IMG/VR virus record: IMGVR_UViG_3300045988_175974
Direction: 5' to 3' (one strand)
DNA: 64,000 bases
From: a virus
Shown here: piece by piece, positions 1 through 64,000 of the stretch
Layout: each line of letters begins with the position of its first letter
Position numbering within the stretch: the first letter of the stretch is position 1
The notes under the pieces: generated by a model
What the model was told of the DNA's origin: nothing
Database searches by the model: none
Seen by the model: the letters and a program-made list of their open reading frames with translations, nothing else
Position numbers and translations under genes: made by a program

Positions 1-61
1 GAACTATACCCTTTGGTACCGAAAACTATACCCTTTGGTACCGAAAACTATACCCTTCGGT
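1..61. repeat. Three tandem copies of a ~21-22 bp direct repeat GAAAACTATACCCTTTGGTACC. The array may continue left of the window. Related copies lie at about 144-166 and 348-368.
   Basis: Read directly: 1-20, 21-42 and 43-61 are near-identical units. Confidence 0.8.
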
Positions 62-180
62 AAAAGACTTTAGTAAGAAGGTAAAATACTTTAGTAGGAT
101 TTTACCTCAAACTTGGCCACAGATGTAGTGACTTGTTTGTTCCAAAAACTATAACCCTTTTGTACCTTTTGGTACGAAAG

Positions 181-338
181 TCACTACATTTATGGCTAAG
201 TTTTCATCGTAACCATCAGAAAATGAGTCATTTAACCATTTGGTATAGTGAAGATTATATTGGCGTAACGTATTTCGTAGCACATAAATAGCTATAAATC
301 AATGTTTTACGACATAAACTTAGCCATAAATGTAGTGA
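181..338. repeat. Perfect 20-bp inverted repeat, TCACTACATTTATGGCTAAG (181-200) and its complement (319-338), flanking an AT-rich 118-bp spacer.
   Basis: Arms read directly. A partial third copy (ATGTAGTGA) lies at 123-131. Confidence 0.8.
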
Positions 339-408
339 GTTGGTACCGAAAACTATACCCTTCGGTACTATTTCGGTACCTCGTCGAGGTAAAAGACTTT
401 AGTAAGAT

Positions 409-483
409 TTTACCTCAATCTGACTTTTCGTTTACCTCAATCTGACTTTTCGTTTACCACAATCTGACTTTTCGTTTACCTGC
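409..483. repeat. 3.4 tandem copies of the 22-bp unit TTTACCTCAATCTGACTTTTCG. Candidate centromere (parS/parC-like) or iteron array.
   Basis: Units at 409-430, 431-452 and 453-474, with a partial unit at 475-483. The array is immediately downstream of the parA/RHH operon. Confidence 0.8.
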
Positions 484-530
484 ATTATCCGTTCTTGTGT
501 CTATCCAGATACTCGATAACGGATGCAGGG

Positions 531-1079
531 CTACATTACTCTATTTCGCTCCACGAACTCGTGTATCGCCTGCAAAGCCAATTCCTTGAGAGTCTTCTTC
601 TCAATCTTTTTCAGCATCATCAACTGGAAGTAATCTTCCATCGGAACGTTAACAACAATACCGTTGGTCGCACTCTTATCTCTTATAGCCGCCAAAGCCT
701 TGTTAGGAACTGGGGGTGTATCTGCAGACTCCGAACTTTCCTGAGTCTGCTGTGGTTCATCCTTTGGCTGTGCTGGTGCTTCCGGCTTTTCTTCCTTCAT
801 TTGCTCTGCCTGAGCCTCCGACTTTTCTTCCTTTGGCTGTTCTCTCTTTGGCTGCTCTTCTTTTTGCTGTTCTTCCTGCACATCTGGCTTAGGCTCCTCA
901 ACCTGCGGCTGAGACTCTTCCGGTTTCTGTTCCTTCACCTGCTCCTCGGTTTGCTCTTCCTGCTGCTGATTAGTATCAGGTGTAACAGGTACCAGAGGAG
1001 TACCACCCTGCTCTTTATCTTCACGAATAGACTCTGCGGTCTTCGCTACTTTCGTTTTTCCAAACTGAAATTTCGACAT
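531..1079 (-). CDS. ParG/omega-like ribbon-helix-helix centromere-binding protein with a long E/Q/K/P-rich disordered linker.
   Basis: The gene lies directly downstream of parA. The C-terminus GIVVNVPMEDYFQLMMLKKIEKKTLKELALQAIHEFVERN has a strand-helix-helix pattern. The central ~110 aa are low complexity. Confidence 0.5.
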   Translation of the reverse strand: MSKFQFGKTKVAKTAESIREDKEQGGTPLVPVTPDTNQQQEEQTEEQVKEQKPEESQPQVEEPKPDVQEEQQKEEQPKREQPKEEKSEAQAEQMKEEKPEAPAQPKDEPQQTQESSESADTPPVPNKALAAIRDKSATNGIVVNVPMEDYFQLMMLKKIEKKTLKELALQAIHEFVERNRVM

Positions 1080-1141
1080 AACTCTTTCTAAATCTATAAA
1101 TCCATAAAACCAGTAATAAATCTCATATACCCATAACGAGC

Positions 1142-1984
1142 CTACTGCTCGCTATAGGTATCAATAATCTCCTTGGCAAACGCTGCATAGCTTTGCGCTG
1201 CATCACATTCAGGAGCATAGGTAAAGATGTCCTGAATCATCGCCTGGGCTTCCACTATCTTGGTACGACGAGGAATTTCTGTCTTGAATACATAATCGCC
1301 ATACTCATCATCTACGTGCTTCGAGAACTCCACGCTTGCCTTGGTACGCTTATCCACCATCACTTTGAGCAAGCCGCGCAAATCGAGATTTGGATTGATT
1401 TCTGCCTTCACCTCTTCTGCCCATTTTATCACACTTGACGAACCGAAGGTAGGCAGGGCTTCCAACTGCATAGGGATGATGATGCCCGTAGCTACTGCCA
1501 TCGCATTCTTGGTAACGAGATTCATAGCCGGTGGGCAGTCGATGATGATATAGTCGAAGGCATCAATCACGCTCTGCTCGCCTCCCTGATCTTCTGGAAG
1601 AGATACAGGCAAGCCGAATATCTTAACCAATACCTTCAGCGGATTCAGCTCTCTCAACAGGAAAGGTTCTACGTTCAGCATATCCTCCGACGATGGGGCG
1701 ATATAGAGATTGCCGCCGTAGTCCTGATCACCTACCCTCACCTGATACACTGGGAGAGAAGTCTTGTTTACCAAAGCCTCATACATGGTACCGTGCTTGT
1801 CGGTGCGATCACGCCAGCCGCAAAGCAAGGACACGTTAGCAACCTGAGCATCCAGGTCAACAATCAACACACGAGAACCATTTTCTCTAATAAGACCACA
1901 TGCCAAATTGTGTGCAGTGGTGCTCTTTCCTACTCCGCCCTTGTCATTCACAATAGCAAGGACCTCCTTTAATTTTTCTGCCAT
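1142..1984 (-). CDS. parA: ParA/Soj-family partition ATPase.
   Basis: Deviant Walker A motif KGGVGKST near the N-terminus. The 280-aa size is typical of type Ib ParA. A DCPP Walker B-like segment is present. Confidence 0.85.
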   Translation of the reverse strand: MAEKLKEVLAIVNDKGGVGKSTTAHNLACGLIRENGSRVLIVDLDAQVANVSLLCGWRDRTDKHGTMYEALVNKTSLPVYQVRVGDQDYGGNLYIAPSSEDMLNVEPFLLRELNPLKVLVKIFGLPVSLPEDQGGEQSVIDAFDYIIIDCPPAMNLVTKNAMAVATGIIIPMQLEALPTFGSSSVIKWAEEVKAEINPNLDLRGLLKVMVDKRTKASVEFSKHVDDEYGDYVFKTEIPRRTKIVEAQAMIQDIFTYAPECDAAQSYAAFAKEIIDTYSEQ

Positions 1985-2348
1985 AGCCTATTCGATATTT
2001 TAAATTCTTAAATCTAGTGCAAAATTAATAAATATATCTCATACTACCAAACTTTTTATTCTAAAAAACAAACTTAGGTACGTATTTTAATATTTATTTA
2101 TATATCTACATACCAATTTATCTATTTATCTACCAATTTACGTACATAAGAATATATGTAGGTAAATACATAGATAAGTAAGAATGAACGTAATTAAGTA
2201 TGTAAATAGATAGATAAAAATGAACGTAAATAAATAAAAACATAAATAGATAGATATATAAATAAGAAAGTACAAACGTATCTATGTACGTATGAAAGTA
2301 CAAAAGTACGAATATACATTTCGTCCACCTTATAATATATATATATAA
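1985..2348. promoter_or_regulatory. Very AT-rich repeat-laden region upstream of parA. Candidate par promoter/operator or origin-associated DNA.
   Basis: Repeated TAAATAGATAGAT, GAATGAACGTAA and AAGTACAAA motifs. No credible ORF. Confidence 0.35.
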
Positions 2349-2382
2349 ATCGCCTGGATATTACAAGCAATACCCAGGCGAT
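2349..2382 (-). terminator. Intrinsic terminator-like hairpin after the lipoprotein gene.
   Basis: ATCGCCTGG (2349-2357) pairs with CCAGGCGAT (2374-2382). A T/A-rich tract follows in the minus sense. Confidence 0.55.
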
Positions 2383-2393
2383 CATCCTATTTT

Positions 2394-3383
2394 TTATATC
2401 TCATAGTCATTCCCCTCACTATTCCAGGCATCCTCTACCGTTACGCTCACCCCCTTCTGGTGATGATAGAAGCTGCCGGAGATGGTCGTAATCTTATTAC
2501 GCTCCAGCTTTACGTCAGGTACTAATATATCGGCATACGGCTTATCGCTACCTTTTCTGCCCACTAGGAAGGAAACATCAGACGTATATCCTTCTGCTGG
2601 CACCAGCACATAATAGGCGATACTTTTATTCTGCTTGCCCGCATTCACGGAAGCATCATAGACTCTCTGATTTTTCGCTGCCTCAGTTACATCAAAGGTC
2701 TGCCACGCAAAAGCCTTGTATTCGTCCAGACTGGTAGTAATATCCCCGGCATCATCAGGATATACATCTGTAGGCGCTACCACAAGCTGCGCCACGATTC
2801 TATCCAGCGCAATGCTTGCCGACTGCTTGCCCACTCCCACCGTAATATCCTGCACCGCTCCGAAAGTATCCGAAGTCTTGGCAGAGGTCAGTACTGCCGG
2901 AAGACTCTCGCCAACTGTCGTGAGCACATTATCACTCACAGCCCAGTCAGCACCCCCGGCATCCAGCAGGGTAGGGGAGACGCTTCTGGTGGCAATCACT
3001 TTTAGGGTGTGCTCGCCATAATCGAGGGTCAGATCCGGCTCGGCAAAGTCCTCGGCATCGCTCGTCTGGTGGAGCACCTGCAGCAGGGTTCCCGTCTCCT
3101 TGTCGTAGTCGAAAATAAAGAGATCAGTAAGCACCTTGCCTTCTGCGGTGAGGGCCGCACGGGTAAGGGCAGGGGATGAAGATGCCTTGCGGCTCTGCAT
3201 CGTAGAGGAAGAAACGGAAAGGGTAGGGGAGATGGATAGCTTCACGTGTCCCTTTGCTTTTACCGCAGTCTGCTGACCGTTCTCAGGGTTCAACACTCCA
3301 TCGCTTTGGGCGCAAGAGCCGAAGCCCGCACTCGCTGCCATCATCAGTAAGGTGGTGGCAAATAAAAACATTCTAGTTTTCAT
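2394..3383 (-). CDS. Lipoprotein (329 aa from ATG 3383), possibly fimbrillin/Mfa-like beta-rich fold.
   Basis: Signal peptide MKTRMFLFATTLLMMAASAGFGSC with a lipobox Cys. The TTG start at 3434 in the ORF track lies inside a hairpin and is unlikely. Confidence 0.6.
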   Translation of the reverse strand: MKTRMFLFATTLLMMAASAGFGSCAQSDGVLNPENGQQTAVKAKGHVKLSISPTLSVSSSTMQSRKASSSPALTRAALTAEGKVLTDLFIFDYDKETGTLLQVLHQTSDAEDFAEPDLTLDYGEHTLKVIATRSVSPTLLDAGGADWAVSDNVLTTVGESLPAVLTSAKTSDTFGAVQDITVGVGKQSASIALDRIVAQLVVAPTDVYPDDAGDITTSLDEYKAFAWQTFDVTEAAKNQRVYDASVNAGKQNKSIAYYVLVPAEGYTSDVSFLVGRKGSDKPYADILVPDVKLERNKITTISGSFYHHQKGVSVTVEDAWNSEGNDYEI

Positions 3384-3533
3384 AAGCCAAAAATTTAAAA
3401 GGTTTGAGTTTATAATTTTGTCGCAGCAGGGCAAAATCCGTGGATTTTCCCTGCTGCTATAATAATTGTTCCATAATGTATATCTAAATAACGCAAAGGG
3501 TGCAGGAATATTACACCCCTTGCGATATTTTTT

Positions 3534-3656
3534 CTACTTGAATGCTCCAGCCAGAAGTGGCAGGAAGAACACTGCCACACCGATGGTAGAGAAGAGCAGC
3601 ACGGCTACACCTACGAAGGCGAGGGCTGCAAGGGAATAAGTAATTGCTTTCTTCAT
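3534..3656 (-). CDS. 40-aa hydrophobic membrane peptide MKKAITYSLAALAFVGVAVLLFSTIGVAVFFLPLLAGAFK.
   Basis: Hand-translated; too short for the ORF track. It shares a 22-bp upstream motif with the lipoprotein gene. Confidence 0.35.
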   Translation of the reverse strand: MKKAITYSLAALAFVGVAVLLFSTIGVAVFFLPLLAGAFK

Positions 3657-3730
3657 AATGCTATAATCTTTAAATGTATTAAAATTAAAGTTTATAATTT
3701 TGTCGCAGCATTAGTGATGTTCCACCGATG

Positions 3731-3916
3731 TTATAACGAAGACTTCTTCTGCGCCTGTAAGGTCGCAGCCTTGATAGCGCGGAAGGTCTCTGTAACATAT
3801 CTACTGCCTCCATGCTTCCTGATCCAGTCGTGAACGTCATCGGGCACCACATATTTGTGGACGCTGCCCTCTGCTGCTGGTCTGCCTTTCTTATTTGATG
3901 TTTTGATATTCTCCAT
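3731..3916 (-). CDS. Small basic protein of unknown function (61 aa, starts MENIK).
   Basis: ORF co-oriented with its neighbours. The N-terminus MENIK is shared with the next gene upstream. Confidence 0.45.
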   Translation of the reverse strand: MENIKTSNKKGRPAAEGSVHKYVVPDDVHDWIRKHGGSRYVTETFRAIKAATLQAQKKSSL

Positions 3917-3953
3917 TTTCTTTGTGAATTTAAGAAGTTACTATAAATATCTT

Positions 3954-4427
3954 TTATTTATCTTCATTCTCTATCTGCTCCAGCTTCATATATACCAGCG
4001 TATTCTTGTCGTAATACTGGCGAGGAGCAGCACAGGAATAATACTGGTTCTCACTCTCCTTGATACATAGCGCTGCATCTACGATACGTTTGCCGAAGCT
4101 TTTCAGGGCATGAGTCTTGCCGATGATGATAATACCAGACTGGTACACCTTACGAACCTCGACAGCAAAACGATGCAGGGCAGCTTTTGTATTCTTCTCC
4201 TCCTTCATTACCTTCTCCAATACTTTCAGGTGATCAGCAGGACGTGGGTTTCTGCGCAGCTCGACAATACCCTTCTTTTTGTAATTGATGCAGACGGAAT
4301 ACTCGCCAGGCTTCAACTTATCCAGATGAGCCTCCAGCAGGTCGTAACGCTGGAGCACATCACGGGGAGCGATGCTGATACTATCTTTCGTGGCGGAAGA
4401 TTCCGCCTGATTCTTAATATTCTCCAT
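3954..4427 (-). CDS. Hypothetical protein (157 aa from ATG 4427, starts MENIK).
   Basis: The ORF-track start is a TTG at 4472. The ATG at 4427 is preceded by a conserved 26-nt leader motif. Confidence 0.5.
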   Translation of the reverse strand: MENIKNQAESSATKDSISIAPRDVLQRYDLLEAHLDKLKPGEYSVCINYKKKGIVELRRNPRPADHLKVLEKVMKEEKNTKAALHRFAVEVRKVYQSGIIIIGKTHALKSFGKRIVDAALCIKESENQYYSCAAPRQYYDKNTLVYMKLEQIENEDK

Positions 4428-4478
4428 AAAAATCCGCTTCGCCGTGCTGCGGTAGGGCTGAAATATACACAAAACTTT

Positions 4479-5045
4479 TTATCTCCAATAAAGCACTACA
4501 TCTTCGTCTGTCCAGTAACGGTGGCGGCAACCTATTAGATAAGCGGCTATTTTCTCGTCTCCGCTCGCTATACGAAAACCTTCAAAAAGGTCTTCAAAAC
4601 ATATAAGACCGTCGCAGGAATCCTCAACAATCGGTTTTTTACCTTTGTATGTGATTGTAAGATCAACCGTCCCGTCCTTATATGCGTGTTCGTGAAATTT
4701 CACGTCATCGTCGTTCAGATCTTCCAGTTCCTCTTCTGCTTTCGGTCCGAAAGCGTCAAGATACTTGGCACTACATTCGATATACTCGCTTTCTTCCAGC
4801 TCCTTGAAATAGAAAGTGCCACCAGATTCCGTAGGCAATACGTCACCGCAAACGGCATATTGCTTACCTGTTGAAGTACTGAACATAATGTCAGCCCAAA
4901 CGCCTGAATCTTCGTCTTCATACTTTAATCCGAGGATGTCTTCCGCCTCGCTTGCGTACTCGTTGCAATCTCCCACTTCGTTCAAGATTCCGAAAGGTTG
5001 AGAGAAGTTACTGCTGCAAATATCGGAATTATTTACTGTAATCAT
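4479..5045 (-). CDS. Strongly acidic hypothetical protein (188 aa).
   Basis: Long ORF rich in D/E. It has the same 26-nt leader motif 9 nt upstream of its ATG. Confidence 0.55.
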   Translation of the reverse strand: MITVNNSDICSSNFSQPFGILNEVGDCNEYASEAEDILGLKYEDEDSGVWADIMFSTSTGKQYAVCGDVLPTESGGTFYFKELEESEYIECSAKYLDAFGPKAEEELEDLNDDDVKFHEHAYKDGTVDLTITYKGKKPIVEDSCDGLICFEDLFEGFRIASGDEKIAAYLIGCRHRYWTDEDVVLYWR

Positions 5046-5126
5046 AAGAAATTCGCTTCACCGTGCTGCGATAGGGCTGTTAATATCTTAAAATTCTATA
5101 ATAATTCGGGTGAAATGATACACCGT

Positions 5127-5148
5127 ATTGTTTTATTTCTTAAATTTG
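5127..5148 (+). promoter_or_regulatory. Candidate plus-strand Bacteroidota promoter (-7 box TAAATTTG at 5141-5148; weak -33 ATTG at 5127-5130).
   Basis: TAnnTTTG match read directly in an otherwise gene-free 315-bp gap. Confidence 0.35.
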
Positions 5149-5329
5149 CACTCGTCTTCGGAAGGCTTTTAATCGTACCTTTATGGATATTGATTCAATC
5201 GAACCTTTATGGAATAGAAAGAAAAATAAAACTTCCGTTGACGGTCAGACTCTTCAAAGTCTGCGGATTTAAACGCTCTTATAGAGCCAAATTTCTACTA
5301 TAGTAGATTCGAGCCGGAAGGCTCGCGGT

Positions 5330-5354
5330 GCCCCGGCTTCGGTCGGGGCTTTTT
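5330..5354 (+). terminator. Plus-strand intrinsic terminator: GCCCCG, 8-nt loop, CGGGGC, then TTTTT.
   Basis: Stem 5330-5335 pairs with 5344-5349, followed by a T-run at 5350-5354. In the minus sense no U-tract follows. Confidence 0.5.
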
Positions 5355-5360
5355 CGTGAT

Positions 5361-5684
5361 TTACTTCATTTTTACATTTATTGTACTAATAACATATCGC
5401 CATGTAGAACAATCTTTTTTACTACCAAGAAGCTCCGAAAACAGATCATCAAACGTTCTATAAAGATAAATCATACCTTCATCCAAGTCAACTAAGTGTC
5501 TTTTTAAAAGACCCATAAGACGGGTTTTATCCAATCGCTCAACCATCCAATCTTGACACCAGGATAAGTCACTATCATGTCTCAATATGTAATCGCAAAG
5601 AGGTTCAAATGCTCCAAAATATTCAGTACCAAACAAATTCTGACCGCTTTTCATGTCCTGTACTTCAACTTTATAAATAAGCAT
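5361..5684 (-). CDS. Hypothetical protein (107 aa).
   Basis: ATG-initiated ORF co-oriented with its neighbours. Confidence 0.5.
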   Translation of the reverse strand: MLIYKVEVQDMKSGQNLFGTEYFGAFEPLCDYILRHDSDLSWCQDWMVERLDKTRLMGLLKRHLVDLDEGMIYLYRTFDDLFSELLGSKKDCSTWRYVISTINVKMK

Positions 5685-5724
5685 ATCTTATGACTTAACC
5701 GTGATGTCGAGGGCTGAATGATTA

Positions 5725-6252
5725 TTACTTAAAATCTACACCTTTGAGCGGATCATTATCGCCGCCGTTCTCAATCTCGATACCTTCCGGCTTTTCCAGA
5801 AGGAGCTTTCTTGTCGCCTCCAGCATCATAATGGTGTGGATGGTGGCCTGCCTTGCGTGATAGTCTGAGCCGGCATCATCCACATACTGCTTATTCATGC
5901 GGACCAGCGTATTCAGAAAGTCAGCACACTCCTCGCGACTCGGATTGTTCACGTGAACCTCGCAGGTAACAGCCTTCAGAAAGTACTCCATACCCTTTTT
6001 CAGCAAGGTTCTTATTCTGCCCGTATCAGGATGCAGCCCTATCATCTGGTGAATCTTGATTCTCAGGCTGCACCCACGGCGAGGGAAGCCGATGCGGTAA
6101 TCATCGCCCACCTCCTCCTTTTCCTCGTCGATGTAATCTACCTTTGCAATAAAACCGCAATCCTTATCAGTACAGACGAGGAAGTCACACTCACCGCGCT
6201 TGTGATTTCGCAGCGTGTCTATAATAAACAGTGGAATTTCTCTTTTTGCCAT
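5725..6252 (-). CDS. Hypothetical protein (175 aa).
   Basis: ATG-initiated ORF, tightly packed with its neighbours. Confidence 0.55.
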   Translation of the reverse strand: MAKREIPLFIIDTLRNHKRGECDFLVCTDKDCGFIAKVDYIDEEKEEVGDDYRIGFPRRGCSLRIKIHQMIGLHPDTGRIRTLLKKGMEYFLKAVTCEVHVNNPSREECADFLNTLVRMNKQYVDDAGSDYHARQATIHTIMMLEATRKLLLEKPEGIEIENGGDNDPLKGVDFK

Positions 6253-6265
6253 ATCTCCAAGTATT

Positions 6266-6490
6266 TTATGATTCTTTGTAGAGCTGACAATACAGCTCCG
6301 ATCTCATGCGCTTGATATAAAAGACTACTTCGCCCGGTGCAGGCTGATAGTCTGACTTTACAAACATCGCATTCTCGCCGTCTGTGGCTACATACTTCTC
6401 CATCCCGAAGGTATTTTTCGGGATGCTACCCTCATAGTAGCTTTTGGCTACAGAGGATAGTTGCAAGGGTGATAATATCATTTTTTCCAT
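6266..6490 (-). CDS. Hypothetical protein (74 aa).
   Basis: ORF filling the gap between neighbouring genes. Confidence 0.45.
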   Translation of the reverse strand: MEKMILSPLQLSSVAKSYYEGSIPKNTFGMEKYVATDGENAMFVKSDYQPAPGEVVFYIKRMRSELYCQLYKES

Positions 6491-6514
6491 ATTCTATAAA
6501 TAATATATATGATT

Positions 6515-7882
6515 CTACAATTTGTTCATAACGTAACGGATAACACGCTCGGTATATTCCTCAAGACCGAATTTCTTGCCATACTTGCGAAGGTCGGCAA
6601 GTGAAATCTCGGTGGCCTCGTGACCGATGGCAGCCTCGTAGCGGTTTTTGAAGTTCTGAGTACCTGGGCGACAGTTGCCGGAAGCCAAAGACTCTTCAAA
6701 GGTGAACATGTGATTTCCTAACTTCTGATAAACGAGCTGCTCTTTGCTTCTGGCATTCAGCAGACTAAGAGCCTGCTTGTTTCGTTTCTCCGCATTGATA
6801 CGCTGTGCCTCCTTCAAAGATTTAGCTACGATGTGCTCACCCCTTACCAGGAAGCCCTTCACGGTCTTAATATCAGTGATAGCCTTGCCCTGCTCAATCC
6901 ATTCGCAAGCCACGCCCTGGCGCTTGATTTCGCCTCGTACAAAGGTAATCAGACCGCCCACCTCGTAGATGGAATATCCCTTCTTCAGATTCAGGGTGAA
7001 GGAACGGCGCACCATAGTGAATTTGCATCTTTTGCTATATCCGTCGTAATCGTAAGACTCGCTGCACTCTACTCCATTCTTATCGCTGATATGAGCATTA
7101 AGGGTACCGATATTCTTTCCTGTATTCAGCAGAGATATAACCATATCAAAATTAACGGGACCTAAATTATCACAGATACAGATCTGAGCATTGATATAAG
7201 CCAGCTCCTTGGCTCTCGCTTTCGCAGCTTTCTTCGCTGCCTTCTCTTCCTCCTTCTTCTCTGCTGCTTTACGTGCAAGCATATCCAGATACTCGTTTTC
7301 GTTGGCAAGACTGTTCTTTTCCAGATACTTCTTGAATGCCCTCTCAGCGAAACCGATATACTTGTGAACCTTGGCTGCACGTTTGATTGCATCCTTCTCG
7401 CACTCACCGATACGGATAGAACCACCCAGGAACTCCACCTCATTTTTGCCCTTCAAGTAGTCTGTACAACGCATCCAGGTAGCGCAAGCTACGGAAACGG
7501 AAGAAATCACGTAGTTATTGATGCAGCAGTGCTTATAATCGTTCTTGCGCTTATAAGCCTTCTCGATGTCAGCGAGGAAGTTTGGGGCGATGATGAAGAA
7601 CTCATCAGCATTGAAATCTACAGGCGCATTCTCTTTTACGAAATAACTTCTGAAATAAAACTCACGCTCGGTATATACATCCATCTTATAACTATCCGCA
7701 AGCGGAAGATTAAAAAAGCAGCAGGAAGCAACGCCCCAGCGAACACGCTCATCCATACCAAAAGGATGGATAGATACCTCACGCCCCTTGTGCTCGTCTG
7801 CCTCGTCAAATCTGAACGAACCAAAGCATACGTCAGCGTCTTCACGAACTCTGTTCTTAAACTCCTTGAAAGTGATAATCAT
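6515..7882 (-). CDS. Hypothetical protein (455 aa) with a central K/E/A-rich coiled segment.
   Basis: Long ORF. A TAnnTTTG box (TACCTTTG, plus coordinates 7975-7982) lies upstream. Confidence 0.6.
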   Translation of the reverse strand: MIITFKEFKNRVREDADVCFGSFRFDEADEHKGREVSIHPFGMDERVRWGVASCCFFNLPLADSYKMDVYTEREFYFRSYFVKENAPVDFNADEFFIIAPNFLADIEKAYKRKNDYKHCCINNYVISSVSVACATWMRCTDYLKGKNEVEFLGGSIRIGECEKDAIKRAAKVHKYIGFAERAFKKYLEKNSLANENEYLDMLARKAAEKKEEEKAAKKAAKARAKELAYINAQICICDNLGPVNFDMVISLLNTGKNIGTLNAHISDKNGVECSESYDYDGYSKRCKFTMVRRSFTLNLKKGYSIYEVGGLITFVRGEIKRQGVACEWIEQGKAITDIKTVKGFLVRGEHIVAKSLKEAQRINAEKRNKQALSLLNARSKEQLVYQKLGNHMFTFEESLASGNCRPGTQNFKNRYEAAIGHEATEISLADLRKYGKKFGLEEYTERVIRYVMNKL

Positions 7883-8104
7883 ATTCTCTGCTCATGCCCT
7901 TGAGACTTATTTGGCTATCTGGCACAGCCGGTTATTATTATTGTTTTTATTTATCTTCTTGTTTTTATCTGATGCAAAGGTACAAAGAATTTCTGAAACC
8001 ACAAAATAAAATGCACTTTAATTACGTATTTAGGTGCATTTTTAACGTTTATTTTATTTGCAAAGTAAATTCTCGCCACCTTTTTATCTTCTTTTCTTCT
8101 CTTG

Positions 8105-8166
8105 TCGCCCACCAGGGATTCGGACCCTGAAGGATGAAGCATATCATCCTCGGCCAACCATAGGCG
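8105..8166 (-). other. 62-nt tRNA-like element: acceptor-like and T-arm-like stems, no D-arm, non-canonical loops.
   Basis: Minus strand reads CGCCTAT...GGATGA-TATGCT-TCATCC...CAGGG-TCCGAAT-CCCTG-GTGGGCG-A. It is too short and too atypical for a functional tRNA. Confidence 0.3.
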
Positions 8167-8371
8167 AAATTGCTGCTGCTATCCTCCCGGACCGCAGACA
8201 GCTTTTATAGTAAACTTAAAACAAATGCGGACGCTTCCGCCAAACAATTAAAATCTTAAAGTTATGTTTAAAATAACGCACCCTGCCGTGGTGTCGCTCC
8301 ACGCTTGCCGGTCTGCCGGACGGGGTAGGGGAAGGCTCTCAGGCTTCCCCTGTATGAATGATGGGGCATCA

Positions 8372-8956
8372 TCAGATAGCCTCGAACACCGGAGCGGCTG
8401 CCGCATCACTTTGCGTATGGCGCTTCATGTAATCAGCCTTAAACTCTTCCTCGGTCATACCTTCAAATCTAAGCATGCCCTCCCAGTGACCTTCGCGGAT
8501 ATGCTCTGCCTTAAACTCCTCGTAGGTATGAGGAACGCAATCATCAGCAACCCAGAAGGCCTCGTGTTGCAGTTCGATGCCATCGCCAATCCAGCACCCC
8601 GATAAACTGTCATTCTCTTCATCCGGAGTCTGCTCGCTCTCCTCCATAAGCTCATCGAAATGCTCGATGGCATACTTGATCATCGTGCGGATGTCCTTTG
8701 CCCAAGAGCAGGTATCGTCCGACTTGATATTGCACTCCTGCAGCACCATCTCCACAAGCTCATCGATACCCTTGCGACTCATGATGTAAGCATCGTGATA
8801 GAAATCGAAAGGGATAACGTGGTCCAGCTTCCATCCCTTCTCCTCGTTGATGGATGGTCTGCCGTATGCCTTGCGGCTCTCTTCTGTCACCTGCACTTCG
8901 TTCTCTACATTCTCTATAACGTTCATACCGTTCTTATTATTATTCTTTGCTTCCAT
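8372..8956 (-). CDS. Acidic hypothetical protein (194 aa).
   Basis: ATG-initiated ORF. GC-rich hairpins follow its stop (8270-8370). Confidence 0.55.
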   Translation of the reverse strand: MEAKNNNKNGMNVIENVENEVQVTEESRKAYGRPSINEEKGWKLDHVIPFDFYHDAYIMSRKGIDELVEMVLQECNIKSDDTCSWAKDIRTMIKYAIEHFDELMEESEQTPDEENDSLSGCWIGDGIELQHEAFWVADDCVPHTYEEFKAEHIREGHWEGMLRFEGMTEEEFKADYMKRHTQSDAAAAPVFEAI

Positions 8957-9019
8957 AATTTCTAATTTTTAAAATGATTCTATAATATGTGATTGATAAA
9001 GCGCCCTATAATATAGAGC

Positions 9020-9343
9020 TTAATAATTGCCCTCTACGTACTGCACTCCCTCCTTGCTGTAATCTCGGAAGAGCTTCTTTTTGATTGCACGTCCGGAAAT
9101 CTCCAGCTTGTCAGGGATAAAAAGGCGCTGATCCGTATCGCAGTGGTCGCAGAATACCCATAAGCCGGTATCTTCCTCCTTCGTATATACCAGGATGCCC
9201 GCCGTCTTCTTGAAGGCTCTTGCTGTAGCTGCCATAGCGCCTTTCAGTTTCTTTTCGTCTATCTCGTTACTCCACCAGCTAACCGCAATCGGTTTTACTA
9301 CCTTGTCGCCAACGGTCAGTACATAAGTATATTCTTTTTCCAT
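9020..9343 (-). CDS. Hypothetical protein (107 aa).
   Basis: ATG-initiated ORF co-oriented with its neighbours. Confidence 0.5.
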   Translation of the reverse strand: MEKEYTYVLTVGDKVVKPIAVSWWSNEIDEKKLKGAMAATARAFKKTAGILVYTKEEDTGLWVFCDHCDTDQRLFIPDKLEISGRAIKKKLFRDYSKEGVQYVEGNY

Positions 9344-9375
9344 GATTCTAATTTATTCTATAATCTATAATAATA

Positions 9376-9675
9376 CTACTGATAGCTATTGAACTCTACA
9401 AGTTCCAGTGAACCGCCTTCCAGTTTGCTCTGGATTTCACGCACAACTGTAGCACCGGCAAACTTCACATCGTTTTGAAAATCTTCTATCTGCTCCAGCA
9501 CCGGAACTTTCTCGCCATTCGTAGCCCAACGAAAAATATGCTCCCTGATACCTTTTTTGATAGCTACCAGCATTCGGCGGGTGCCCGCCTTGTCGGATGA
9601 TCCGACGTAATATCTAATCATTGAGCCGCGAGATTTCCAGTTGTCGCAAGTGCTCAGAATATAAATACGCTTCAT
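9376..9675 (-). CDS. Hypothetical protein (99 aa).
   Basis: ATG-initiated ORF co-oriented with its neighbours. Confidence 0.5.
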   Translation of the reverse strand: MKRIYILSTCDNWKSRGSMIRYYVGSSDKAGTRRMLVAIKKGIREHIFRWATNGEKVPVLEQIEDFQNDVKFAGATVVREIQSKLEGGSLELVEFNSYQ

Positions 9676-9781
9676 ACGATTTTCTAGTTTATTCTATAAT
9701 CTATAATGATGTTTTATCCAGCCTGTGCGGATTTCCGCACAGGTAGGATTTGTGATTCCCGAAGCCCTCTATAATGAGGGC

Positions 9782-11266
9782 TTACGGCTTCTGAATATCT
9801 CGCCATACCTTGCGAGCCTTGCACTGCGATACGCTGCCGATTGCCCAGCCCTTATGCTTTGCGGCTACCTGATTAAAACGGTACCAGATGTTTATATCTG
9901 TGAACTCAAAGTGCATCGTACCTTTTTTATAAAACTTCACGCGGAACCAATCAAAATAGAACCATTTGCCGAAGTCGGTGCAGCGGTGTACAACATTCTG
10001 CTCAAATGGGCGGGCGTACTCATCAGTTAGCGGCTTGCCGTTTAGGAAGCTCATCGCCTTGTAGAAATCTTCCATTTCCCGTTGGCGGCCGTCGGATGCG
10101 TAAAAGCTATAATCAAGATACCCGCGGTAATTCATTTCACAATCCAGGTAATCAACAATAAACTTTTGGTTCACCATATAGTTGCTATTCGTCTTCCACT
10201 TCTCGCCCGCTGTCGAATTTTCAGCGGATAGGCTGCAAATGGTGTCGAATGCCTTAACAACGCACTCCTCCATGATGTTTCCGATGTTCTGTAATACGGA
10301 AGACACGACCAGATAGATATTTTTCAGGTTGAAAGGGCGAGCCTCGGAAGTCTCCACAAATCGGGCGATCTTCTCCTGTAATACGTTGGTAGTGTACTTC
10401 TGCATATTGAGCAACTGGAAGACGTTGTGCCACGCAGCGTGCTGCAACTCCTTGCGGAAGCGGTCGCGGGTGATGTTTTGAAACTTGTTGCCTCGGCAGT
10501 CATCCCCGTGAGCGCCAAAATGAATGCGGCAAGCCGTGAAGGTTTTTATATCTTCGTTTATCTTTTTGCTTGCCTCCTGCACTGCGTCAAACTGCGCCAG
10601 GGCTGAGTTGTAACGCTTCACCATATCGCGCACAGCATCGTATTTGATTACGCCTTCCTGACCGTTGCCCATATCGTCCCAGCCTTCCGGTGTCTCGTCA
10701 AATTCCAGGTCCTCGAAATCCTCTGTTTTGTCGGATGGCTTATAAAGACGAATAAGCGAGATTTCCGCATCTGTTCGGCGGTCGGCGGTCGAAGTGTTGA
10801 ACACATCGCCTAAATCCTCACGGCTTCCATAAAGGTCTGTCAGATCCTTTAATTTCTTGTCGTCGCCATAAAAGCTTTTAAAGCGAGAAGAAGGGCAGAG
10901 GGCTAAAATCGTGCAACCATCCGGCGCAATCTCCCAGGCGTGCAAAATATGCTTTTCTACCGTGGTAAATGGCGGGTTCATGATAATATAGTTTATATCT
11001 GCCACCTGCTCACGCTGCACTGTCAGAAAGTCAGGCGCGATCACGTTACACTCATTATATAAGGCGCTCCGCAGTACGTCGTTTATCTCGCAAGCTTTTA
11101 CGTATCTTGCGCCGTCCTGCTTGCAATATCTTACAATATCGCCGGAACCTGCAGAAGGTTCTAATATTACGGCATCCGCCAGGCTCTCGCCCTGGGTCAT
11201 CATATCGAAGACCTCGCGGGGTGTGGTGTAAAAATCACGGTTAAATATATTTTGATAATCTATCAT
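9782..11266 (-). CDS. N6-adenine DNA methyltransferase (494 aa from ATG 11266) with a large C-terminal extension.
   Basis: SAM motif I ILEPSAGSGDIV and catalytic motif IV IIMNPPF. The N-terminal 95 codons in the ORF track overlap the upstream gene and a hairpin. Confidence 0.8.
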   Translation of the reverse strand: MIDYQNIFNRDFYTTPREVFDMMTQGESLADAVILEPSAGSGDIVRYCKQDGARYVKACEINDVLRSALYNECNVIAPDFLTVQREQVADINYIIMNPPFTTVEKHILHAWEIAPDGCTILALCPSSRFKSFYGDDKKLKDLTDLYGSREDLGDVFNTSTADRRTDAEISLIRLYKPSDKTEDFEDLEFDETPEGWDDMGNGQEGVIKYDAVRDMVKRYNSALAQFDAVQEASKKINEDIKTFTACRIHFGAHGDDCRGNKFQNITRDRFRKELQHAAWHNVFQLLNMQKYTTNVLQEKIARFVETSEARPFNLKNIYLVVSSVLQNIGNIMEECVVKAFDTICSLSAENSTAGEKWKTNSNYMVNQKFIVDYLDCEMNYRGYLDYSFYASDGRQREMEDFYKAMSFLNGKPLTDEYARPFEQNVVHRCTDFGKWFYFDWFRVKFYKKGTMHFEFTDINIWYRFNQVAAKHKGWAIGSVSQCKARKVWRDIQKP

Positions 11267-11378
11267 TTTATTTTTTGCTTTTTTGATGAGTGAAAGAAAA
11301 ATTTTTCTTGCGGCGTATTTTTTCGGTGATGATTTACGCACGCTATAACGTAGGATTTCCGAAGCTTTGAGGGGGTAG

Positions 11379-11402
11379 GGGTGAGGGATTGAACCCTCAC
11401 CC
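11379..11402 (-). terminator. 9-bp GC-rich hairpin (GGGTGAGGG / CCCTCACCC) downstream of the J-domain gene.
   Basis: Read directly. The minus-sense loop TTCAAT resembles a T-loop, but no other tRNA arms are present and no U-tract follows. Confidence 0.35.
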
Positions 11403-11421
11403 GGTGCCCTCGGCTCTCGAT

Positions 11422-13917
11422 TTATGCGGCTTTGCCGTTGTTCGCCTCTGTGCCCTCGTCCCAGGTATAAAGGGTCTGTAACTCCTCGGCACTTAAAACG
11501 ACCTTTGCGCGGTTCCTGGCGCATCGGCGGATCTGTGAGTGCTTCGCCCAAATCTCCGGTGCTGGCTTATTCCCTAGCGCCTCGGAAGTGTTCAGCTCTC
11601 GCAGCTCGTCGATAAGGTCGCGAACGTCAACGCCGCAGGCGCAAAGGGCGTATAGTTCAGCGAGAGCCGCGCGCCCGTGCTCGTTGGCATACGTGAGCCG
11701 TTCAACGTCTTCCGCCGCTGCTCGCAGCATTGAGAGATCAACGCCAGAACCGCCGCCGTTTTTTGGTCGGCTCTGTGCGGTTTTGCCCGTCTGCTGCTCT
11801 GCTGCTGCCTCTTCGCTTGCGTCCTGCCCTGATTCCAGGACGTTTAATCGCTCCTGCATCTTGGCGAGGGTATCGGACAGGTTCGCCACCTGCTCAGTTA
11901 CTTTCTTTATCTGATCGCGAAGGATGGCGGCGGCCTCCTTGCGTTTTTCTGCTCTGTGCTCTGCCTCAAATTTGGCGGTAGCTTTCGCCGCTTCTGCTGC
12001 TGCCTGTTTTAATGCCTTGTTTGCCTTTTCGGTTGCTGATACGATAGCACCGACCAGGAAAGAGAGGGCAGAAGCAAGAACGCCGACGGCTTCCACCTGC
12101 TCGCAGGTTTTCGCATCCGCTGCGCTCTGCTGCTCTTCTGTTGCTTCCTCGGTATCCTCTACCGTCTCGGCGGTTTCATTCTGCTGTACGTCATCCGGTG
12201 CGGTCTCTGCTTCGCTCTGTTCAGTCATCCCGAACCACTCGCGAAGGGCTGCCACCGCCTCGGCTGTGGTTGCTTGCCACTGCTGCGCCTCCTTGTTCCA
12301 TCGTGCGCCGTGCGCTTTTATCTGCTTGCGGTTTTTGTAGGTTGTGTGCTGATCGCCTACGACTGCCACACCCTCGGCAATCTCTACAAGTTCCAGCCCA
12401 TCGGCTGGCGCTGCGGTCAGATCCACGCCCTCGGCTGCCTTCTCGCTCTTCGCTGCATTCTGGCTGCGGTCTGCCTTGTGTGCGGTCTGCTTGCCGTTCT
12501 TCTGTTCCTCTTCCCACTGCTTGCGCTGCTTCTCGACCTCCTCGGCATCCTTGCGAAGCTCTGCGAGTACATCGGCGGCAAACTGCAAGATTTCCACATC
12601 CTTATAACTGTTATAACCATAATTTGAGATCCGAATACCTACGGCTGCGAACTTGTCGGCGCGCTTCTGCTGAACCTTAGCACCGCCGCCGTTAACGCCA
12701 TAAATGCATCTTTCACCGTCATAAATGGAAGGCTTGCCAAGGTACACTTTTTCGCCATTCGCTACAATCTCGGCGGCTTCATTAATTGAAATCTCTTTAT
12801 AATGACACGTACCATCTACAGGCACACAGAAAACATTCGCGCCCAGGGCTTTTTTAATTGCCTGCCAGGTCTTGCCGTGTTTTGCCTCGAAAACTGGCGC
12901 GGCTGCAGCCTCTACTGCTGCCTTTGTGGTTTCTTCGCTGATGGTGTAAACCTTTAAGAAAGCATCTAAAACACAATTTAAAGACGTTGTTTTACGATAC
13001 CAGTAACGCGAACTTTCTAAATCATAAATAATTTGTCGCTGTGCTTCGAATTGTTCGTAATACTTACTTTTCGCCTCTCTCTCTTCCTCGCTCAGATTTA
13101 ACCAGGCTTTCCCGATTTCTCTGTGATAGAATCCGAGGATTTGACAGCAGCGCAAAGTATCTTCTGCGGTAATAACTACCGCATCGTTTTTATTAGTCAT
13201 CCCCTCAAACTGCGGGAAAACCTCGTAAATCTTTGCCATTACTTCAGCTTTTCCGAGGTCTGAAAATGTGCGGGTGAACTCGAAACGACCTGCCGAGATT
13301 TGGCCGTATTGATTGCGCCATGCTCGGGTGCTCTTCATTTCTTCGTCGTGGCCGTAGTCCTCGTAAGGGCTACAGGTGTGATAATGAGAAATAAACAGGT
13401 TTAATTCTTCCACCTCTTCCACCTGCTGAACGGTTGGGCCATCGGTCCAGAAGATTTCAGCGGATGCGCTCCAAATCTTGTTTTTTAATAATACTCTAAA
13501 CTCAACGCCCGGAAAATACTTGGTTAAAATCTGCTTAATATTATATTTAACCGCTGCGAGGTAGTCGGCAGATGGTTTCGCGATCCATCCGTCCGCAGGT
13601 GCCACGGTCTTTAGTTTACTGCTCCACTTTGCGATAACTTCGCGGAGTGCTTCGGCTGCCTTGCGCGCCTCTTCCTCTTCCTCGCGCTTGCGTTCCTCTT
13701 CTGCCTTGCGTGCTTCCTCTGCTTCCTTGCGTGCTTCCTCCTCGGCTCTTGCCTCTTCCTTTGCGCGCTCGAAGTTCTTAATAATACCGTTATACTCTGC
13801 CATCATTGCTTTGAACTCCTCAGGGTCTCCGCCCTTGTCCGGGTGCATACTTACACAATAAGCGCGGAACTGCTTTTTTATTTCTTCGGCTGTGGTTATA
13901 TTATTAAAATACTTCAT
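11422..13917 (-). CDS. 831-aa J-domain (DnaJ-like) protein with E/A/K/R coiled-coil regions and a GC-rich C-terminal half.
   Basis: N-terminus ...FRAYCVSMHPDKGGDPEEFKAMMAEYN carries the HPD tripeptide. A KAHGARWNKEAQQW motif occurs in the C-terminal half. Confidence 0.75.
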   Translation of the reverse strand: MKYFNNITTAEEIKKQFRAYCVSMHPDKGGDPEEFKAMMAEYNGIIKNFERAKEEARAEEEARKEAEEARKAEEERKREEEEEARKAAEALREVIAKWSSKLKTVAPADGWIAKPSADYLAAVKYNIKQILTKYFPGVEFRVLLKNKIWSASAEIFWTDGPTVQQVEEVEELNLFISHYHTCSPYEDYGHDEEMKSTRAWRNQYGQISAGRFEFTRTFSDLGKAEVMAKIYEVFPQFEGMTNKNDAVVITAEDTLRCCQILGFYHREIGKAWLNLSEEEREAKSKYYEQFEAQRQIIYDLESSRYWYRKTTSLNCVLDAFLKVYTISEETTKAAVEAAAAPVFEAKHGKTWQAIKKALGANVFCVPVDGTCHYKEISINEAAEIVANGEKVYLGKPSIYDGERCIYGVNGGGAKVQQKRADKFAAVGIRISNYGYNSYKDVEILQFAADVLAELRKDAEEVEKQRKQWEEEQKNGKQTAHKADRSQNAAKSEKAAEGVDLTAAPADGLELVEIAEGVAVVGDQHTTYKNRKQIKAHGARWNKEAQQWQATTAEAVAALREWFGMTEQSEAETAPDDVQQNETAETVEDTEEATEEQQSAADAKTCEQVEAVGVLASALSFLVGAIVSATEKANKALKQAAAEAAKATAKFEAEHRAEKRKEAAAILRDQIKKVTEQVANLSDTLAKMQERLNVLESGQDASEEAAAEQQTGKTAQSRPKNGGGSGVDLSMLRAAAEDVERLTYANEHGRAALAELYALCACGVDVRDLIDELRELNTSEALGNKPAPEIWAKHSQIRRCARNRAKVVLSAEELQTLYTWDEGTEANNGKAA

Positions 13918-13996
13918 AACTTTCTATTTTTTAAATGTTTGTGTATATTGTTTTTTGTTTTGCCGTGAGCGCCTAGATTTTAGGCGCTCATCCTCT

Positions 13997-14221
13997 TTAT
14001 GCCTCGTAGCTCTTTACTACTACAGCGTAGTTATAACACGAATCAAAGGGATCGCTTTCCAAGATATACGCTTTTTCCTTGCGGTTATAAGCATATCCTT
14101 TGCGCTTCAGATCTGCTAACTTCTTGCGCTTATCGTACAGCCCTAGTCGGATATTATCTTTAAGGGTCCAGGAACCATCCTGTAAAATAACGTAAAACTC
14201 AAATAAATATATCTTTTTCAT
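13997..14221 (-). CDS. Hypothetical protein (74 aa).
   Basis: ATG-initiated ORF co-oriented with its neighbours. Confidence 0.45.
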   Translation of the reverse strand: MKKIYLFEFYVILQDGSWTLKDNIRLGLYDKRKKLADLKRKGYAYNRKEKAYILESDPFDSCYNYAVVVKSYEA

Positions 14222-14251
14222 AATTCCTTAATTTTAAAATGTTTGTGTAAC

Positions 14252-14527
14252 TTAGAAATTAATTGCGAGCAGAAGGAAGCAAGAAAGAGCTATCGCCCCA
14301 ACTCCCAGATACTGCCAGCCGGTGAGCGTGACCGCCTCGGAATCATCGCCGAATAGGTGGCGAGTATTAAGCCAGCGCCAGGCGATGCGGGCGAACCTGC
14401 CCGCCATCCTTGCCGCTTTTATTGTGCCCTGAATCAAGAACAGAGCGCAGAGTGTGAAGAACTCAACGAGGGCGGCGAGCACCTCGACAAAAGAAATATT
14501 ACTGCTATGTATTGTTTTTGCTTCCAT
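14252..14527 (-). CDS. Small membrane protein (91 aa, 2-3 hydrophobic segments).
   Basis: Hydrophobic stretches VLAALVEFFTLCALFLI and LGVGAIALSCFLLLAI. Confidence 0.5.
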   Translation of the reverse strand: MEAKTIHSSNISFVEVLAALVEFFTLCALFLIQGTIKAARMAGRFARIAWRWLNTRHLFGDDSEAVTLTGWQYLGVGAIALSCFLLLAINF

Positions 14528-14555
14528 GATCTTATATATTTATATTGTTGTATTA

Positions 14556-15404
14556 TTATAAACTTTCATTTATCAGACGATACCAAAACGAAAAAGGCTT
14601 TGTGAAATGTGGCTTTTGCGCTTTTTCAAACTCAGAAGGGAAAAAGTACGAAAGTACTGCCATTGTATTAATAGCAACAAAAGCCATGAAATCAAGGCCA
14701 ACAGTTAGCACAAGGACCGAGCCAAGGAGTGCGCCACAGATGCTGCCGCAAATGCCCAGCGCCTCGACGATTGAAGCTATCGCAGACACCGCAACGTAAA
14801 CAGACAAGAGACCAACCGCGAAGAATACAACCAGACTAAAGACAAACGCCGCCTTTTCTGCTGCTGCCTTTGCGCCGTTCTTCATCTTTGCCAGGATGCC
14901 GGCGAGCTTGGAAGGCTCGCAAGCTGTTGCGTTTTCTTCGTTATCTTCGCCCTCGCCGTTCTCTTCGTCCTTCGCAGACTCTATGCAATGAATCATATAA
15001 ACGTTGCCGGCGTTGTCTGCCTCACTGTCTACAAGTTCGCCAGGATTAATTCCGCGAGCCTCGCAAGCTTTGATATATTCCCAGGCTAAATCTACTAAAA
15101 TCTTGGTTTTGCCTGTCTTCTCGATGTCCTCGATTGCTTCGGCTACCGTTTCATCTTCGCGTGCCTTCTGCTCCAGCATCTCGCCTGCGATGAAGTCGGC
15201 GCGGTCGTATCTGCTTGCTAAGTATTTGTTGCGGTTGCGGTCGATGAAGTAGTAACGGCCGTTACACTTGCGAAAGCCGATAATAACCTCGTATTCGTTC
15301 GCACTGCTGATATTGTAAGCCTGCACGCCCTGGTAATTAAGATCGAAAAACAAATCATTGTTCACAATCTCCTTCAACTGCTTGATATTATTATTCTTTC
15401 TCAT
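14556..15404 (-). CDS. Hypothetical protein (282 aa) with a C-terminal multi-pass membrane region.
   Basis: Soluble N-terminal half. The C-terminal ~90 aa are hydrophobic (FVFSLVVFFAVGLLSVYVAVSAIASIV...). Confidence 0.55.
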   Translation of the reverse strand: MRKNNNIKQLKEIVNNDLFFDLNYQGVQAYNISSANEYEVIIGFRKCNGRYYFIDRNRNKYLASRYDRADFIAGEMLEQKAREDETVAEAIEDIEKTGKTKILVDLAWEYIKACEARGINPGELVDSEADNAGNVYMIHCIESAKDEENGEGEDNEENATACEPSKLAGILAKMKNGAKAAAEKAAFVFSLVVFFAVGLLSVYVAVSAIASIVEALGICGSICGALLGSVLVLTVGLDFMAFVAINTMAVLSYFFPSEFEKAQKPHFTKPFSFWYRLINESL

Positions 15405-15640
15405 AACTTTATTATTTTAATGTTTGACTTTGTTTTTGTTTTATGCTGCAAAAGTACAATTAAAACTTAATACTGCAAAATAATTTCGCCGAAAAGTTCA
15501 TTTTAACTTTAATATTTAACCTTTATAAACATTAAATGTATTAATCTTTTATTTAACTACTTAATTTATCGTTTAATACTTACTTAATATATCACTTAAT
15601 AAACTGCATCGTTTTAATTATACGTACCTTATTATATATA

Positions 15641-16135
15641 GAGGAAGAGCAAGGGGAGAGAGAAGAACGGGGCGAAGGATGCCGCCGCCATCTTCGCCCG
15701 TTCCTCGCCTCTCTTCTGTTCTGTCTGCTGTCCTCACCGTCCACACCATCGCCAGCCGCTCACCACTTCGCCACCATCGCATCAGCAACCAGGACGAGAG
15801 GAAGGGCGGCCACCCCGTCCGGTTCTGGGCGATGTCATCGCCACCACCTCGCCACACCTCGCCACCGATCGACAAGCAGCCACAAAACAGCAGGGCAGCG
15901 CCTCGGGCTGTCGGGAATCCTGCCCGCCTCGTCCTCGTCCCCGTCCTCTTCCCCTCCGTCAGGGGGGTGAGGGTAGGGCAGCGAGCCAGCCAGGGCGGGC
16001 GAGCCCCTCTCGCTCACCCTGCCGACCCTCTCCACCCTGCCGGGGTGCTTTCTCATATATGCGGACACCTCCGGAGAGGGGAGGGGGGCGTGTCAACATA
16101 GCAGAGCGGCGAGGCTCGTCTTCGAGAAAGTTTGT
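15641..16135. other. GC-rich, strand-asymmetric, hairpin-rich non-coding island. Candidate structured RNA or origin element.
   Basis: It sits in a 1.1-kb gene-free gap with AT-rich flanks. Nested complementary segments are visible by eye. The ORFs here translate to P/R/S/G-rich nonsense. Confidence 0.4.
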
Positions 16136-16316
16136 TTCGGGATTTTTTTTACGGTTGTATCGCTCTAAATATCAATTATTTAATTTCTCCGCTAGGCTAT
16201 GCCGCGCAAAGCCTGTGTATCGAGGAAACGATAATGACACTTAAAGTATGAAAGATAACTAATTAAAAGCCAAATAGTTAGAGGGGAAAATTATTAATTT
16301 GTTTTAGTATGTTTAT

Positions 16317-16404
16317 AAAGCTTTTGCCCTTACAGGGCGAAGGAAACCGCACGCCTATACCCAGGGTGATACCCTGGGCTAGGAGCTTCTGCCCTTGCAG
16401 GGCT
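16317..16404 (-). repeat. Family A triple-hairpin intergenic repeat, copy A1.
   Basis: AAAGCTTTTGCCCTTACAGGGCG...TACCCAGGGTGATACCCTGGGCTAGGAGCTTCTGCCCTTGCAGGGC. Confidence 0.85.
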
Positions 16405-16496
16405 TGCAGGTTAATAAACTAGCAAATGCTTCTACAGCGTGCGGCTTGCGTATTTCTATCTTTTCGTTCAATCTTCGAGCTTCTTTCTTCTGCCGA

Positions 16497-17210
16497 TTAG
16501 TCCTCGAACATCGAGAAGGCTTCTGGACCTTCCAGCTTAAAGGCGGTCTCTACGTACACCAATTTATTGATGCAGTTACGATAGGCATGATAATAAGCTC
16601 GGCTTTTATTTAAGATATTAGACAAGGAACCTTCCTCTCTTACATCTCCATCTTCTATGCCGGCATTGGATAGCGTACCTTTTACGATTTCAAAACGATC
16701 TTCTATCATTGTATTGTAGCGAGCCAAAGGTGCAAGGGTCTCTTCAAGACCCATCGGTACTGACTGGAAGACCTGATTGCCGAGACTAATGCCGCCACCT
16801 GCTACCTTGTGGAATACCTGGCGATAAACCTCGAATACCGGACGAACCTTGCGGGCGATGAAGAACTCAAGGCATGGAACACTAAGCATATAAGTGTTTT
16901 GTGGGCGACCTCCCACATTTCTGCCATCATCTTGTGCGTCATCAGACTTTTTGCCATTTTGGGCAAAAACTCCATCGGTTTTTTGCCCATTTGGGGTAAA
17001 AACTTGATAATCAATACCCTCAACAAACAATTCGTTTGTACGAAGTGCTCTTACCGCCTTACCTTTTTCCTTATAAGCTAATGCCCAAACCTCATCCAGA
17101 TTCACCGGAAACTCCTCCTTGCTTCTTGAAAGGTTCAACACTTGGATAAAGTATGCCTTTATCTCACTATCACTACTCTGCTTTGTTAACTGAAACTTAT
17201 TGTTTACCAT
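16497..17210 (-). CDS. Hypothetical protein (237 aa). A possible phage DNA-binding or antirepressor-like N-terminal domain.
   Basis: The segment PVNLDEVWALAY...KAVRAL...EGIDYQVF loosely resembles KilA-N/antirepressor-type domains. The assignment is weak. Confidence 0.35.
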   Translation of the reverse strand: MVNNKFQLTKQSSDSEIKAYFIQVLNLSRSKEEFPVNLDEVWALAYKEKGKAVRALRTNELFVEGIDYQVFTPNGQKTDGVFAQNGKKSDDAQDDGRNVGGRPQNTYMLSVPCLEFFIARKVRPVFEVYRQVFHKVAGGGISLGNQVFQSVPMGLEETLAPLARYNTMIEDRFEIVKGTLSNAGIEDGDVREEGSLSNILNKSRAYYHAYRNCINKLVYVETAFKLEGPEAFSMFED

Positions 17211-17283
17211 GATTTCTTACTTTTAAAATGAATACATACCTAATTTTTAACCTTTTGGTAAAAAAGTACCCAAAGAAAAATTA

Positions 17284-17487
17284 TCAGTTCGCAACAGATG
17301 CTTTAGGTTGGAACGTAGAGCGTAAACAATCGCACAATACTTCTACTCCCATCGTATAGGAAGTAACTCTGTCGTCGCTCATCTGAGAGAAATCGGGTGG
17401 TGCAGTGGCAAGCTGCTCGATTACTGCCGTGGCTGCCTCCTGAAGGTCAGCTTTACCCATTGGTAGGGTAATGGTTGTTTCTTTCAT
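17284..17487 (-). CDS. Hypothetical protein (67 aa), first minus-strand gene of the divergent control region.
   Basis: ATG-initiated ORF divergent from the XRE gene. Confidence 0.4.
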   Translation of the reverse strand: MKETTITLPMGKADLQEAATAVIEQLATAPPDFSQMSDDRVTSYTMGVEVLCDCLRSTFQPKASVAN

Positions 17488-17837
17488 TTTTTATATATAT
17501 TTATTAGACATGCGCACATTATTAATTTAAAAGAAGCAGTGCGCCTCGCCCCTTGTCTAATGGCATACATATCAGGAAAATGAATAACCCTTTAAATAGC
17601 CACGCCAGCGACATTACATCGCAAGCAGGGGAGTGCGCACTGCAATATTGCGTATGCGACATCTCTGTATCAGAGACACAGCATGTGCTTCGATACAATA
17701 TTCATTTCCGATATGTTTTATTTTTTAGACGGTGCAAAGATACTGAGTTTTATCGAAACAACCAAACATTTTTCGAGAAAAATTCATTTTTACGTGAATA
17801 TTTCTACAAAAATCTTGTTTATATCAATATTTCTTTG

Positions 17838-17845
17838 TACTTTTG
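17838..17845 (+). promoter_or_regulatory. -7 promoter box TACTTTTG for the XRE gene.
   Basis: TAnnTTTG match 34 nt upstream of ATG 17879. Confidence 0.5.
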
Positions 17846-17878
17846 CAGCGAAATATAAACAATAAATTCAATTTATAG

Positions 17879-18298
17879 ATGAAGAAACTAGATATTAAAC
17901 GTGCTCTAAGCGAACACAATATGACACAGGCAGACCTCTATCAGAAAATCGGTATGTCGCCGCAAGCCATCTGCATGATCATCAAGAACAACAACCCCAC
18001 CGTTGCCAAGCTGATGCAGATAGCTGAAGGCATCGGCTGCGACATCACCGACCTCTTCTATCCCGACCCTGCGGAAGAGGCAGAAGAGAAAGAGACTCCT
18101 GCCGAAACGGAAAACAGTGGTGAAACTCTGGACGCTACGCTACGGGGCGATTTGCCGGAAGGTGTCATCGAAAGAGACGTGAATTTTGTGCAGCAGGCAG
18201 AAGAAAATCAGCAGCAGATGATTCAGACTTCCACCTTCTGCCCTCACTGCGGAAAGAAAGTAAGGGTAGGAGTGGTGCTGCTTCCCGAAGAAGGATAA
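17879..18298 (+). CDS. XRE/Cro-CI-family helix-turn-helix regulator with a C-terminal CxxC zinc-ribbon-like tail. Candidate phage repressor.
   Basis: HTH segment NMTQADLYQKIGMSPQAICMIIKNNNPTVAKLMQIAEGIGCDITDLF, with C-terminal CPHCGKKV. It is one of only two plus-strand genes. Confidence 0.8.
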   Translation: MKKLDIKRALSEHNMTQADLYQKIGMSPQAICMIIKNNNPTVAKLMQIAEGIGCDITDLFYPDPAEEAEEKETPAETENSGETLDATLRGDLPEGVIERDVNFVQQAEENQQQMIQTSTFCPHCGKKVRVGVVLLPEEG

Positions 18299-18351
18299 AT
18301 GATGAATATTGAATAATTAATAATGTATAACACTTTAAACGGAATGAAGAA

Positions 18352-19206
18352 ATGAAACAGAATTTTCTAACTATGATGAAGCGTTCCCTGATGGCTATCT
18401 CTGCAGTGGTGGTCATGGGAATGATTACGGCATCGCTCACGGCTTGCAGCAGCAACGAGGACGAGAGTGAGAAGAATGCGGCTAAGGTGAAGGAATATCT
18501 TGCCGGCAACGAATGGACCATCAACAGCACCAGCGGTACTTATTCTTACTATAAGAACCACATGGTTTATTACGAGGGTAGCGGCAGCATGAGCTCGGGC
18601 GGTCTCTTCGGAGAGCCTAACACTGCCTTCGGCTACTGGCAGATGGAGGGCGACAAGCTTACTACCCGCTTCGAGGTGGGTACTCCAGAAAGCTTCAATA
18701 TCAAGAATCTGCTGAACGGAACTCTATCGGGTGTGCATCTGCAGGAGAGCAACAAGATTACGGGCAGCAGGGTATCTATCAGCATCGATATGCGTCCGCT
18801 GATTGTGGGCACCCTGCCTAACGGATATGAATGCCAAATGAGATGCGGCAAGTCGATGGATGATATTTCTGACGAGACGGACCACGATGTGGCGCTGAGG
18901 GGCACCTGGTATTGCGTCGTAACCTATACCAATGCCGAGGATGGAAAGAAGAGGAACTGCATGGCTTCCATGACGTTTAACGAGGATGGCACCATGCACA
19001 TGGTGATAGAGAGCGTCAGCGATCATACTGCTACCTACACCACTAAGAACGGAAAGGTTACTATCAATGGTTTCCTGAGCAAGAGCGATGTGGTTACCTT
19101 CTATTACAAGAACCTTTCTGGTATAGAGATTAAGCTGTATAGCTGCGAGAACGGCTATCTCTCGTCTATATGGTTTAAGAATAGGGAAGATGCAGAGCGA
19201 TATTAA
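18352..19206 (+). CDS. Lipoprotein (284 aa) co-transcribed with the repressor-like gene. Candidate moron or superinfection-exclusion factor.
   Basis: Signal peptide plus lipobox AVVVMGMITASLTAC. Confidence 0.7.
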   Translation: MKQNFLTMMKRSLMAISAVVVMGMITASLTACSSNEDESEKNAAKVKEYLAGNEWTINSTSGTYSYYKNHMVYYEGSGSMSSGGLFGEPNTAFGYWQMEGDKLTTRFEVGTPESFNIKNLLNGTLSGVHLQESNKITGSRVSISIDMRPLIVGTLPNGYECQMRCGKSMDDISDETDHDVALRGTWYCVVTYTNAEDGKKRNCMASMTFNEDGTMHMVIESVSDHTATYTTKNGKVTINGFLSKSDVVTFYYKNLSGIEIKLYSCENGYLSSIWFKNREDAERY

Positions 19207-19256
19207 TAAGGAGAAAGAATAAGGAGGAGATATATCAGCAAGGCCGAAAATAGAGC

Positions 19257-19294
19257 GGGCGAGGGGACTATCACTAGTGCCCTCGCCCTTTTTT
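19257..19294 (+). terminator. Intrinsic terminator of the plus-strand module.
   Basis: GGGCGAGGG (19257-19265) pairs with CCCTCGCCC (19280-19288), followed by TTTTTT. Confidence 0.7.
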
Positions 19295-19385
19295 AATTCA
19301 GATTTCATGAAAAAAATGAAAAAACAGCATTCTGCCTTTTTTTCTTATTTTGGATACATCAAATTCCTAGATGTTTGCCCCAGGG

Positions 19386-19922
19386 TTAGCCTTCATCCTT
19401 GCCGTCACCGCCACCTGCGCCCTGGCTGGTGCCGCCGCCAGTGGTCTGAGAGCCGGATGGCTTGCTGCCAGTGCCCTGAGAACCGCCGGATGGGGTCTGA
19501 GTGCCGGATGGCTTGCTGCCCGTGCCTGACGATGGGGCATCAGCCTTGATTTCGCCCGTGATGTCGAGGTCGCCCAGCTTCACCTTCAAATCGTCCGTTA
19601 TGAGGGAGCGGAGGTAGCTAAGTGGATTGCCGATCTTGTGCTGGCTCTTGTATGCCTTCATCACAAGCCGGTAGTTATCCGTACCTTTCGGGTTTGCCTC
19701 TGAAGGCTTGTTAGCCTTCCACCACGCCGTGCCGAGCTTTGAACGTGAGACGAAGGCTTTCTTTACTTCCTGCTGCGCCTCTGTGTTGGAGTAGGTGTTT
19801 ACGTGACGGACTGCTGAGTACATCTTGCCAGTCTGCTTGTTGAGAGCAATATAGGTGCCCTCCTTGCTACACAATTTGCCACTGATGGAGGTGAACAAAT
19901 CGCTTGGTTGAATCTTTGCCAT
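19386..19922 (-). CDS. Hypothetical protein (178 aa) with a G/S/T/P-rich repetitive C-terminal tail.
   Basis: Tail contains SGTGSKPSGTQTPSGG / SQGTGSKPSGSQTTGGG repeats. Confidence 0.55.
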   Translation of the reverse strand: MAKIQPSDLFTSISGKLCSKEGTYIALNKQTGKMYSAVRHVNTYSNTEAQQEVKKAFVSRSKLGTAWWKANKPSEANPKGTDNYRLVMKAYKSQHKIGNPLSYLRSLITDDLKVKLGDLDITGEIKADAPSSGTGSKPSGTQTPSGGSQGTGSKPSGSQTTGGGTSQGAGGGDGKDEG

Positions 19923-20038
19923 AATGTTTACATTTTATAGTTCAACAATATGCTCCTTATGAGAGCGTTCACACTAACAAAGATGGCTCGGAAGTTTGCT
20001 CTAAACAGGTAGCGTGGACCTCAGAAAGCCGATTCCAA

Positions 20039-20082
20039 CTCTTCGGAGATTCTTCGGAGATTCTTCGGAGGTTCTTCGGAGG
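20039..20082. repeat. Four tandem 11-bp units TTCTTCGGAG(A/G).
   Basis: Read directly. The array lies between a minus-strand promoter (20152-20188) and the ATG at 19922. Confidence 0.85.
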
Positions 20083-20151
20083 TTGTTCGCAAAACGATTT
20101 TCCTCTTTCCATCCTATCTCCTAGCGTTCGCCTTCGGGTAATCTTATGATG

Positions 20152-20188
20152 CAAAGGTAGGGAAAGTTTTCGGGATGGGTGGGACAAA
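20152..20188 (-). promoter_or_regulatory. Minus-strand promoter: TTTGTCCC, N21 spacer, TACCTTTG.
   Basis: Plus strand shows CAAAGGTA at 20152-20159 and GGGACAAA at 20181-20188. Confidence 0.5.
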
Positions 20189-20306
20189 ACGCAGGGCGAG
20201 GAAAATATTTCTTCTGAAAAATATGGATATTCCGTTTTTTCTTCGTACCTTTGCAGCGCCATAGCCCTCCGATGGGCTATAATCTTAAAGTGTATTAAAA
20301 AACAGC

Positions 20307-20346
20307 GAAGCCCTGCCGTCCGAGAGGATAGCAGGGCTTCTTTTTG
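20307..20346. terminator. Bidirectional intrinsic terminator hairpin.
   Basis: GAAGCCCTGC (20307-20316) pairs with GCAGGGCTTC (20331-20340). T-runs follow on both strands. Confidence 0.65.
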
Positions 20347-20358
20347 TGGGGTGGGGGG

Positions 20359-20488
20359 AGCTTTTGCCCTTACAGGGCGACAGGCGTGCGACTACCGTTA
20401 CCCAGGGCGATTGCCCTGGGCTAGGAGGGGCTGCCCTTTCAGGGCGCATGGGTGAAGGAGGGGCTGCCTTTTCAGGGCGCATGGGTGA
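20359..20488 (-). repeat. Family A repeat, copy A2, with its 33-bp terminal module tandemly duplicated (20423-20455 and 20456-20488).
   Basis: Read directly. A third partial unit overlaps the stop codon of the 153-aa gene. Confidence 0.85.
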
Positions 20489-20496
20489 AGGAGGGG

Positions 20497-20958
20497 TTAG
20501 GCTTCTGCTTGCTTCATCAAGGCTAATATCTCCTTGGCTCTTGCCTTGCACTGCAGGCGGAAATTCTCGAAATCTTCAAACTCGGCGGCTATGCTGCGCT
20601 CTTCTATCTCGTTGCAGGAGGACGGCATGTTCTGTACCATCAGCGCATTGTTGACGATGGCTTCTACATCGTCTTTGCTATATCGGCTCCTCACTAACGC
20701 CGTTACCAATGGACCATAATAGGTGGCGGCGCTATCGGCTACGCTGTCTCGCTGGGCTATATAGCTCAAGATAGAGGCAAGGGCTTCATTGAGCATGTTC
20801 TGCACTGGAAGGGCCAAGAGGATTTCTTTGGCGGATGCCTGGGCATTTACGCTTACTACACTAGGATTTTCTTTACCCGATGTAACGACTACATTCAGGT
20901 ATTTCTTCTCTTTTCCTACGGATACGGAGAAATAGGGGTTTGTGGGTTTCTTTTCCAT
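20497..20958 (-). CDS. Hypothetical protein (153 aa).
   Basis: ATG-initiated ORF with a consensus promoter upstream. Confidence 0.55.
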   Translation of the reverse strand: MEKKPTNPYFSVSVGKEKKYLNVVVTSGKENPSVVSVNAQASAKEILLALPVQNMLNEALASILSYIAQRDSVADSAATYYGPLVTALVRSRYSKDDVEAIVNNALMVQNMPSSCNEIEERSIAAEFEDFENFRLQCKARAKEILALMKQAEA

Positions 20959-20998
20959 GATTATCGAAATTTTAAATGAGATTTATATATTGTTAGGG

Positions 20999-21035
20999 CA
21001 AAGATACGGCTATTCTATTATTTGGTGCGGACAAA
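20999..21035 (-). promoter_or_regulatory. Minus-strand promoter: TTTGTCCGC, N20 spacer, TATCTTTGCCC.
   Basis: Plus strand shows CAAAGATA at 20999-21006 and GCGGACAAA at 21027-21035. Confidence 0.5.
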
Positions 21036-21151
21036 ATGCGGTTATGCTATCCTGATAAGCCCATAACTGCACTATTTCGGTAGAAATAAGAATATTCGGA
21101 AAAATATTAACAGCGTTTTTCGCTAAAATTTACACTAAAAAAAGAACACTA

Positions 21152-22573
21152 TCAGAATATCCGATAATCTGGTTTGATTCTAATACTCTCGTAATGTCCT
21201 TTTACGTAAAAATATTTCCAAAAGTTATTACCTAGGTTGATGATGTTTCTCTTGCGTATCATATAGGTTTGATGATGCACGCAGAAGCCGAGATAAGAAT
21301 TGATTACCTGCTCTATTCTCTCCAGGTCATAATAGGTGATATTTCTGTTTTCGTCGAGCTGCTTTCTGAATCCGGAAACACGCTCCTGGAATCTGCCTAT
21401 GGTTCTCGAACTGACGTAGGTGCGACCGGGCTTGATATAGCCTCCTACGAACAGTACTCCGTGGCTAACAGGCTGCAAATATTTCTTGTCATTATGTATA
21501 TGGATTCCATAAATTGAGGTGACGGCTACGAGCCGGGGAACTACCTGGAGTATCTTATACTTATCATCGCAGATAATGAGAAAATCATCGACGAATCGGA
21601 TGATTCTGAAATTAGCTCCACGCATCAGGAAGAGAAGCCAGATGTCGAATAGGATGGATAGATAGAAATTAGCAAATTGCTGGGTAGTGTGATTGCCGAT
21701 AGGTCCGCCCAGGTTGCGGTCTATCGTGAACATTGATTTGCTTTTCGGTAGTTTTTGCCATTCTTTAGGATCGCCATTGATGATGCAGTCGTCTTCGGGG
21801 TGATGAAAAATAACGGTCTTCACGGTTCTGAGAAGAATTTCCTTGTCGCCTCCGTTGTAGTGCCTGCGGATAAAACGCTCTAGCAGGTACCATAAGAGAT
21901 TTCTGCGAATAGACATGAAGAAGCTTACCAGGTCGCCCTTGAATACCCAGGCTTGCTGGGTGTAATTCTCCGATACCTCCCTCATTCCTTTTTCCGCAGC
22001 CCTGACTGCTGCCAGTGTTCCGAATCCCTTGCGGCAGTTGAAGGAGATATTTCCCATCTGCCGGAATCGCTTCTCAAACAGTGGTTCCAGGCGAATAATG
22101 ATCCAATGATGCACGATACGGTCACGAAAATCCGCTGCGAAAACTTCTCGCAGTTTCGGGTATTTTACAAGAAAACAAATGGATATGGTTGGCAGGTATA
22201 TTGCCATGTAGATTTCGTAGGCTAATTTAGGTAAGTCTTCTGTGGCTATTTTCATATATGCGATAGTGTGAGGGGATGACATCTTTCCCCGCTTACAGTC
22301 AAGATAGGCTTCGCAAACTGCCTTGATAGCTTCTCTGAATCCCCCGTATGCCACTGCCGCCCTCACCGTTAAGCCGTTGTACTTGTTGTTGCCGTTAGTG
22401 TTGCCGTCGTTGGAGTTCACGTTCCACGCGTTGTTGCGGCTGTTCTCAGTACTAGCCCAATAGTTCGCGGATTTCTGCGGTATTGCATCTTCGTAACTTG
22501 CATGATCGGTAGAGCCGCCACTGCAAGTAAACCGCCCATTCAGTAAGATTCGACCTAGTTCTCTTCTGCTCAC
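21152..22573 (-). CDS. DGR-type reverse transcriptase. The ORF runs from GTG 22573; the true start is uncertain.
   Basis: Motifs include KRGK...PKLREVFAADFRDRIVHHW, GNHTTQQFANFYL and the catalytic box IRFVDDFLI. The TR lies within the first 97 codons. Confidence 0.85.
   Translation of the reverse strand: MSRRELGRILLNGRFTCSGGSTDHASYEDAIPQKSANYWASTENSRNNAWNVNSNDGNTNGNNKYNGLTVRAAVAYGGFREAIKAVCEAYLDCKRGKMSSPHTIAYMKIATEDLPKLAYEIYMAIYLPTISICFLVKYPKLREVFAADFRDRIVHHWIIIRLEPLFEKRFRQMGNISFNCRKGFGTLAAVRAAEKGMREVSENYTQQAWVFKGDLVSFFMSIRRNLLWYLLERFIRRHYNGGDKEILLRTVKTVIFHHPEDDCIINGDPKEWQKLPKSKSMFTIDRNLGGPIGNHTTQQFANFYLSILFDIWLLFLMRGANFRIIRFVDDFLIICDDKYKILQVVPRLVAVTSIYGIHIHNDKKYLQPVSHGVLFVGGYIKPGRTYVSSRTIGRFQERVSGFRKQLDENRNITYYDLERIEQVINSYLGFCVHHQTYMIRKRNIINLGNNFWKYFYVKGHYESIRIKPDYRIF
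22348..22473 (-). repeat. DGR template repeat (TR).
   Basis: 126 nt collinear with the VR. Translates as the Asn-rich YWASTENSRNNAWNVNSNDGNTNGNNKYNG. Confidence 0.85.
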
Positions 22574-23052
22574 GCCTCACCTCCTTTCGGGGCTAGCGAC
22601 AAAACAGAACCCTCGCTAGCGGGTAACGAACCTCGCCATGCCATTAACTGGTTCTGGATACCCTTTACGTGACTTTGCGCCTTCTTGAGAAGGTCTTTTG
22701 AGATAAGATGATTTTTCTCTAACAATACAAAGTCCTGTCTGAGATTCTTGACAAACACGATTGCCTGACCTATATACCATCGTCTATCCTCTGTAGAGAA
22801 ACTTACATCTGCGCTGCCGATTGAGGTTGCGAGATTATCTGCTTCTTCATATAGAGAGTCAGTGAACCGACGAAGGTTGCGCGGAGCATTCTTAGCGATG
22901 CCGATGATGACAAACTTCAGATTGCCCACAGCCCGGTAAACCGGCAGTTGTGCCAAGGTCAGTTTGCGTTGAGCCTTCTTGTGTAAGGAGTTTTCTATCG
23001 CATCCTGCGAAATCAAAACTCCACTATCGTTAATGTCTTTTATTTTCTCCAT
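22570..23052 (-). CDS. avd: Avd-like accessory variability determinant (four-helix-bundle type, 160 aa from ATG 23052).
   Basis: It lies between the VR and TR. The protein is basic and predicted helical. Its stop overlaps the RT GTG (GTGA). Confidence 0.6.
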   Translation of the reverse strand: MEKIKDINDSGVLISQDAIENSLHKKAQRKLTLAQLPVYRAVGNLKFVIIGIAKNAPRNLRRFTDSLYEEADNLATSIGSADVSFSTEDRRWYIGQAIVFVKNLRQDFVLLEKNHLISKDLLKKAQSHVKGIQNQLMAWRGSLPASEGSVLSLAPKGGEA

Positions 23053-23060
23053 ATTGGCTG

Positions 23061-23092
23061 CAAAGATAACAAAAATCCGCCAGACTGCCAAA
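23061..23092 (-). promoter_or_regulatory. Promoter for avd-TR-RT: TTTG, N20 spacer, TATCTTTG.
   Basis: Plus strand shows CAAAGATA at 23061-23068 and CAAA at 23089-23092. The leader before ATG 23052 is very short. Confidence 0.45.
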
Positions 23093-23145
23093 AATTCCGG
23101 GAAGTTTTAATGTAATTACACATAAAATGGCGATTTTTGCGACAA

Positions 23146-23181
23146 AATTCCCCCTGCAAGCTGGCGCTTGCAGGGGGAATT
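23146..23181 (-). terminator. Perfect 16-bp stem with a 4-nt loop, downstream of the VR and target-gene stop.
   Basis: AATTCCCCCTGCAAGC, TGGC, GCTTGCAGGGGGAATT read directly. Confidence 0.6.
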
Positions 23182-23254
23182 GCATAAAAGATGATAGCTC
23201 CCTAAAATGTGCGGCGTTTTTAAAAAACGCCGAAGTGAGGTCTTAGGCTATCGC

Positions 23255-26200
23255 CTAAAGGCTGAAGGTGAATGCCACTGCCGCCCTCACCGAGAAGCTG
23301 ATGTACTTGTAGTAGCCGCCAGTGTAGCCGTCGTAGGAGTACACGTGCCACGCGTAGCCGCGGCTGCTCTCAGTACTAGCCCAATAGACCGCGGATTGAT
23401 ACATCATAGCAACAGGGCAGACGGCAGATTTATCCTTAGCTCGCTTCAGCAGATTGGCGAATAACGGCGTTACAGCCTCGCTCTCCGGTCGCTCATTGGC
23501 GTAATCGATGGATGCGGCGGTATTGTTCTGCCATCCCCTACTGTTACCGAAGAAGTTATAGACTCTCGCCAGCTCGCCTTCTGAAGGTAGATACCAGTTG
23601 CCTTTCTTGTACTGCTCATTCAGCGTAGAGGTTCCGCTGACCGATGGCTCGTAAAGATGGCATCCGTATGCAGCAGGGTAATAGAGCTGCTTCCAGGTGT
23701 CAGGATATGTAGCACCCTCATCTGCCTTCTTTTTTACAAGCGCCGCCATACGATTAGACAATTCCTGTAGCGTTTTCGGATAGGACTCATCAAGATAGAG
23801 ACTGATCACATTGTTCGCCCATCGTACTATAGCATCAGTGTTGCTTTTTCCGTCAAACTCGTTCAATCTAGATTTCGGGTCGAGCACCTTGTAACCGTCT
23901 TCTGTTGTAGTATCCTGATACGATTCCGTCGTAATTCTACCGTCTTCTTTCAGCTCACCATCCTCATTCGTATTATAGAGTTCTCGAGTATATCCATTCG
24001 GCAGGTCCGCAATATCACAAATATCGCCAACACCCACAGCAGTACCTATCTCATCAAGCACATCCTGTCCGACCGTATATAGAAGATAATTATTACCATC
24101 TGTATTATCGGTTATTGCAGGAAAGATACCCCAAGGAATGTACGATGAATTGATGGTCTTGTCATCTGACACATAAGAGACGTTCTCGGCAGAATACACT
24201 CTTAACCGGATTTGGCTATCTGAGAGCTTTTCCGACTTGAATACTACTCCTACACACGTCTTAGACGTATCAAGCTCATCATCGAAACTTCCGTCAGAAT
24301 ATGCAAAATCACCGACTCTAGGAATGCGGTTATAGAAACCGACACCTTTAGTATAGGTCAGCTCCGTCCCGTCTGTCAGTTCAATGCGCACCCTTACCTG
24401 GAATTTCAAATCCAGCGAAGCATCAGAAAGTTTTTTTACGTTCAGCGTACCCTTCACATGGTCGGTAAACTCGGCATATTGCCCGGCTTGCTCCGCATTA
24501 TCTCCCACAAACTGATAATCTACGGCAGGGCGATTATTCCTCACCGCGATATTGTTACCAGAAGTAGGAAGAATATCCAGTTTCCACTGGTTCCATATAC
24601 CCGTCTGCTTGATATATTTATCGCCGCCTACTTGAATCTTGCTAATCGTTCGCTTCGGATAAGACACATACAGAGGGTTGCTTGTGCTCTGAATGTTTCC
24701 GTACTTTTCTATCAGGTCGAAGACCTCAGCAAAAGTCAGCAATCCAGCCGAACCGTCAATAAGAATTATCTTACCGCTTATCGTGCTGCTCTTGGCAGCG
24801 GTCAGGTATCTGAGCACATCCGCTCTCATCGAGCGGTAGTTTACTCCCGTAAGCTTCACGGTGGATAATGCGAGCGGACTACCTTCCTGCTTGTACTCAT
24901 AGATAGACGTAACAAGCGCCTCGGAACTGATACCCAGGCTGGAATCATCACATTCGAGCGAAACAAGCTGACTAGCTCCCTGCAAGGAAACCATCTTCAA
25001 AACTGGCAACTCTGAGAGTGACAGCTTCGAGAGATTGGCGGGGAGCGCCACACTTGTCAGTACCTTGCTCTTAGGCAATCGCACATCGTAGATAGCCGTA
25101 TCCTTAACGTTGATGGTATGCAGTCGCACCAGATTGGTTGTATCTAGCGAACCGCCGATCTCCACGCATCCCTTCAGCGACAACTTCTGCACTTGAAGTG
25201 CAGAAACGATAATGTTGTTCGGACGGAACGCAGGAACCATCTTGCCAGTCACCATATCCTTATAGAGCATGGTAGGCTCGGCTATTACCTCCGTTAATCT
25301 CTTGCCGTTAATGGTAACGGAAAGGTTCGGAGAAGTAGAGAGATTACCGATGTTGCCGATGGAGTGGTAGTAATTGATACCCAGGATTGAGAGACCCGTA
25401 TCATTGGAAGTGGTCGTACCCAGATTCAACTCATATTCCTCATCCGGCGCTACACGCACGTGAGGGTCCACGCTGGTCTGTCCCATCATACCGGTAGGGT
25501 AAAGATACTGCGAAGGTTTCACCTTGAACTTATATTCCGTTGCCGAAGTAGCAGAATCAGGAAGGTGGAATGCCTGCATCGCAAAAGTATCGGTTACGTC
25601 TGCCACACCGATATTCTCACTCTTACCGCCATCGAAGAGATTACCCCAGGCTGCGTAGCTCGCCATATAGACCAGTCGCTGCTTCATATACTGCCGCTCA
25701 CCGAGGATAGATGATCCGCACGACTGCGTGATAGGAGCCACACCGCGCGCACCGGAACCGGAACTGATGAATCCGAGCATCGCAGGATATTCGTATCTGA
25801 TACGAGCCTGCTCCGCGAAAGCAATCTCACTGAAATAGCAGTTTACATAGAAGAGATACTTCCACAGACAGCCCCATACGCTCACCTTTGATGTTCCGTT
25901 CCAGCCCTCGATATGGTCGTTTTCTGATACCAGCTTACACATCGCAGAGAAGATGGATTTCAGCATCGACTGCAATTCACGGGTATTCTCGTAAGCTTCC
26001 TCACAGAGATTGAACAATACATTGTTCATACCCTCATACTGCGAAGTAGTCTTGTCGTTGTCGGCATAAGGGTGCATACGATCCACGTAATATTTTTTGG
26101 TAAATCTTCCGTTGTTGTCGGTCGCCATGATGGTATCTACGTCGTCCTGATGCAGCTCCATCAATACGCAGTGCCTGGTCTCGCCATCGATGGTTACATC

Positions 26201-29200
26201 CTTCTCCGTGGCAAGCACATAGTAGGTGTTCTTGGAACAGTTGTCCGTACCTGCCATAAAATGATTGATGAAGGCGTAATGGAAACGGAGGCTCTTTTCA
26301 TCGATATACCAGCCGACGTACTTTTTGAAGTGAGCCACGATAGCGGCAATCAGCTCTTCGTTGAGCTTGGCAAACTGCGCCTTATTAGCAGACGCATTAT
26401 AGGCAGCTTGCGTCATCTCGTAGGTACGGAGATCGATACGCTCGAAAGCGCCGTTCTTCCACAATCCGGCATCTACCCACTTCCTGTTTACGAAATTGTA
26501 TCGTTTCAGGACATAGGCATCATCACCCTGCGTACACCAATACTTGAACTGGGTATTCTTTGCCTCGTCAGACAACTGGAAATCATTGAAAGTGCCAACG
26601 TAATGTTTGATTCTCGGAGCATGCAGATAAATGAAGTTGAATATCTCAGCTATTCTATTGGTCAGATGGTCCTTCGGATATTCCTTGCCGTTTATCACGG
26701 TGGTGGCTCCCCCATCAAAATCGATGCACTGCAATCCGTTGTAGAAGTAACCCTCGTCATCCGGAGAATAGGTAATAACTTCAGGGCAGGTTTTATCCAA
26801 CGTAAACGGAACTCGCATATCCGTCAGGTCGTAGTTGTTATCCGAACCCTCAAACATAGCGAAGTTAGGATAAAGCTTCTTGACATATCCCCACGTTGGC
26901 TTATCCATCTTTCCAGCTCCGAAATTGCCGCCGCCACGGAATACAGGCTTGCTCTCTCCCTCGCCTTGCGTAAAGAAATATACAGGTTCGGTGTACTTGG
27001 CAACTCGTGCCGTAGAGCAGGCTTGCTGAAGCGAGTTCTTGCCCACAACGATGTCGTGAAGGTCGTTAAAGAGACGACAGCAACCGGTAAGGTGTGACTG
27101 CATGGAAGAGGCATAGTTGATTTTCAGCACCAGCTTCACAGCGTAAGGAGTATTGAAACCTACCTGATAGCCAGCACCGCGGTACTTGCCGTTGCCGTCA
27201 ATCCATCCGTCAGGAACCTCTACCGATGGCACACCCGCTACCTCTACGTATCTGTAGAGCTTTGCTTCATTCTTCACCGGATCAGATTTTCCGAGATTAC
27301 CACCGTAAATAGCGACGAATCTCTCTGTTTCCTGCGTCTCGGCATTGGTAACAGGGTCTTGCAATACCCACGTCAGGTTGCTGCCCAGATTTACGAGAGG
27401 TACGATAATAACACCTGCGTCCGAAATCTTGGTCTGGTGATTAGAGTAGAAGTAAGTGTTAGCGGTAGAACCCTGACGCTTATCCTTCATCTTGGTCTCC
27501 TTGCAGATGGTACCAGAAAGTTCCGGAATATAGTTGCCATCCTCGTCATATTGAAAAATCTCCCACCATACCTTCTGCGAACCGCTGTTGTAGAAGTACG
27601 GCTCCACGCCGTGCAGAATCAGCACACGTTTGCCGAGTGCCTTCACCTTCTCAACATCCACTTTCTCGCCCGTGAGAATGTCGTTGCGCTTGCGTGCCGC
27701 ATTCTTCTCCTCGGTGGTCGGCAGAGTAGAAATGTAATCATCAATGACATTCTTGCTCTCCAACTGCATGTTCTGGTAGCATCGGAACGAATAAATATCA
27801 ATATCGGCTGCCTCCTGACCGATGGTGATACCGCCGTTACTCATCGCTCCGGTGCAGAACTCCTCCTTGTTGGATGTAGAGAACTTCACTTCTCTCACCG
27901 GGTCGCCATTCAGAAAAATGCGCGCCAGCGGAATGGTCGTGGCTGCGGTATTCAGTGAATCACTGGTAGGTACCAGTGCATCACCTTTGTTTGGTATCAC
28001 GGCATTATGGATGTTCAGTGCCAGATGTACACGTTCATTTTCTTCAATGTGGAAATCTACCTCCGAGTCGGTGCTGTTGGATGCAGAATAGATATAGCCT
28101 TCCAATGGCAGGAGTTTGAAACCGATGGTATTGCCAGCCACCTGCTCGCAGATTTGGATGATTGCCTTCTTGGTATCGGTGACGTTGCGCACGCGAAGGT
28201 CGAACTCGAAGGTCATAGACGAATCCGGGGTAGTGTAAAACTGAGAGAACGGATTGAACTTGAAGTTGACCGATGATCCGGCAGGCACACGGAGCACCTT
28301 GATACCGTCTTCGGCAGTTACCCAACCGTCATTTACAAAACCGAAATTCTTCCAGGTGCTCGCCACCTCGGCATTGTTTGCCTTGGCATTATAAATCTTG
28401 CGAGGGTCCTTCTCGGTATTGTTGCGCACTTTTGGATTGAGCAGGAATGTGGCTCCTGCGGTAGGCGCATAAGCCTCGGTGTTATCGATGTCGATGCTGA
28501 CATTATCTACGCCCATACAGTCGGTGAGGAAATCCACCTCCTCGTCGCCTACCTTACGGTACGCACGGAAATAGGCAGTAAACTTGTTGGACTGCTCATC
28601 CAATTCAATTTCCACCGTAGTGGAGAGGGTTGACTGAACGCCAGGCTGCACGTCCTGCTCTACACGGAAGTATTCTGTCACCTTATCGGAAGGGAACTTG
28701 TCGGTATAGGAGGTAAGATAGAAGATGGTGGTAACATTACCGCCATCATTGGTGATGCTTCCATCGCTGTTTACCTTCGGGCTATACACCGCATAATCGC
28801 AAAGCTTCACCTGAGTGAAGTTGACCGCCTCCTTTACCAGGTTCTGAATCATCAGATACGGCTTTCTAATATCCACACCTGCGGTCTGGGGATTGATGAT
28901 CATAAAACGGTTCTCCAGAACATCCGATTTCAGCGTGCCACCCAATCCGTCGTCGCAGGTAAGCCAAGCCTTTACCAGTCGCACACCGTGAGTAAAGAGC
29001 TTGTAGGTATCTGTAGGGTCCTTGTAAGTGCTTCGCACGGTGGTTCCGTTCTCGGTAGAGGCAGAATCACGGTTGATGGTCAACACCTGACCATTGCCAC
29101 CGGTAATCTCTATATGCAGGGTTTTCTGCACCTCGCCGTTCACCAGGTAGGCATAAGGGAAACCATTCGCCTGCTGGGTAGCGGCATAGATGGGGGTATG

Positions 29201-29926
29201 GTAATCCTGCCGGCAACTCAAAGAGAGGTTGGCGAGGGTTACGGATGCACCGATCACTACATAGGTAGAAGCCTGGCTCTGCTGGTTGCCATCACCGTCG
29301 AGATAAGTAAATCTCGCCTGCACTCTCACCTGCTGCGTGCCATCGGTGAGATAGGGTCCCAGATCGATGTTCTTATATTCGGTGGTATTGGAATAATCGG
29401 TAGAATCCAATACTTCCTCCAGGGTCGCTACGGTCTGCCAGGCGTTTGTACCGCTCTTGCGCTGTACCACCAGTGTACCCTTACTGCCTACGTTCAATCG
29501 GTCGCCGTTACTGGTACGCACGGCGTGGAAACGAAGGGGAACAATCAGCTCCTTTTTCGCTACTACAAGATTTTTGGTAGAAGAGATGGTAGAGAAGAGA
29601 TAAGCGCCATAGCTATCTCCTTGCACGGTAGAGATAGGCAATGCCTCGTCAACAAGCAGGAGTGCCTTGATACTCGCATCCTCTTTGTCTCCTGCGGCAT
29701 AAGCTTTGTAGTCTGCCTCATTGCGGAATCCCCACAGGTGATAGTAGTTGCTGCTATCGACGGTAGGAGACCAATGGTAGTAACCGACCTTCCTATCGTG
29801 CTCCTTCAACAAAGCCTGTAATGCTTCTCTTACCGCCTTACCCGAATAAGGCAAGCCGTTTCGTGCATCCTTACCCCAGTCTTCGGTAAGGACGTTGATA
29901 ATTTTGTTTTGACTGATTTTTGCCAT
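23255..29926 (-). CDS. Giant tail-fibre or receptor-binding-like protein (2,223 aa from ATG 29926) with a C-terminal C-type-lectin/DUF1566-like DGR-variable domain.
   Basis: Uninterrupted ORF. The C-terminus reads ...GNWYLPSEGELARVYNF...YWASTESSRGYAWHVYSYDGYTGGYYKYISFSVRAAVA. The ORF-track start at 29968 is a TTG. Confidence 0.85.
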   Translation of the reverse strand: MAKISQNKIINVLTEDWGKDARNGLPYSGKAVREALQALLKEHDRKVGYYHWSPTVDSSNYYHLWGFRNEADYKAYAAGDKEDASIKALLLVDEALPISTVQGDSYGAYLFSTISSTKNLVVAKKELIVPLRFHAVRTSNGDRLNVGSKGTLVVQRKSGTNAWQTVATLEEVLDSTDYSNTTEYKNIDLGPYLTDGTQQVRVQARFTYLDGDGNQQSQASTYVVIGASVTLANLSLSCRQDYHTPIYAATQQANGFPYAYLVNGEVQKTLHIEITGGNGQVLTINRDSASTENGTTVRSTYKDPTDTYKLFTHGVRLVKAWLTCDDGLGGTLKSDVLENRFMIINPQTAGVDIRKPYLMIQNLVKEAVNFTQVKLCDYAVYSPKVNSDGSITNDGGNVTTIFYLTSYTDKFPSDKVTEYFRVEQDVQPGVQSTLSTTVEIELDEQSNKFTAYFRAYRKVGDEEVDFLTDCMGVDNVSIDIDNTEAYAPTAGATFLLNPKVRNNTEKDPRKIYNAKANNAEVASTWKNFGFVNDGWVTAEDGIKVLRVPAGSSVNFKFNPFSQFYTTPDSSMTFEFDLRVRNVTDTKKAIIQICEQVAGNTIGFKLLPLEGYIYSASNSTDSEVDFHIEENERVHLALNIHNAVIPNKGDALVPTSDSLNTAATTIPLARIFLNGDPVREVKFSTSNKEEFCTGAMSNGGITIGQEAADIDIYSFRCYQNMQLESKNVIDDYISTLPTTEEKNAARKRNDILTGEKVDVEKVKALGKRVLILHGVEPYFYNSGSQKVWWEIFQYDEDGNYIPELSGTICKETKMKDKRQGSTANTYFYSNHQTKISDAGVIIVPLVNLGSNLTWVLQDPVTNAETQETERFVAIYGGNLGKSDPVKNEAKLYRYVEVAGVPSVEVPDGWIDGNGKYRGAGYQVGFNTPYAVKLVLKINYASSMQSHLTGCCRLFNDLHDIVVGKNSLQQACSTARVAKYTEPVYFFTQGEGESKPVFRGGGNFGAGKMDKPTWGYVKKLYPNFAMFEGSDNNYDLTDMRVPFTLDKTCPEVITYSPDDEGYFYNGLQCIDFDGGATTVINGKEYPKDHLTNRIAEIFNFIYLHAPRIKHYVGTFNDFQLSDEAKNTQFKYWCTQGDDAYVLKRYNFVNRKWVDAGLWKNGAFERIDLRTYEMTQAAYNASANKAQFAKLNEELIAAIVAHFKKYVGWYIDEKSLRFHYAFINHFMAGTDNCSKNTYYVLATEKDVTIDGETRHCVLMELHQDDVDTIMATDNNGRFTKKYYVDRMHPYADNDKTTSQYEGMNNVLFNLCEEAYENTRELQSMLKSIFSAMCKLVSENDHIEGWNGTSKVSVWGCLWKYLFYVNCYFSEIAFAEQARIRYEYPAMLGFISSGSGARGVAPITQSCGSSILGERQYMKQRLVYMASYAAWGNLFDGGKSENIGVADVTDTFAMQAFHLPDSATSATEYKFKVKPSQYLYPTGMMGQTSVDPHVRVAPDEEYELNLGTTTSNDTGLSILGINYYHSIGNIGNLSTSPNLSVTINGKRLTEVIAEPTMLYKDMVTGKMVPAFRPNNIIVSALQVQKLSLKGCVEIGGSLDTTNLVRLHTINVKDTAIYDVRLPKSKVLTSVALPANLSKLSLSELPVLKMVSLQGASQLVSLECDDSSLGISSEALVTSIYEYKQEGSPLALSTVKLTGVNYRSMRADVLRYLTAAKSSTISGKIILIDGSAGLLTFAEVFDLIEKYGNIQSTSNPLYVSYPKRTISKIQVGGDKYIKQTGIWNQWKLDILPTSGNNIAVRNNRPAVDYQFVGDNAEQAGQYAEFTDHVKGTLNVKKLSDASLDLKFQVRVRIELTDGTELTYTKGVGFYNRIPRVGDFAYSDGSFDDELDTSKTCVGVVFKSEKLSDSQIRLRVYSAENVSYVSDDKTINSSYIPWGIFPAITDNTDGNNYLLYTVGQDVLDEIGTAVGVGDICDIADLPNGYTRELYNTNEDGELKEDGRITTESYQDTTTEDGYKVLDPKSRLNEFDGKSNTDAIVRWANNVISLYLDESYPKTLQELSNRMAALVKKKADEGATYPDTWKQLYYPAAYGCHLYEPSVSGTSTLNEQYKKGNWYLPSEGELARVYNFFGNSRGWQNNTAASIDYANERPESEAVTPLFANLLKRAKDKSAVCPVAMMYQSAVYWASTESSRGYAWHVYSYDGYTGGYYKYISFSVRAAVAFTFSL
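23272..23397 (-). repeat. DGR variable repeat (VR) encoding the last ~42 residues of the target protein.
   Basis: 108 of 126 positions are identical to the TR. 17 of the 18 mismatches fall at TR adenines (coding strand). Confidence 0.85.
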
Positions 29927-30058
29927 ATAAAATATGTTTAATTTTTCCAACCTAGATTTTCCGTCCAAGGCTTCTCGTTAAGCCATAGACCGCTAGCGAA
30001 GCATGATAATACCGCTACCGCTGCCATTAACAATCGTCTTCTGAATCTACTCATAAGC

Positions 30059-30529
30059 TTATGATGTTTGTTCCCATTCTCCTGCTACCGCCAATCCGTT
30101 TACGATAGAAACCTGATAGGTACTATTCTCTACGAAATCAGGCTCCGCCACCCATCGCACGCCTGGGGGAAAGCTGATATTTACCTCACCGCTTCCCACC
30201 TTGAACTCCATCATATATTCATTAATGATGTCTGAGTCGCCTTTCTTGAAGGTGATATTAAGATGGGTAACGGTAGGAATCCAGCGGTAGAGCTTGTTAG
30301 GTTCCAGCTCTACCGTTGTTTCCGATGTTTCCACCACCAATCCCACTGCCTGCTTGTAGAGTGCATCGCTCAAAGCCGCACCTTGAATAAGGTAGGCTCT
30401 AGCGGCGGATGCAGGTATCTTCATCTGCTGACCGCTGGCTGCATAGAGCCAGAAGAAATCGACATCAGATACCTTTGAGCCAGTGGTAAGCTGGCTCGCT
30501 ATCTCCTGTATTTTTACTTCCTGTGCCAT
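30059..30529 (-). CDS. Hypothetical virion-module protein (156 aa).
   Basis: ORF located between the giant fibre-like genes. Confidence 0.55.
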   Translation of the reverse strand: MAQEVKIQEIASQLTTGSKVSDVDFFWLYAASGQQMKIPASAARAYLIQGAALSDALYKQAVGLVVETSETTVELEPNKLYRWIPTVTHLNITFKKGDSDIINEYMMEFKVGSGEVNISFPPGVRWVAEPDFVENSTYQVSIVNGLAVAGEWEQTS

Positions 30530-30532
30530 AAG

Positions 30533-30826
30533 CTATTCATTTTTGGGTGAATCACTCGCTGTCTGTATGGCTTTATCGATAGCCATAAAGAAGCAAGGTG
30601 CGGTGGTGCGTTCGGAGAGTTCCTTGATGATTTTTACCTCATCATCAGAATACTCCGTATCAGCACTTCCGTTCCACATCTTTATGGCAAGAGCCTGTCC
30701 TGCCAATCCATATCCTGCCCCCTGAGAATAGATGATATTTGCCATCTGCTTACGGGCGTTAACGACCTGACACTGATTCTTGTCGAGTGTCATAAATACT
30801 TCCAAATGTTCTAATTCTATCTTCAT
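30533..30826 (-). CDS. Hypothetical protein (97 aa).
   Basis: ORF separated by 3 nt from the next gene. Confidence 0.5.
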   Translation of the reverse strand: MKIELEHLEVFMTLDKNQCQVVNARKQMANIIYSQGAGYGLAGQALAIKMWNGSADTEYSDDEVKIIKELSERTTAPCFFMAIDKAIQTASDSPKNE

Positions 30827-30838
30827 ATCTAATTAATT

Positions 30839-33800
30839 TTAACTTATTACATAACATACAATCCACTGACCACCATTGTACCATATCCAACTTACTTGTC
30901 CTCTTGTATCCGAATACCAGGTTGTTGCTGTTTTGAAATTACGAGAATCATAGATACTTTTATTCGTTGAAAGTGTCACCCTACCTCCTTGCTGAATGAC
31001 CGTGTAGCATTGACCAAGTTTTGGGGAGGATGGCAGCGTTAGCGTTATTGCTGACGTATTGTCGCACGCCACCGTGTGATTATACTCAGTAAGAGTGTAG
31101 TTTGATGTAATCCTCACGAAAGACGGTCTTAAACCTATCACATCTCCACCACGTATGACGATAGCATGATTACCCTCGTAAGCGTTTGTTGAATCAAAAC
31201 TACCGGCTTGGTCAGCCCAACGCGTGCGTAAGTCTAATGCCGTACACATCTTTCCGCCTGAGATTGGGTCAGATGGCGTTACTGTTCCCGCAGTTATATC
31301 GACAAGAATACCTGTGCTTACGTTGTTAGATTCACTTGTAGTAGAAACTATCCGAAGCCCTGTATCTAAATAGCTACCGCAAGTTATAAAGTAACCTCCA
31401 CCGTGCAAATAGGAACGATTCATAAACTTCAAATACTCGCTAGACAACCCCATGCCTTCATTTTGCCCAACAGCACCTAAAGAATTTTTATAAATTGAGA
31501 ATCCGGCTATACTTCCGCTTGTTGCGTCAATTCGGCCTGTTACATCCGCATTAGTCATCTTAACCGCGCCATTTCTTTTAACGCTAAATGGAGCTGAAGC
31601 CCCGTCTGATGCGCCAAGCCACAGAGCGTAATCATCAGATGTGGCAGCGTAACGGAACGAACCCCAGAGCGTATCACCATCCATGATGTTAATCTGCTGC
31701 GAATTTGCCATTGTGATAGTGGCATTCGCTGCGAGCAGAAGCTTGGTTGCTACAAGGTCGAAGTTACTTCCTTGTGCCCAGTGTTCCGTATCATTAACAC
31801 TCGGTGACGATGATCGGTAGGATTTTATACAGTAATATACCTGCCCATCCACGACAACTACATCAATGAACTTATCGGTATCTTTAGTACCGTCGGAGTA
31901 ATCGTAACTTCCAGTCTCGAAGCCATCGTGAGTTCGCTGTATCGGACCCTTTGTTCCCCGTGGACCAGAACCGCCCTGTTCACCCCTATACGCAACGGTA
32001 TGCGACAAACACGAACCTTTTAATACTCCGCTATCCGTGAGGCTCTTGTACGTGATGGTGTGAGAGTTCTTTGTGTCCGTTGCTGTACCGACTACGGTAA
32101 ACAAATCATCTACACGGCATCCATTACGCTTGCTGGATGTATCTGAGTCGAACGTCCAGACTGTACCATACGTTCCTGCGTTATTCCATGTACTCTCATT
32201 CCAATCAGTTTTGGTTATGCTGGTTACATTTCCTACGCCCTGCTTGCCTGTGTCTCCCTTCGGTGCTTTGTATGCCCACAGAGCTGGAGAAGACCATAAG
32301 CCTTGCGAAACATTAGGCGTACCAACCTTACCCTCGTAATACGATACATAGACATAGCGGTTATCGTCTGTCGGAGATGGTGGGTCATCCACCCAGCCGC
32401 TTGATAACTTGCCGTTGCTTCTCGATGGCTTGCTAGGTGGTGTGGAAGAGTTGGAGAGATAGAAGACGTACTCGTATCCGTCACCATCTACGCCAGAGAC
32501 GTTTGGAAGAATGGTGAGAGTGATGGTATCAGAATAGCTGGCATTATCCAGTTTTCCGCTAACCTTCACCTTAACAACCTTGCTGCTTTTGCCCAGTGCA
32601 TAACTCTTTGCATACGATACGTTGATAGTTGTGCCGCTGATACTTACGCCCGAAGGGAGACTATCGGCTGATACCGAGAGGCTAGAGCAAAGCTTGCCAT
32701 CTACCACCAGCGTGCAGGATATAGCTTCGGAGAATGCAGCAAGGGAATTTCCTGCACTATCCGTAGGAATCGTCACGATATAATCTGACAGCGTAGCCTT
32801 TGCTGCGTGCTTTCCGAAATGCGCATACTCGGCAGGTTCAGAAAATGCTCCCCAATGACCATTGACAGAAACTCGCTTGCTTACCCATTCGTACAGATTC
32901 ACGGCATCCACACCAGTTGGGTCATCCGTCCAACCGCTAGGAACGTATTCCTTGTCGGTTCGTAGATACTCTGCATTCGTACTCCAATCGCTAGGAGTTG
33001 GGTTGCTTGGAGGAGTGGAATCCACCGTGCGCTTGAAGATATACTCGATACCCTTTCCATCCTTGCCGAAAGATACGATAGGAACCATCTCCTGATCGAG
33101 AAGTGAACCCTTGTTGTCATAAAGTGCAAAAGTGATTCGAGTGTGGTCGGTGGATGCTGTTGCGCTGCCGCCTAATGCCAATGCCGTATCAGCCGTATCT
33201 CCGTAGCCATATTTTAGCTGATAGCCCGAAGGAAGCGCTGAGAGTGCATATCTCTTGTCATCGCTCGATGTAGCATACACTTTACAGCTTACGCTACTAA
33301 CGTTTAGATTTCCATCCTTATCTACCACTACACTATCCACGGAAGGCACTACATCATAGACAATCATATCTGCCGAACGGAGAATAGTAAGTTCCTTGGT
33401 ATATTCATAGCTTACACCTGCATACACACCAACCACCGTGATAGGGATCTTGATAATCTGTTCGAGAATATCCGATGTGATATTGTCTGCATCAATCGTA
33501 ACCACTTTCTCCTTGTCCTGCAAGCTGACAGAAGCCTTCAAACCGTTTACCGCTCCTACGCTTAAATCGGAAATCTCCCAAGGAGTGTTCTGGTACATCA
33601 AACTTACCTTTGTTGTGATAGGCAGACCGATGTATTTTGCGGTCTTGGTGTTCCAGGCGATAGAAGCATTTTCGTTGCTCAAATCGCACACCATAAATGG
33701 TAGCGAGTCGTGATGAATGCGGACAGGGAACTCCAGGTTCTTTGTTACCTTGCCTTCCAGTTCTACCACGATAGTAATAGAACAGGCGGAAATCTTGCGC

Positions 33801-35746
33801 ATAGCATCGTAATCGAAGTCTGCATCATCAGCAGAGCCAGCTACACCATCCTTAATCTTATTAATGCCAGTAAGGAACACCGCACCATTCTCTACCTTTA
33901 CGTCACAACCGTTGCCGATTGCATATACACGATAATGCCCTGCGGTACATTCCATATTCTTCTCATCTTCGAGAAGAAGCAAATTCTCACCCTTATGAGC
34001 AAAGATAGCAGTGGAGATACGGTATTGCTTGACTCCTGCTTCATCGACCGACCACAGACCATTAATCACGTTGCCCAAATCATCCACCGTAATAACGGCG
34101 GCAGGCTGCGACATCGTGACATCATAGGCAGCTACATCGAGTTTCAGGCTATCCAAATCCTTAATCTGAGAGAGCGTAATCACGGCTCCACCGAGATACA
34201 CATTGTTCTGAGCAAAAAGACCATTACCCTTCAGGTTCTCCCAAGTGCCATCAGTCTTCTTCACTCGCAATCCTCCGAGCCAACCATATCTCGTTACTCG
34301 GTTTTCTGCCTGAATCTCCCAAGTATTCACGCCGTCGAGTACCTCGATGTAGCTTCTGCCGCGAGAGCAAAAGTACATACTGCTCTGTCGCTGCTCGTCC
34401 GTGAAGTTACCATATTGAGCGAAATCCATAAAGGCACAAGGATCAGGAGTTCCCTCGGAACGCTTACCGTACTCAAAGACAAACTTGCCTTTCTCTGCCG
34501 TGATAATCTTCTTGACGTAGAAATAGGTCGTGAAGAAACCTCGGTGCATAGTGAAACCGCATTCATCCATCTCACCCTCGTTGTTGGTATCAGAGCCGTA
34601 GGCATTCTCAATATCAGCATAGATACCTCGGCAAATATCACCTACGGACAGAGAACCGTAATCATTCTCTTCTAGTTTCAAATCGATGGTATGGTTGGTT
34701 ACGTCCACACTCTTGATAGTACCATAGCCGTTGGTGTTCCACTGCTCCGCTTTTGTAACGGAAATCTCATTGAAGACGAATTTCGGGGCAGAAATAAACT
34801 GTCGGGCAAAGATGGAATTGGCTTCCATATTGCCGTGCTCGTCAATCTGCGCTCCGTGGCCATACAAACCCTGCTCGAAATTATTGGTAAGGAACTTGAA
34901 TACCGAAAGAACACCTTCTCGTGTCCATTGTCCGGCATTATCGCCAATATCCATACCTGCCAGGAACTTCTGCACCTTTTCAAAGGTAATCGCGCCATGG
35001 GCTACATCATCCTTGTCTTTCGCCAGGAAATGCTTCACGCCAAACTGACCCAGATATAGAGGAGTAACCACCTTCGTGTTATCCGTCTCCAGGCTGAGAT
35101 CATTGGCTACGCCATTCAACTCGCTACCTCCGAGGGATAGCTTCGTGATTTTTGCAACCTTGGCAGTCAGCGTATCAAAGGTGGCAGAGAGGATGGTTTT
35201 GAGGAAGGAGATGGAATCGGTGACGGAATTATACTTCCACCAGGTGCCATCGATACCGCTCGAAAGGGATTCGTCGGTATTCAGTTTTCCACAATCCACG
35301 TGCTGGAGCCAGTCACGCTTGCGGGTCTTGCCATCTGCATCGGTTCTTACTTCAGAGATGATGCCCTGCAGATAGATGTAGTAGTATCTCTCGTCGCCTA
35401 CCAGCTTGTCGGGATTGGCGATGGAGTAGCCGTATAGATCGATGCGCTCGCTCGGATATACCACCACGGCGGTATTGTTGTCGGCGGTGCTCGTGCGGGG
35501 GATGGCTGCATAGATGTACTTCCGCTCGGAATCAGGGAAGACGGAAGGGTAGGCAGCAAGAGGCCAGCGCTGGTAGTTATGACCGGCATCGTACTCCAGA
35601 CCCGGAATGCCCTGCATATAGCAGAGGATGGATGCGCCGGAGACTACGCTACACTGAATGTAATCTGGCTCACCCATCGCATTAAGCTGGATGTAAAGCG
35701 CACTGCTCGAAATCCAATAATTCGTATTCTTTGCTTCTGTTGCCAT
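30839..35746 (-). CDS. Giant tail fibre/spike-like protein (1,635 aa from ATG 35746; an alternative ATG is at 35770).
   Basis: Internal repeats of the type G(I/Y)EY(I/V)F...PP(S)...P...GW(T/V)DDP are typical of phage fibre proteins. The ATG at 35770 is only 8 nt from the -7 box. Confidence 0.75.
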   Translation of the reverse strand: MATEAKNTNYWISSSALYIQLNAMGEPDYIQCSVVSGASILCYMQGIPGLEYDAGHNYQRWPLAAYPSVFPDSERKYIYAAIPRTSTADNNTAVVVYPSERIDLYGYSIANPDKLVGDERYYYIYLQGIISEVRTDADGKTRKRDWLQHVDCGKLNTDESLSSGIDGTWWKYNSVTDSISFLKTILSATFDTLTAKVAKITKLSLGGSELNGVANDLSLETDNTKVVTPLYLGQFGVKHFLAKDKDDVAHGAITFEKVQKFLAGMDIGDNAGQWTREGVLSVFKFLTNNFEQGLYGHGAQIDEHGNMEANSIFARQFISAPKFVFNEISVTKAEQWNTNGYGTIKSVDVTNHTIDLKLEENDYGSLSVGDICRGIYADIENAYGSDTNNEGEMDECGFTMHRGFFTTYFYVKKIITAEKGKFVFEYGKRSEGTPDPCAFMDFAQYGNFTDEQRQSSMYFCSRGRSYIEVLDGVNTWEIQAENRVTRYGWLGGLRVKKTDGTWENLKGNGLFAQNNVYLGGAVITLSQIKDLDSLKLDVAAYDVTMSQPAAVITVDDLGNVINGLWSVDEAGVKQYRISTAIFAHKGENLLLLEDEKNMECTAGHYRVYAIGNGCDVKVENGAVFLTGINKIKDGVAGSADDADFDYDAMRKISACSITIVVELEGKVTKNLEFPVRIHHDSLPFMVCDLSNENASIAWNTKTAKYIGLPITTKVSLMYQNTPWEISDLSVGAVNGLKASVSLQDKEKVVTIDADNITSDILEQIIKIPITVVGVYAGVSYEYTKELTILRSADMIVYDVVPSVDSVVVDKDGNLNVSSVSCKVYATSSDDKRYALSALPSGYQLKYGYGDTADTALALGGSATASTDHTRITFALYDNKGSLLDQEMVPIVSFGKDGKGIEYIFKRTVDSTPPSNPTPSDWSTNAEYLRTDKEYVPSGWTDDPTGVDAVNLYEWVSKRVSVNGHWGAFSEPAEYAHFGKHAAKATLSDYIVTIPTDSAGNSLAAFSEAISCTLVVDGKLCSSLSVSADSLPSGVSISGTTINVSYAKSYALGKSSKVVKVKVSGKLDNASYSDTITLTILPNVSGVDGDGYEYVFYLSNSSTPPSKPSRSNGKLSSGWVDDPPSPTDDNRYVYVSYYEGKVGTPNVSQGLWSSPALWAYKAPKGDTGKQGVGNVTSITKTDWNESTWNNAGTYGTVWTFDSDTSSKRNGCRVDDLFTVVGTATDTKNSHTITYKSLTDSGVLKGSCLSHTVAYRGEQGGSGPRGTKGPIQRTHDGFETGSYDYSDGTKDTDKFIDVVVVDGQVYYCIKSYRSSSPSVNDTEHWAQGSNFDLVATKLLLAANATITMANSQQINIMDGDTLWGSFRYAATSDDYALWLGASDGASAPFSVKRNGAVKMTNADVTGRIDATSGSIAGFSIYKNSLGAVGQNEGMGLSSEYLKFMNRSYLHGGGYFITCGSYLDTGLRIVSTTSESNNVSTGILVDITAGTVTPSDPISGGKMCTALDLRTRWADQAGSFDSTNAYEGNHAIVIRGGDVIGLRPSFVRITSNYTLTEYNHTVACDNTSAITLTLPSSPKLGQCYTVIQQGGRVTLSTNKSIYDSRNFKTATTWYSDTRGQVSWIWYNGGQWIVCYVIS

Positions 35747-35778
35747 TTTTTTGTTTGGATTTTTATTCATTTATAGGG

Positions 35779-35815
35779 CAAAGATAAAGGTTTTTGCGGT
35801 TTTAAGGGGGACAAA
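35779..35815 (-). promoter_or_regulatory. Promoter: TTTGTCCCC, N20 spacer, TATCTTTGCCC.
   Basis: Plus strand shows CAAAGATA at 35779-35786 and GGGGACAAA at 35807-35815. Confidence 0.55.
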
Positions 35816-35962
35816 AAAGCTTTTGCCCTTTCAGGGCGCATTGATGCTGCTGCCATTACCCAGGGTGTTACCCTGGGCTAGGAGCTGCTGCCCCTTCAGG
35901 GCGTATAGACGACGATAAGGGCAGCAGGGCGTATAGGCGATGATAGGACTGCAGGGCGTGCT
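35815..35962 (-). repeat. Family A repeat, copy A3, with extra CAGGGCGTATAG-type modules.
   Basis: AAAAGCTTTTGCCCTTTCAGGGCG...TACCCAGGGTGTTACCCTGGGCTAGGAGCTGCTGCCCCTTCAGGGCG followed by two further CAGGGCGT repeats. Confidence 0.85.
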
Positions 35963-35964
35963 GG

Positions 35965-37014
35965 CTAGAGGTAGGGACTTCCGTTGATGTCGAGCTTGGC
36001 TGTGAAGGAAACAGAGTACATATTCTGCGTGGTATTATCGCTGATCGTTATCTCGTCCTCCTGGGTGATGGTGCAGGAGAGCCAGGTATCTTTTACCTTC
36101 AGCCAGACGTGCTCACTCATCAGAAACTCGTGAAGGTACCAGTAGAGCCAGGCGGTATCGAGGGGGTCGCTCTGATAAAGCCACGACTCACGGTTATTCT
36201 GCTTCTTGATAGCGGACCGGGAGAAGGTATTGAAGGTTTCCTGCACGGCTATTGTATAAGGGGTGGTTTCTACCGAAAGCTTCTTGCTGTAGGCTTTCGG
36301 GATATTGATGCTCTCCAGGCAGCCACGGGCATTGATGAAGCGGAAGGTACTGCGGGTTTCGGCTTCCGAGGATGGCAGAGCATAGAGGGCGTGACCGCCA
36401 ATAGTCTGCGAGCCTTCCTTTGTGATTTTCTGTTCGGAAGAGGTAGGAGCGGTGAGTGCGGTGCTGGATGCCAATATCTGTGAAGAGACATAGGAGACTG
36501 GGTAGGAGAAGGATTCGCCTACAACGGTGACTTCGGGGATAGAAGTTGGCTTTCGGGAGAAGTCTTTTACTGCTGGGGATGGATTGGATAGAATGCGCTC
36601 CATATCCGACATGGCTCCTGCTATGCAGCGAAGGTCAGTATCGGTACCTGCGACAGGCTTCTGGGGATAATAGACCTCGCCTACACCGGTATGCACTTCG
36701 CCGTTTTTGTTCATATACTCATCGTAGGCTTTTATGTACCATCTTACGAGCGGGAAGGTTTTTGTGGTGGCGGTGTACGGGAAATTGTCGAGAGGGATGC
36801 GGAGTGCAGAGGAGACATCCAGGGCTACGTTATTGCCTTCGGTGGTGACGGGTACCGTGAGCTTCACGGTTTCGTAGCTTCCTCCGTTATCAAAGTTTAC
36901 TTCTATGATGACACGGTGGAAGGAGGGGCTATCCAGCGTTTCGGGCTGGATGGTGAAGGTGATGGGGTTTCCGGCAAAAATGGAACCCGATGTGAGATTA
37001 ATTTTCTTTGCCAT
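35965..37014 (-). CDS. Hypothetical virion-module protein (349 aa), translationally coupled to the ACP gene.
   Basis: Its start lies 1 nt after the ACP stop. The sequence looks beta-rich and structural. Confidence 0.6.
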   Translation of the reverse strand: MAKKINLTSGSIFAGNPITFTIQPETLDSPSFHRVIIEVNFDNGGSYETVKLTVPVTTEGNNVALDVSSALRIPLDNFPYTATTKTFPLVRWYIKAYDEYMNKNGEVHTGVGEVYYPQKPVAGTDTDLRCIAGAMSDMERILSNPSPAVKDFSRKPTSIPEVTVVGESFSYPVSYVSSQILASSTALTAPTSSEQKITKEGSQTIGGHALYALPSSEAETRSTFRFINARGCLESINIPKAYSKKLSVETTPYTIAVQETFNTFSRSAIKKQNNRESWLYQSDPLDTAWLYWYLHEFLMSEHVWLKVKDTWLSCTITQEDEITISDNTTQNMYSVSFTAKLDINGSPYL

Positions 37015-37015
37015 A

Positions 37016-37261
37016 TTATTCTTTCTTTTTAATTACGAGATTGGCTATATCCGAAACAAGCTTGCAATCTTTCGCCTCTTCGGGGGTAATCTTGATGTGG
37101 AACATCATTTCTACCTGCTGAATGAGATCGAGGAAATCGATGGATTCTAGCTGAACCTCATCACGAAGATTGGAAGAGGGAGTTACCTCGTGGTTGACCC
37201 ATGAGGTTTTCAGTCTGTTTACGATGGCGATAATGCGAGGAGTTATTTCTTCTTTTTTCAT
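37016..37261 (-). CDS. Acyl carrier protein-like (81 aa).
   Basis: The segment LRDEVQLESIDFLDLIQQVEMMFHIKITPEEA matches the ACP helix II region, with Ser in an (D/E)S(L/I)D context. Confidence 0.7.
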   Translation of the reverse strand: MKKEEITPRIIAIVNRLKTSWVNHEVTPSSNLRDEVQLESIDFLDLIQQVEMMFHIKITPEEAKDCKLVSDIANLVIKKKE

Positions 37262-37263
37262 AA

Positions 37264-38466
37264 CTATGCTTTTGAGATGATAAAGGATGAATTGGTACCG
37301 CCAAAACCGAAGGCGTTACAGAGAATATGGTGAGGTGCATAGAGCTTCGGGCGCATCACCAGATTGAGGGATGGGAAGGCATTCTCCTCGGTCGTTACCG
37401 CGCCAAAGAGACTGCCGTAGGTGAGCATCATCACGGCTTGCACGGCTTGCGATACGCCTGCCATCCAACACTCATGACCGGTTAAGCCTTTCGTGGCTAC
37501 TACGTTCGGACAGATAGGAAAAATCCTTGTGATGGCGTTGGCTTCGGCTTCATCTCCCATTGGGGTACCGGTGGCGTGAGCGAGAACGACATCTATCATA
37601 CCTTCGTCCAATCCTGCGTTCTCAATGGCGTGAAGCATGGATACTTCCTCCTGATAGGTATCGGGGGTAGTGATGGCTTTTCCATTAGACGAGAAACCAT
37701 AGCCGGAAAGAGAAGCGAAGGAATGCACTTTCTCTTCTTTCAGACGAAAGCTATCCGATGGTTCGAGGATGATACAGGCTGCGCCACCTGATGGTGCCAA
37801 TCCGTTTCTACCTTTGCCAAACGGCTGCACCTTATCGGGTGAGAAGACACCGAGGGCATCGAATGCTTCCATGCAGTATTGAGATCCGCATTCCTGCGCG
37901 CCAATCACGATTACCATTTCCGTCTGCTTGCTATTGAGAAGCATCTTGGCAAGACCAATAGCGTGACCTCCTCCGGCACATGCTGCGCTTACGGTAAGCG
38001 ATAAGCCGTGGATATGAAGGATAGATGCCAGGTTCATACTGATAGTGGAGTTGAGCGAACGGAACAATGTTTCTACAGACAATGTTCTGTTATGTACTCC
38101 ATAGCCTATATGATTCACCACCGACCGACTTTCGTAGCATTCAGAATCATTACTTACGATAATAGACACGTTGTGATTTTCAAGAAAATCCTTACTAATT
38201 TTTGCTTCTTTTAAAGCTTCAAATACTGCATCGAGTACATAAAAGCCATGAAGGGGCAGGCATGCTCTCTGCGCACGAGTGAGAATTTCGTTATATTCTT
38301 CTACCCAAACAGGCACATTGCCGCATAAATCGGAATTGTATTTATCGCGGCATTCGTCGTGATGCAATCCGCATTTACCCTTATAAAGGTTCATGGCTAC
38401 TTCTCTGGTACTTCTGCCTAGGGCAGAATGAATACCTGTTCCGGTAATTAATATCTTTTTATCCAT
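37264..38466 (-). CDS. Beta-ketoacyl-ACP synthase, KAS I/II (FabB/FabF-like) type, 400 aa.
   Basis: ITGTGIHSALG; active-site Cys in SAACAGGGHAIG; His motifs HATGTPMGDEAE and KGLTGHECWMAG; C-terminal NAFGFGGTNSSFII. Confidence 0.85.
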   Translation of the reverse strand: MDKKILITGTGIHSALGRSTREVAMNLYKGKCGLHHDECRDKYNSDLCGNVPVWVEEYNEILTRAQRACLPLHGFYVLDAVFEALKEAKISKDFLENHNVSIIVSNDSECYESRSVVNHIGYGVHNRTLSVETLFRSLNSTISMNLASILHIHGLSLTVSAACAGGGHAIGLAKMLLNSKQTEMVIVIGAQECGSQYCMEAFDALGVFSPDKVQPFGKGRNGLAPSGGAACIILEPSDSFRLKEEKVHSFASLSGYGFSSNGKAITTPDTYQEEVSMLHAIENAGLDEGMIDVVLAHATGTPMGDEAEANAITRIFPICPNVVATKGLTGHECWMAGVSQAVQAVMMLTYGSLFGAVTTEENAFPSLNLVMRPKLYAPHHILCNAFGFGGTNSSFIISKA

Positions 38467-38509
38467 TTTATTATTCTTTTTATGTTATAAAACATATTTT
38501 TTTTATCTG

Positions 38510-38598
38510 AAAGCTTTTGCCCTTACAGGGCGACATAAACCACATTCCATATACCCAGGGTGTTGCCCTGGGCTAGGAGCTTCTGCCTTTACAGGGCG
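38510..38598 (-). repeat. Family A repeat, copy A4. Its last hairpin overlaps the final codons and stop of the 949-aa gene.
   Basis: AAAGCTTTTGCCCTTACAGGGCG...TACCCAGGGTGTTGCCCTGGGCTAGGAGCTTCTGCCTTTACAGGGCG. Confidence 0.85.
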
Positions 38599-41438
38599 TA
38601 CACAGTTAACTCTACTTCGCCCATACCCGTCTTGGCATCAATGGTGGTATTCACCTTGTCAATGAGGCATTTCATACCGCCTATGTTCCACCAATCCTGC
38701 CAGTGATTCGGTATATCGGCAACTTGTGCTACGGTGGTGGTGCATCTTACCATGAACTTCTTTCTGTTCAGAAGGAAGTAGGCGTAGGGAAGAATGAAGG
38801 TGTCAAAGAGGCCGCGAGAGCGGATTTTAGTCACTACCTTGCCGTTCTCATCTACTTCATCGGCATTGCAGAGTACCAAATCCTTATACTTCGGATCTTT
38901 TAGCCACGATGGTTCCTTGAAGGCTCGTATCTTCAGAGAAAAACGCTCACCATCACCTACACCTTCCTGCACACCGTTATAATCAAACACGTTGCCCATC
39001 ATATCCAGCGAGTCGCAAGCTAGGGCATACTTACCCGATACGGTGCGCCATTTGGAGGTTCCGAAATGATCGTAGTTGTAATCGTAAGACTGTCGGGTAG
39101 CATCGCTACCACCGCCACGCATCAATGCAACCGCAAAGCCCCATCGTGAATCATCCTGCAACGGAGAATTGCCATCATCGGTATCCGACGGGTCGTAGCT
39201 TTCTACAAGCGATAGGGTTTGCTGCATATAAAAATCGCAGAAAGCAGTGGAAATAGTCTGATTGATAATCTGCTCAACAAACTCATGCTCCATATCCTCA
39301 TCTACATAAGCGCAGAGAATAGGCTGACTATCGGCAATGGTTACACCATATTTCTTGCCGTTATAGGAGTCGATTGCCTCGTGAGAGCCATAGGCAGCCT
39401 CTATCTCTTTGAAATAATTGACATCATTAAACGGAACAGGAGTAAAATCTACCGAAATATCGTGAACGAAATCTTCGTTTTCATCACTGCAATCTCCATA
39501 TTCCACACCCTTGAACTGGCCTACCTCAAAGAGTACCGGTTTCAAGTCGGCTGTCGTGGTTGCATCACTATTCACCTTTACGCGATAAGCGTTGCCAGTC
39601 TTGCGGTCGATATAGCAGTGCTTATCTCCACTACTCAGATTATGGAAGAAATCGATGTAGTCGAGATTATAGACGGTGGAGTTATCGCCACTATCAGGCG
39701 CAGGGTAATCGATGTAATCGTAATCGGTAGAATAACCCATATTCTTGTTTTTGCGGCTATCGAGCACATTCTGCCGCTGATCTTTTGCGTCGCTCTCTGC
39801 CGAATAGCGCATACGTACACCGGTAATCTTTTCGGTCATCGGGACCATGGAGTGGATATTGGCATGGAAAGTTCTCGCCTCGTTGCCGCTCTTGCGTAAC
39901 ACATCACGGGTAAGGTAAGCTGTTACCTTCTTCTGTTCGTAATCATACGAAAACTTGATACCAAAGGCGCTTTCAAGTGAAGAGATAACGGAACTTACGC
40001 TCTCATCAGGGAAATTGCCGCTGTTGGCTACCATATTGAGTACGTTTGCCTGCACCTTGAACTTGCTGATTTTTGCCTCGATGCTGATACCAGTGACCTT
40101 GCCGCCATCATCACGAACCTCGCCAACCTGTATATGCTCGGTGGTGCCTTCGGGTGTGTGGAGTGTTAATTCCTGCACGTCCTTATTCTCTGCCTTCACG
40201 ATGTTTATCTTTCCGCCGCAACCACGGCTTTCCAGCCATGAATTGATATGCTCCTGACTTTGAAAATAACCCGTCTTGATTTCGCCAGCTTTCTTCTTCT
40301 TGGCGATGACTTCGGCATCGTCTTTTCGATAATAAGTGCCATGGTGAGTGTGAAGACCAGGTTGTTTTGCACCCGTAGGGTCTTCCTCGTCGTACTGGTA
40401 GCTGACAGTATCGTAACTGCATACGGTCGTGAAGAAGCAGAGATGCTTCAAATCCTCTATCTCCATCAATGCCTTCTTGTCGAAAGTTACGCCCAGATAG
40501 GCAAAAAGGCAATCGAGGAAATAGAGCACATAGAAGCAGATACCCGACTGCGGACGTTTTGCATCCAATACCCAGTAAGGATAAAGGTCTTCGTTCGTCC
40601 AGGTGCAATCTTTTATGCTGATTACATCACTTGCGGTCTTTCCGTCATCATCTAACCCGTGATGCTTATAGCAGATACGAGCGTTACAATAGGTAGCGGC
40701 TCTGCCTGCACCATCTGTTTCACCATAAGCTGCTGCGGTATTGATATAATTGCCATTGCTGGCAATGACTGGCTCATTTACCTTGTGATTCTGAGGATAA
40801 GAACGCTCTGAAAGCTTCCGTGCATCACCCATATAATGCTGGGTAGATGTAGAAGTGTATTCATTGCAGCTTGCAGGGTAGGAAAAACCTAAGGCTTGCG
40901 GTTCCAAGACCTTGCTTACGCTTACATGGTCTGCCCTAATTTCGTGGTTTTCCGTATGATCATGCTTATGCTTGCCTCCAGTAACAAATACATCTACCTT
41001 TACTACCGGATCACTTTCAATATCCACCCTTACGTTTCCTATCTTCTCGCCGATGATAATCTGGTCCTTCACCGGAATATCTCGGCACTGCAGGTCGCTG
41101 ATAAGCTCGCTGAAACTCTGCGTGCTGGCATCGATATTCATGCTGAGTGAATTGGTTATTTCCTCACCATCCTGCATAACCAGGGTACCGCTGCGGAAAG
41201 GCAGTCCGTCGGCATTGATACGAGTAGGCAGGTGCTCCATGTTGACGGCTCTTACCGCCGCATGCACGTCCTCAATGTTCTTTACCAGCCAACGGTTGCC
41301 GTCTAGCGGAATGGAAAATGGATAGGAGAACATTTCCGTATCGTTGAATACCGGATTCTGATCCTCTATATCTATAGAGAAATCATCGGGCAGAGCCACC
41401 GGCTTATCTTTGATTAATATAGAGAGATGCGAGTTCAT
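38589..41438 (-). CDS. Large virion protein (949 aa), function unknown (baseplate or tail-hub-like by position).
   Basis: Long ORF in the structural module. It overlaps the upstream gene by 4 nt. Confidence 0.65.
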   Translation of the reverse strand: MNSHLSILIKDKPVALPDDFSIDIEDQNPVFNDTEMFSYPFSIPLDGNRWLVKNIEDVHAAVRAVNMEHLPTRINADGLPFRSGTLVMQDGEEITNSLSMNIDASTQSFSELISDLQCRDIPVKDQIIIGEKIGNVRVDIESDPVVKVDVFVTGGKHKHDHTENHEIRADHVSVSKVLEPQALGFSYPASCNEYTSTSTQHYMGDARKLSERSYPQNHKVNEPVIASNGNYINTAAAYGETDGAGRAATYCNARICYKHHGLDDDGKTASDVISIKDCTWTNEDLYPYWVLDAKRPQSGICFYVLYFLDCLFAYLGVTFDKKALMEIEDLKHLCFFTTVCSYDTVSYQYDEEDPTGAKQPGLHTHHGTYYRKDDAEVIAKKKKAGEIKTGYFQSQEHINSWLESRGCGGKINIVKAENKDVQELTLHTPEGTTEHIQVGEVRDDGGKVTGISIEAKISKFKVQANVLNMVANSGNFPDESVSSVISSLESAFGIKFSYDYEQKKVTAYLTRDVLRKSGNEARTFHANIHSMVPMTEKITGVRMRYSAESDAKDQRQNVLDSRKNKNMGYSTDYDYIDYPAPDSGDNSTVYNLDYIDFFHNLSSGDKHCYIDRKTGNAYRVKVNSDATTTADLKPVLFEVGQFKGVEYGDCSDENEDFVHDISVDFTPVPFNDVNYFKEIEAAYGSHEAIDSYNGKKYGVTIADSQPILCAYVDEDMEHEFVEQIINQTISTAFCDFYMQQTLSLVESYDPSDTDDGNSPLQDDSRWGFAVALMRGGGSDATRQSYDYNYDHFGTSKWRTVSGKYALACDSLDMMGNVFDYNGVQEGVGDGERFSLKIRAFKEPSWLKDPKYKDLVLCNADEVDENGKVVTKIRSRGLFDTFILPYAYFLLNRKKFMVRCTTTVAQVADIPNHWQDWWNIGGMKCLIDKVNTTIDAKTGMGEVELTVYAL

Positions 41439-42088
41439 TTTCTGATTTCTATTTTTGCGTTATCGTATAAGTCTATGAGGCGATGGGTAAAGGTGTCGAT
41501 GAGCGCCGTACCAAAGGCATTGATTTTTTGGTGCCCATAGTCGTGAAGGGTGCCATCGGTAATGAAGACTACACTCTGGTCGTAGCTCTCTGCCTCGTTG
41601 CAAGTTACCATGTGGGCATAGTTTCGGGCGATGCCGTAACCTGCCTTGATGGTTGCCTTGCTGCCATTCAACAACTCTATCTTGCAGCCTTCATTCATTA
41701 CGAGGGCGGTAGCGGCATTATGGAGGATGACGTGCGCCTTACCAAGGACGTATATCTTTCGGGAAGAGTAGAGGTGGATTTCCTCGTCGGTATCACCCAC
41801 AAGGACGGTACCTGTAGGCGAGTCTTCATTATAGAAGATTCCACCCAGGTTAATATCTGCCTTAAACTCCGGATATACTGCCCTGAAAGCATCGATTACC
41901 TGCTGCGGTACCTCGGTGATTAAGCCGTGCCAATATTTGCGCCATGCCTCGCACATCTCGGGAATGCTCTGCGTGCTCTTGAAAGCATGCTGGGATTCCT
42001 GGCAGTTGCCACTCTGGGCAAGGATATGGACGCAAAGGGTCTTGAAACGCTGCGTGCGCTGTTCGGGGGTTTCTTTATTCTTTGTCAT
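41435..42088 (-). CDS. Hypothetical virion-module protein (217 aa).
   Basis: ORF with a 4-nt overlap with the 949-aa gene. Confidence 0.55.
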   Translation of the reverse strand: MTKNKETPEQRTQRFKTLCVHILAQSGNCQESQHAFKSTQSIPEMCEAWRKYWHGLITEVPQQVIDAFRAVYPEFKADINLGGIFYNEDSPTGTVLVGDTDEEIHLYSSRKIYVLGKAHVILHNAATALVMNEGCKIELLNGSKATIKAGYGIARNYAHMVTCNEAESYDQSVVFITDGTLHDYGHQKINAFGTALIDTFTHRLIDLYDNAKIEIRK

Positions 42089-42092
42089 TTTT

Positions 42093-43208
42093 TTATGCTT
42101 CGGCTTCCTCTTTGGCTTCTTCTATAGTTTTTGTGAGAATAGCTTCATAGCCAGCAAGCTCCTCTTCGGTCACGATGTCAGAGTAATCCTGGCGAAGTTG
42201 GTCTATGCGCTCCTTGATGCCTTTCACTCTCGTCTGGGTAGATAGCTTATCCTTGCGAAGGATATACTTGATGCGGGCATCGGCTTCAGCCTTGTGCTTG
42301 GCGGCTGCATCACGGGCTGCTTTTACTTCCGGACGGTCGTTGGCAATCTTCTCGGCTACCTGCTCGGCAAAACGAGGGTCACGAGACAGCGCCTTCTCAA
42401 AGAATGGCTTAAACTGGGTGCGGAGAGTCTGAGGGTCGATGGTGAAGGCCTTCTTTGCGTAAGCGATGTATTCAGGGTCTCCAGTCTTCTCGCTCAGTCT
42501 CAGATAGCATTCGCCCATCTCTCTATCTACAGCCTTAAAGATTTCCGGAAGAATATCGCTTTCGATTTCTACGGCTCTTGTGGCTAGTTCGGCAATCTCA
42601 GCCTCGGTATAGATGGCGCTTTTACCCTGCGAGATAGCTTTCTCGTTGGCTTCTGCCATGGTCTTCGCATGCTCTGCCTTGCTTGCCATTTCACTACGGA
42701 GGTCACGCACGGTGTTCACCTGCTCCTGAAGGGCAGTAGAGAGGAACGGACGCAACTGCATCAGGTTGGGCATGGTAGCAGCGATACTTTCGCCGTTAGG
42801 GTTGGCTACGATACCATTATAGGTAAGCGGCTGTACGGTGGTGTCCGGTTTCAGATTAGGGAAGAGAGACTGCTTCGCCTCTTCCATGGCTTTCTTTTTC
42901 TGAAGTTCGGCATAGGCTTCCTGTTCCTGTTTGGTTGGGCGACCTACACGTCGCTTGTCGGCAGCAGATGATGATGCAGCGTTGGCTTGAGAGCTGCTGT
43001 AGCTATTCAGATAGGCGATCATCTGTCGGGTACGGCGATGATAGTCTTTAAACTTACGTGAGTTCTCGATAAACGAGTGTGCATTACTTGCACCTTCCAG
43101 GAGAGACAATCCCTGCTCATAGGCATCTTTCTGCTCCTGGGTAAGCATTCTTGCACCGATGGCAGGTTTCAAAATGTTGATGATTTCCTGTAATGATAAA
43201 TTTTCCAT
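42093..43208 (-). CDS. Coiled-coil-rich protein (371 aa).
   Basis: The sequence is rich in A/E/K/Q helical segments throughout. Confidence 0.55.
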   Translation of the reverse strand: MENLSLQEIINILKPAIGARMLTQEQKDAYEQGLSLLEGASNAHSFIENSRKFKDYHRRTRQMIAYLNSYSSSQANAASSSAADKRRVGRPTKQEQEAYAELQKKKAMEEAKQSLFPNLKPDTTVQPLTYNGIVANPNGESIAATMPNLMQLRPFLSTALQEQVNTVRDLRSEMASKAEHAKTMAEANEKAISQGKSAIYTEAEIAELATRAVEIESDILPEIFKAVDREMGECYLRLSEKTGDPEYIAYAKKAFTIDPQTLRTQFKPFFEKALSRDPRFAEQVAEKIANDRPEVKAARDAAAKHKAEADARIKYILRKDKLSTQTRVKGIKERIDQLRQDYSDIVTEEELAGYEAILTKTIEEAKEEAEA

Positions 43209-43250
43209 AAATCCTTATTTTTGTTGTTTATTTGAAAATTACGAATATTT

Positions 43251-44411
43251 TTAGCACAGAATAGGGGTTACGAAGATACGAGAACCTTTTTGGTTGTTGT
43301 CGTAGCCTTCGCTGCCGCCCTTGTCATTCGATGATGAAGCACTGGAGGCGTTACTCGTCGATGAGGAGGAGCCGCCTTCTGTGGCGCTATCAGCTTTGGC
43401 TGCATCGAGTTTCGCTTGCGCTTCGGCTTCCTCTTTCTTCAGCAACCGATGAATGCTTTCCCTTACGGTAATGGCATCATTGTGCGCGGTGGAGCGGGTA
43501 AGCTTATCGAAACTGATAACTGATGTACGCTCCTTGAGATAGGCAGCTACAAGTTGACGTGCCTTCTTCAGCATCTTGTCGTTCTCGTCGGCCTGCAAGA
43601 GACGAGGAATAAAATCTTCGCCAAACGCTTCTTCCAGATATTCGCTCTGAATAAAAAGCATATCAGGGATGAGACGGACGAACTTATCTCTGTTGCCGTA
43701 AATATCGAGATACGGCTGTAAAGACTCGCAAGTAGGGAAAAGCAAATCACGATGGTAGTAGTAGTACTTACTTTCCTGCCAGAGGGTTACGATTTTCTCT
43801 ATCGCCTCATGCTGCTTCTTCTCGGCTTCGGCTGCATCATCTTTGCCGCTATCTGTTCCTTCATCTGTTCCTTCGGATGAGGAACCTTGGTTGCTGCCAT
43901 CTGAAGGAGTACTGCCCTCTGCACCATCGCCCGCTGCCCCGATAGGCATAGGTGTATTCACTTCCTTTGCCCATCCCTCCAAGAGGGAAAGCAGGTTATT
44001 GAGCGAGGTCATTGCCGACTGGCGGTAGCTTTCCTTGCCCTGCGCTATCTGCTTGTCGGTAGCTACGGCATAGTCGTTGCTGGAGGCTACGTTGATACCG
44101 GAGCCATTGACAGAGAGCGCTTGCTTCTCGATGTTCTGCGCCATCGCATCATTTACAATCATGCGCTGGGCATAAAGCAGAAGCTCATTCCAGGGGTCGT
44201 TGACGTAGGTACCATCAGCAACCGCATCGCAGAAGATTAAGGGTTCTATGCTCGCATACTGCTTGCAGAGACGGTCGTATAGGGATGCTCCCAGGCGAGG
44301 CTTCAAGAAGTCCTTTTCGCTATTGTCGAGCATACCCTGCAGGTTGGCTACCTCGTCCACGGCATTGCTGGGGAGGTGGAGCCTGAGTTCTTGATTCGTG
44401 AAGAGTATCAT
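43251..44411 (-). CDS. Hypothetical virion-module protein (386 aa) with a central G/S/D/E-rich linker.
   Basis: ORF directly downstream of the portal-like gene. Confidence 0.55.
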   Translation of the reverse strand: MILFTNQELRLHLPSNAVDEVANLQGMLDNSEKDFLKPRLGASLYDRLCKQYASIEPLIFCDAVADGTYVNDPWNELLLYAQRMIVNDAMAQNIEKQALSVNGSGINVASSNDYAVATDKQIAQGKESYRQSAMTSLNNLLSLLEGWAKEVNTPMPIGAAGDGAEGSTPSDGSNQGSSSEGTDEGTDSGKDDAAEAEKKQHEAIEKIVTLWQESKYYYYHRDLLFPTCESLQPYLDIYGNRDKFVRLIPDMLFIQSEYLEEAFGEDFIPRLLQADENDKMLKKARQLVAAYLKERTSVISFDKLTRSTAHNDAITVRESIHRLLKKEEAEAQAKLDAAKADSATEGGSSSSTSNASSASSSNDKGGSEGYDNNQKGSRIFVTPILC

Positions 44412-44441
44412 TTTTTTTGCTTTTACGTTATTATATATGGG

Positions 44442-44462
44442 CCCAGCGATAGAATCGCTGGG
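44442..44462 (-). repeat. Family B hairpin, copy B1 (CCCAGCGAT-AGA-ATCGCTGGG).
   Basis: Located 13 nt downstream of the portal-like gene stop. Confidence 0.85.
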
Positions 44463-44474
44463 AACGGGGGCGGG

Positions 44475-46178
44475 TTAAGAGGCTTCTTGTTTCGCCACTC
44501 CGGTCTTCGAGTTATCGAGGGTGGTTAATACCTCTCGGTCTATCTGCCACACCAGGTGCTCGTCCCAATCGTTGAATCGGCTCAAAACTTCCAATGGGCG
44601 TATCATCAACTGCTGCAATGGGGCAAACTGAATCTGTTTTACCAGGAAACGTTCTCTCAGGTCGGTACCGCCCGATGATGCCGTATCGCCAGGAGTATTA
44701 CCGATGAGCTTTGCATCAAGACCCATGGCAAAGAAAATAATACTACTTATTTCCTGCAACTCGGTTTTGTCGGCATTCGCCTGATCATTTGCCTTGGTTT
44801 CGATTTCCACGATTTCCCAAGCTTTGTGCTCTTTCCCATCGCTGCCCGTGAAGGCAGAGGAAATGAGCGCCTGACCTGCATTATCGGGATTGGCGAGCCA
44901 TGTATTGATAGAGGTGAAGATTTCGTTCTGAATCTCACCATGGGTTTTCTTTTTCTTCTCACCCTGCTGCTGATAGAGCCTGCTAATATAGTCCTGGTGG
45001 ATATAGATGACACGACCGATGATGTTGCTGTTGCGCTTCCGGGTGAGGCGATCATCTACGATGGTGAAGGCATACTCAAAAATGCTGCCGGCAAAGATGG
45101 AGTGCCAAAGGGCATCGGCATAGTATGGACCGCCGAAATCTCTTGGTGACATGATGAAGCGGGTAGGGCGTTTCTTGCGGCTTACCTGCTTCTGACGTGC
45201 CTCACGGATATTGCGCTGCAAATCCTTTACGGCTGATGTGGTAGGGAGATAAGGGATAGCCGCTATCTTGCGGTCTTCCTCTTTCTGCACGCCGACGTAT
45301 TGGGTAGGGTCGAGCCACTGATTGCTGACGTAGGCATAGTTGATGCGGTAGTTCTCGTCCATGCGCTCCAGTCGGGTAGTGAAGATGCTGCGATGCTTCA
45401 GACCGATTACCTTCGGGGTCCATTGGGCAGTAGGAACAGCTTTGCCGCTTTCGTCGAGGGAACGCTGATTGAGCTGAAGTTCTACAAAGCATTGTGACAT
45501 CAAAGCCATATCTCCTGCCAAATCGAGGAAGGTCTGCATCAGGTCGTTGTTTTCGATGAAATCGCGAACCTGGGCATTGGTTTCTTCCCATTTGTGGAGG
45601 GCTTCTTTCAGAGATTTCATCTCCTCGCTTTCCTCTTCCTTGGCTTTCAGGTCAGCTATCTGACCACGGAGCAGGACTCCTGCACTCTCGTAGGGGATAT
45701 ATTTCTCTGTGATGTTGCCGCCAACGTACTGGGTGTAATGATACTTGGCTGCGGGACCGCGACCTACCAGTATTTTCTTGATGTAATCTACTCCTGCTGC
45801 TGTGAAAGGCGACATGCGCGAGAGCATCCAGATAAGGTTTGGCAGTCGGTTGGCCATACCCCATTCCATAAAGCCTAAGCCTTCGGTACCTACGCCTTTT
45901 GGTTTGCCCAGGTTCTCGCCGCCACTTGATGCAAAGATAGTGGAAACCTGCTGCCGTGCTGCGGAACCGCCTGCGTCGCCACCACTTGCCGACATACCGG
46001 CTGTGGTTAGGAGCATGCCGTGAACGTAGTCGTTCCAGGAAAAGACTTTACCGCCGCCATTTTTAAGCGGCGTAAAGGCATCCGGGCGAACGGCTACATA
46101 GCCTGCATCTTTCAGTTCCTCACTACGATTTTGGAGCTGCTGCAGGTTGGTTACTCTGTTTTTGTTTTTGCTTGCCAT
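44475..46178 (-). CDS. Portal-like protein (567 aa).
   Basis: The call rests on size, position at the head of the structural operon and general portal-like sequence character. No diagnostic motif was verified. Confidence 0.5.
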   Translation of the reverse strand: MASKNKNRVTNLQQLQNRSEELKDAGYVAVRPDAFTPLKNGGGKVFSWNDYVHGMLLTTAGMSASGGDAGGSAARQQVSTIFASSGGENLGKPKGVGTEGLGFMEWGMANRLPNLIWMLSRMSPFTAAGVDYIKKILVGRGPAAKYHYTQYVGGNITEKYIPYESAGVLLRGQIADLKAKEEESEEMKSLKEALHKWEETNAQVRDFIENNDLMQTFLDLAGDMALMSQCFVELQLNQRSLDESGKAVPTAQWTPKVIGLKHRSIFTTRLERMDENYRINYAYVSNQWLDPTQYVGVQKEEDRKIAAIPYLPTTSAVKDLQRNIREARQKQVSRKKRPTRFIMSPRDFGGPYYADALWHSIFAGSIFEYAFTIVDDRLTRKRNSNIIGRVIYIHQDYISRLYQQQGEKKKKTHGEIQNEIFTSINTWLANPDNAGQALISSAFTGSDGKEHKAWEIVEIETKANDQANADKTELQEISSIIFFAMGLDAKLIGNTPGDTASSGGTDLRERFLVKQIQFAPLQQLMIRPLEVLSRFNDWDEHLVWQIDREVLTTLDNSKTGVAKQEAS

Positions 46179-46272
46179 TTTTGCGTTTCTTTTTATATGT
46201 TATCCTGAATGTGATTGAAAGAGAGAATGGTGGCGATATACGCACACCCGCTTTTTCTCTTGTTTCTGAGTG

Positions 46273-46309
46273 TAAAGTTAGGGCTTTTTATGGTTTTAGT
46301 GGGGACAAA
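46273..46309 (-). promoter_or_regulatory. Promoter: TTTGTCCCC, N20 spacer, TAACTTTA.
   Basis: Plus strand shows TAAAGTTA at 46273-46280 and GGGGACAAA at 46301-46309. Confidence 0.45.
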
Positions 46310-46321
46310 GAGGGGATGGGA

Positions 46322-46340
46322 CCAGCGATAGAATCGCTGG
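46322..46340 (-). repeat. Family B hairpin, copy B2.
   Basis: CCAGCGAT-AGA-ATCGCTGG, 19 nt downstream of the stop of micro-ORF 46359-46517. Confidence 0.85.
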
Positions 46341-46358
46341 GAACGGATGCTCCTCTTC

Positions 46359-46517
46359 TTATTCATAATTGATAATGATCATAAAATCCTTGGCGATGGA
46401 GGAAATAGCGTTACTGATACTTTCTCCGATTTCAAGCCTTTGGGAGTGAGGGTTGGAGTACCAATCACCATCGGCTCTGCCTCTGCTTGCGCAGGTTCTT
46501 ATTCGTATTGCTGCCAT
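46359..46517 (-). CDS. Micro-ORF, 52 aa (MAAIRIRTCASRGRADGDWYSNPHSQRLEIGESISNAISSIAKDFMIIINYE).
   Basis: Hand-translated. It is co-oriented and last in a chain of six compact small ORFs. Confidence 0.35.
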   Translation of the reverse strand: MAAIRIRTCASRGRADGDWYSNPHSQRLEIGESISNAISSIAKDFMIIINYE

Positions 46518-46550
46518 AAAAGATTATCTTTTGTTACGGTGGAAATGCAG

Positions 46551-46682
46551 TTACTCCAGGGGGTAAGGGCTTGGGCGATGATACTTATCCTTATAACGAC
46601 AACCGCCTCTGTCGCCGTGTATCTTGCGATATGCCTTCGCTTCCTCAGTTCGATAGTGGGTGATGATGGCTTGCTTAATCAT
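46551..46682 (-). CDS. Micro-ORF, 43 aa (MIKQAIITHYRTEEAKAYRKIHGDRGGCRYKDKYHRPSPYPLE).
   Basis: Hand-translated. Its N-terminus is paralogous to the next micro-ORF upstream. Confidence 0.35.
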   Translation of the reverse strand: MIKQAIITHYRTEEAKAYRKIHGDRGGCRYKDKYHRPSPYPLE

Positions 46683-46685
46683 ATT

Positions 46686-46862
46686 TTATTCATAACTAAA
46701 GGCAAGGAGATTGTCCTTTGTATGGAAGGTGCCGATACACTGCATCAAGAAGCTGTCACGAAAAAAGATGGTTTTATCCCGATAATCGTTGGTGCCGGTT
46801 TGCTTACGTACTTCCTTGGCGTGCTCTGTTCTCGCCTCGTGAATGGCTAATATCTTAATCAT
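46686..46862 (-). CDS. Micro-ORF, 58 aa (MIKILAIHEARTEHAKEVRKQTGTNDYRDKTIFFRDSFLMQCIGTFHTKDNLLAFSYE).
   Basis: Hand-translated. Its start overlaps the upstream stop in ATGATTAA. Confidence 0.4.
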   Translation of the reverse strand: MIKILAIHEARTEHAKEVRKQTGTNDYRDKTIFFRDSFLMQCIGTFHTKDNLLAFSYE

Positions 46863-46956
46863 ATTCTATTAATACGAAAGGTGGCATATCATTAGGATCA
46901 TCCTCCTCCTCTTCGTGAGGAGGAATGCTGCCTTTATCTATTATAACCTTATTCAT
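46855..46956 (-). CDS. Micro-ORF, 33 aa, acidic (MNKVIIDKGSIPPHEEEEDDPNDMPPFVLIEYD).
   Basis: Hand-translated. It has 8-nt overlaps at both ends. Confidence 0.3.
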   Translation of the reverse strand: MNKVIIDKGSIPPHEEEEDDPNDMPPFVLIEYD

Positions 46957-47092
46957 ACTCTGTTAATATTGCCGCAGCCTTCGTCTGCGAGTTTGTATTT
47001 GGAAGGATATTCGACTCTCCATCCTTGGAGTAGTGAGCCGTGATAACATTCAGAATACCAGGAGGAGTGTTGATTGTTATGATGCTAACCAT
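46949..47092 (-). CDS. Micro-ORF, 47 aa (MVSIITINTPPGILNVITAHYSKDGESNILPNTNSQTKAAAILTEYE).
   Basis: Hand-translated; co-oriented and compact. Confidence 0.3.
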   Translation of the reverse strand: MVSIITINTPPGILNVITAHYSKDGESNILPNTNSQTKAAAILTEYE

Positions 47093-47097
47093 ACTTT

Positions 47098-47247
47098 CTA
47101 ATCATACTCTAATAATATTTTCGGTTTATCTACATCATGCCCTTTGCCCCCTCCACATAGGCATAAAGCGATACCTTTCGGGTGAACAATTATGCCGTTT
47201 TGGGATGGACTATAAGAGCCAAGGATGATAGGACGATTACAAATCAT
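47098..47247 (-). CDS. 49-aa ORF resembling the target-recognition-domain segment of C5 methyltransferases (...IVHPKGIALCLCGGGKGH...).
   Basis: Its start overlaps the methyltransferase stop (ATGA). It resembles the GIAxTLxAxxGG segment of Dcm-type enzymes. Confidence 0.4.
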   Translation of the reverse strand: MICNRPIILGSYSPSQNGIIVHPKGIALCLCGGGKGHDVDKPKILLEYD

Positions 47248-48542
47248 TTCTTCTCCAAAAACTGATGATACATACTTTCCAACTTAGGATTTGAGAACTT
47301 GCCGTTTTCTTTCCAATCGTTGAACAACGTCATTACGTCGGTATGGATGGAAGAAAGCTTTTCCTGCATCTCTTTCGGAGTGTGGTACCAAAGATGCGAC
47401 TCTTTCGTGAAGAGGGTGAGGATGGCTTTCAATGCCATGGCGTTCTCATGGCTCGGCTCTATCTCAAACTGATGGAAGACGCAGGTGTCTTTATCGTTTG
47501 CCTGAAGGAACTTGCTGACGGCTTCATCTTTCAGGAAGAACCTTATATCTACTTCTTCCTGCAACACATCTTCCAACTTTCTCTTCAGCGGAATAGGGTC
47601 TGGGAACTGATAATCGAAGGCTACATCTTTTCTCATTGAGAGACAGAAAACACGGTCACGGTTCTGCGGAACACCATAGTCTTTGGCATTGAGGCGTGCC
47701 CATCGGCTTACGTAGCCGAGAGAAGAGAGTTTATCAAGCCACTTCTGAAAATCGGGCATAAACTTTTCGCTTACCAGGGCTGCCACGTTCTCCTGGAGCA
47801 GATACTTCGGACGCAAAACTTCTACGGCATCGGCTACTCTCCACAATAATGCCGAGCGGGTATCGGAGCCTTCCTTCAAGCCCATCTGCTTGCCGGCTTG
47901 CGATATATCCTGACAAGGTGAGGAATAGGTGAAAAGGTCGATTCCTTGCCCCCCCACATTATTCTTTACCTGTTGCCAGTCGATTTTGGTTATATCGCCC
48001 AAGGCTTTGTCAGCAAACTGCGGAAAGATAAGGTCGTGCATCTGACAGGCGTATTTGTCTATATCGCTCCAGCCTACACATGTCCAACGGAAATCAGGAT
48101 GCTGCTGGGCAAGGACATCGGCTGCCATGAGCTGCGAGTCATAACCGGAGAAGGTGGTGAGAATAAGTTTTTCACCGTGGTTCTTATCTACCGGATAGGG
48201 TGGAAGTTGGTCTTTTGGGAAGAAATCGGCAAAGAAAGAGGTCTGCGTCTCACGCTTTGGCTCTTTCGGATACCAGAGTTGCTGATAGATGGCTGCGAGC
48301 ACATCTACCACGATGGAGTTACCTGCTTGCTTGTATTGCTGACTGGCTGATACTGCCATATCTTCTGCCTTTCCCTTGCTCTTATAGCCAGCTACTCGCT
48401 CGGCTGCCTGGGCATTGGTACTCTGCATCGTGCGAATTACATCATCTCGCACACCCATCAATCGGAAACACTCGAAAGGTGTCAGCTTTCGGATGGCATA
48501 AGACTTAATGGTTTTATCCTTGAAATTGAACTTTGTTATCAT
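47244..48542 (-). CDS. DNA (cytosine-5) methyltransferase with circularly permuted motif order (IX-X precede I-VIII).
   Basis: N-terminus RKLTPFECFRLMG and QAGNSIVVDV (motifs IX/X), then TTFSGYDS (I), SSPCQDIS (IV), LLQENV (VI) and QNRDRVF (VIII). Confidence 0.85.
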   Translation of the reverse strand: MITKFNFKDKTIKSYAIRKLTPFECFRLMGVRDDVIRTMQSTNAQAAERVAGYKSKGKAEDMAVSASQQYKQAGNSIVVDVLAAIYQQLWYPKEPKRETQTSFFADFFPKDQLPPYPVDKNHGEKLILTTFSGYDSQLMAADVLAQQHPDFRWTCVGWSDIDKYACQMHDLIFPQFADKALGDITKIDWQQVKNNVGGQGIDLFTYSSPCQDISQAGKQMGLKEGSDTRSALLWRVADAVEVLRPKYLLQENVAALVSEKFMPDFQKWLDKLSSLGYVSRWARLNAKDYGVPQNRDRVFCLSMRKDVAFDYQFPDPIPLKRKLEDVLQEEVDIRFFLKDEAVSKFLQANDKDTCVFHQFEIEPSHENAMALKAILTLFTKESHLWYHTPKEMQEKLSSIHTDVMTLFNDWKENGKFSNPKLESMYHQFLEKK

Positions 48543-48596
48543 TTTGTTTTGCTCTATAAATCGTTAATCAAAGGCTGTTGTCTAACCATATACAAA

Positions 48597-48968
48597 TCAA
48601 GAGAACGAGTCAGGCTCCAAATTGGCAATATAACAATAACGCTGCACGTCGTTTTCGCTAATGAACATTTGCCAATTCTGTTCGTCGTGGGAGAAATGTT
48701 CATGCACAAAATGAGTGCCATCGCGTCGCCAACAAAGAAGCGACCCTATGCAATGCGGTTTCTCTCTGGCTGGGTGCAACAGTTGAACAATGTTGCGATA
48801 TTCTGCTGTTTCATTCACTTCTTCATCACAAAGGGACACATTTTTGACGCTTATGCCATTTGCTTCATTCTCAAGACAAACTACATCTTCTGTTGTCTGA
48901 CTTTCTATCATTTCAAGAGCCTTTGATGATAAGAATATCACGTTAGGCAGTCTGTTGTTTCTTTCCAT
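48597..48968 (-). CDS. Hypothetical protein (123 aa).
   Basis: ATG-initiated ORF co-oriented with its neighbours. Confidence 0.5.
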   Translation of the reverse strand: MERNNRLPNVIFLSSKALEMIESQTTEDVVCLENEANGISVKNVSLCDEEVNETAEYRNIVQLLHPAREKPHCIGSLLCWRRDGTHFVHEHFSHDEQNWQMFISENDVQRYCYIANLEPDSFS

Positions 48969-48990
48969 AATCTTATTGTTTTTATAATCA

Positions 48991-50097
48991 TTATTTCCCT
49001 CTCCTCATCTTTTCCATTTCCTCATTCTCTTTCGACAACCTTTCCAGGTGTTCGAGAACCAGGGAATAGGATTGAGTGTTGACCTGATCTTCTGTTAGGC
49101 CGGCATACTTTTGCATCGTAGCGGTGGTGGCGGTGTAGATTTCCATCGGGGTTTGCAGCTTCTTATTATCTACCTTCTGCACCTTGAATACATGAGGGTA
49201 GCGATGGGCTAGGGTGTGCATGATGCCACTCCACCAGAAGAGGATAACCTGCCAGTTGGCTTCCGGATATTTGACGAAATAACCTGCGTTCTCGGTAAAC
49301 TGCTTTGACTCGTAATGAAAATCGTATTTCGTGATGCCTGTTGTCGGGTCGACGTACTGGGTGGTGGTGTTGAAGATGGTGGCAAGGAACATGTTTCTGG
49401 CACTGGCTACACTCTGGGCTTGCGTCTGGAGTTGTTCCTCGGTGAACTTATTCATCTGCTTCATCTTTACCAGATTATTGCTTAACTTAGTGTAGGTCTG
49501 CATCATATCACTGGCAAAACGGTATTGCTGCCAGGAGAAGCCATCGAGGTCTTGGTGCGGACCTTGGAAGGCTTTTGCACGACGGTACCACTTGGTTTTC
49601 TGCCGGATAGATGGATAGGGGAAGCGGGTGAGGAAATTACCGCTATCTGCATCCAGCCAGTCGAGAAGACCTGCGCCCTGAGCGATGTACTCAGGGGAGG
49701 TCTTATCATCGGTCTTGGCTTTCGAGGAGAGCCAATAGTTGAGCTGCCAGAGATAGAGGGGGAAGGGGATAGCCGATTGGGTACCAGCGATAGAATCGCT
49801 GGGAACAGGGGTACAGATGGTGAGGAGCTTCTTCAGGAGGCTCTTCTTCTGCGGCTCTATGCTTACCAGGTAGTGCTGCTCATTGATGGGCAGACGAGGG
49901 TCGGGGTAGGCATTGATGCTTATCCCCGCAAAAAGGAAGAAAACGGCTATCTTCACCTTCTGCATATCGAAGGGGTGATAGCGGTCTGCCTTGGATTTCT
50001 CTATCTGCTCCAGCATGATGAGGGCAATCTGCTCTAGCTGGGAAGGGGTGCATTGGTTCCAGCCCTTTGGAATTGTAAGATTTATTTGTTCTTGCAT
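48991..50097 (-). CDS. Hypothetical protein (368 aa). It contains an in-frame copy of the family B hairpin.
   Basis: Long ORF. The hairpin at 49784-49802 encodes ...VPSDSIAG... Confidence 0.6.
   Translation of the reverse strand: MQEQINLTIPKGWNQCTPSQLEQIALIMLEQIEKSKADRYHPFDMQKVKIAVFFLFAGISINAYPDPRLPINEQHYLVSIEPQKKSLLKKLLTICTPVPSDSIAGTQSAIPFPLYLWQLNYWLSSKAKTDDKTSPEYIAQGAGLLDWLDADSGNFLTRFPYPSIRQKTKWYRRAKAFQGPHQDLDGFSWQQYRFASDMMQTYTKLSNNLVKMKQMNKFTEEQLQTQAQSVASARNMFLATIFNTTTQYVDPTTGITKYDFHYESKQFTENAGYFVKYPEANWQVILFWWSGIMHTLAHRYPHVFKVQKVDNKKLQTPMEIYTATTATMQKYAGLTEDQVNTQSYSLVLEHLERLSKENEEMEKMRRGK
49784..49802 (-). repeat. Family B hairpin, copy B3, inside a coding sequence.
   Basis: CCAGCGAT-AGA-ATCGCTGG with the conserved GGGAAC flank. 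Confidence 0.85.
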
Positions 50098-50116
50098 ATT
50101 CTTAATTTTTAAAGGT

Positions 50117-50207
50117 AAAAAAGCTTTTGCCCTTACAGGGCGACTTACTGATTGCTATTATACCCAGGGTGCTGCCCTGGGCTAGGAGCTTCTGCCCTTT
50201 CAGGGCG
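50117..50207 (-). repeat. Family A repeat, copy A5.
   Basis: AAAAGCTTTTGCCCTTACAGGGCG...TACCCAGGGTGCTGCCCTGGGCTAGGAGCTTCTGCCCTTTCAGGGCG. Confidence 0.85.
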
Positions 50208-50240
50208 TGTGGGGTTAAGGTTCTTTTTACCTTTTTACCT

Positions 50241-50855
50241 TTAGAACGGCAGGTCGCTGTTAGGATCATCGTAACCTGGCATTGATGAGTAATCATTGCC
50301 TCCATCTGCTGGCGGTACATAGGCGGTAGCGTTGCCAGCGGCTCCGTAGGCTTGCTGTGGGTACGTCTGCTGCTGGGCGGTAGGCTGTGGCTGATAGAGG
50401 CTGGCGATACGCTTATTCATGCGGGTGCGGATTGCCTTGAAGAGGTGAGAGTTCTCATCGTTGAAATCCTGATTTACGATGTCAGGGTCTTTCTCCTTAC
50501 TATACTCCTTTACCTGTTCTACGAGTTTCGGGAATGCTTTGGCTACTGCCTTGACGTACTCGGTGGAGAATGATATTTGCATTTCGTGGGTAGGCACACT
50601 TTTTTCGGTGTCGCCACGCTCGATATTACTCTGTCGAATCTTATTCTTGTACGAATCTTTAAAAGGTTCGATGTGAACTCTCAACTTAGCCACCTGTCTG
50701 TTAACATTATCTTTTTGATATGTCTCTATTCGAATTTCGTTTACATCGAGAGGAATGCAAACATAAGGACGCTTTGCATTCTTCTCATCGATACCTACTA
50801 AGACCTTTGCTCCATTCAGAGACAAAAGGTCAACATTTCCATTGTAAGAAGCCAT
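50241..50855 (-). CDS. Single-stranded DNA-binding protein-like (204 aa).
   Basis: A Q/P/Y/G-rich linker is followed by an acidic C-terminal tip, DDPNSDLPF, resembling the SSB D-D-D-(I/L)-P-F tail. The N-terminal fold was not verified. Confidence 0.5.
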   Translation of the reverse strand: MASYNGNVDLLSLNGAKVLVGIDEKNAKRPYVCIPLDVNEIRIETYQKDNVNRQVAKLRVHIEPFKDSYKNKIRQSNIERGDTEKSVPTHEMQISFSTEYVKAVAKAFPKLVEQVKEYSKEKDPDIVNQDFNDENSHLFKAIRTRMNKRIASLYQPQPTAQQQTYPQQAYGAAGNATAYVPPADGGNDYSSMPGYDDPNSDLPF

Positions 50856-50874
50856 TTTTTACTTTATTTATTTG

Positions 50875-51429
50875 TTAAAAACTTATTTTCATTCCACCAT
50901 TGGTGATGAGACTGCCGTAACTGATGGCATTGAGGCGACGGAGCCAGCCTGCCTCAAATTCTTTCTGGCTAGGACGCTTGGCGAAGACGCGTGCGATATA
51001 CTGCTTGCGGCGTGCCTTGATGCGCTCGAAGAACTGCTTAGGGGGCTGTGCATTGAGCGCCTTGAGGGTCTTGCTGCCCACGATACCATCGGCGGTTACT
51101 CCTAGCATTGCCTGCACGAGGGTGATGCCTGGGGTACCACTAAGCCATACCCAATCTACCAGGATATTGGCGATGCTCTGGTCTTTGATAGCATCGGCTT
51201 TCCATCGGTTCCAATAACAGCGGCGAAGGATGGAGATAGCATCGGCTTTGGTGATAAGCTTCACGTCCTTTGCGTCTATGCGGCCATCGTTATTCTTGTC
51301 GTAACCTTGGGTCTGCCAGGTTTTGAGGGTTACGCCCATGTTGGTAGGACCGCCCTTATCGTTTGGGTGGTTCACGTAACCTCCCTCGAAGGAGAGAATG
51401 AAATCTGCAAGAGGTTGAATCTTTGCCAT
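50875..51429 (-). CDS. Endolysin: GH108-type N-acetylmuramidase with a C-terminal peptidoglycan-binding domain.
   Basis: N-terminus FILSFEGGYVNHPNDKGGPTNMGVT and C-terminus VTADGIVGSKTLKALN. Confidence 0.8.
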   Translation of the reverse strand: MAKIQPLADFILSFEGGYVNHPNDKGGPTNMGVTLKTWQTQGYDKNNDGRIDAKDVKLITKADAISILRRCYWNRWKADAIKDQSIANILVDWVWLSGTPGITLVQAMLGVTADGIVGSKTLKALNAQPPKQFFERIKARRKQYIARVFAKRPSQKEFEAGWLRRLNAISYGSLITNGGMKISF

Positions 51430-51462
51430 ATCTTTTCTGTTTTATCGTTTTTATTCTGATGG

Positions 51463-51499
51463 CAAAGATAGCAAATGCTAAAAAGATGACGGGGACAAA
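51463..51499 (-). promoter_or_regulatory. Promoter: TTTGTCCCC, N20 spacer, TATCTTTGCC.
   Basis: Plus strand shows CAAAGATA at 51463-51470 and GGGGACAAA at 51491-51499. Confidence 0.55.
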
Positions 51500-51619
51500 G
51501 AAAGCCTCCCTGCGGCTTTTACAGGCGCAAAGAGGCTTCAAAAAATGTTATCCCAATCTTTTTACTTTAAATACTTGCACTCGCTAGTGCGAAATCCATA
51601 TTACCTATATCAAAACAAA

Positions 51620-52120
51620 CTACATCGTAGCGTGAGCGGACATATAGTCCCATATCTTAGTACAATCGTCTTCTTCGGGTTGCCAGTCAGCATCCTGGAA
51701 ATAGAAGAGATAAGCTGCCTTGATGATTTCATCTTCTGTCATATCGCTGCACAGGTCAGCATACATGGCATTAAAGGCAACATATTTATCCCAATCGTTC
51801 ACCTTTTCACGGAACTTCATGCCCTTGGTGGCATTCACTATCTGCGATTTGGTCCAATGCGCTCCGGATCCTACCAACTCACCATTCTCACCTTTCTTGC
51901 TGTACACAAGATGGCAGACATCATGGTTGGCCATTTTCTCACTGTAATGACGATCATAGAACACTGCGTGCTGGTGACGGAGGATGCACCAGTACAATTC
52001 CGGATTTGTTTCCTCCAGGGAGGCGAGGTCGCAGCTCAACTGCTCCATCGCCTCCATCATCTTCTTCTCAGTAGCCACGCCGTGAGCGCGGGCCTGATCT
52101 ATCAACTGAATATACTTCAT
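51620..52120 (-). CDS. Hypothetical protein (166 aa).
   Basis: ATG-initiated ORF co-oriented with its neighbours. Confidence 0.55.
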   Translation of the reverse strand: MKYIQLIDQARAHGVATEKKMMEAMEQLSCDLASLEETNPELYWCILRHQHAVFYDRHYSEKMANHDVCHLVYSKKGENGELVGSGAHWTKSQIVNATKGMKFREKVNDWDKYVAFNAMYADLCSDMTEDEIIKAAYLFYFQDADWQPEEDDCTKIWDYMSAHATM

Positions 52121-52152
52121 CGTCTCTTACCTTTCCTTTTGTTGGTGGATAG

Positions 52153-52575
52153 TCATGCGATGGTGAGTGTTAACGGAGCATCGCACACGAAAGTCTTGCT
52201 GCAGGAGCAGCAGGCTACCTTGACAAGACGGTTTTTCACGCTGCCAAGAGATGTGGTAACGTTCGTGATTGCCGTAGCAGAGAAGACAGGAATGGTGAAA
52301 TCCTGACTTACTACCTGCGAGCGGGTGCAGCAGGAGCCACAGTTGCAAGGCACGTAACTGATAACACCCTCTACATGAATCGTTATGAGATATTGCGAAG
52401 TACCCACGTTGTCAATACTCTTTACAGAGAACTGAGGGTTGAAAACCGGAGTCTCGTCCACACATGAAGGAGCACAGAGCTGCTGCGTGATATTTACATC
52501 ATAATAGGGAGCAGTGGCGGTTGCACCTACTGCAAGCGTAGCCATGATGCAGGCTGGAATTGTTCTTTTGTTCAT
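52153..52575 (-). CDS. Secreted Cys-rich protein (140 aa).
   Basis: Signal-peptide-like N-terminus MNKRTIPACIMATLAVGATATA. Cys clusters CNCGSCC and ACCSC. Confidence 0.55.
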   Translation of the reverse strand: MNKRTIPACIMATLAVGATATAPYYDVNITQQLCAPSCVDETPVFNPQFSVKSIDNVGTSQYLITIHVEGVISYVPCNCGSCCTRSQVVSQDFTIPVFSATAITNVTTSLGSVKNRLVKVACCSCSKTFVCDAPLTLTIA

Positions 52576-52616
52576 AGTCTTTTCTGTTTTAATAGAGCGA
52601 CGACTTCACCGCCGCA

Positions 52617-53039
52617 TTAATGTTTCACCTGATAGCCCTGCGTCTTCTCTACCGGAAGGTTCTTCTGAAGAAGGTCGGCGAGTTCGTCAAGATCCTCCTC
52701 GTCAAAGGTTATCACACCCTCCAGGATAGAGAGCGGTCCTTTGTAGCGAAGCTGCTCTACCACATCGTGCGCCATCTGCGGAATGCTCTCTTCGGGAATG
52801 TTCCCGAAATACTTGGCGAGCATCGGGGTGACAAGCGCATTGACCACAGGCTGAATCATCGGTTCTATATCGGCTTGCAGAGAATAGTTGCCGCTCACCA
52901 GTCCCATGCTGCCGATGGTAGCCTGGAGAGACTGGAGCATAGGCAAGTTCATCAGATTGCCAGCCGCTATCTGAGAGATGGCAGGGCGTGCCCATTCGGA
53001 CACCACCGCTGCCAGGATTTGCGAGTTCTTGTAATCCAT
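52617..53039 (-). CDS. Hypothetical protein (140 aa).
   Basis: ATG-initiated ORF co-oriented with its neighbours. Confidence 0.5.
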   Translation of the reverse strand: MDYKNSQILAAVVSEWARPAISQIAAGNLMNLPMLQSLQATIGSMGLVSGNYSLQADIEPMIQPVVNALVTPMLAKYFGNIPEESIPQMAHDVVEQLRYKGPLSILEGVITFDEEDLDELADLLQKNLPVEKTQGYQVKH

Positions 53040-53069
53040 ATCGTTTCTTCCTTTTATCCGAAAATACGG

Positions 53070-53582
53070 TTACTGATTACAAGCGCATCCACATCCCATC
53101 TGACAAACATTGCCCGATGGAATCATCAACTTAGTAACATTCAAAAGTGAAGCCACCTGCGATTTCAGCACGTCGATATTGGCGTTGGCAGCGGCATTGT
53201 ATGCCATCTGCTCTGCGTTGACCGCCTGCTGTGCATCCTTGTTGGCATCCACCTTGTTTTCGAGCTGGCGAATCTTACCGTCAAGATACTGAGTAACCTC
53301 TACCATCTTCTTGTCGGTATAGTTCTCACTCTTCTGGATAGCAAGTTCCGTCTTCAATGTAGAGTTCTCCTGAATAAGGTTGGTCTCACTCTTGGTTACA
53401 AAGCGTGCATCCGGATCACTCGGATTGGCAGTCATGCCATTGTTGCCTCTGCCGAGGTTAAACAAGGATGCACCGCCACCCAGCAAACTGGTAGCCAAAC
53501 CTGCGATACCAAGTCCAAGGGCGGTATTACCCAATCCCTTGCTGGCAACATCATAGTTGCCATCATTCGTTTTTACCTGCAT
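53070..53582 (-). CDS. Membrane-anchored coiled-coil protein (170 aa) with the Cys-rich tail CQMGCGCACNQ. Possibly lysis-associated.
   Basis: G/A/L-rich transmembrane-like segment GNTALGLGIAGLATSLLGGGASLF, followed by heptad-like sequence. Confidence 0.5.
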   Translation of the reverse strand: MQVKTNDGNYDVASKGLGNTALGLGIAGLATSLLGGGASLFNLGRGNNGMTANPSDPDARFVTKSETNLIQENSTLKTELAIQKSENYTDKKMVEVTQYLDGKIRQLENKVDANKDAQQAVNAEQMAYNAAANANIDVLKSQVASLLNVTKLMIPSGNVCQMGCGCACNQ

Positions 53583-53770
53583 AGTTTTTTGTGTTTAAAT
53601 TCTTCCAATATCGGAATCGTATGCAAAGGTAATAGGAATGAAGTAAACAGAAAAGTGATTTTCATTAGATGTTCTTGCGGATAAATCATGAAGCAGGAAC
53701 ACTAATAGACAGATAAGAAAAAGTACAAACGTGCAGAAGTACATAAGTACAAATGTACTTTGGTACCAAA

Positions 53771-54675
53771 TTACATGGTTTCTTCCAAAGCCTTGATATA
53801 CGGGATGGCTTCGTCCCTGATAATGTCGAGAAAGAGTTGTGCAGAACGCTTCATAGGTACATCCTTCATCCAGTGGGCATTGCTCATCAGTTCTTCTCCT
53901 ATGCCCTGGATAGGACGAGCTATAAGGGTAGGGTGATTCTTCAGATACAGCTTCGGCATAAAAGTAACCAGGTGAGTATCTTCTATGATGGCAAGGTCTT
54001 CGTCTGGGTCGCTGACGATACACTTTACGCTTAATTGGTGAGATCGTTCTGCAAATATTGCTGAAAAGTGTTGAAAACACGTTCGCCTACATCGGGCATG
54101 ATGACACCGTGCTTCAGCAGGTCATCGTATGTTACCTTATCTTTCCTGGCAAGAGGGTGTGTGTTTCGCATGATGGCGCAAATACTGAATGGGATGCAGG
54201 GCTGGCTCTCGATGCCCTCGTTGGTATAGGCTTCGTTCATCGTAAAAGCGAGATCCAGTATGTGGTCTCGCAACAGGCGGTTCAGGCTCGTTGCCTTGGA
54301 AAATTCGGCATTCACTCTTACGTTAGGGTATCGCTCCATGAATATAAGTGCAGCCATACGGATATAGGGTGCGATAAAGGAACCGACACCGATGCGCAGT
54401 TCTCCGGTCATGCAGTTGTTGAGTGCATTGATATGCTCCTTGCAGTCTTCCGTCAACTTCAGTATTTCCTTGGCACGTGGCAGAAGAGCCTCCCCGTTCT
54501 CGGTGAGCATGATGCTGTGCGATGTGCGTATCAACAGCTTGCAGCCCAGTTCATCCTCCAGAGCCTTGATGTGCTGACTGATGGCGGATTGGGTGACAAA
54601 ACATCGGGTGGCGGCGATGCTAAAAGAAAGCGTCTCTGCCACATACATAAACGAACGCAAATGTCTTAGTTCCAT
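53771..54675 (-). pseudogene. LysR-family transcriptional regulator interrupted by a single frameshift near 54031-54045.
   Basis: The N-terminal ORF (54031-54675) has the LysR HTH FSIAATRCFVTQSAISQHIKALEDELG. The frame of ORF 53771-53959 stays open upstream and overlaps the stop of the first ORF. Confidence 0.75.
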
Positions 54676-54723
54676 AATCTTCTACTCTTTTAGTTACACT
54701 ATATATATTAAAATTTTATGCTG

Positions 54724-54731
54724 CAAAAATA
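54724..54731 (-). promoter_or_regulatory. -7 box TATTTTTG upstream of the LysR gene.
   Basis: Plus strand shows CAAAAATA at 54724-54731. Confidence 0.4.
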
Positions 54732-55040
54732 AGAAAAATATTCTATGCGGAAACGCATTTTGCATAAAAAAATCTAATTATGGGATAAGATATTAAAAAA
54801 TGAAAGATATTTGCAGTTTTAAATGCGAAAAGCCCCGGTATCTTGCCTTATTTTACTAAGGATCAATACCGAGGCTTTGATTTATAGAGTGTAAATTGCC
54901 AATGGAACGCATTGGATAGGTGAGCGATTATTCATCATTCTCGCCAAGCATAGCGGTTTCATCATTGATAGATGCTACCTGCTTGCTCCGCTTAGATGAC
55001 TGCCGGGGAGCGGAATTGGTATCGCTCTTGTCAGTTCCGC

Positions 55041-55619
55041 TTACACTTCCCCCGCTGTGCCTGCACCATTGCAGAGAGAATCCCATCCACTTTCTGGTGC
55101 GGCAATCTCATAACGGCCGAAAGTTGTCGGACTGAGGGAACCGCTCAGTGTAACTACACGATCATCTTCTGGTTTTTTGCCCGTGTCTCCTTTAATATTA
55201 CCGGAGTCGTATTTGAAGTCGTGCTGCTTGTCGTAAACGATGATTGATTTATCACCGTCCTCGATGATATAACCACACTTGAGGTTATTGAGACCACGAG
55301 CCACATAAGCAGTATCGGCATTTACGCTCTCAAGAACGTAGTCCAAGGTCTGCTTGAAACCCTTCTGGAAACCGAGGTTCTCCCAGGTGTGACCCTGACC
55401 GCCATCCTGGCACTCAAACTTGTAGAGACCCTTACCTTTCTTGAAGGACGCAGCAGTCAGCGCTGCATAGGTGTTCTTACCTTTCTCTGGTGAGAGAGGA
55501 GCAGCAAGCTCACTCTTGATAAAGACATATACGTTTACGCCAAGACCGCCGAAATTTTCCAAGCAATCGTTCTCGGAAAGCAAATCCTTGATCTCTGGGC
55601 ATGTTACTGTTTCTGCCAT
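55041..55619 (-). CDS. Virion structural protein (192 aa) downstream of the capsid gene; role unknown.
   Basis: The call rests on position and beta-rich character only. Confidence 0.5.
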   Translation of the reverse strand: MAETVTCPEIKDLLSENDCLENFGGLGVNVYVFIKSELAAPLSPEKGKNTYAALTAASFKKGKGLYKFECQDGGQGHTWENLGFQKGFKQTLDYVLESVNADTAYVARGLNNLKCGYIIEDGDKSIIVYDKQHDFKYDSGNIKGDTGKKPEDDRVVTLSGSLSPTTFGRYEIAAPESGWDSLCNGAGTAGEV

Positions 55620-55728
55620 AATTGTATCTTTTTTGATGATTAAACGAAATGGCGGCGGAAGCCATATCCCGCCAGGTCAAGCGACCGCCGCCGAGGATTT
55701 ATAGAGGACTGCCTTTTTGCCTGTTGGA

Positions 55729-55747
55729 CCAGCGATGGAATCGCTGG
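55729..55747 (-). repeat. Family B hairpin, copy B4 (loop variant GGA).
   Basis: CCAGCGAT-GGA-ATCGCTGG, 22 nt downstream of the capsid gene stop. Confidence 0.85.
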
Positions 55748-55768
55748 GAACGGGGGCAGGGGAGGGGG

Positions 55769-57058
55769 TTAACCCTTCTTGAAGAAGGCGGTGATACCCA
55801 TGCTCATACCGGTGGCGGCGAACTGAATCTTCTTCTCCTTGCTGCCAGTGCTCCAGTGAGAGAATACATCGGTAGTGCCCTCTGCCTCCAGGGTAATAAC
55901 CTGGTTAGGAGTTGTGCCTACTGGCTTAGTGTACTCTACGCCGTTTACCTTCACCTTACCATCGGTAACAGGAGAAGCATCCTCCATTGCGGTTGTTACA
56001 ACAAGGTTAGAATTGGTGTAATCACCAGCTACGTACTCTGCTGTTGCAAGGTTGCCGTCTGACATCGCAAAGGCGTATTTGAACGGATTGCGGATACCTG
56101 CGCCCTGAATTGACTGAATCTGGAACTGGATGTCGCGCATATCGTCATCGGTACCCACCTTAACGCCTACGTAAGTCTTGTTACCCTCAGAGTCAACTGC
56201 ATAGACGAAGTTCTTAGGGATGGTAACGTACATACGATCACCCTCACCGAAATCTGCGATAGGGCAGAGTGTTACACGAGAGAGACCTGGAAGCTTGAAG
56301 TTACCGCCGTCCTCGTACTCAACCTTGAAGTTGCCGTGGAACTTGTTAGCGTAACCTGCAGCGATGTACTGAGCTGTCAACTCGCTCATGTAAACGAGAA
56401 CGTTCTGCTTGCGCAGACGGGCATCCCACTTCAGGTGCCATGCCAGGAAGTTGTCGTATGGAGTAGAGTCGTTGTTGTCAGAAGGCTCTGCGATTGACTC
56501 GCAAGGAATCAAGTTGCCATTAGCCTCGCTGATAAGACCATCCTCGATGTCATGCTTGACACAGGTATGGAAACCGTCATACAACGCCATAGCCTGCTGT
56601 GAAGCTGGAGTGCTCTCATCACCCTTGTCAAGACTGATGTCACCATTCCACAAACAAGCGGTAAGGTTATCGGCATAGTTGGCAAGGATAGCAGTAGCAG
56701 CCTCGGTAGCGAGAGGGTACTGACCCTGAGCGTCTGTACCGAATACCGTTTCGCAGTACTTATCGATGTTATCAGTGTAATGATCCCAGGCGAGCTTAAC
56801 TGTGATTGTACGTTCTTTCAGGAATCCTACCTCGCTGTTCACCTTAGTGTGAACGTCCTTACGGCGGGTGGTACCACCCTTGCGGAGCAGAATATGGATG
56901 GTGCGCTTATACTGAACACCGGAAACGATGTCGATACCCAAGCGGTCCATCTCCTCTGCATCGGTGTAACCTGGACCCATGAGGATTTCCTTAGTTACCT
57001 GCTCGGCTACGTGCTGCAAGGCAGTAGTGCCGATAAAATCTTTAGGAAGTGTTGCCAT
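55769..57058 (-). CDS. Major capsid protein candidate (429 aa, HK97-fold expected).
   Basis: It lies immediately downstream of the protease/scaffold gene and has a typical size. No motif-level proof. Confidence 0.6.
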   Translation of the reverse strand: MATLPKDFIGTTALQHVAEQVTKEILMGPGYTDAEEMDRLGIDIVSGVQYKRTIHILLRKGGTTRRKDVHTKVNSEVGFLKERTITVKLAWDHYTDNIDKYCETVFGTDAQGQYPLATEAATAILANYADNLTACLWNGDISLDKGDESTPASQQAMALYDGFHTCVKHDIEDGLISEANGNLIPCESIAEPSDNNDSTPYDNFLAWHLKWDARLRKQNVLVYMSELTAQYIAAGYANKFHGNFKVEYEDGGNFKLPGLSRVTLCPIADFGEGDRMYVTIPKNFVYAVDSEGNKTYVGVKVGTDDDMRDIQFQIQSIQGAGIRNPFKYAFAMSDGNLATAEYVAGDYTNSNLVVTTAMEDASPVTDGKVKVNGVEYTKPVGTTPNQVITLEAEGTTDVFSHWSTGSKEKKIQFAATGMSMGITAFFKKG

Positions 57059-57135
57059 AATTTCAAATAATAATTAAAAAAATGAATAAGAATGTTTTAA
57101 CCTGAATACTTAGTGTTATCCTGATGCTGGAGGGG

Positions 57136-58689
57136 TTACTCCTCGCCTCGCTTGAAACGCTCGAAAGCTGCCTTGCGCTCTGCATTGGTCTTATACTTCG
57201 ATGGGTCAAACTCACGGAGGTTCTGAGCCTTTGCACCCTCACCGTTGTTCTGAGGTGCTGCGCCCTGTGCTGGCTCCTCACCTGGGTTCTCGTTCAACTC
57301 AGCAATCTGAGCGTCCTTGTCGGCGATGGTCTGCTGGGCAGTAGCGAGTGAAGCCTGGGCAGTCTTCAACTCCTCATCTACCTTAGCCTTCTCCTCATCA
57401 GCCTTTGCCTTAGCGTCGTTGAGGGCTTTGATGTCCTCATCTGCCTTAGCCTTTGCCTCTTTCAGATTCTTGATTTCCTCGTCCTTCTGGGCGATGGTCT
57501 CAGCGAGTGCGTCGTGCTTTGCCTGAAGGTCGGCAAGACTCTGCTCTGCTGTGGTGGCTTTCTGCTTTGCATCAGCCACAACCTGCTCCTGCGATGCGAG
57601 ATGAGCTTCGAGGGTGTCGAGCAATGGGGCATTCATGAATGCGCCTTCCTCCTTCACCTCAATCTGCTGACCATCCTGCATACCGCAAGCGGCATTGATC
57701 TTTGGATAATTTGCCATATTGATTTGATTTTTGGTGTTTGTATGTTGATGATTTTCTTGTGTGCGCTTGATAGGCTCGGCTGCGCCGTTGTAAAGGTCGA
57801 AGCAACGCTTTACGCAAGAGAAGAAATCACTCTGATCATCCATCAGGATTCCCTTCACTTCCTCGGCATCGAATACCTTACCATGAAGGTGCTCATCCTT
57901 TGCAGCAGGACAGGCTTTCTTGATGTCAGCTCTGAACTCCACGCCTAACTCGGCAAGTTCTTTTACCAGCTTCTCGCTATCGCCATCATTGGCAATGTCA
58001 CGGAACTCTCGGTTCTTATCGAAACTCTCAGGGTCGTAAAGCTCGTGATAAGTTTCATCGGTAAACTGATTTTTGCTACCATCGGCCTGCGTATAGAAGG
58101 ATGCCATCACACCGATACAACCGATTTCGTCCTTCGGGTGCATGTAGTAACGCTCATCGCAGAGAGATGCGAGATACATACCTGCCGATGCACACATGCC
58201 ATCGATGAAGGCGATGACTGACTGACCCTGCGAACGGGCATAATTGATAGCCTGCTCATAATCGTTCTTTGCCCAAGCGGAACCTCCAGGAGTGTTGATA
58301 ATGAAGATGTGACCTCGACAGAGGGGATGATTGGCCGCATTGATCATCATGTTGCGATGGTCGATAGAACCATATGAGCAACCGCCACCATTTCGGGTGA
58401 TAGGACCATCGACGGTGAGCACAGAAACAAACGGGAAGGTCTGCTCGTTCTCATCCTCCAATGCCCACTGACCTCTCACTTTCTTTCCATCCTCGGAAAT
58501 CTGATATTCCTCCGGGTAATAGATGGAGCCATCGGCTGCCTTCACGGTTACGAAGCCGCAAGTAGGTGCTGGGCGTTCATATACGGCATGCGCATTCAAA
58601 TTCTGCTCCAATGCCTTTCTAATTCCGTGAACAAAGTCAGGCGAAATCATCCACTTCTTTTCGGTCAGAATTTCATAAAGACCTTTCAT
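57136..58689 (-). CDS. S49 (SppA/ClpP-like) prohead protease fused to a coiled-coil scaffold-like C-terminal half.
   Basis: IFIINTPGGSAWAKNDYEQAINYARSQGQSVIAFIDGMCASAGMYLASLCD matches the S49 serine protease core. The C-terminal 170 aa are A/E/K/Q coiled coil. Confidence 0.8.
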   Translation of the reverse strand: MKGLYEILTEKKWMISPDFVHGIRKALEQNLNAHAVYERPAPTCGFVTVKAADGSIYYPEEYQISEDGKKVRGQWALEDENEQTFPFVSVLTVDGPITRNGGGCSYGSIDHRNMMINAANHPLCRGHIFIINTPGGSAWAKNDYEQAINYARSQGQSVIAFIDGMCASAGMYLASLCDERYYMHPKDEIGCIGVMASFYTQADGSKNQFTDETYHELYDPESFDKNREFRDIANDGDSEKLVKELAELGVEFRADIKKACPAAKDEHLHGKVFDAEEVKGILMDDQSDFFSCVKRCFDLYNGAAEPIKRTQENHQHTNTKNQINMANYPKINAACGMQDGQQIEVKEEGAFMNAPLLDTLEAHLASQEQVVADAKQKATTAEQSLADLQAKHDALAETIAQKDEEIKNLKEAKAKADEDIKALNDAKAKADEEKAKVDEELKTAQASLATAQQTIADKDAQIAELNENPGEEPAQGAAPQNNGEGAKAQNLREFDPSKYKTNAERKAAFERFKRGEE

Positions 58690-58793
58690 TGTGGGTAATA
58701 GAATTTTAAAAATTAATGTATGTTATCGTTATCCTGAAAACAAATCTCCTTACCTTGTTATTATGCTAGAAGACTATTGATATTTTCTGAGGG

Positions 58794-58830
58794 CAAAGGT
58801 AATGGAAATGCGTGGGCGTATAGGGACAAA
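58794..58830 (-). promoter_or_regulatory. Promoter: TTTGTCCC, N21 spacer, TACCTTTGCCC.
   Basis: Plus strand shows CAAAGGTA at 58794-58801 and GGGACAAA at 58823-58830. Confidence 0.55.
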
Positions 58831-58871
58831 ATAAGCCTATATGCCGAAATAGCTATGATTTAGGGGAAAAT

Positions 58872-58904
58872 AAAAACCCTGCGATCCTCACGGACGGCAG
58901 GGCT
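58872..58904 (-). terminator. Intrinsic terminator after the 162-aa gene.
   Basis: CCCTGC (58877-58882) pairs with GCAGGG (58897-58902), followed by TTTTTATTTT in the minus sense. The stem-loop is nearly the reverse complement of the 20307-20346 hairpin. Confidence 0.65.
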
Positions 58905-58993
58905 GAAACTCAAATCTAATTTAACATTATTATGAATATAAGTTTTTTTAAAAAAACTAGAAGATAATTAGATACTGATTTTTCTGTAACTAA

Positions 58994-59482
58994 TTAAGAA
59001 ATCGTTATCGGAATAAACTCCGACATCGCCTGACAGATAGCCGTAATACTACGGGTCTCAGCATCGTTCTGACTGGTTACGGAATCGGTGATACCGAAGG
59101 TGCCAGGCAGCGTATGGCACAGATAAAGCGAGTCATCCTGCTTGCGCAAGACTATATAATAGTCCTTTCCGTGCATATTCTTGATGATTTCGGGTATATT
59201 CCCCTTTCCGTCACGGATATTGGCGGTAATCTCGAACTTGAAGACGGTACCGTTGCCACCTTCCTGGGAAGTCTGCTTGGCGGTGATGGCATCTGCCACC
59301 ACGTAATTATCGCCTTCGCTGGTGGCAATATGGAGTGCTTCGCCGGCAAACCTGCAGCCATTCATCTGCAACACCCGCTGCACAATGAACGGGATAGGAA
59401 GGGAACTTTCCCTTGCAGCATAAAAATAAGCATCGGTTACTCCATCAAGAAATAACTCTCTGCAACTATTTGCTTTTTTCAT
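58994..59482 (-). CDS. Hypothetical protein (162 aa).
   Basis: ATG-initiated ORF followed by a terminator. Confidence 0.55.
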   Translation of the reverse strand: MKKANSCRELFLDGVTDAYFYAARESSLPIPFIVQRVLQMNGCRFAGEALHIATSEGDNYVVADAITAKQTSQEGGNGTVFKFEITANIRDGKGNIPEIIKNMHGKDYYIVLRKQDDSLYLCHTLPGTFGITDSVTSQNDAETRSITAICQAMSEFIPITIS

Positions 59483-59556
59483 ATCTTTTCCTTGATTTAT
59501 CTATTATTTAACGTTTATTATATTATGAATTAACACCTATTATATAAGGTGTAAAA

Positions 59557-60288
59557 TCATAGCCACTGCACTTCATCGATGCGATTGGGCTTATCACGGC
59601 TATCTTTATACTGCATATCCACACAGGAATAGCTCTTGAAGAAGCAGTGCTCCGTGCGGAACCATCTGCCGATGATGCGGCGCAATACGTCTTTCTCTTC
59701 CTCGCTGGCTTCTATACCATATCGCATTAAGTACCGCTCCAGCATGGCATTATGGGAGCGGGCGATAACCCTGCCTTTGGACGTACAAAAGTCGAAGGTG
59801 GATAGCGACCATTCTACGAGGCTGCGCTTGAAATCGTTGTTGAGTGAGACCGCCAGCGCACGCATTCCGTTCATATCGAGTGTAAAGGTAGGCTTTACGG
59901 AATAAACGGTATCGACAATCTCTACTTCGCTGGGTAAGCGGATGCAGAGGTAATCATCATTGGCTCCCTTGCCGTCGGTCAGGCGACCGTTGAGCTGCTG
60001 AACCTCTCGGAAGGTGAGCCAGCTTCCGGCATCACGGCGCATCATCACCTTGCCTCCGGCAGGGTGCCTGCCCGTGAGCATATTGCACCATTGCTGCTGG
60101 GAGAAACAGCCGAGGTCGATACGGCTGCTGCGGGCTGGGGCATTGATGAGGGAGTTGCGCATGATGAAGTGCTCGTGCGAGTAGTTACTGAACACTACCG
60201 GCTCATCCTTTGCCAGGGTGAGCTTGGGATCGCGGTGCCGGAAGAACTGGCAGCGGGAGGTGGGGAGACGGAGATAGATATTTGGCAT
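59557..60288 (-). CDS. Hypothetical protein (243 aa).
   Basis: ATG-initiated ORF co-oriented with its neighbours. Confidence 0.55.
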   Translation of the reverse strand: MPNIYLRLPTSRCQFFRHRDPKLTLAKDEPVVFSNYSHEHFIMRNSLINAPARSSRIDLGCFSQQQWCNMLTGRHPAGGKVMMRRDAGSWLTFREVQQLNGRLTDGKGANDDYLCIRLPSEVEIVDTVYSVKPTFTLDMNGMRALAVSLNNDFKRSLVEWSLSTFDFCTSKGRVIARSHNAMLERYLMRYGIEASEEEKDVLRRIIGRWFRTEHCFFKSYSCVDMQYKDSRDKPNRIDEVQWL

Positions 60289-60294
60289 TTTTTA

Positions 60295-61269
60295 CTATTT
60301 TAGAGCGATGCCTTTCTGCTGGGCATAGTAGAGCATGATGGCATCGGTGATGTAGAGAAAGTATTTCTGCATGCTGTTGCCTTCCTTCGGGCGTGGTACC
60401 AGCTTGTCGAGCTTGGCAGTCTGCTCCTCGCTGAGATTAGGGATGAGCTTCATACCGTCGATATAGCAGCCACCTGATTCCGTCTTGGCGATGAAGCTCT
60501 CATTGAACTTCTTGTCTTCTCCGAAGAAGAGGTTGATGGCTTCTATCATCTGATCCTGGGTGAAGCCAGGGAGTTGAGGGTGCAGCTTACGATGCTTGGC
60601 CGAATAGGTCTTCATACGCTTATCCACATAGGCATTGATGCTATCGGCATACTCGCAGTAGAGGTCATTATCCTTACTGTCGATGTCCTTGGTTCTTGCG
60701 AAATTGAAGAACCCCTGCATCTGCTTCAATACCTGCAGAACTCCGTCAAACTGGTTGAACTCGACACTGCCATTAAAGATGATTTTCATATATGACTTCA
60801 CATCTACCACGATACTCTCCAGGGTATCTGTGAGGAAAGTAACCTTATCGAGATTAAGGGCTAGTTGGTCAACTGTCTCCTGCATGCCAGGCTTGCTGTA
60901 ATCTACGTAATAGCGGAGCAACTGACCGAAGTTGAGGAAATCGTAGCTTTCATCACTTCGCACATTTACCTGCACGAGCAGGGAGTACATATTCATTGCC
61001 AGCTTCTTATCCTTCTCCTGGATGGCACGGATGAGCGAAGCCATCTGAGGTGAGTTCTGCGGAACGCGGCTGGCTGCACGGACCAGTTCGTTGCGGTTGC
61101 GCACGGCTTCTGCGAAATCAGGATTGGAGAAAAGACGGTCCAGGGCAGAGGCATATTTCTCTGACGGAACATCCTTGAAGTTGAAAGTATAGATGGTCGG
61201 CAGATTTCTGATCTGCTGCTCACGCTGGGCCAATGCCTGCTGCTGTTGTTTTTTGTTTTTTGTTCCCAT
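60295..61269 (-). CDS. Hypothetical protein (324 aa).
   Basis: ATG-initiated ORF co-oriented with its neighbours. Confidence 0.55.
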   Translation of the reverse strand: MGTKNKKQQQQALAQREQQIRNLPTIYTFNFKDVPSEKYASALDRLFSNPDFAEAVRNRNELVRAASRVPQNSPQMASLIRAIQEKDKKLAMNMYSLLVQVNVRSDESYDFLNFGQLLRYYVDYSKPGMQETVDQLALNLDKVTFLTDTLESIVVDVKSYMKIIFNGSVEFNQFDGVLQVLKQMQGFFNFARTKDIDSKDNDLYCEYADSINAYVDKRMKTYSAKHRKLHPQLPGFTQDQMIEAINLFFGEDKKFNESFIAKTESGGCYIDGMKLIPNLSEEQTAKLDKLVPRPKEGNSMQKYFLYITDAIMLYYAQQKGIALK

Positions 61270-61320
61270 TGCGTTTTATTGCTTTTTTACTCTATTAATC
61301 ATAATCTCCCTTAACGGAGA

Positions 61321-61527
61321 TTATTTACTGCTATAATTCTGAAAGCCTTTCAGCCATGATACGGGTGCGGGATTGATGCACGGGAAAGACGTGTTCACGT
61401 TATAGAGCATAGCGTGAAACTCGTCTATCTCTTCGGCTGTAAAAGGGCAATCTTTATGAATGCGACGTGGCATAGACTGATTGCTTACTTTTTTATTTGT
61501 TATTAAATGCCTCCATTCTTTCATCAA
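61321..61527 (-). CDS. Hypothetical protein (68 aa).
   Basis: ORF that overlaps the 3' end of the ThyX-like gene by 35 nt. Confidence 0.4.
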   Translation of the reverse strand: MMKEWRHLITNKKVSNQSMPRRIHKDCPFTAEEIDEFHAMLYNVNTSFPCINPAPVSWLKGFQNYSSK

Positions 61528-62380
61528 TGATGCGGTTGATCTCGAAGGCTACCTCTTTGGCATTAGGATGCGCCTTGCCGGTGGTTTCTCTGAAGCGGAG
61601 GTCGAGGATATGCTGCCACTCGGTGATGGTGTAGGTGTAAGCTACTACCGTATAGGTATCAAGAGGAAGAATGCCTCTTGCATCCTGTGGCTTCATGCCC
61701 GATTTCAGCAATCGACGATAGAGCCAGTCGGCAATCTTGCAGCCGGTGAGATAGAGGAACTTCTGCCAGCGGGTGCCCTCGTGCAACCAGTGCGGACGGG
61801 CAATCTGCACGCCACCTTTCTTCTCAAGGTTCACATAGCGAGTGCTCTGCTCACTGATGCTGTTAGGCGATGTGCGGTTCAACTCACGGCTGGTGCTGAT
61901 CTGCGTAGTCACCACCAGCGTCATTCGGAGGAGATTGAGTGCTTCCTTGAAATCATATTTCAGCGCCTTCTCAATAAACTCGGCTTCCTTCACATTGAAT
62001 GGGGATAGCATTTCGAATATATTGCCGTGCTCGCAAAGGAACTGCATGTTACTGCTGATCCATACCTTCTTTTCCTGCACTGCATAACTGATGTAAGGCG
62101 ATGCAACGAGGAAAGACCAGAGGTGTTTTGGCAGCCTACTATCGTTCTTCACGAAGAAGTAAAGGGTGCCATGTCGGTACATGGAGCGGTGACCGCTCTC
62201 CCAGAATCGGTTGGCCAACTGCACTGCCTGTTTCTCCAGAAAATCTTCTTTCTTGTCTTCAGGAAGATTCTCGTCAGGCTGCTTACCTTTGCTCTTGTAG
62301 CAAACTCTGCCTACTCGAGCAATCTGTTGAGCGGCGGTCTTCTGAGGCCACCACTCAACACCAGGAATTATCATTTTCAT
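61493..62380 (-). CDS. thyX: ThyX-like (flavin-dependent thymidylate synthase family) protein with a divergent signature motif.
   Basis: The segment RELNRTSPNSISEQSTRYV aligns to the ThyX signature RHRxxSxxxxSxRY, with RHR replaced by RTS. GHRSMYRHG and DARGILPL segments are also present. Confidence 0.6.
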   Translation of the reverse strand: MKMIIPGVEWWPQKTAAQQIARVGRVCYKSKGKQPDENLPEDKKEDFLEKQAVQLANRFWESGHRSMYRHGTLYFFVKNDSRLPKHLWSFLVASPYISYAVQEKKVWISSNMQFLCEHGNIFEMLSPFNVKEAEFIEKALKYDFKEALNLLRMTLVVTTQISTSRELNRTSPNSISEQSTRYVNLEKKGGVQIARPHWLHEGTRWQKFLYLTGCKIADWLYRRLLKSGMKPQDARGILPLDTYTVVAYTYTITEWQHILDLRFRETTGKAHPNAKEVAFEINRIIDERMEAFNNK

Positions 62381-62427
62381 ATTGTTTCTTTATTTGATGT
62401 TTAAAAAACAAAAACAGATAGTTTCTT

Positions 62428-63039
62428 TTAATAGAAGGCGCTAAGAACGCGGATCATGTTTTCTGCTGCCACCCCTCCTTTTTTAAGTTTCTCTTCCGCC
62501 TCTGCTGCCAACTTCTTCGATGGTTCGCCGTTGGAAGGTTGGATGCACCTTACTACATTCAGCGTAGTAGTCAGCAAGCGATAGAGTGATGAATTATTGC
62601 TGATAACGTAATCGAAGGAGTTAATATCCAGCGATACACGATATTCGTCACGGTTGGTTCTTTCAGGAGCGATGCCGCGAGCCTTCAGCGTTTCAGGCTT
62701 GGCTGCCACATAAATACTCATCAGTTCAATATCCGGAAAATGCTCACAGATGCCCAGGAATCCTTTTTCATCAATCACGTAGATGGCGGTATCTTCCACC
62801 TGGGCGAGTTCCGTCCAATATTCGTAGCCACCATATTCGGTGTAGGCAAGCATATCCTCCTTTGGAGTCTTACACTCCTTCACGAAAAAATGCTCCCTAC
62901 CATTTACCTCATCATCTCTCATGGGACGGGTGGTGAAGGAACAAAGCAACGGGATATTCAGGGCGATGGAAAGGATATTTGCCACCGTATCTTTTCCTGC
63001 TCCAGATGGACCCATAATTGCAATAATCTTTTGTTTCAT
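62428..63039 (-). CDS. Guanylate-kinase-like nucleoside monophosphate kinase (203 aa).
   Basis: P-loop IMGPSGAGKDT and the segment FTTRPMRDDEVNGREHFFV are typical of the Gmk family. Confidence 0.7.
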   Translation of the reverse strand: MKQKIIAIMGPSGAGKDTVANILSIALNIPLLCSFTTRPMRDDEVNGREHFFVKECKTPKEDMLAYTEYGGYEYWTELAQVEDTAIYVIDEKGFLGICEHFPDIELMSIYVAAKPETLKARGIAPERTNRDEYRVSLDINSFDYVISNNSSLYRLLTTTLNVVRCIQPSNGEPSKKLAAEAEEKLKKGGVAAENMIRVLSAFY

Positions 63040-63101
63040 ATCTTTTATTTTGTAATATTATTTATATAATATATAAGGAATAGGTAAAGGACACTGGGGG
63101 G

Positions 63102-63167
63102 ACTCGGGAGAATCTTTGGAGAATTTGCGAGGAATCTCCGAAGAACCTCCGAAGAATTTCCAAAGTG
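63102..63167. repeat. Six 11-bp units (two perfect: TCTCCGAAGAA and CCTCCGAAGAA) forming the reverse complement of the 20039-20082 array.
   Basis: Perfect units at 63135-63145 and 63146-63156, with degenerate units on both sides in 11-bp phase. Confidence 0.75.
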
Positions 63168-63260
63168 TCTAACTATTGATTATCAGCCACTTACGAAACT
63201 CCATTTTTCTAAAACTTTCACTACTCAAACGAAGCTTTTGTGTTCCTTTGTAATTTTATT

Positions 63261-63509
63261 TCATCCTCTCAAAACCTTGTTTCCCGTAGGGTAAAACGTG
63301 AGGTTTATCAGGCGTTCCAGCGAAGGGTACTGCCGATTTACTCTATCTCTGAAATCGCTCATATTGCCCATATCTACCGTATATTTTCCCAATGCCATAT
63401 CGAAGTTCATCGGGAACGTCATAGTAATCTGACGGAGGAATTTACCCCCCCCCCAATCATTACATCGAATATTACTTTCATCCATCGCTGACCTTTCTGG
63501 TCGAGCCAT
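63261..63509 (-). CDS. Hypothetical protein (82 aa).
   Basis: ORF co-oriented with its neighbours. Confidence 0.4.
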   Translation of the reverse strand: MARPERSAMDESNIRCNDWGGGKFLRQITMTFPMNFDMALGKYTVDMGNMSDFRDRVNRQYPSLERLINLTFYPTGNKVLRG

Positions 63510-63577
63510 GACCCCTTCGGGATTTTTACATTTCTCTTTGCCATAATTTTTAATCTTTATTGTATTAAAAAGCTTTT

Positions 63578-64000
63578 CTATGTATTCTGATATATCTCTT
63601 TCCAGTCTTCCTTGGTGAGGATGATACCCGAACGCTTGCAGTAGTCGAAGAAAGTTGCCTCAGAAATTTTATTGTAATTGGCAAACTGATTCCATCGCTT
63701 GCGAAAATCCATCTCATTGTGGCCGCAGGTGGAATCAGCAGGACGGAAGCGGGAAACTCTGCGCCATAGGTCGTAGCCCGCTACTCTATCCACGTGATAG
63801 AGCGACATGCCGCATTTAACCCAACCCAGATAACCGCTATTAGCATCCTTTCCGGCACAAATATCTATGCCTTGAGCCTCAATTTTCTCCACCAATCGCA
63901 GAGCTTTGCGGTAGATGATTTCCGGCGTATCTCGTCTATAGGCACCCTGTCCGTTATGCGGATAGTTGCCGCTGAAGCCAGCACCGGTCGGATGACTGCC
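63578..64000 (-). CDS. Hypothetical protein, 5'-partial (continues beyond the window edge).
   Basis: The ORF-track start at 63895 is a TTG. The same frame has no stop for the 35 codons up to position 64000. Confidence 0.5.
   Translation of the reverse strand, partial: GSHPTGAGFSGNYPHNGQGAYRRDTPEIIYRKALRLVEKIEAQGIDICAGKDANSGYLGWVKCGMSLYHVDRVAGYDLWRRVSRFRPADSTCGHNEMDFRKRWNQFANYNKISEATFFDYCKRSGIILTKEDWKEIYQNT

Follow-up and report, generated by a model that had tools for sequence, protein, structure and literature searches.

RNA-primed replication origins have been documented mainly in small proteobacterial plasmids, in T-odd and T-even phages and in mitochondria, and we know of none documented in Bacteroidota. 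We describe here a GC-rich non-coding island found in the window, i.e. the whole 64-kb stretch of viral DNA that was analysed (IMG/VR record IMGVR_UViG_3300045988_175974). It may be likened to ColE1 RNA II and to R-loop origins (T7, ori(uvsY) and ori(34) of T4, the mitochondrial CSB region). Like these origins, the locus displays a promoter-like motif, several hundred nucleotides of structured, GC-rich non-coding sequence and a G-rich end by an AT-rich site, and it has no adjacent initiator gene. Its variable 5' part also recalls the incompatibility determinants of the ColE1 family. On the other hand, and unlike in ColE1, the island has no recognisable promoter for an antisense RNA, and its own transcript is a predicted one; the G-richness of that transcript is not kept across the window-type core, and the host is a member of the Bacteroidota, with a replicon of about 100 kb.

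Another comparison is offered by the iteron loci oriR and incA of P1. Here too the element is a phage-plasmid, and the relatives of the window carry direct repeats of ~20 nt beside an AT-rich region; as at the incompatibility loci of plasmid-prophages, related elements differ strongly. However, the island has neither a neighbouring rep gene nor DnaA boxes, its window allele is devoid of regular iterons, and the repeats of the relatives differ from those of P1 in being near-perfect and in turning over fast. With the c4 RNA of P1, the CI RNA of P4 and the CA RNA of N15, the island shares a non-coding and hairpin-containing sequence, a position in an immunity/antirepressor region and allelic specificity; as for P_RE of lambda, a plus-sense island RNA would oppose the antirepressor operon as an antisense transcript and have the same sense as the repressor gene. 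Those RNAs are nevertheless short, lie upstream of their targets and have a defined complementarity to them, whereas no such complementarity was found for the island, which lies downstream of the antirepressor gene. Finally, tandem units of 21-80 nt, copy-number variation and assembly breaks are common to the island and to bacterial VNTR loci, but the island has fixed boundaries, keeps its GC-richness in every allele and is sequence-constrained in its non-repetitive allele.

Genomic setting of the island

The genome looks like a ~100-kb phage-plasmid from the gut, with a ParA protein, a CI-like HTH repressor and an AntA-like antirepressor (Table 1). The closest matches of the window for ParA and for the repeats are Segatella copri plasmids, and for the antirepressor-like protein next to the island the protein collection searched contains over 3500 homologues. 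In the window, an orf67-antirepressor cassette is located between the island and the HTH repressor gene, on the opposite strand. In the relatives L016 and L191-L194, the island and its right flank are found directly upstream of the Zn-ribbon HTH repressor orthologue, on the same strand. A search for tRNA and tmRNA genes was negative.

The island occupies a gap of 1092 nt (15405-16496) flanked by two minus-strand ORFs. As the first-pass annotation had proposed, this gap is the longest gene-free stretch of the window when ORFs of at least 120 aa are considered. We scanned the composition in 200-nt windows (genome mean GC 0.471, sd 0.064), and the contrast claimed between a GC-rich island and an AT-rich flank was borne out: the highest value of the 64 kb (0.72, at 15891) falls inside the island and the lowest (0.185, 15403-15602) directly adjoins it. 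The first half of the island is indeed C-rich and G-poor on the plus strand, with C 0.42 and G 0.21 over 15700-15890, C 0.46 and G 0.27 over 15890-15960, and a GC skew of -0.31 over 15700-15899. The complementary segments that had been pointed out are all present, and are recovered both among the listed repeats and in the minimum free energy fold of the plus strand; only CTGCCC had been placed one base off and is found at 15920-15925.

Within the AT-rich flank, a Bacteroidota-type -7 box, TACTTTTG, is present on the minus strand at about 15449-15456 and a CTGCAAARrTA block is kept in all relatives. The interior of this flank (15405-15625) evolves like neutral sequence (identity 0.51-0.57), and its ACTTAAT-type repeats are lineage-specific (identity 0.34-0.59). 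At the other end of the gap, the multi-hairpin repeat element occurs in five copies in the window, with matches in other phage contigs from the gut and in a plasmid of Segatella copri; a sub-threshold match to Acido-Lenti-1 was noted at 16360-16404 (30 bits vs a gathering score of 37). Only this separate element gave matches in the phage and plasmid databases, where no homologue of the island was found, and no description of the locus was found in the literature.

Table 1. Coordinates of the island, of its boundaries and of relevant genes in the window.
Feature	Position	Strand	Remarks
ParA gene	1142-1984		AT-rich repeat cluster upstream
Membrane-protein gene, unannotated	14556-15404	minus	Neighbour of the island
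AT-rich flank	15405-15625		About 18-23% GC; predicted promoter of the downstream minus-strand gene
Left boundary motif ACCTTATTATATATAGAG	15626-15643	plus	TATA-like; GC-rich core directly 3'
Hairpin H1	15641-15735		Purine-rich arm 15641-15681 pairs with pyrimidine-rich arm 15688-15735
C-rich, G-poor tract	15736-15892	plus	Same-orientation short repeats CATCGCCA and YCTCGCCAC; families D1, D3, D7
Alternating G-/C-cluster block	15893-16053		Pairings GGGCAG/CTGCCC and GAGGGTAGGGCAGCGAG/CTCGCTCACCCTGCCGACCCTC; left arm CCTCTTCCCCTCC
3' module, ~105 nt	16054-16161	plus	GCATAT..., purine cluster, CAGrGyGGCGG...; ends just before the right motif
Right boundary motif GCTCTAAATATCAATTATTTA	16162-16182	plus	Imperfect palindrome TAAATA-N5-TATTTA
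Conserved right flank	16183-16312		Identity 0.74-0.81; variable stem TCTCCGC...GCGGGGA
Multi-hairpin repeat element	16317-16413		After the antirepressor-like stop; in the gap, not part of the island
AntA/KilAC-like antirepressor gene	16497-17210	minus	PF08346 matched by 7/17 homologues
CI-like HTH gene	17879-18298

Conserved boundaries and alternative cores

Relatives of the locus were recovered with the right motif GCTCTAAATATCAATTATTTA as query. Complete relatives include the contigs OVGI01000063 (102,112 bp, sequenced at ~231x), UEPW01000050 and ORPK01000085. The island is found at the same place in about 35 of them, with a GC content of 60-72% in every allele vs 47% for the genome. Its edges, which are fixed and AT-rich, are the two near-invariant motifs, between which the core differs from one relative to another. 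The left motif is 0.90-0.95 identical in five relatives, occurs with both types of core described below and has one exact copy in the window. The right motif is unique in the window, where no match is expected by chance, and its reverse complement resembles the left motif. We found no convincing extra copies of either motif that would make it a recurrent phage promoter. With a 15-nt query for the left motif in viral contigs, most of the matches listed were due to chance, and a scan of bacterial and archaeal genome contigs with the right motif revealed no relative, all 21 matches being chance-like. Inspection of the sequence shows no agreement of the left motif with the -33/-7 consensus of Bacteroidota promoters. 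When the architecture of the locus was compared with the AT-rich region upstream of parA, only a generic promoter box could be aligned.

Two types of core were observed. The window type consists of a long purine/pyrimidine hairpin and C-rich tracts, and the other type of tandem repeats rich in G and T, whose periods range over 21-80 nt at 93-100% identity. BLAST detected no homology between them, only the flanks matching; it did not reveal inverted homology either, and an inversion was thus rejected as the origin of the two types. The strand of G-richness also differs, the window type being C-rich on the plus strand (15700-15960) and the repeat type G-rich on that strand. The type of core is uncoupled from the flanks, and unrelated alternative cores distributed in this way are typical of specificity determinants.

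Sequence blocks of the window type are 0.72-0.96 identical among relatives, vs 0.43-0.65 for third codon positions of the neighbouring genes, which argues that this core is under sequence constraint. Identity is 0.72-0.96 for hairpin H1 and 0.76-0.84 over 15956-16055; the G runs of the alternating G-/C-cluster block (15893-16053) vary by 1-nt indels among relatives. An alignment of 22 relatives showed that the 3' module is common to both core types; its plus strand is G-rich in most alleles (G 0.27-0.38 vs C 0.18-0.28). Beyond the right motif, a 9-bp inverted repeat, TAACTAATT-N7-AAATAGTTA (16256-16280), forms a palindrome that is unique in the window. None of the ~35 alleles has lost its core while keeping both motifs. 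The locus is nonetheless not essential, since it is absent from this position in one relative, L015. In L152 there is a junction with a host transporter gene, a candidate recombination product.

Repeat slippage in the core is rapid. In the window, a slippage-prone unit of 10-11 nt is located at about 15836-15866 (TRF period 10, 2.7 copies), and the 11-nt unit is present in two copies in L189 and four in L190, which are near-identical relatives. L090 and L099 differ by an 86-nt deletion between CCATCGCCA repeats. Among repeat-type alleles, L091, L097 and L104 carry a 60-nt unit in 2.2, 2.4 and 3.5 copies, respectively, and a 39-nt unit is repeated at least 7.6 times in L093 and 4.0 times in L102. 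Tandem copy number thus varies between close relatives in the manner of minisatellite/VNTR loci. Sub-periods of 19-24 nt are visible in the repeat-type relatives and the window has no regular iterons; it carries TCGCCAC motifs in one orientation, spaced by about 10, 10, 19 and 70 nt, and the orientation of these motifs differs between the core types.

Folding, coding and site analyses

The first-pass annotation had described the island as hairpin-dense. This holds for the first hairpin, H1, made of inverted repeats I3 and I20 and including the pairing 15665-15681/15688-15703 reported initially; elsewhere, comparison with shuffled sequences indicates mostly an effect of composition. The plus-strand fold of the 525-nt island has a z-score of -1.42 (an equally good fold is reached by 8 of 100 dinucleotide shuffles) and the minus-strand fold one of -2.55, and a hairpin proposed by hand is 77.2% paired, no better than its shuffles (75.7 +/- 1.5%). 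With mononucleotide shuffles, H1 has z-scores mostly between -2.5 and -9 in eight relatives, the weakest being L095 (about -1.5 to -1.8). Its two arms expand together in L084, and one compensatory change was noticed by eye (ACGG/CCGT in L189 vs ATGG/CCAT in L090). RNAalifold found 0/30 compensatory pairs in the best-conserved block (15885-16052), with a positive covariation term (+1.72), and no consensus structure in the shared 3' module. No Rfam family reached its gathering score over the whole window, and a sensitive E-value scan of 15300-16600 gave, for the island, only generic miRNA-hairpin noise. Together with the replacement of the core by unrelated tandem repeats in many relatives, these results speak against the large structured non-coding RNA that had been envisaged. 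The island resembles a site for the control of replication or immunity, its putative function, more than it resembles a gene for a folded RNA.

As anticipated, the ORFs of the island are not protein-like: they are P/R/S/G-rich and unconserved in relatives. A six-frame comparison of ~25 alleles revealed no conserved ORF, frames and lengths being different, and ORFs break even between near-identical relatives. Some repeat periods (59 and 80 nt) are not divisible by three, and indels of 1, 4 and 11 nt separate close relatives. A conserved ATATG on the minus strand was considered as a gene start and rejected, as it opens ORFs of 15-140 aa in different frames. Distant relatives harbour small GC-rich genes at the position of the island; a decayed gene was rejected too, as tblastn with these genes returned low-complexity noise in the islands.

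A packaging site, also put forward initially, does not fit the neighbourhood, which is made of the antirepressor-like and membrane-protein genes, and the search revealed no terminase gene beside the locus. Several contigs have an end within the island, but contig 160689 closes on itself through a 38-nt overlap inside a 21-nt tandem repeat, and these ends are therefore breaks of circular assemblies and not genome termini.

Regarding replication signals, 25 of 26 alleles have no canonical G-quadruplex on either strand (four runs of at least three G, loops of 1-7 nt), and few G4Hunter windows exceed 1.2 among the 26. No DnaA box (up to one mismatch) was found in 15405-16496 and no rep or initiator gene adjoins the island. 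The motif GCTGGTGG recurs in repeat-type alleles, but it is neither enriched nor skewed elsewhere in the window and was rejected as a Chi-like hotspot; the Chi sequence of Bacteroides was reported as unknown in 2010 (PMC2887965).

Altogether, the initial observation was partly confirmed, the island being real, non-coding, compositionally exceptional and conserved in relatives, and the interpretation given to it is partly supported overall.

Discussion

The best explanation for this locus places it in the early/immunity region of a Segatella-type phage-plasmid. We tentatively propose, as a possibility that we hold with limited confidence, that the island could be the variable core of a constrained non-coding locus dedicated to transcription-linked replication or incompatibility control. 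The left motif ACCTTATTATATATAGAG would drive rightward transcription through the GC-rich core, and the purine- or G-rich transcript, together with the G-rich 3' module, would act at the adjacent AT-rich right motif. The latter would be a transcription-dependent replication start of the R-loop or pre-primer type, and the interchangeable core could set replication or incompatibility specificity among co-circulating relatives. The transcription of the island, its direction and any role in replication are what we infer from this arrangement.

The island may hold an R-loop or G-rich origin, one of the initial suggestions. The juxtaposition of AT- and GC-rich sequences, the repeats and the phage-plasmid lifestyle are in its favor, and an AT-rich region (15403-15602, GC 0.185) is present directly beside the island, as expected for an origin. 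Against it, the G-rich strand differs between core types, neither canonical G-quadruplexes nor DnaA boxes nor an adjacent rep gene are present, the window's own allele has no regular iterons, and the left motif is unlike a Bacteroidota -33/-7 promoter. Moreover, the AT-rich repeat cluster that adjoins parA (2080-2320) is an alternative candidate for the plasmid origin.

Other readings of the island have to be considered. The locus could produce a long non-coding plus-strand RNA for immunity control, a rather doubtful hypothesis: transcribed from the left motif, this RNA would be antisense to, and convergent with, the antirepressor operon and would run towards the HTH repressor gene, its core determining specificity. 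The location in the immunity region, between the AntA-like gene and the early operon, is consistent with this idea, as is the position of island and flank directly upstream of the Zn-ribbon HTH orthologue in L016 and L191-L194, on the same strand. A conserved motif followed by variable sequence is what would be expected of a promoter and its transcript, alternative cores would fit heteroimmunity, and the window-type sequence is constrained. However, no host-type promoter or terminator is recognisable, covariation is lacking, complementarity to the neighbouring start regions is unconvincing (only 73-75% matches of about 20 nt) and a read-through of 2.2 kb to the repressor gene is speculative. 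It is unlikely that the island is instead a minus-strand transcription terminator or insulator, placed between the antirepressor operon and a following operon with a promoter of its own. Window-type alleles would then terminate at the long GC hairpin H1 and the pyrimidine/U-rich tail behind it, and repeat-type alleles at a long C-rich, G-poor, unstructured tract loading Rho. H1 is robust, usually more stable in the minus sense, and its minus-sense tail, by the left motif, is pyrimidine-rich in relatives; the minus-sense RNA of repeat-type alleles is C-rich and G-poor (C 0.38-0.47, G 0.16-0.23) and folds worse than its shuffles (z +0.2 to +4.2); the downstream gene is provided with a conserved -7 box of its own; and a constraint on composition, not on sequence, would explain the variable repeats. 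Yet 500 nt is far above the size of a terminator, and the repeat element after the antirepressor stop already resembles a 3' hairpin cluster. The window itself has a poor U tract behind H1 (CUCUAUAUAUAAU), and a terminator consensus scan called only a small inner hairpin and not H1. The rut criterion (C-rich, G-poor, unstructured, at least 80 nt) is uninformative, because the minus-sense tracts of the repeat type (73-242 nt) share these properties with many places in the genome. A terminator would also leave the conserved 3' module, the right flank and the sequence-level constraint unexplained.

One could also assume that the core is a tolerated minisatellite, a slippage-prone filler without function between separately functional flanks (one regulating the leftward gene, the other forming the 3' region of the antirepressor gene). 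Near-perfect tandem repeats (periods of 21-80 nt, 93-100% identity), copy numbers differing between near-identical phages, deletions between short direct repeats, the occurrence of unrelated cores at one position and the absence of the locus from one relative all point in this direction. Nevertheless, we consider it quite unlikely: among ~35 alleles there is not one in which both motifs persist without a core, GC never leaves the range of 60-72% (vs 47% in the genome), and window-type blocks are far more conserved than third codon positions of the neighbours. The sub-periods of 19-24 nt in repeat-type alleles, the TCGCCAC motifs that share one orientation in the window (about 10, 10, 19 and 70 nt apart) and the adjoining AT-rich region could otherwise suggest an array of protein-binding sites, belonging to an iteron-type origin or to a locus of copy control, with an initiator encoded elsewhere and an AT-rich unwinding element beside the array; selection on incompatibility would fit its variability. 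This is very unlikely, however, as neither an adjacent initiator gene nor DnaA boxes are present, the repeats are too perfect and their turnover too fast for old arrays, periods of 39, 59, 60 and 80 nt are not helically phased, and the motif orientation differs between core types. As for a conserved structured non-coding RNA gene, a small protein gene or a pac/cos site, these are already largely refuted and hardly credible. A stable fold, a conserved ATG-containing motif (GCATAT, plus strand) with open minus-strand frames behind it in several alleles, and contigs ending in the island may be invoked for them. They are opposed by the lack of Rfam matches and covariation, by ORFs of varying frame and length with non-triplet repeat periods and 1-nt indels, by contig ends that are assembly breaks in the tandem repeats of a circular assembly, and by neighbours that are not terminase genes.

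Returning to transcription-linked replication or incompatibility control, a further step, which we regard as speculative and rather improbable, would be that the locus represents a new kind of specificity determinant of Bacteroidota phage-plasmids, either an origin primed by transcription and independent of Rep or an immunity element based on RNA, whose GC-rich body is swapped as a cassette between boundary motifs. If so, core swapping would let co-circulating relatives avoid cross-incompatibility or cross-immunity.

The ~100-kb phage-plasmids to which this island family belongs are abundant in human gut metagenomes, and to our knowledge almost nothing is known about the setting of replication and immunity in the phage-plasmids of Segatella/Prevotella. 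A practical consequence concerns their assembly: tandem-repeat alleles break assemblies, and contig ends at this locus should therefore not be taken as genome termini. A swappable non-coding locus with conserved boundaries could define the origin or incompatibility groups; it could serve as a typing marker and could explain the coexistence of related elements in one host population.

Results

The island and its alleles

The gap 15405-16496 is, as the first-pass annotation had stated, the longest gene-free stretch of the window, being the longest free of ORFs of 120 aa or more, and it is flanked by two minus-strand ORFs (Table). We profiled GC content in 200-nt windows (genome average 0.471, sd 0.064). 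The maximum of the 64 kb (0.72, at 15891) falls within the GC-rich island (15641-16135) and the minimum (0.185, at 15403) immediately adjoins it, which bears out the abrupt switch from AT-rich to GC-rich sequence noted initially; the first half is indeed C-rich and G-poor on the plus strand. The ORFs of the island had been judged not protein-like, and none is conserved on the plus or the minus strand: they vary in frame and length, and reading is interrupted between near-identical phages. Coding is further contradicted by repeats with periods of 59 and 80 nt and by indels of 1, 4 and 11 nt. In a distant relative (L018; such labels denote relatives' versions of the locus), two small genes that look real and have a GC content of about 66% occupy the equivalent position (about 5615-6500), with no detectable similarity to the island.

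Coordinates and properties of the features discussed
Feature	Position	Strand	Remarks
ParA	1142-1984	minus	182-aa ORF downstream
282-aa protein	14556-15404	minus	C-terminal membrane segment
AT-rich interior	15456-15620		identity to window 0.51-0.57
Left motif	15626-15643		identity to window 0.90-0.95
Purine-rich block	15641-15700	plus	G 0.42, A 0.28
Core block	15656-15760		identity to window 0.72-0.96
C-rich block	15700-15960	plus	C 0.42-0.46, G 0.21-0.27
Core block	15956-16055		identity to window 0.76-0.84
G-clusters alternating with C-clusters	15960-16135	plus
237-aa protein	16497-17210	minus	other gap neighbour
CI-type HTH gene	17879-18298
Retroelement RT ORF	21152-22573	minus	diversity-generating retroelement
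Retroelement TR; VR	22348-22473; 23272-23397		126-nt template/variable repeat pair
Multi-hairpin element	16317-16413, 20357-20488, 35815-35912, 38510-38602, 50120-50216		five copies
Second hairpin family	44440-44474, 46319-46353, 49781-49815, 55726-55760	minus	four copies
Third codon positions, flanking genes			identity 0.43-0.65, four more distant relatives

By means of the flanking proteins and the right-hand motif, about 35 distinct alleles were recovered, the source contigs being viral or metagenomic and 76-113 kb long. In every one the core measures 150-665 nt with 60-72% GC, between two near-invariant AT-rich motifs (left ACCTTATTATATATAGAG, right GCTCTAAATATCAATTATTTA). A module of ~105 nt (GCATAT ... 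CAGrGyGGCGG ...), common to the alleles, lies just before the right motif, on whose far side about 150 nt of flank are conserved as well. In one relative, L015, the locus is missing from the corresponding position. The cores are of two unrelated types. Type A, that of the window, comprises a purine-rich leader, a first hairpin (H1, 15641-15735), C-rich tracts and G/C clusters. Type B is built from tandem repeats, rich in G/T and poor in A, with periods of 21, 24, 39, 59, 60 and 80 nt and 93-100% identity. BLAST between the two types on both strands found no homology, only the flanks matching. The flanks do not track core type: L093 has a type B core, yet its 3' module is 93% identical to the window's, and the 3' modules of L105 and L107 (type B) are shared with L089 and L103 (type A). 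The locus is thus non-coding, with conserved boundaries and alternative cores.

Identity to the window was compared by region in five type-A relatives (Table). The AT-rich interior evolves as neutral sequence would. The type-A core does not, and is therefore no neutral filler: it either experiences purifying selection or spread recently. One allele class is thus constrained at the sequence level, and GC-richness is kept in every allele. The locus is also highly mutable: among near-identical phages a 60-nt unit is present in 2.2, 2.4 or 3.5 copies and an 11-nt unit in 2 or 4 copies, and modules are deleted between short direct repeats (L090 versus L099, for example).

Several contigs terminate within the island, which had been proposed as a packaging-related site. 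Since contig 160689 circularises through a 38-nt overlap in a 21-nt tandem repeat, these ends are assembly breaks, not termini, and the proposal found no support. In L152 (metagenome contig ORCL01001097, 8630 nt), at about 7390-7990, the phage is fused inside a type-B repeat to a host-like EamA/DMT transporter gene, of which the 5' two-thirds are present, about 18 nt (GCGGTGGGCGGTGTGT) being common to both. The junction is an assembly chimera or else a genuine product of short-homology recombination.

RNA folding

All the pairings first proposed are present at the positions given, save that CTGCCC lies at 15920-15925. The description of the island as hairpin-dense holds for H1 only: the whole folds near shuffled energy (z -1.42 for the plus and -2.55 for the minus strand), so that hairpin density is largely a consequence of GC content. 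H1 is the sole well-supported structure. In eight relatives its z-score lies mostly between -2.5 and -9 (the exception, L095, has about -1.5 to -1.8), its arms lengthen jointly to about 100 bp in L084, and inspection by eye shows one compensatory pair (ACGG/CCGT versus ATGG/CCAT). In the minus sense the fold is usually stabler, since mismatches that read A·C on the plus strand become G·U there. Type B cores lack H1. The large structured non-coding RNA initially suggested found no match in Rfam, RNAalifold gave 0/30 compensatory pairs and a positive covariation term for the best-conserved type-A block, and the shared 3' module yielded no consensus fold. A hairpin scheme drawn by eye was rejected (77.2% paired versus 75.7 +/- 1.5% in column shuffles).

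Genomic context and other repeats

Within the 531-2352 region, an AT-rich segment upstream of ParA (about 2080-2320), the second most AT-rich of the window, is packed with short repeats (TACGTA, AAATAGATAGATA). It is likely a centromere, a plasmid origin or both, and identifies the element as a phage-plasmid. For ParA the nearest relatives are in Segatella copri plasmids, as is one repeat-element match; the right motif, searched for in bacterial and archaeal genome contigs, gave chance-looking matches only, and no chromosomal copy. We infer a phage-plasmid of ~100 kb in a Segatella/Prevotella host.

The island is located in the early/immunity region. Homologues of the 237-aa protein match antirepressor models (AntA, 7/17; KilAC; Rha). 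Further downstream are a DnaJ-headed polyvalent protein and methyltransferases, the remainder of the window holding structural and lysis genes and the retroelement. In L016 and L191-L194 the island and its flank stand directly upstream of the orthologue of the Zn-ribbon HTH repressor, with which they share a strand; in the window an orf67-antirepressor cassette on the opposite strand separates the two. Compared with window 16183-18298, this gene shifts position between relatives: in some it directly follows the right flank, convergent with the antirepressor gene, in the window it is beyond the cassette, and some relatives have two HTH genes.

The diversity-generating retroelement (21152-23397) looks complete, with 17/18 TR/VR mismatches at template adenines; VR is at the 3' end of a 2237-aa ORF (23255-29968), and hence at the C-terminal end of its giant product, which is probably tail-fibre-like. 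Each copy of a ~100-nt multi-hairpin element (GCCCTTACAGGGC ... CCCAGGGTGATACCCTGGG ... GCCCTTGCAGGGC) lies just past the point where a minus-strand gene stops. Other gut phage contigs and a Segatella copri plasmid carry the element too, and one portion reaches 30 bits with the Rfam Acido-Lenti-1 model, short of the gathering score of 37. The second hairpin family (GTTCCCAGCGATTCTATCGCTGG; 80-91% identity) is intergenic or intragenic. Tandem 11-nt repeats (GATTCTTCGGA/GGTTCTTCGGA) at 20037-20093 and 63103-63170 form an inverted pair 43 kb apart (complementarity 79-85%) that could be paired protein-binding or recombination sites. A beta-ketoacyl synthase-like protein with both KS domains (37264-38466) and a LysR-type regulator (54031-54675) are unusual phage cargo.

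Discussion

We class the island as a non-coding control or origin-like region; neither the phage and plasmid collections nor the literature searched yielded a description of it. Its working would be most like that of ColE1-type or R-loop-primed origins or of iteron and antisense incompatibility loci, or alternatively of RNA-based immunity regions (P1 c4, P4 CI, N15 CA); by their defining tests it could be assigned to none of these systems. Canonical G-quadruplexes in the island and DnaA boxes at the locus were not supported, and no adjacent rep gene was found. A Chi-like role, and use of either boundary motif as a recurrent phage promoter, were tested and received no support.

Two clues favour transcription to the right, on the plus strand, which would start from the left motif: the repressor synteny in L016 and L191-L194, and the variable sequence that comes after a conserved motif. 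A plus-strand regulatory RNA acting in the immunity circuit is conceivable but rather unlikely. A sense-strand terminator or insulator is unlikely. The minus-sense RNA of all alleles has C-rich, Rho-loading-like tracts, long and unstructured in type B; by the same definition such tracts occur throughout the genome. The locus satisfies the definition of a VNTR, and a tolerated minisatellite between two independently functional flanks is an improbable reading; it departs from ordinary VNTRs in that its boundaries are fixed, its GC-richness is maintained and its non-repetitive allele is constrained. An iteron-type protein-binding array, which the type B repeats might recall, is more doubtful still, and a structured non-coding RNA, coding gene or packaging site is very improbable given the folding, reading-frame and contig-end results.

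Our tentative preference goes to a locus of transcription-linked replication or incompatibility control. Against it, core strand bias is opposite in types A and B, no recognisable promoter was found at the locus, and the parA-adjacent repeats (2080-2320) are a rival origin candidate that weakens this reading. We prefer replication or incompatibility control because it accounts for the AT/GC juxtaposition, the promoter-like, AT-rich conserved end motifs and the G-rich shared module, requires no neighbouring rep gene, and explains the swappable core, which would act as a specificity determinant among co-circulating plasmid prophages.

Follow-up and report, generated by a model that had tools for sequence, protein, structure and literature searches.

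Single Units of a Probable Segatella copri-Complex Palindromic Repeat in an Uncultured Gut Phage Lineage

A REP unit is about 35 nt in length and forms one hairpin. The mycobacteriophage elements MPME1/2 are short, non-autonomous mobile elements that are specific to phages and include a small ORF, and the Correia/NEMIS elements of Neisseria are bounded by defined inverted ends, with a TA duplication. The REP, BIME, and REPIN elements of Proteobacteria are said to have been described by Higgins, by Gilson, by Nunvar in 2010, by Bertels and Rainey in 2011, and by Ton-Hoang in 2012. The Acido-Lenti-1 motif (Rfam RF01687), which has no known function, is present in multiple copies per genome (Weinberg et al. 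2010, PMC2864571). A predicted MITE of Segatella copri, ~159 bp in length, was introduced in one sentence of the 2024 SPLASH preprint (bioRxiv 10.1101/2024.01.18.576133), and was described there as nearly palindromic and multi-copy in S. copri, with no evident target-site duplications. That sentence was the only match when the literature was searched for S. copri repeats or MITEs carried by phages, and the sequence to which it refers is the same as that of Family A, the repeat analyzed here, since Supplementary File 5A of the preprint starts with ACCCAGGGTGTTGCCCTGGGCTAGGAGCTTCTGCCCCTTCAGGGCG, which corresponds to the H2-linker-H3 portion of the unit defined below. The sequence is thus already known as a predicted S. 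copri MITE, and that description fits the host doublets, whereas the phage DNA analyzed here has only single units; the unit anatomy, the occurrence of single units in phages, the spacer types, and the covariation are not given in the preprint.

Five full copies of Family A, and no more, are present in the 64,000-nt stretch of viral DNA that was analyzed (IMG/VR record IMGVR_UViG_3300045988_175974; the window), all on the plus strand, and the positions and common orientation reported in a preliminary description of this DNA were all recovered. A covariance model trained on 70 units, from phage and host, scored the five copies at 86-105 bits and its next best match in the window at 13 bits, and the pattern CCCAGGGN5CCCTGGGCTAGGAG, with up to three mismatches, gave five window matches, on the plus strand only, compared with 0.00 in shuffled sequence. 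The unit is 91-95 nt long and consists, in order, of an H module (AAAGCTTTTGCCCTTACAGGGCG; H1), a free spacer of 20-24 nt, a hairpin CCCAGGGY-N3-RCCCTGGG (H2), the sequences CTAGGAG and CTTCT, and a second H module (H3). The consensus and the three hairpins initially proposed hold, with H2 amended to 8 bp and a 3-nt loop. Copy A5 (50120-50207; model match 50117-50213, 105.4 bits) is representative, with a lead-in, AAAGCTTTT (50120-50128), followed by H1 (50129-50141), a spacer of host type 2 (50143-50162), H2 (50163-50181), the linker CTAGGAGCTTCT (50182-50193), and H3 (50194-50206). A1 (16317-16404; match 16314-16410, 97.2 bits) is a single unit composed of the H1 module, the 20-nt spacer AAGGAAACCGCACGCCTATA, which is of a type found in phage copies only, H2, the linker CTAGGAGCTTCT, and H3 (16391-16403), and A4 (38510-38598; match 38507-38604, 97.2 bits) is also a single unit with a spacer of phage-only type. 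A2 (20357-20488; match 20354-20452, 85.9 bits) has a host type 1-like spacer and a 4-nt H2 loop, and its unit (20357-20455) is followed by a tandem 33-nt repeat of the linker and H3, such that 20423-20455 and 20456-20488 are 97% identical, as the preliminary description had recognized. The extra modules noted there for A3 (35815-35962; match 35813-35909, 97.2 bits) are likewise present: the unit (35815-35907) is followed by degenerate modules (35908-35962) that end in CAGGGCGTATAG, and an extended stem, CTGCTGCCC/GGGCAGCAG, is formed at this copy. All five copies are singlets, and the window contains no inverted-arm doublet.

Every copy in the window has its H3 end turned toward the stop codon of a minus-strand ORF, which agrees with the earlier placement of the repeat immediately downstream of minus-strand genes. 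The gap to the stop codon is 93 nt for A1, 8 nt for A2, 2 nt for A3, and 34 nt for A5, and A4 overlaps the gene: its H3 encodes the last codons (Y-A-L) of the 949-aa ORF at 38589-41438 on the minus strand, the TAA stop of which falls within the H3 loop, as first proposed. The observation that copies often lie just upstream of the next start applies to A3, A4, and A5, where the next minus-strand start codon is at 44, 43, and 22 nt, respectively, too near for a new promoter to fit in between. A2 is located between the stop of the minus-strand ORF 20497-20958 and a terminator-like hairpin at 20309-20345, in a gap that is convergent because of plus-strand genes at 17879-19206. A codon-position test of the coding strand to the left of A1 was ambiguous, and GC skew gave no informative signal on the replication strand.

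The exact 21-base core of the repeat was found in at least 120 stretches, and among the matches listed nearly all were genomes of the Segatella (Prevotella) copri complex; the core sequence also occurs as inverted doublets in an Acidobacteriota genome. Within 0.70 Mb of host loci, the covariance model located 172 units, and among the 150 best host units, 108 (72%) were arranged head-to-head in inverted doublets of ~200 bp, in which two ~95-nt inverted arms, each with a different spacer type, have H3 outermost. These doublets are imperfect palindromes that occupy gaps at gene 3′ ends (34 tandem, 24 convergent, and 1 divergent gene gap, from crude ORF calls). They adjoin genes with housekeeping functions (ABC transporters, dnaA, and chorismate synthase, among others); a Pfam scan of 114 neighboring host ORFs revealed housekeeping genes without transposase enrichment, and window-like DNA was found in no host locus. 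The host repeat has several traits of REP/BIME elements, namely short imperfect palindromes, many dispersed extragenic copies, inverted doublets, and placement at the 3′ ends of transcription units but rarely between divergent genes. The MITE traits are shared in part: inverted terminal repeats are found in the host doublet and not in the window singlets, presence/absence differences are found, but no target-site duplication is. A REP/MITE-like repeat common to phage and host, one of the readings first offered, is strongly supported by the abundance of S. copri-complex units, mostly in inverted doublets, and by presence/absence differences among related phages. The preliminary description had named a ubiquitous host REP sequence, randomly placed, as an outcome adverse to its own interpretation; the repeat does belong to the host, but it is placed nonrandomly, with avoidance of divergent gaps.

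Family A resembles the REP, BIME, and REPIN elements in being a short, GC-rich imperfect palindrome, in its inverted doublets of two unit types, in its mosaic of modules, in extragenic copies scattered at gene 3′ ends, probably tens in each genome (from a crude estimate of ~11 per Mb), in serving as a target for IS insertion, and possibly in a tetranucleotide beside the hairpin. The latter is CTAG in Family A and GTAG in REPs, a resemblance without identity; CTAG is invariant directly after H2, a conservation that is partly due to the search pattern with which loci were found. Family A differs from those elements in its length of ~90 nt, its three hairpins, its Bacteroidota host, and its additional presence in phage genomes. 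Each copy in the window is very probably one unit (a "half element") of a palindromic repeat of the S. copri complex that is non-autonomous and REP/BIME/MITE-like, and the S. copri complex is, judging from the shared repeat, the likely host of this uncultured phage.

An origin within the phage, with Family A as a regulatory RNA (a terminator, processing site, or attenuator) and the bacterial copies as prophage derivatives, would suit the covarying stems described below and the position of phage copies after stop codons in the late operon, as well as one site at which a Family A unit takes the place of the phage's own Family B hairpin. This origin is very unlikely, given that the host copies adjoin housekeeping genes and have no DNA in common with the window, that doublets predominate in the host and are rare in phages, that no U-tract follows the hairpins, and that the copies nearest to start codons (A3-A5) leave no promoter room. 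An intrinsic (rho-independent) terminator was considered and rejected on the same sequence feature: on the plus strand, the last hairpin is followed by GTGTGG or GTATAG, and on the minus strand by AAAAGC before any T run. In the scanned interval of 35-51 kb, no terminator-like calls were obtained at A3-A5. Matches to a sigma-70 promoter were at chance level (24 found, 19.3 expected), with one 9-of-12 match inside A5, and a search for a tRNA or tmRNA origin found none.

The behavior of the repeat in phages was examined in 104 IMG/VR loci, 70 of which are relatives of the window. Of the units in these relatives, 103/117 were singlets, and the same site in different relatives could have a copy present, absent, or replaced. 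The A4 site, for example, is filled in the window and in relative L016 and empty in L035, L036, and L053, in which the DNA corresponding to window positions 38498-38595 is absent; filled and empty alleles were also found at two more phage sites and at one host site. Two spacer alleles exist at the A5 site, where some relatives have the A4-type spacer. Orthologues of A3 were found in L016, L035, L036, L043, and L097, and orthologues of A1 were retained in relatives with only ~73-80% flank identity. In L075, an IS element, the ends of which are unrelated to the Family A unit, lies inside the H1 loop of the A5 orthologue. The antisense orientation that is uniform among the five window copies does not extend to all sites in the relatives, where roughly 8 sites show one orientation with respect to genes and 5 the opposite one, no more than a tendency. 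Like MPME1/2 and the Correia/NEMIS elements, Family A consists of short, non-coding repeats whose presence at a given site varies among close genomes, and some of which overlap gene ends; unlike those elements, it is shared with the chromosome of the host, and a clean duplication is not seen.

The proposal that the five repeats are joints for homologous recombination, their conserved "linker" sequences serving the exchange of gene modules between related phages, draws on the occurrence of five ~90-nt direct repeats at gene boundaries and on shifts in identity to some relatives across the A3 and A4 sites. Module-exchange breakpoints were not enriched at the units, and the spread of left-minus-right identity was unremarkable at A1, A3, A4, and A5, which ranked 5th to 17th among 22 gene boundaries. 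This proposal is very improbable.

Among phage relatives, the hairpin modules are nearly invariant and the 20-24-nt spacer drifts. At the A4 site, nucleotide diversity was 0.000 in H1 and 0.022 in H3, compared with 0.063 in the spacer and 0.05-0.09 in the flanking sequence, and across orthologous sites the spacer and the flanks, which are mostly coding, exceeded the H1 and H3 modules in diversity 2- to 10-fold. These values bear on another form of the host-repeat reading, in which the phage copies are selfish or neutral passengers, harmless after stop codons and kept uniform by gene conversion. The gain, loss, and replacement of copies among close relatives, the copy-to-copy conversion evident in the two spacer alleles of the A5 site, the mixed orientation across sites, and the lack of a terminator signature are as expected for passengers, but the low diversity of H1 and H3 is not, and neither are the survival of A1 orthologues at such divergent flanks, the density of ~78 units per Mb in the window compared with a crudely estimated ~11 per Mb in the host, and the persistence of phage-only spacer types, which indicates that conversion of whole units from the host does not occur constantly. 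A passenger status of the phage copies is a substantial, though not the favored, possibility. It was also noted that module conservation could reflect copy-to-copy gene conversion instead of selection.

The compensatory changes for which the preliminary description had suggested a check were observed. In H3, CG-to-GC swaps were found at two pairs (in 32/145 and 30/145 host units), and even a full strand swap, from GCCC..GGGC to GGGC..GCCC, is tolerated, such that pairing is kept and sequence is changed. The eighth pair of H2 is CG in 116, UG in 15, and UA in 14 host units, and CG in 43, UG in 26, and UA in 10 phage units. The observed covariation score was reached by none of 500 column shuffles. 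CTAGGAG is invariant and the CTTCT that follows is nearly so; the seven core pairs of H2 together with CTAGGAG do not vary across 145 distinct host units, which partly reflects how the loci were found, and are almost invariant across 84 distinct phage units (two U-G variants). This invariance, even as a partial artefact of the search, and the fixed spacer length of 20-24 nt would be expected of double-stranded DNA sites (operators, or partition or packaging sites) for a protein that recognizes three palindromes. Such sites are nonetheless very improbable, because the H3 strand swaps preserve pairing while altering sequence, because U-G intermediates occur and C-A almost never does, and because the element is spread over the host chromosome at gene 3′ ends. 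On the plus strand, U-G was counted 41 times versus 2 for C-A, which hints at the plus strand as the one that folds. This excess is confounded, since the mutating C lies in a CpG.

The better-pairing strand (with U-G, not C-A) is the plus strand, which is also the strand matched by Rfam and is antisense to the mRNAs of the window; the mRNA therefore has a slightly weaker version of the structure. The Rfam match is to Acido-Lenti-1, whose model matches only the plus (sense) strand of the unit and aligned in full (positions 1-46 of 46) to A5 at 50163-50207 with 27.4 bits, and to a host unit with 31.3 bits; no window match was obtained at Rfam gathering thresholds, which for Acido-Lenti-1 is 37 bits. 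Its geometry is identical to that of the H2-H3 half, with a 7-bp hairpin, CUA, a 9-nt linker, and a 5-bp hairpin with a 3-nt loop, and the spacing in its seed sequences is equal to that of H2-H3. The stem sequences differ, Family A has an additional H1 module and spacer, and Acido-Lenti-1 is found in Acidobacteria and Lentisphaerae, whereas Family A is found in Bacteroidota and phages. The strand-specific match, the equal geometry, and the plus-strand U-G pairs could indicate small structured RNAs of the Acido-Lenti-1 type, made from the plus strand antisense to the phage late genes and acting as trans or antisense regulators. This is a quite unlikely reading, given that the scores of 27-31 bits fall below the threshold, that the units show no evident promoter or terminator on the plus strand, that host doublets have one unit per strand, and that the CpG position of the mutating C may explain the U-G excess. 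For the RNA-level element originally suggested (for processing, stability, or attenuation), the evidence is divided: covarying stems and hairpin modules that are more conserved than their flanks speak for it, and the mixed orientation across sites of relatives, the missing U-tract, and the antisense position of the better-pairing strand speak against it. A selected role of this kind in the phage is tentatively considered, at somewhat less than even likelihood.

The best overall explanation, which is probably correct, is that Family A is a host REP/BIME/MITE-like repeat that is presumably mobilized in trans, and that is tolerated in the phage and perhaps used there as a stem-loop following a stop codon. 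A host-encoded enzyme that recognizes the hairpins and the adjacent CTAG on one strand may move units into replicating phage DNA, and putative mobilizers would be a REP-associated or IS200/IS605-like single-strand transposase, or another partner. Among 1,639 ORFs, drawn from all fetched loci and from the window, none matched probes for such transposases, a possible further difference from the REP systems, although these probes were weak. In the fetched loci, no inverted pair of units 0.4-4 kb apart around a transposase, as expected of an autonomous element with the same ends, was found, and four comparisons of filled and empty sites gave ragged junctions and no consistent target-site duplication. 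In the phage lineage, the units are mainly singlets that occupy the gap from a stop codon to the next start codon, and they would presumably be transcribed within operons, where their stem-loops would most likely form REP-like 3′-end or intercistronic RNA structures that buffer the decay of the upstream message or partly attenuate read-through; in a minimum version, the units would simply be tolerated. A bolder extension, prompted by the Acido-Lenti-1 geometry and by the inverted core doublets of an Acidobacteriota genome, is that single-strand-mobilized, non-autonomous elements form a class that spans phyla, with H2-CTAG-H3 as its recognition end, and that gut phages of S. copri have domesticated single units as late-operon post-stop signals and ferry the repeat between host strains, and so are users as well as vectors of a host repeat family; this extension is speculative and unlikely.

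The phage lineage of the window has no close relative in GenBank, where its only "phage" matches are the 90-nt repeat itself. The repeat thus provides a host call, the S. copri complex, for an uncultured gut phage lineage with genomes of ~100 kb that is independent of CRISPR and tRNA evidence. At the same time, shared repeats of this type can yield assembly chimeras as well as spurious BLAST links between phage and host or between phages, and call for caution. The architecture of Acido-Lenti-1, an orphan Rfam motif, becomes linked to a REP/MITE-like repeat lifestyle. An interspersed repeat of the host is documented as residing and turning over in phage genomes, and because its hairpins are better conserved than the adjoining genes, it may be asked whether phages make use of REP-like elements taken over from their hosts.

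Family A was found to be a host-type interspersed palindromic repeat, whose copies in phages occur chiefly as singlets, undergo turnover among relatives, and keep hairpins that are intact and covarying. The sequences of the five stretches in the window (A1, 16317-16404; A2, 20357-20488; A3, 35815-35962; A4, 38510-38598; A5, 50120-50207) agree with their preliminary description. A search with the 26-nt core pattern, CCCAGGGN5CCCTGGGCTAGGAG (≤3 mismatches), returned five matches in the window and 0.00 in shuffled sequences; all five lie on the plus strand, confirming the common orientation of the copies. A covariance model (R1; 98 positions, 21 base pairs) trained on 70 diverse units scored the copies at 86-105 bits with filters off, and the next-best window match at 13 bits, indicating that the window contains exactly five full copies. 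The peculiarities ascribed to individual copies were also recovered: A2 carries a 33-nt tandem duplication with repeats 97% identical, A3 has additional CAGGGCGTATAG modules, and the H3 loop of A4 contains the TAA stop of ORF 38589..41438.

The unit is 91-95 nt long, and consists of a lead-in (AAAGCTTTT), a first hairpin (H1, GCCCT-N3-AGGGC), a spacer of 20-24 nt of free sequence, a second hairpin (H2, CCCAGGGY/RCCCTGGG; 8 bp with a 3-nt loop), a linker in which an invariant CTAGGAG is followed by a near-invariant CTTCT, and a third hairpin (H3, GCCCT-N3-AGGGC) followed by G(T). With the AGCTTYT lead-in that precedes each of them, H1 and H3 form two directly repeated copies of one "H module". 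In 84 distinct phage copies, the modules and linker have column identities of 0.9-1.0 and the spacer 0.2-0.6, and the fall to 0.3-0.6 just outside the unit defines the ends of the element. The palindromes CCWGG, AGCT, AAGCTT, and CTAG are present in every unit, and the window encodes a C-5 cytosine DNA methyltransferase (47244-48542, minus strand; Pfam DNA_methylase, E = 9e-50), which raises the possibility of a link between methylation of the units and their exposure to restriction.

Compensatory stem changes, a check proposed in the preliminary description, were detected: the observed covariation score was matched by 0/500 column shuffles, and pairing fell to ≤56% in slid controls. H3 occurs in the stem-swapped forms GCCC..GGGC, GGGC..GCCC, and GGCC..GGCC, and two of its pairs change from CG to GC in 32/145 and 30/145 units of the presumed host, the Segatella (Prevotella) copri complex. 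The covariation, together with the controls, indicates that base pairing matters, and so speaks against a site that a protein would recognise purely as duplex DNA. The eighth H2 pair is CG in 116 host units, UG in 15, UA in 14, and C-A in none; the corresponding phage counts are 43, 26, 10, and 2. The predominance of U-G over C-A suggests that the plus strand of the unit is the one that folds, or alternatively might reflect mutation bias, as the mutating C lies within a CpG. Single-sequence folds gave mixed z-scores, and also allowed long-range H1/H3 pairing.

An Rfam scan of the window returned no family at threshold. With relaxed thresholds, the H2-linker-H3 half aligns over the full Acido-Lenti-1 model (RF01687), A5 scoring 27.4 bits and one host unit 31.3 bits; the gathering score is 37 bits, and membership of the window copies in RF01687 is rejected by this criterion of Rfam itself. 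The RF01687 seed sequences and H2-linker-H3 have a common geometry, comprising a 7-bp hairpin, CUA, 9 nt, and a 5-bp hairpin with a 3-nt loop. The passage on Acido-Lenti-1 in PMC2864571 reports 89 representatives and a function not known. The exact core CCCAGGG-N5-CCCTGGGCTAGGAG was also found in a Thermoanaerobaculaceae (Acidobacteriota) MAG (L119:2930-3085, L121:1720-1860, and L163:6500-6550), where it is followed by a GCCC-N3-GGGC hairpin, and at least one of these occurrences is an inverted doublet. These sequence resemblances hint at a wider, cross-phylum class of related elements.

When a 22-kb piece of the window was compared with GenBank phages, the sole matches were the Family A element, in unannotated human-faecal contigs; a single-unit query matched 7 such contigs. 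The exact core is present in 104 IMG/VR stretches, mostly ~100-kb contigs, and in at least 120 stretches of GTDB genomes, which, among the matches listed, belong nearly all to Segatella copri and its close relatives. The two settings differ in their surroundings. Window relatives (70-95% identical DNA in common with the window) make up 70/104 of the viral loci, and window-like DNA was absent from all host loci compared. Host units adjoin ordinary chromosomal genes (ABC transporters, dnaA, chorismate synthase) and are not prophage remnants of this phage; two records of S. copri plasmids or chromids carry the element as well. The suggestion of a REP/MITE-like repeat common to phage and host was therefore correct, the same repeat being dispersed in chromosomes of the S. 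copri complex. Density, crudely estimated for the host from extra elements inside the fetched loci, is ~78 per Mb in the window vs. ~11 per Mb in the host. Supplementary File 5A of the SPLASH preprint (bioRxiv 10.1101/2024.01.18.576133), which names a predicted S. copri MITE, opens with the Family A H2-linker-H3 sequence; the host repeat has thus been noticed previously, in this one preprint mention. A literature search found no mention of the host repeat in phages, and the residence of Family A in phage genomes appears to be undescribed.

The usual host form is a head-to-head doublet, in which a reverse-complemented unit, a centre of ~13-19 nt, and a forward unit are arranged with H3 outermost; such doublets hold 108/150 host units (best 150 R1 matches), whereas 103/117 units in phage loci are singlets. 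The doublet arms differ in spacer (type 1, AyAGGnTnGCGyCC..TAAT.A; type 2, ACTTGCTGATTGCyATTAy), resembling the Y and Z units of BIMEs. By gene gap, 34 doublets are tandem, 24 convergent, and one divergent. The spacer types of A1 and A4 were seen in phages only; the A5 spacer is of host type 2, and that of A2 is type 1-like.

At orthologous phage sites, the modules evolve more slowly than the surrounding, mostly coding DNA. Nucleotide diversity at the A4 site (n=14) is 0.000 in H1, 0.022 in the linker and H3, 0.063 in the spacer, and 0.05-0.09 in the flanks; at the A5 site (n=12), it is 0.007 in H1, 0.039 in the linker and H3, and 0.14 in the flanks. The A1 site (n=5), at which the flanks of relatives are merely ~73-80% identical to the window, gave 0.07, 0.10, 0.13, and 0.14 for H1, linker and H3, spacer, and flanks, respectively. 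Either purifying selection or gene-conversion homogenisation could account for this slowness.

Occupancy of the sites is variable. Window 38498-38595, at the A4 site, is missing from three relatives (L035, L036, and L053), and another (L097) carries Family A with a nested hairpin of Family B, a second repeat family of the window. At two further phage sites, some relatives carry a copy and others an empty site; at another, Family A is present in one relative (L034) and Family B in three (L080, L085, and L101). Some relatives have a unit with an A4-type spacer at the A5 site, which, judged from the sequences, indicates copy replacement or gene conversion. In the host, a locus that holds a full unit in one strain (L147) holds a lone H module in another (L201), as expected if the directly repeated H1 and H3 had recombined. 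Filled/empty junctions are ragged, and no duplication is consistently present at them; a TA duplication is possible at A4, and is not general. The sequence targeted by the A4 insertion resembles a decayed H module. At 38589-38600 (minus strand), the end of the 949-aa gene that derives from the unit reads TAC GCC CTG TAA (Y-A-L-stop), and the element-free allele reads TAT GCT TTA TAA, likewise Y-A-L-stop; an older end, TAT GTT TTA TAA, is retained just past A4 (38484-38495, minus strand).

IS elements are known to land in REP-like hairpins. One window relative (L075:607-2258) carries a ~1.65-kb insertion sequence within the H1 loop of its A5-orthologous copy, with inverted ends (GTAGGGTGTTCAAAAT..) and an apparent 7-bp duplication (CTTACAG); its three ORFs contain no Pfam domain at useful E-values. 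Seventeen viral loci (e.g., L022, L065, L070, and L084), the mappable ones being window relatives, have in common a Family A copy at a site that is empty in the window, roughly upstream of 3.5 kb, in opposite orientation where mappable (L022 and L070).

Several other repeats were mapped. Family B (GGNCCAGCGATRGAATCGCTGGGAACGG) occurs on the plus strand at 44440-44474, 46319-46353, 49781-49815, and 55726-55760, and is all but confined to phages, the viral loci (0.94 Mb) holding 98 copies and the host loci (0.84 Mb) 2. Of the four in the window, two directly follow stop codons (ORFs 44475..46178 and 55769..57058), one lies within ORF 48991..50097, and the 46319-46353 copy adjoins no stop codon. 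A third family of small hairpins (AGCCCTGC..GCAGGGCT; 20309-20345, plus strand; 58868-58904; 8176-8197), flanked by a run of T or A, looks like an intrinsic terminator, and its 20309-20345 member closes the plus-strand gene block beside A2. A minus-strand diversity-generating retroelement comprises an RVT_1 reverse transcriptase (21152-22573), a template repeat (22348-22473), and a variable repeat (23272-23397) at the 3′ end of the 2237-aa ORF 23255..29968; the repeats are 126 nt long, and all core mismatches are A in the template vs. another base in the variable copy. A conserved sequence (..CCATAATTTCTAATTTTTAAAATG.. on the plus strand) recurs where several minus-strand genes begin, across their start codons (8946-8984, 13913-13945, 14211-14249, and 17200-17238), and probably represents a promoter or leader common to them. 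Dense short repeats at 1-480 (22-nt periodic direct repeats at 409-481 and at 13-63 and 340-368, and inverted repeats at 109-341) and at 2127-2322 (degenerate repeats, AT-rich block) mark candidate origin or terminus regions, and tandem 11-nt GATTCTTCGGA-type repeats lie in inverted orientation 43 kb apart (20037-20093 and 63103-63170).

Intrinsic termination was rejected for Family A: on the minus strand, the hairpin is followed by AAAAGC ahead of any T run, on the plus strand by GTGTGG or GTATAG, and a terminator scan of 35-51 kb called nothing at A3-A5. The next minus-strand start codon lies 44, 43, and 22 nt from A3, A4, and A5, respectively, which excludes these copies as full transcription stops and places them within polycistronic late transcripts; a head maturation protease is encoded at 57136..58689, with large tail-like ORFs downstream. 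Mosaic breakpoints are not enriched at units, contrary to a role as recombination joints. Across sites in relatives, orientation is mixed, with H3 toward the stop codon at ~8 sites and opposite at ~5.

A putative host enzyme recognising the hairpins and CTAG might bring units into replicating phage DNA; weak transposase probes, a paired-unit search, and host neighbour ORFs revealed no such enzyme in the fetched loci and window. Alternatively, units may enter by microhomology-guided recombination, consistent with the resemblance of "empty" alleles to decayed H modules. Units resident in the phage would be transcribed in the intervals that follow stop codons. Family B hairpins, which belong to the phage itself, are found in comparable positions and alternate with Family A at one site; a REP-like RNA stem-loop that buffers upstream message decay or partly attenuates read-through is therefore judged the most likely role, if only tentatively. 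The main alternative, that the phage copies are harmless passengers, is itself quite conceivable, and their earlier reading as a phage RNA element is unproven. Family A is useful for host assignment, and represents a case of host-phage exchange of non-coding DNA.

Follow-up and report, generated by a model that had tools for sequence, protein, structure and literature searches.

The prototype diversity-generating retroelement (DGR), mtd-avd-TR-brt of Bordetella phage BPP-1, has as its target Mtd, a protein of about 380 aa. DGRs have also been reported in Bacteroides phage BS-TP1 and, according to the title of the paper, in B. uniformis phages, and in temperate phages of Bacteroidaceae most DGR targets are proteins of about 2,000 aa that carry no annotation (Gut Microbes 2025, PMC12694917). 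Target category 'd', or CLec2, comprises DUF1566 along with DUF823 and Fib_succ_major, with a Legionella DGR as an example (Wu et al. 2018, PMC5758913), and in the 'group 3' cassettes of DiGReF the template repeat (TR) overlaps the annotated reverse transcriptase (RT) ORF (Schillinger et al. 2012, PMC3521204). In this study, we analysed a stretch of 64,000 nucleotides of viral DNA (IMG/VR record IMGVR_UViG_3300045988_175974, the window) from a human gut phage of about 106 kb whose host is probably Segatella/Prevotella. With a probability of roughly 0.93, it carries a canonical DGR in the prototype order target with variable repeat (VR), avd, TR and RT, in which VR is rewritten in an adenine-directed manner as proposed. 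DGRs and giant targets of this kind are already known from Bacteroidales phages of the gut. A preliminary description of the DNA had proposed a complete DGR with these four components, and this held on every test run. The features are as follows.

21152-22354, minus strand: DGR RT, minimal CDS; candidate start GTG 22354 inside the TR 3' end, stop codon 21152-21154
21584-21595, minus strand: RT catalytic box FVDD
21680-21700, minus strand: RT motif IGNHTTQ
22348-22473, minus strand: TR, 126 nt, in the RT frame
22474-22569, minus strand: pre-TR leader, from the avd stop to TR
22570-23052, minus strand: avd, divergent accessory variability determinant, 160 aa, predicted helical bundle
23061-23068, minus strand: TATCTTTG, TAnnTTTG motif of the Bacteroidota -7 promoter type, its distance upstream of the avd ATG being 8 nt
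23150-23177 and 23212-23232 (span 23150-23232), minus strand: two strong terminator-like stem-loops (RNA fold)
23243-23258, minus strand: hairpin/cruciform candidate TTAGGC-GATA-GCCTAA with GRNA-type loop, 13 nt past VR (DNA fold)
23272-23292, minus strand: VR 3' end, IMH-like mutagenesis boundary
23272-23397, minus strand: VR, 126 nt, coding for target residues 2177-2219
23255-29926, minus strand: DGR target gene, 2,223 aa (ATG 29926, TAG 23255-23257; ORF and gene calls)

TR and VR had been described as collinear 126-nt repeats on the minus strand, and a repeat search together with a base-by-base recount on that strand found their coordinates to be exact. The search returned one direct-repeat pair (86% identity), and there is no third copy of the TR scaffold in the 64-kb window. 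The two repeats differ at 18 positions, 17 of which are TR adenines, the same figures that had been obtained by hand; the 17 comprise 9 A>T, 6 A>G and 2 A>C. With adenine at 41 of the 126 TR bases, this enrichment (hypergeometric p = 4.7e-9), whose absence on recount had been named beforehand as a possible refutation, persisted in the computed alignment. The lone non-adenine mismatch is a G>A between TR position 99 (window 22375) and VR 23299. Position 99 is G in the TR of the window lineage only; A stands there in the VR of this lineage and in every other TR and VR. The mismatch is, as judged from these sequences, a TR-specific A>G mutation yet to reach VR and not noise. Homology is lost sharply at both flanks, and the recount agrees with the earlier claim that the GC-rich 3'-terminal 21 nt are identical in TR and VR. 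With 3 mismatches allowed, this 21-mer, CGGTGAGGGCGGCAGTGGCAT, has just two occurrences in the window (0 expected), and it is almost without change in relatives. The translations previously given for both repeats were correct. TR contains 12 AAC codons, 36 of its 39 in-frame adenines stand at codon positions 1-2, and a single TR codon is able to mutate to stop.

The strongest evidence for a DGR comes from gut-metagenome relatives. Eight distinct TR/VR pairs were taken from the window and from relatives whose RTs are 84-98% identical, and a ninth from contig L028. Each of the eight has 13-29 mismatches, 13-23 of them at TR adenines (p = 1e-7 to 2e-10), and in the ninth 20 of 22 mismatches lie at TR adenines; that is, the adenine-specific relation of TR to VR recurs in nine related lineages. 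Moreover, non-adenine changes in TR are inherited by the cognate VR: 49 of the 55 non-adenine substitutions that separate other TRs from the window TR are present in the cognate VR, which shows that information flows from TR to VR. Among the VRs, 29 of 38 always-adenine columns vary, and just 3 of 81 never-adenine columns do so where TR shows no corresponding change. No other 42-aa segment of the 2,223-aa target is as variable as VR, with an entropy of 1.2 bits against a median of 0.10 (15 members of a 90%-identity cluster), and protein differences amount to 28-51% within VR and 1-10% elsewhere in the target. This is in agreement with the expectation of the preliminary description that polymorphism would fall at adenine-templated positions, since population hypervariability in the relatives' assembled TR/VR sequences is confined to them.

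The RT had been assigned to the DGR type with an FVDD catalytic box, and both this assignment and its coordinates stand. The protein matches Pfam RVT_1 and PHROG 1423 (E 1.5e-55), among PDB sequences the Bordetella DGR RT matches it best (8ub7_A, E 4e-13), and in the alignment to 8ub7_A it conserves the counterparts of Arg74 and Ile181, the two bRT residues that promote adenine mutagenesis. Its IGxxxTQ signature is a conservative variant with Thr at the consensus Ser, which counts against the assignment; among the best 120 RT homologues, 116 have IGxxxTQ and 114 have RFVDD. Among annotated proteins, the window RT has its nearest relatives in Bacteroides phage RTs. The mechanical RT ORF (473 aa) reaches GTG 22573, overlaps the avd stop and takes in TR, and for most of the best 120 homologues the called length is at least 443 aa, many with an N-terminal DUF1566 Pfam match. 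The conserved RT N-terminus starts directly after TR. Some relatives are without any start codon downstream of TR, and many have an ATG 9 nt upstream of TR, where the window lineage has ATA. The pre-TR leader is open in the RT frame, and it is not evolving as coding sequence, since 1 of its changes is synonymous and 10-13 are non-synonymous (the RT body has 103 and 42). RNAalifold predicted a hairpin and a long-range helix bracketing TR in the leader/TR region, with some compensatory changes, and the leader is probably a structured part of the DGR RNA.

The Avd-like gene lies where it had been placed, and its product is predicted by structure modelling and profile search to have the Avd fold. 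Searched directly, the window Avd sequence gave no match in Pfam, PHROG, NCBIfam or the sequences of the PDB. The AF2 model (pLDDT 75.8), compared by Foldseek with the PDB, has Avd/S23-family proteins as all of its top 23 matches, including Bordetella Avd (4dwl, TM 0.84) and the Avd chains of the DGR RNP 8ub7; the family profile matches 2gsc (E 1.5e-4), and 5 of 33 family members match Pfam bAvd. The suggestion that the cassette has its own TAnnTTTG promoter is plausible, as two intergenic haplotypes that diverge elsewhere both keep the motif upstream of avd, in the form TATCTTTG or TACTTTTG, and TATCTTTG presumably functions as a promoter. The terminator-like stem-loops (RNA fold -56.5 kcal/mol, z = -6.8) lie between the target gene and the avd-TR-RT operon. 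The hairpin candidate past VR holds the target stop codon and is kept in relatives with loops GATA, GAAC and GAAA; in the window and the relatives compared it is missing after TR. Published phage DGR hairpins have GC-rich stems of 7-10 bp, and the 6-bp stem with 50% GC in the window counts against the candidate.

The C-terminal ~130 aa of the target, which carry VR, appear to form a DUF1566/Lcl_C-like domain, as had been suggested. Pfam Lcl_C was matched in 20 of 21 C-terminal homologues, every score being under the curated cut-off (25 bits for the window target, gathering threshold 34.9). When a profile was built from the C-terminus, it matched 8q4e, the C-terminal domain of Lcl, over the VR scaffold. 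The scaffold pattern ...W.S.E....AW.V....G......K....VR... can be aligned with this solved DUF1566 domain. The model of the target domain was poor (pLDDT 38.5), so that a lectin-like fold rests on these sub-threshold sequence matches. The description of the target as unusually large does not stand, because DGR targets of about 2,000 aa are reported in Bacteroidaceae temperate phages and BS-TP1 gp27 has 2,187 aa. The term fibre-like stays conjectural, since no function-assigning family, PHROG or solved-structure match covers the N-terminal ~2,000 residues. We infer that the target may be a virion receptor-binding protein and that its diversification would alter host range by tropism switching.

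By homology with Bordetella phage BPP-1, the biochemical steps may be envisaged as follows. The avd-TR-RT operon would be transcribed from its own Bacteroidota-type promoter, and an RT-Avd complex would reverse-transcribe the TR portion of the operon RNA, misincorporating opposite adenines. The cDNA would then take the place of VR in the 3'-terminal part of the 2,223-aa gene, at a recipient site marked by the GC-rich repeat end of 21 nt and by the hairpin with the GRNA loop downstream. This would re-randomise about 12 positions coded by AAC, as well as adjacent codons that contain adenine, with scaffold residues retained, and the surface so altered could be a DUF1566/C-type-lectin-like ligand-binding surface.

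Other explanations of the locus differ in how much of this they accept. The repeats might be an ordinary duplication or gene-conversion tract that has a retron, group II intron or defence RT beside it by chance; this is extremely improbable. The NCBIfam group II intron RT does score 51 bits (cut-off 300), and PADLOC DRT UG4 and UG17 score 55 and 44 bits, but the curated cut-offs of retron, intron and DRT families are nowhere approached, the window RT has IGxxxTQ in place of the QGxxxSP typical of intron and retroviral RTs, and the adenine-specific pattern is repeated in nine distinct TR/VR pairs. Rfam over 20900-23500 gave no group II intron RNA and no retron ncRNA. The adenine bias, the DGR RT as best solved relative and the presence of an Avd partner effectively refute it. 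An intact DGR that is silent or very rarely active in this strain, with VR as the frozen product of past activity, is unlikely in our judgement. The same VR is found in all six copies of the strain (the window and five independent contigs, L019-L023, from at least four sequencing runs), and these copies give no sign that the DGR is currently active in the strain, which also counts against the main reading. The samples may be closely related, however, and assembled contigs give a consensus in which minority VR variants are invisible; samples with this phage include ERR636355, ERR636377 and ERR636379. The window VR has not been rewritten since the A>G change at TR position 99, because the TR-specific G is absent from it, and any homing event should transfer this change as it lies near the cDNA-priming end. 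The ATA that replaces ATG upstream of TR could also reduce RT translation, and in L027, a close relative with 96% nucleotide identity over the target gene, both the hairpin and avd-TR-RT are missing from the 680 nt past that gene. Against this, both ORFs, RT and Avd, are intact, the catalytic as well as the signature motifs are present, divergence is dominated by synonymous changes, and strain contigs L020, L021, L023 and L024 break within about 300 nt upstream of VR or between VR and avd, as expected if reads are heterogeneous there.

It is also possible, if rather doubtful, that the DGR works while its target binds some other ligand, such as mucus or host glycans or a virion or cell component, so that there is no tropism switching. 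The N-terminal ~2,000 residues have no domain, PHROG-function or solved-structure match that marks a fibre, the variable domain has as its nearest solved relative the C-terminal domain of Legionella Lcl, which is a binder of eukaryotic glycosaminoglycans, and in Quimbyviridae there is published precedent for phage DGR targets outside structural modules. However, a long co-directional block, in which a head-maturation protease and other giant ORFs lie, has the target as its last large ORF, and in relatives an endolysin follows the target. The homologous BS-TP1 region adjoins an annotated tail fibre gene, and the authors of that study see such targets as potential tail-related proteins (PMC12694917).

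With BPP-1, the DGR described here shares the order of its parts, adenine-specific TR/VR differences, a VR at the extreme C-terminus of the target, a downstream hairpin that has a GRNA loop of 4 nt and encloses the target stop codon, an RT alignable to bRT with both mutagenesis residues kept, and the Avd fold. It differs from BPP-1 in its far larger target, in a DUF1566/Lcl-like instead of an Mtd-type variable domain, in IGxxxTQ and FVDD in place of IGxxxSQ and YMDD, in its hairpin stem of 6 bp and 50% GC (8 bp and GC-rich in BPP-1), in an Avd too divergent for a direct sequence match, and in a TR that abuts or overlaps the RT CDS with no non-coding spacer after it. BS-TP1 (PQ571274.1; gp27-gp26-gp25) has the same DGR architecture and also holds its TR inside the annotated RT CDS. 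Its gp27 is homologous to the window target over the full length (26% identity, E 8e-169), its RT is 42% identical, and gp26, annotated 'Four helix bundle protein', is 24% identical to the window Avd. The genomes are similar in size (111.7 kb against a contig of ~106 kb). The two differ in protein identity of just 24-42% and in likely host, Segatella/Prevotella for the uncultured window phage and Bacteroides for the isolated BS-TP1; at the nucleotide level, the window has no similarity with any record of the phage collection. Category 'd' targets likewise show weak DUF1566 (Pfam Lcl_C) matches overlapping VR (PMC5758913), the scores in our set being all under the gathering threshold; compared with the Legionella DGR, the window element is phage-borne and has its variable domain on a very large multi-domain protein. 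Finally, as in DiGReF 'group 3', the RT open reading frame contains TR in frame, and here this arrangement is conserved over a large clade (most of the best 120 RT homologues).

In this analysis, we show that the locus is a genuine and complete diversity-generating retroelement (DGR), as the preliminary description had proposed, and that it leaves the present picture of DGR function as it is. It is made up of the following parts.

21152-22354, minus strand: reverse transcriptase (RT), mechanical open reading frame (ORF) to 22573; Pfam RVT_1, PHROG 1423 (E 1.5e-55)
22348-22473, minus strand: template repeat (TR)
22570-23052, minus strand: avd, encoding the accessory protein Avd, 160 aa
23255-29926, minus strand: target gene, 2,223 aa
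23272-23397, minus strand: variable repeat (VR), at the 3' end of the target gene

A repeat search of the window returned one direct repeat pair of 126 nt, formed by the TR and the VR. A base-by-base comparison in coding sense (minus strand) counts 18 mismatches, of which 17 fall on TR adenines (A>T 9, A>G 6, A>C 2), the remaining one being G>A. With 41 adenines in the 126 nt of the TR, the hypergeometric p for such an excess is 4.7e-9. The computed alignment agrees with the hand count of the preliminary description, whose translations, 12 AAC codons and gene coordinates were all verified. Homology breaks off sharply at both edges of the repeats. Their 3'-terminal 21 nt are the same in TR and VR, are GC-rich and form the 3' limit of the mismatches, and directly beyond them the two copies diverge totally. 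This shared end is, by its sequence, a candidate IMH, and it holds no IMH/IMH* difference, TR and VR being identical there. The 21-mer occurs at two sites in the window only, those in the TR and the VR, and a search of the 64 kb for the TR scaffold found it in these two repeats alone. A second target in the window was rejected accordingly, neither the 21-mer nor the scaffold being present at another site. The cassette is closely followed, on its downstream side, by two short tandem repeats, at 20040-20094 and 20423-20488, one an 11-nt unit (TCTTCGGAGAT) in approximately 4-5 copies and the other a 33-nt unit in two copies.

By sequence, the RT resembles those of known DGRs. Its top sequence match among solved structures is 8ub7_A (PDB), from the Bordetella DGR ribonucleoprotein, and the alignment of the two keeps the equivalents of Arg74 and Ile181, the residues of the Bordetella phage RT that favor adenine mutagenesis. 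DGR RTs bear the signature [I/V/L]GxxxSQ in place of QGxxxSP; the RT of the window has this signature in the form IGNHTTQ, in which I, G and Q are retained and Ser is conservatively replaced by Thr. Among 120 RT homologues, IGxxxTQ is found in 116 and RFVDD, with its catalytic box of the YxDD type, in 114. Against models of retrons, group II introns and defense RTs (DRT), the RT scores far under the cut-offs. There are 3,419 homologues at E <= 1e-10, and the nearest annotated phage RTs are those of Bacteroides phages, in which DGRs have been reported for BS-TP1 and, judging by the title of the paper, for B. uniformis phages.

Direct sequence searches with Avd against Pfam, PHROG, NCBIfam and PDB returned no match. 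The AF2 model of the protein is a predicted helical bundle (pLDDT 75.8), for which the top 23 Foldseek matches are all members of the Avd/S23 family, including the Avd chains of 8ub7; superposed on Bordetella Avd (4dwl), it gives a TM score of 0.84 and an rmsd of 1.8 Å. A family profile of 33 members, built from a whole-library HMMER search, matches 2gsc at E 1.5e-4, and a few members of the family match Pfam bAvd or 23S_rRNA_IVP. Between the VR and avd, the hairpin TTAGGC-GATA-GCCTAA begins 13 nt past the VR and includes the stop codon of the target gene. It has a loop of the GRNA type, is kept in the relatives (loops GATA, GAAA and GAAC) and is missing after the TR. Hairpins published for phage DGRs lie 4-34 bp past the VR and combine a 4-nt GRNA loop with GC-rich stems of 7-10 bp; the stem found here is weaker, with 6 bp and 50% GC. 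Direct folding places two strong terminator stem-loops next after the hairpin. Both were missed by an automated terminator scan, and Rfam returned sub-threshold matches only, on the terminator hairpins. Ahead of avd there is a TAnnTTTG motif that is kept in two otherwise divergent intergenic haplotypes; a sigma-70 promoter scan was disregarded, its model being unsuited to Bacteroidota.

Pfam Lcl_C (DUF1566) matches the C-terminus of the target in 20 of 21 homologues, every score lying under the gathering cut-off, and a profile made from this C-terminus hits the solved C-terminal domain of Lcl (8q4e) at E 2.7e-4, aligned exactly across the VR scaffold. According to its description, this Lcl domain is trimeric and C-type-lectin-like. 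For the last 215 residues of the target, the AF2 model reaches a pLDDT of 38.5, too low for fold comparison. The N-terminal approximately 2,000 aa have no match in Pfam, in PHROG functions or in PDB, the whole target has none in PDB by phmmer, and the homologues are annotated as hypothetical proteins. Among the large ORFs of a co-directional block that includes a head-maturation protease, the target gene comes last, and in relatives an endolysin is encoded just downstream of it. This position alone supports a role of the target in the virion. The preliminary description had called the target a giant fiber: the gene does lie at the end of the co-directional block, and no functional match in the N-terminal part supports the fiber identity. 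It had also called the target unusually large, which does not hold for this phage group, since the DGR targets of Bacteroidaceae temperate phages are reported to be approximately 2,000 aa long.

Elsewhere in the window, a 400-aa ORF at 37264-38466 (minus strand) has both beta-ketoacyl synthase domains (PF00109, E 1.5e-24; PF02801, E 3.3e-19). Giant ORFs of what is presumed to be the virion module flank it, an odd place for a fatty-acid or polyketide condensing enzyme in a phage. Two further ORFs resemble DNA methyltransferases, at 47244-48542 (minus strand; PHROG 116, E 3.7e-64) and at 9782-11551 (minus strand; PHROG 32703 and 31814).

Megablast found no match to 21000-30000 in the phage collection, and the relatives were found via proteins. 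Exact patterns in which the TR adenines were set to N were present neither in IMG/VR nor in JGI metagenome contigs, collections without this lineage. The exact RT protein occurs on 16 human gut metagenome contigs, one of them 106,251 bp long, and the protein names of two homologues together with one genome match indicate Segatella/Prevotella metagenome-assembled genomes. Eight distinct TR/VR pairs, that of the window included, were compared: each has 13-29 differences between TR and VR, 13-23 of them on TR adenines; in a ninth pair, from L028, 20 of the 22 differences are on TR adenines. Among the non-adenine substitutions between the TRs of different lineages, 49 of the 55 tallied are also present in the cognate VR, which is direct evidence that sequence passes from TR to VR. 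In one relative (673-2491 of contig L014), a resolvase and an IS605 OrfB/TnpB (Cas12f-like) pair is inserted directly upstream of the target gene.

The protein alignments give the same picture of where the target varies. Its 90%-identity cluster has 362 members. Residues 2177-2219 are the most variable 42-residue stretch of the target among 15 cluster members, made up of the protein of the window and 14 full-length relatives. Entropy in the VR is 1.2 bits, the median being 0.10; differences amount to 28-51% within the VR and 1-10% elsewhere, and a separate alignment agrees. Confinement of VR heterogeneity to adenine-templated positions, which the preliminary description had proposed to test, is seen across the family, in assembled contigs, while the six copies from this strain are identical. 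As a natural case of targeted protein hypervariation, the locus is well documented; it belongs to an abundant and as yet uncultured human gut phage of approximately 106 kb, and the population series at hand could show which VR sequences selection favors in which host. A second variable stretch is seen just upstream of the lectin-like domain, at residues ~1917-2020 (about 23867-24178 of the window, minus strand), with an entropy of 0.67-0.89 bits against the median of 0.10. No template repeat corresponds to it, and its variability is therefore probably ordinary divergence or recombination.

The recent state of the element in this strain is a separate matter. The VRs are identical in the window and in five contigs of the same strain (L019-L023), that is, in six assembled copies. 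At TR position 99 (22375 of the window), this lineage has G and all other TRs have A, as does every VR (23299 in the window). The G>A mismatch was considered as a case of non-adenine mutagenesis, which was rejected, as the mutation is on the TR side. Since position 99 is near the 3' (priming) end, later homing should transfer the G, and the last rewriting of the VR therefore predates the A>G change in the TR. Taken together, the identical VRs and the uncopied G point to an activity that is rare or conditional, or to sampled phages of very recent common ancestry. Assemblies are blind to minority VR variants. Contigs of this strain and of one close relative (L009, L020, L021, L023 and L024) often end either in the approximately 300 nt upstream of the VR or in the stretch from the VR to avd, and such breaks are compatible with read heterogeneity there, under which they are expected.

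A different state is seen in another close relative, a 54.8-kb Logan contig from SRR17032155 (L027:9500-10355), which has 96% nucleotide identity over the target gene. Homology to the window stops at the stop codon of the target, the GRNA-loop hairpin is absent, and in place of avd, TR and RT an unrelated ORF of 153 aa follows after 122 nt. Compared with the TR of the window, 14 of the 16 differences in its VR are on adenines. The cassette could have been lost or relocated in this phage, leaving a frozen VR; the contig stops 680 nt past the gene.

The arrangement of the TR and the RT gene deserves separate consideration. The mechanical ORF of the RT has 473 aa; its first codon is a GTG overlapping the stop codon of avd, and it includes the TR in frame. 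A true N-terminal extension of the RT, formed by the 33 codons from the avd stop to the TR, was weighed and rejected, changes in these codons being nearly all non-synonymous or absent. With 1 synonymous against 10-13 non-synonymous changes, compared with 103:42 in the RT body, this stretch is evolving as non-protein sequence. For the same region, RNAalifold predicts a leader hairpin and a long-range helix that would bracket the TR, with a few compensatory changes, the covariation being drawn from few independent events. The conserved N-terminus of the RT (YGGFREAIKAV...) begins directly after the TR, and its divergence is mostly synonymous. In many relatives, an ATG precedes the TR by 9-15 nt; the one at 9 nt, present in many of them, is the RT start chosen by gene callers (443-aa calls). 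This lineage has ATA at 22481-22483 (minus strand) in its place, so the RT start in the window is uncertain; two in-frame GTGs lie inside the 3' end of the TR. In the relatives L001 and L004, there is no start codon from the upstream ATG to the RT core, and therefore the TR must be translated there. Many RT homologues are called with an N-terminal DUF1566 match.

A TR that overlaps the RT ORF is a recognized class of cassette, group 3 of DiGReF (Schillinger et al., 2012, PMC3521204). It is conceivable that in this large clade of Bacteroidales-phage RTs the TR serves as RT coding sequence, so that the RT would bear at its N-terminus an unmutated germline copy, approximately 45 aa long, of the variable lectin segment of the target, and that a leader hairpin and the TR-bracketing helix take the place, in the DGR RNA, of a non-coding spacer after the TR; we give this reading, and with it a distinct subtype if the arrangement is functional, roughly one chance in eight. 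Should the TR-encoded peptide or the RNA layout act in ribonucleoprotein assembly, cis-preference or regulation, it would define a mechanistically distinct DGR subtype.

Of the annotated phages, Bacteroides phage BS-TP1 (PQ571274.1), with a genome of 111.7 kb, is the nearest. Its layout matches that of the window: the giant gp27 is a full-length homologue of the target, the four-helix-bundle protein gp26 is a homologue of Avd, and gp25 is the RT, with the TR inside the annotated RT coding sequence. The paper that describes BS-TP1 reports the DGR targets of Bacteroidaceae temperate phages to be mostly unannotated and potentially tail-related (Gut Microbes 2025, PMC12694917). The Segatella/Prevotella-associated lineage described here joins the giant (~2,000-aa) DGR targets that have recently become known from these phages.
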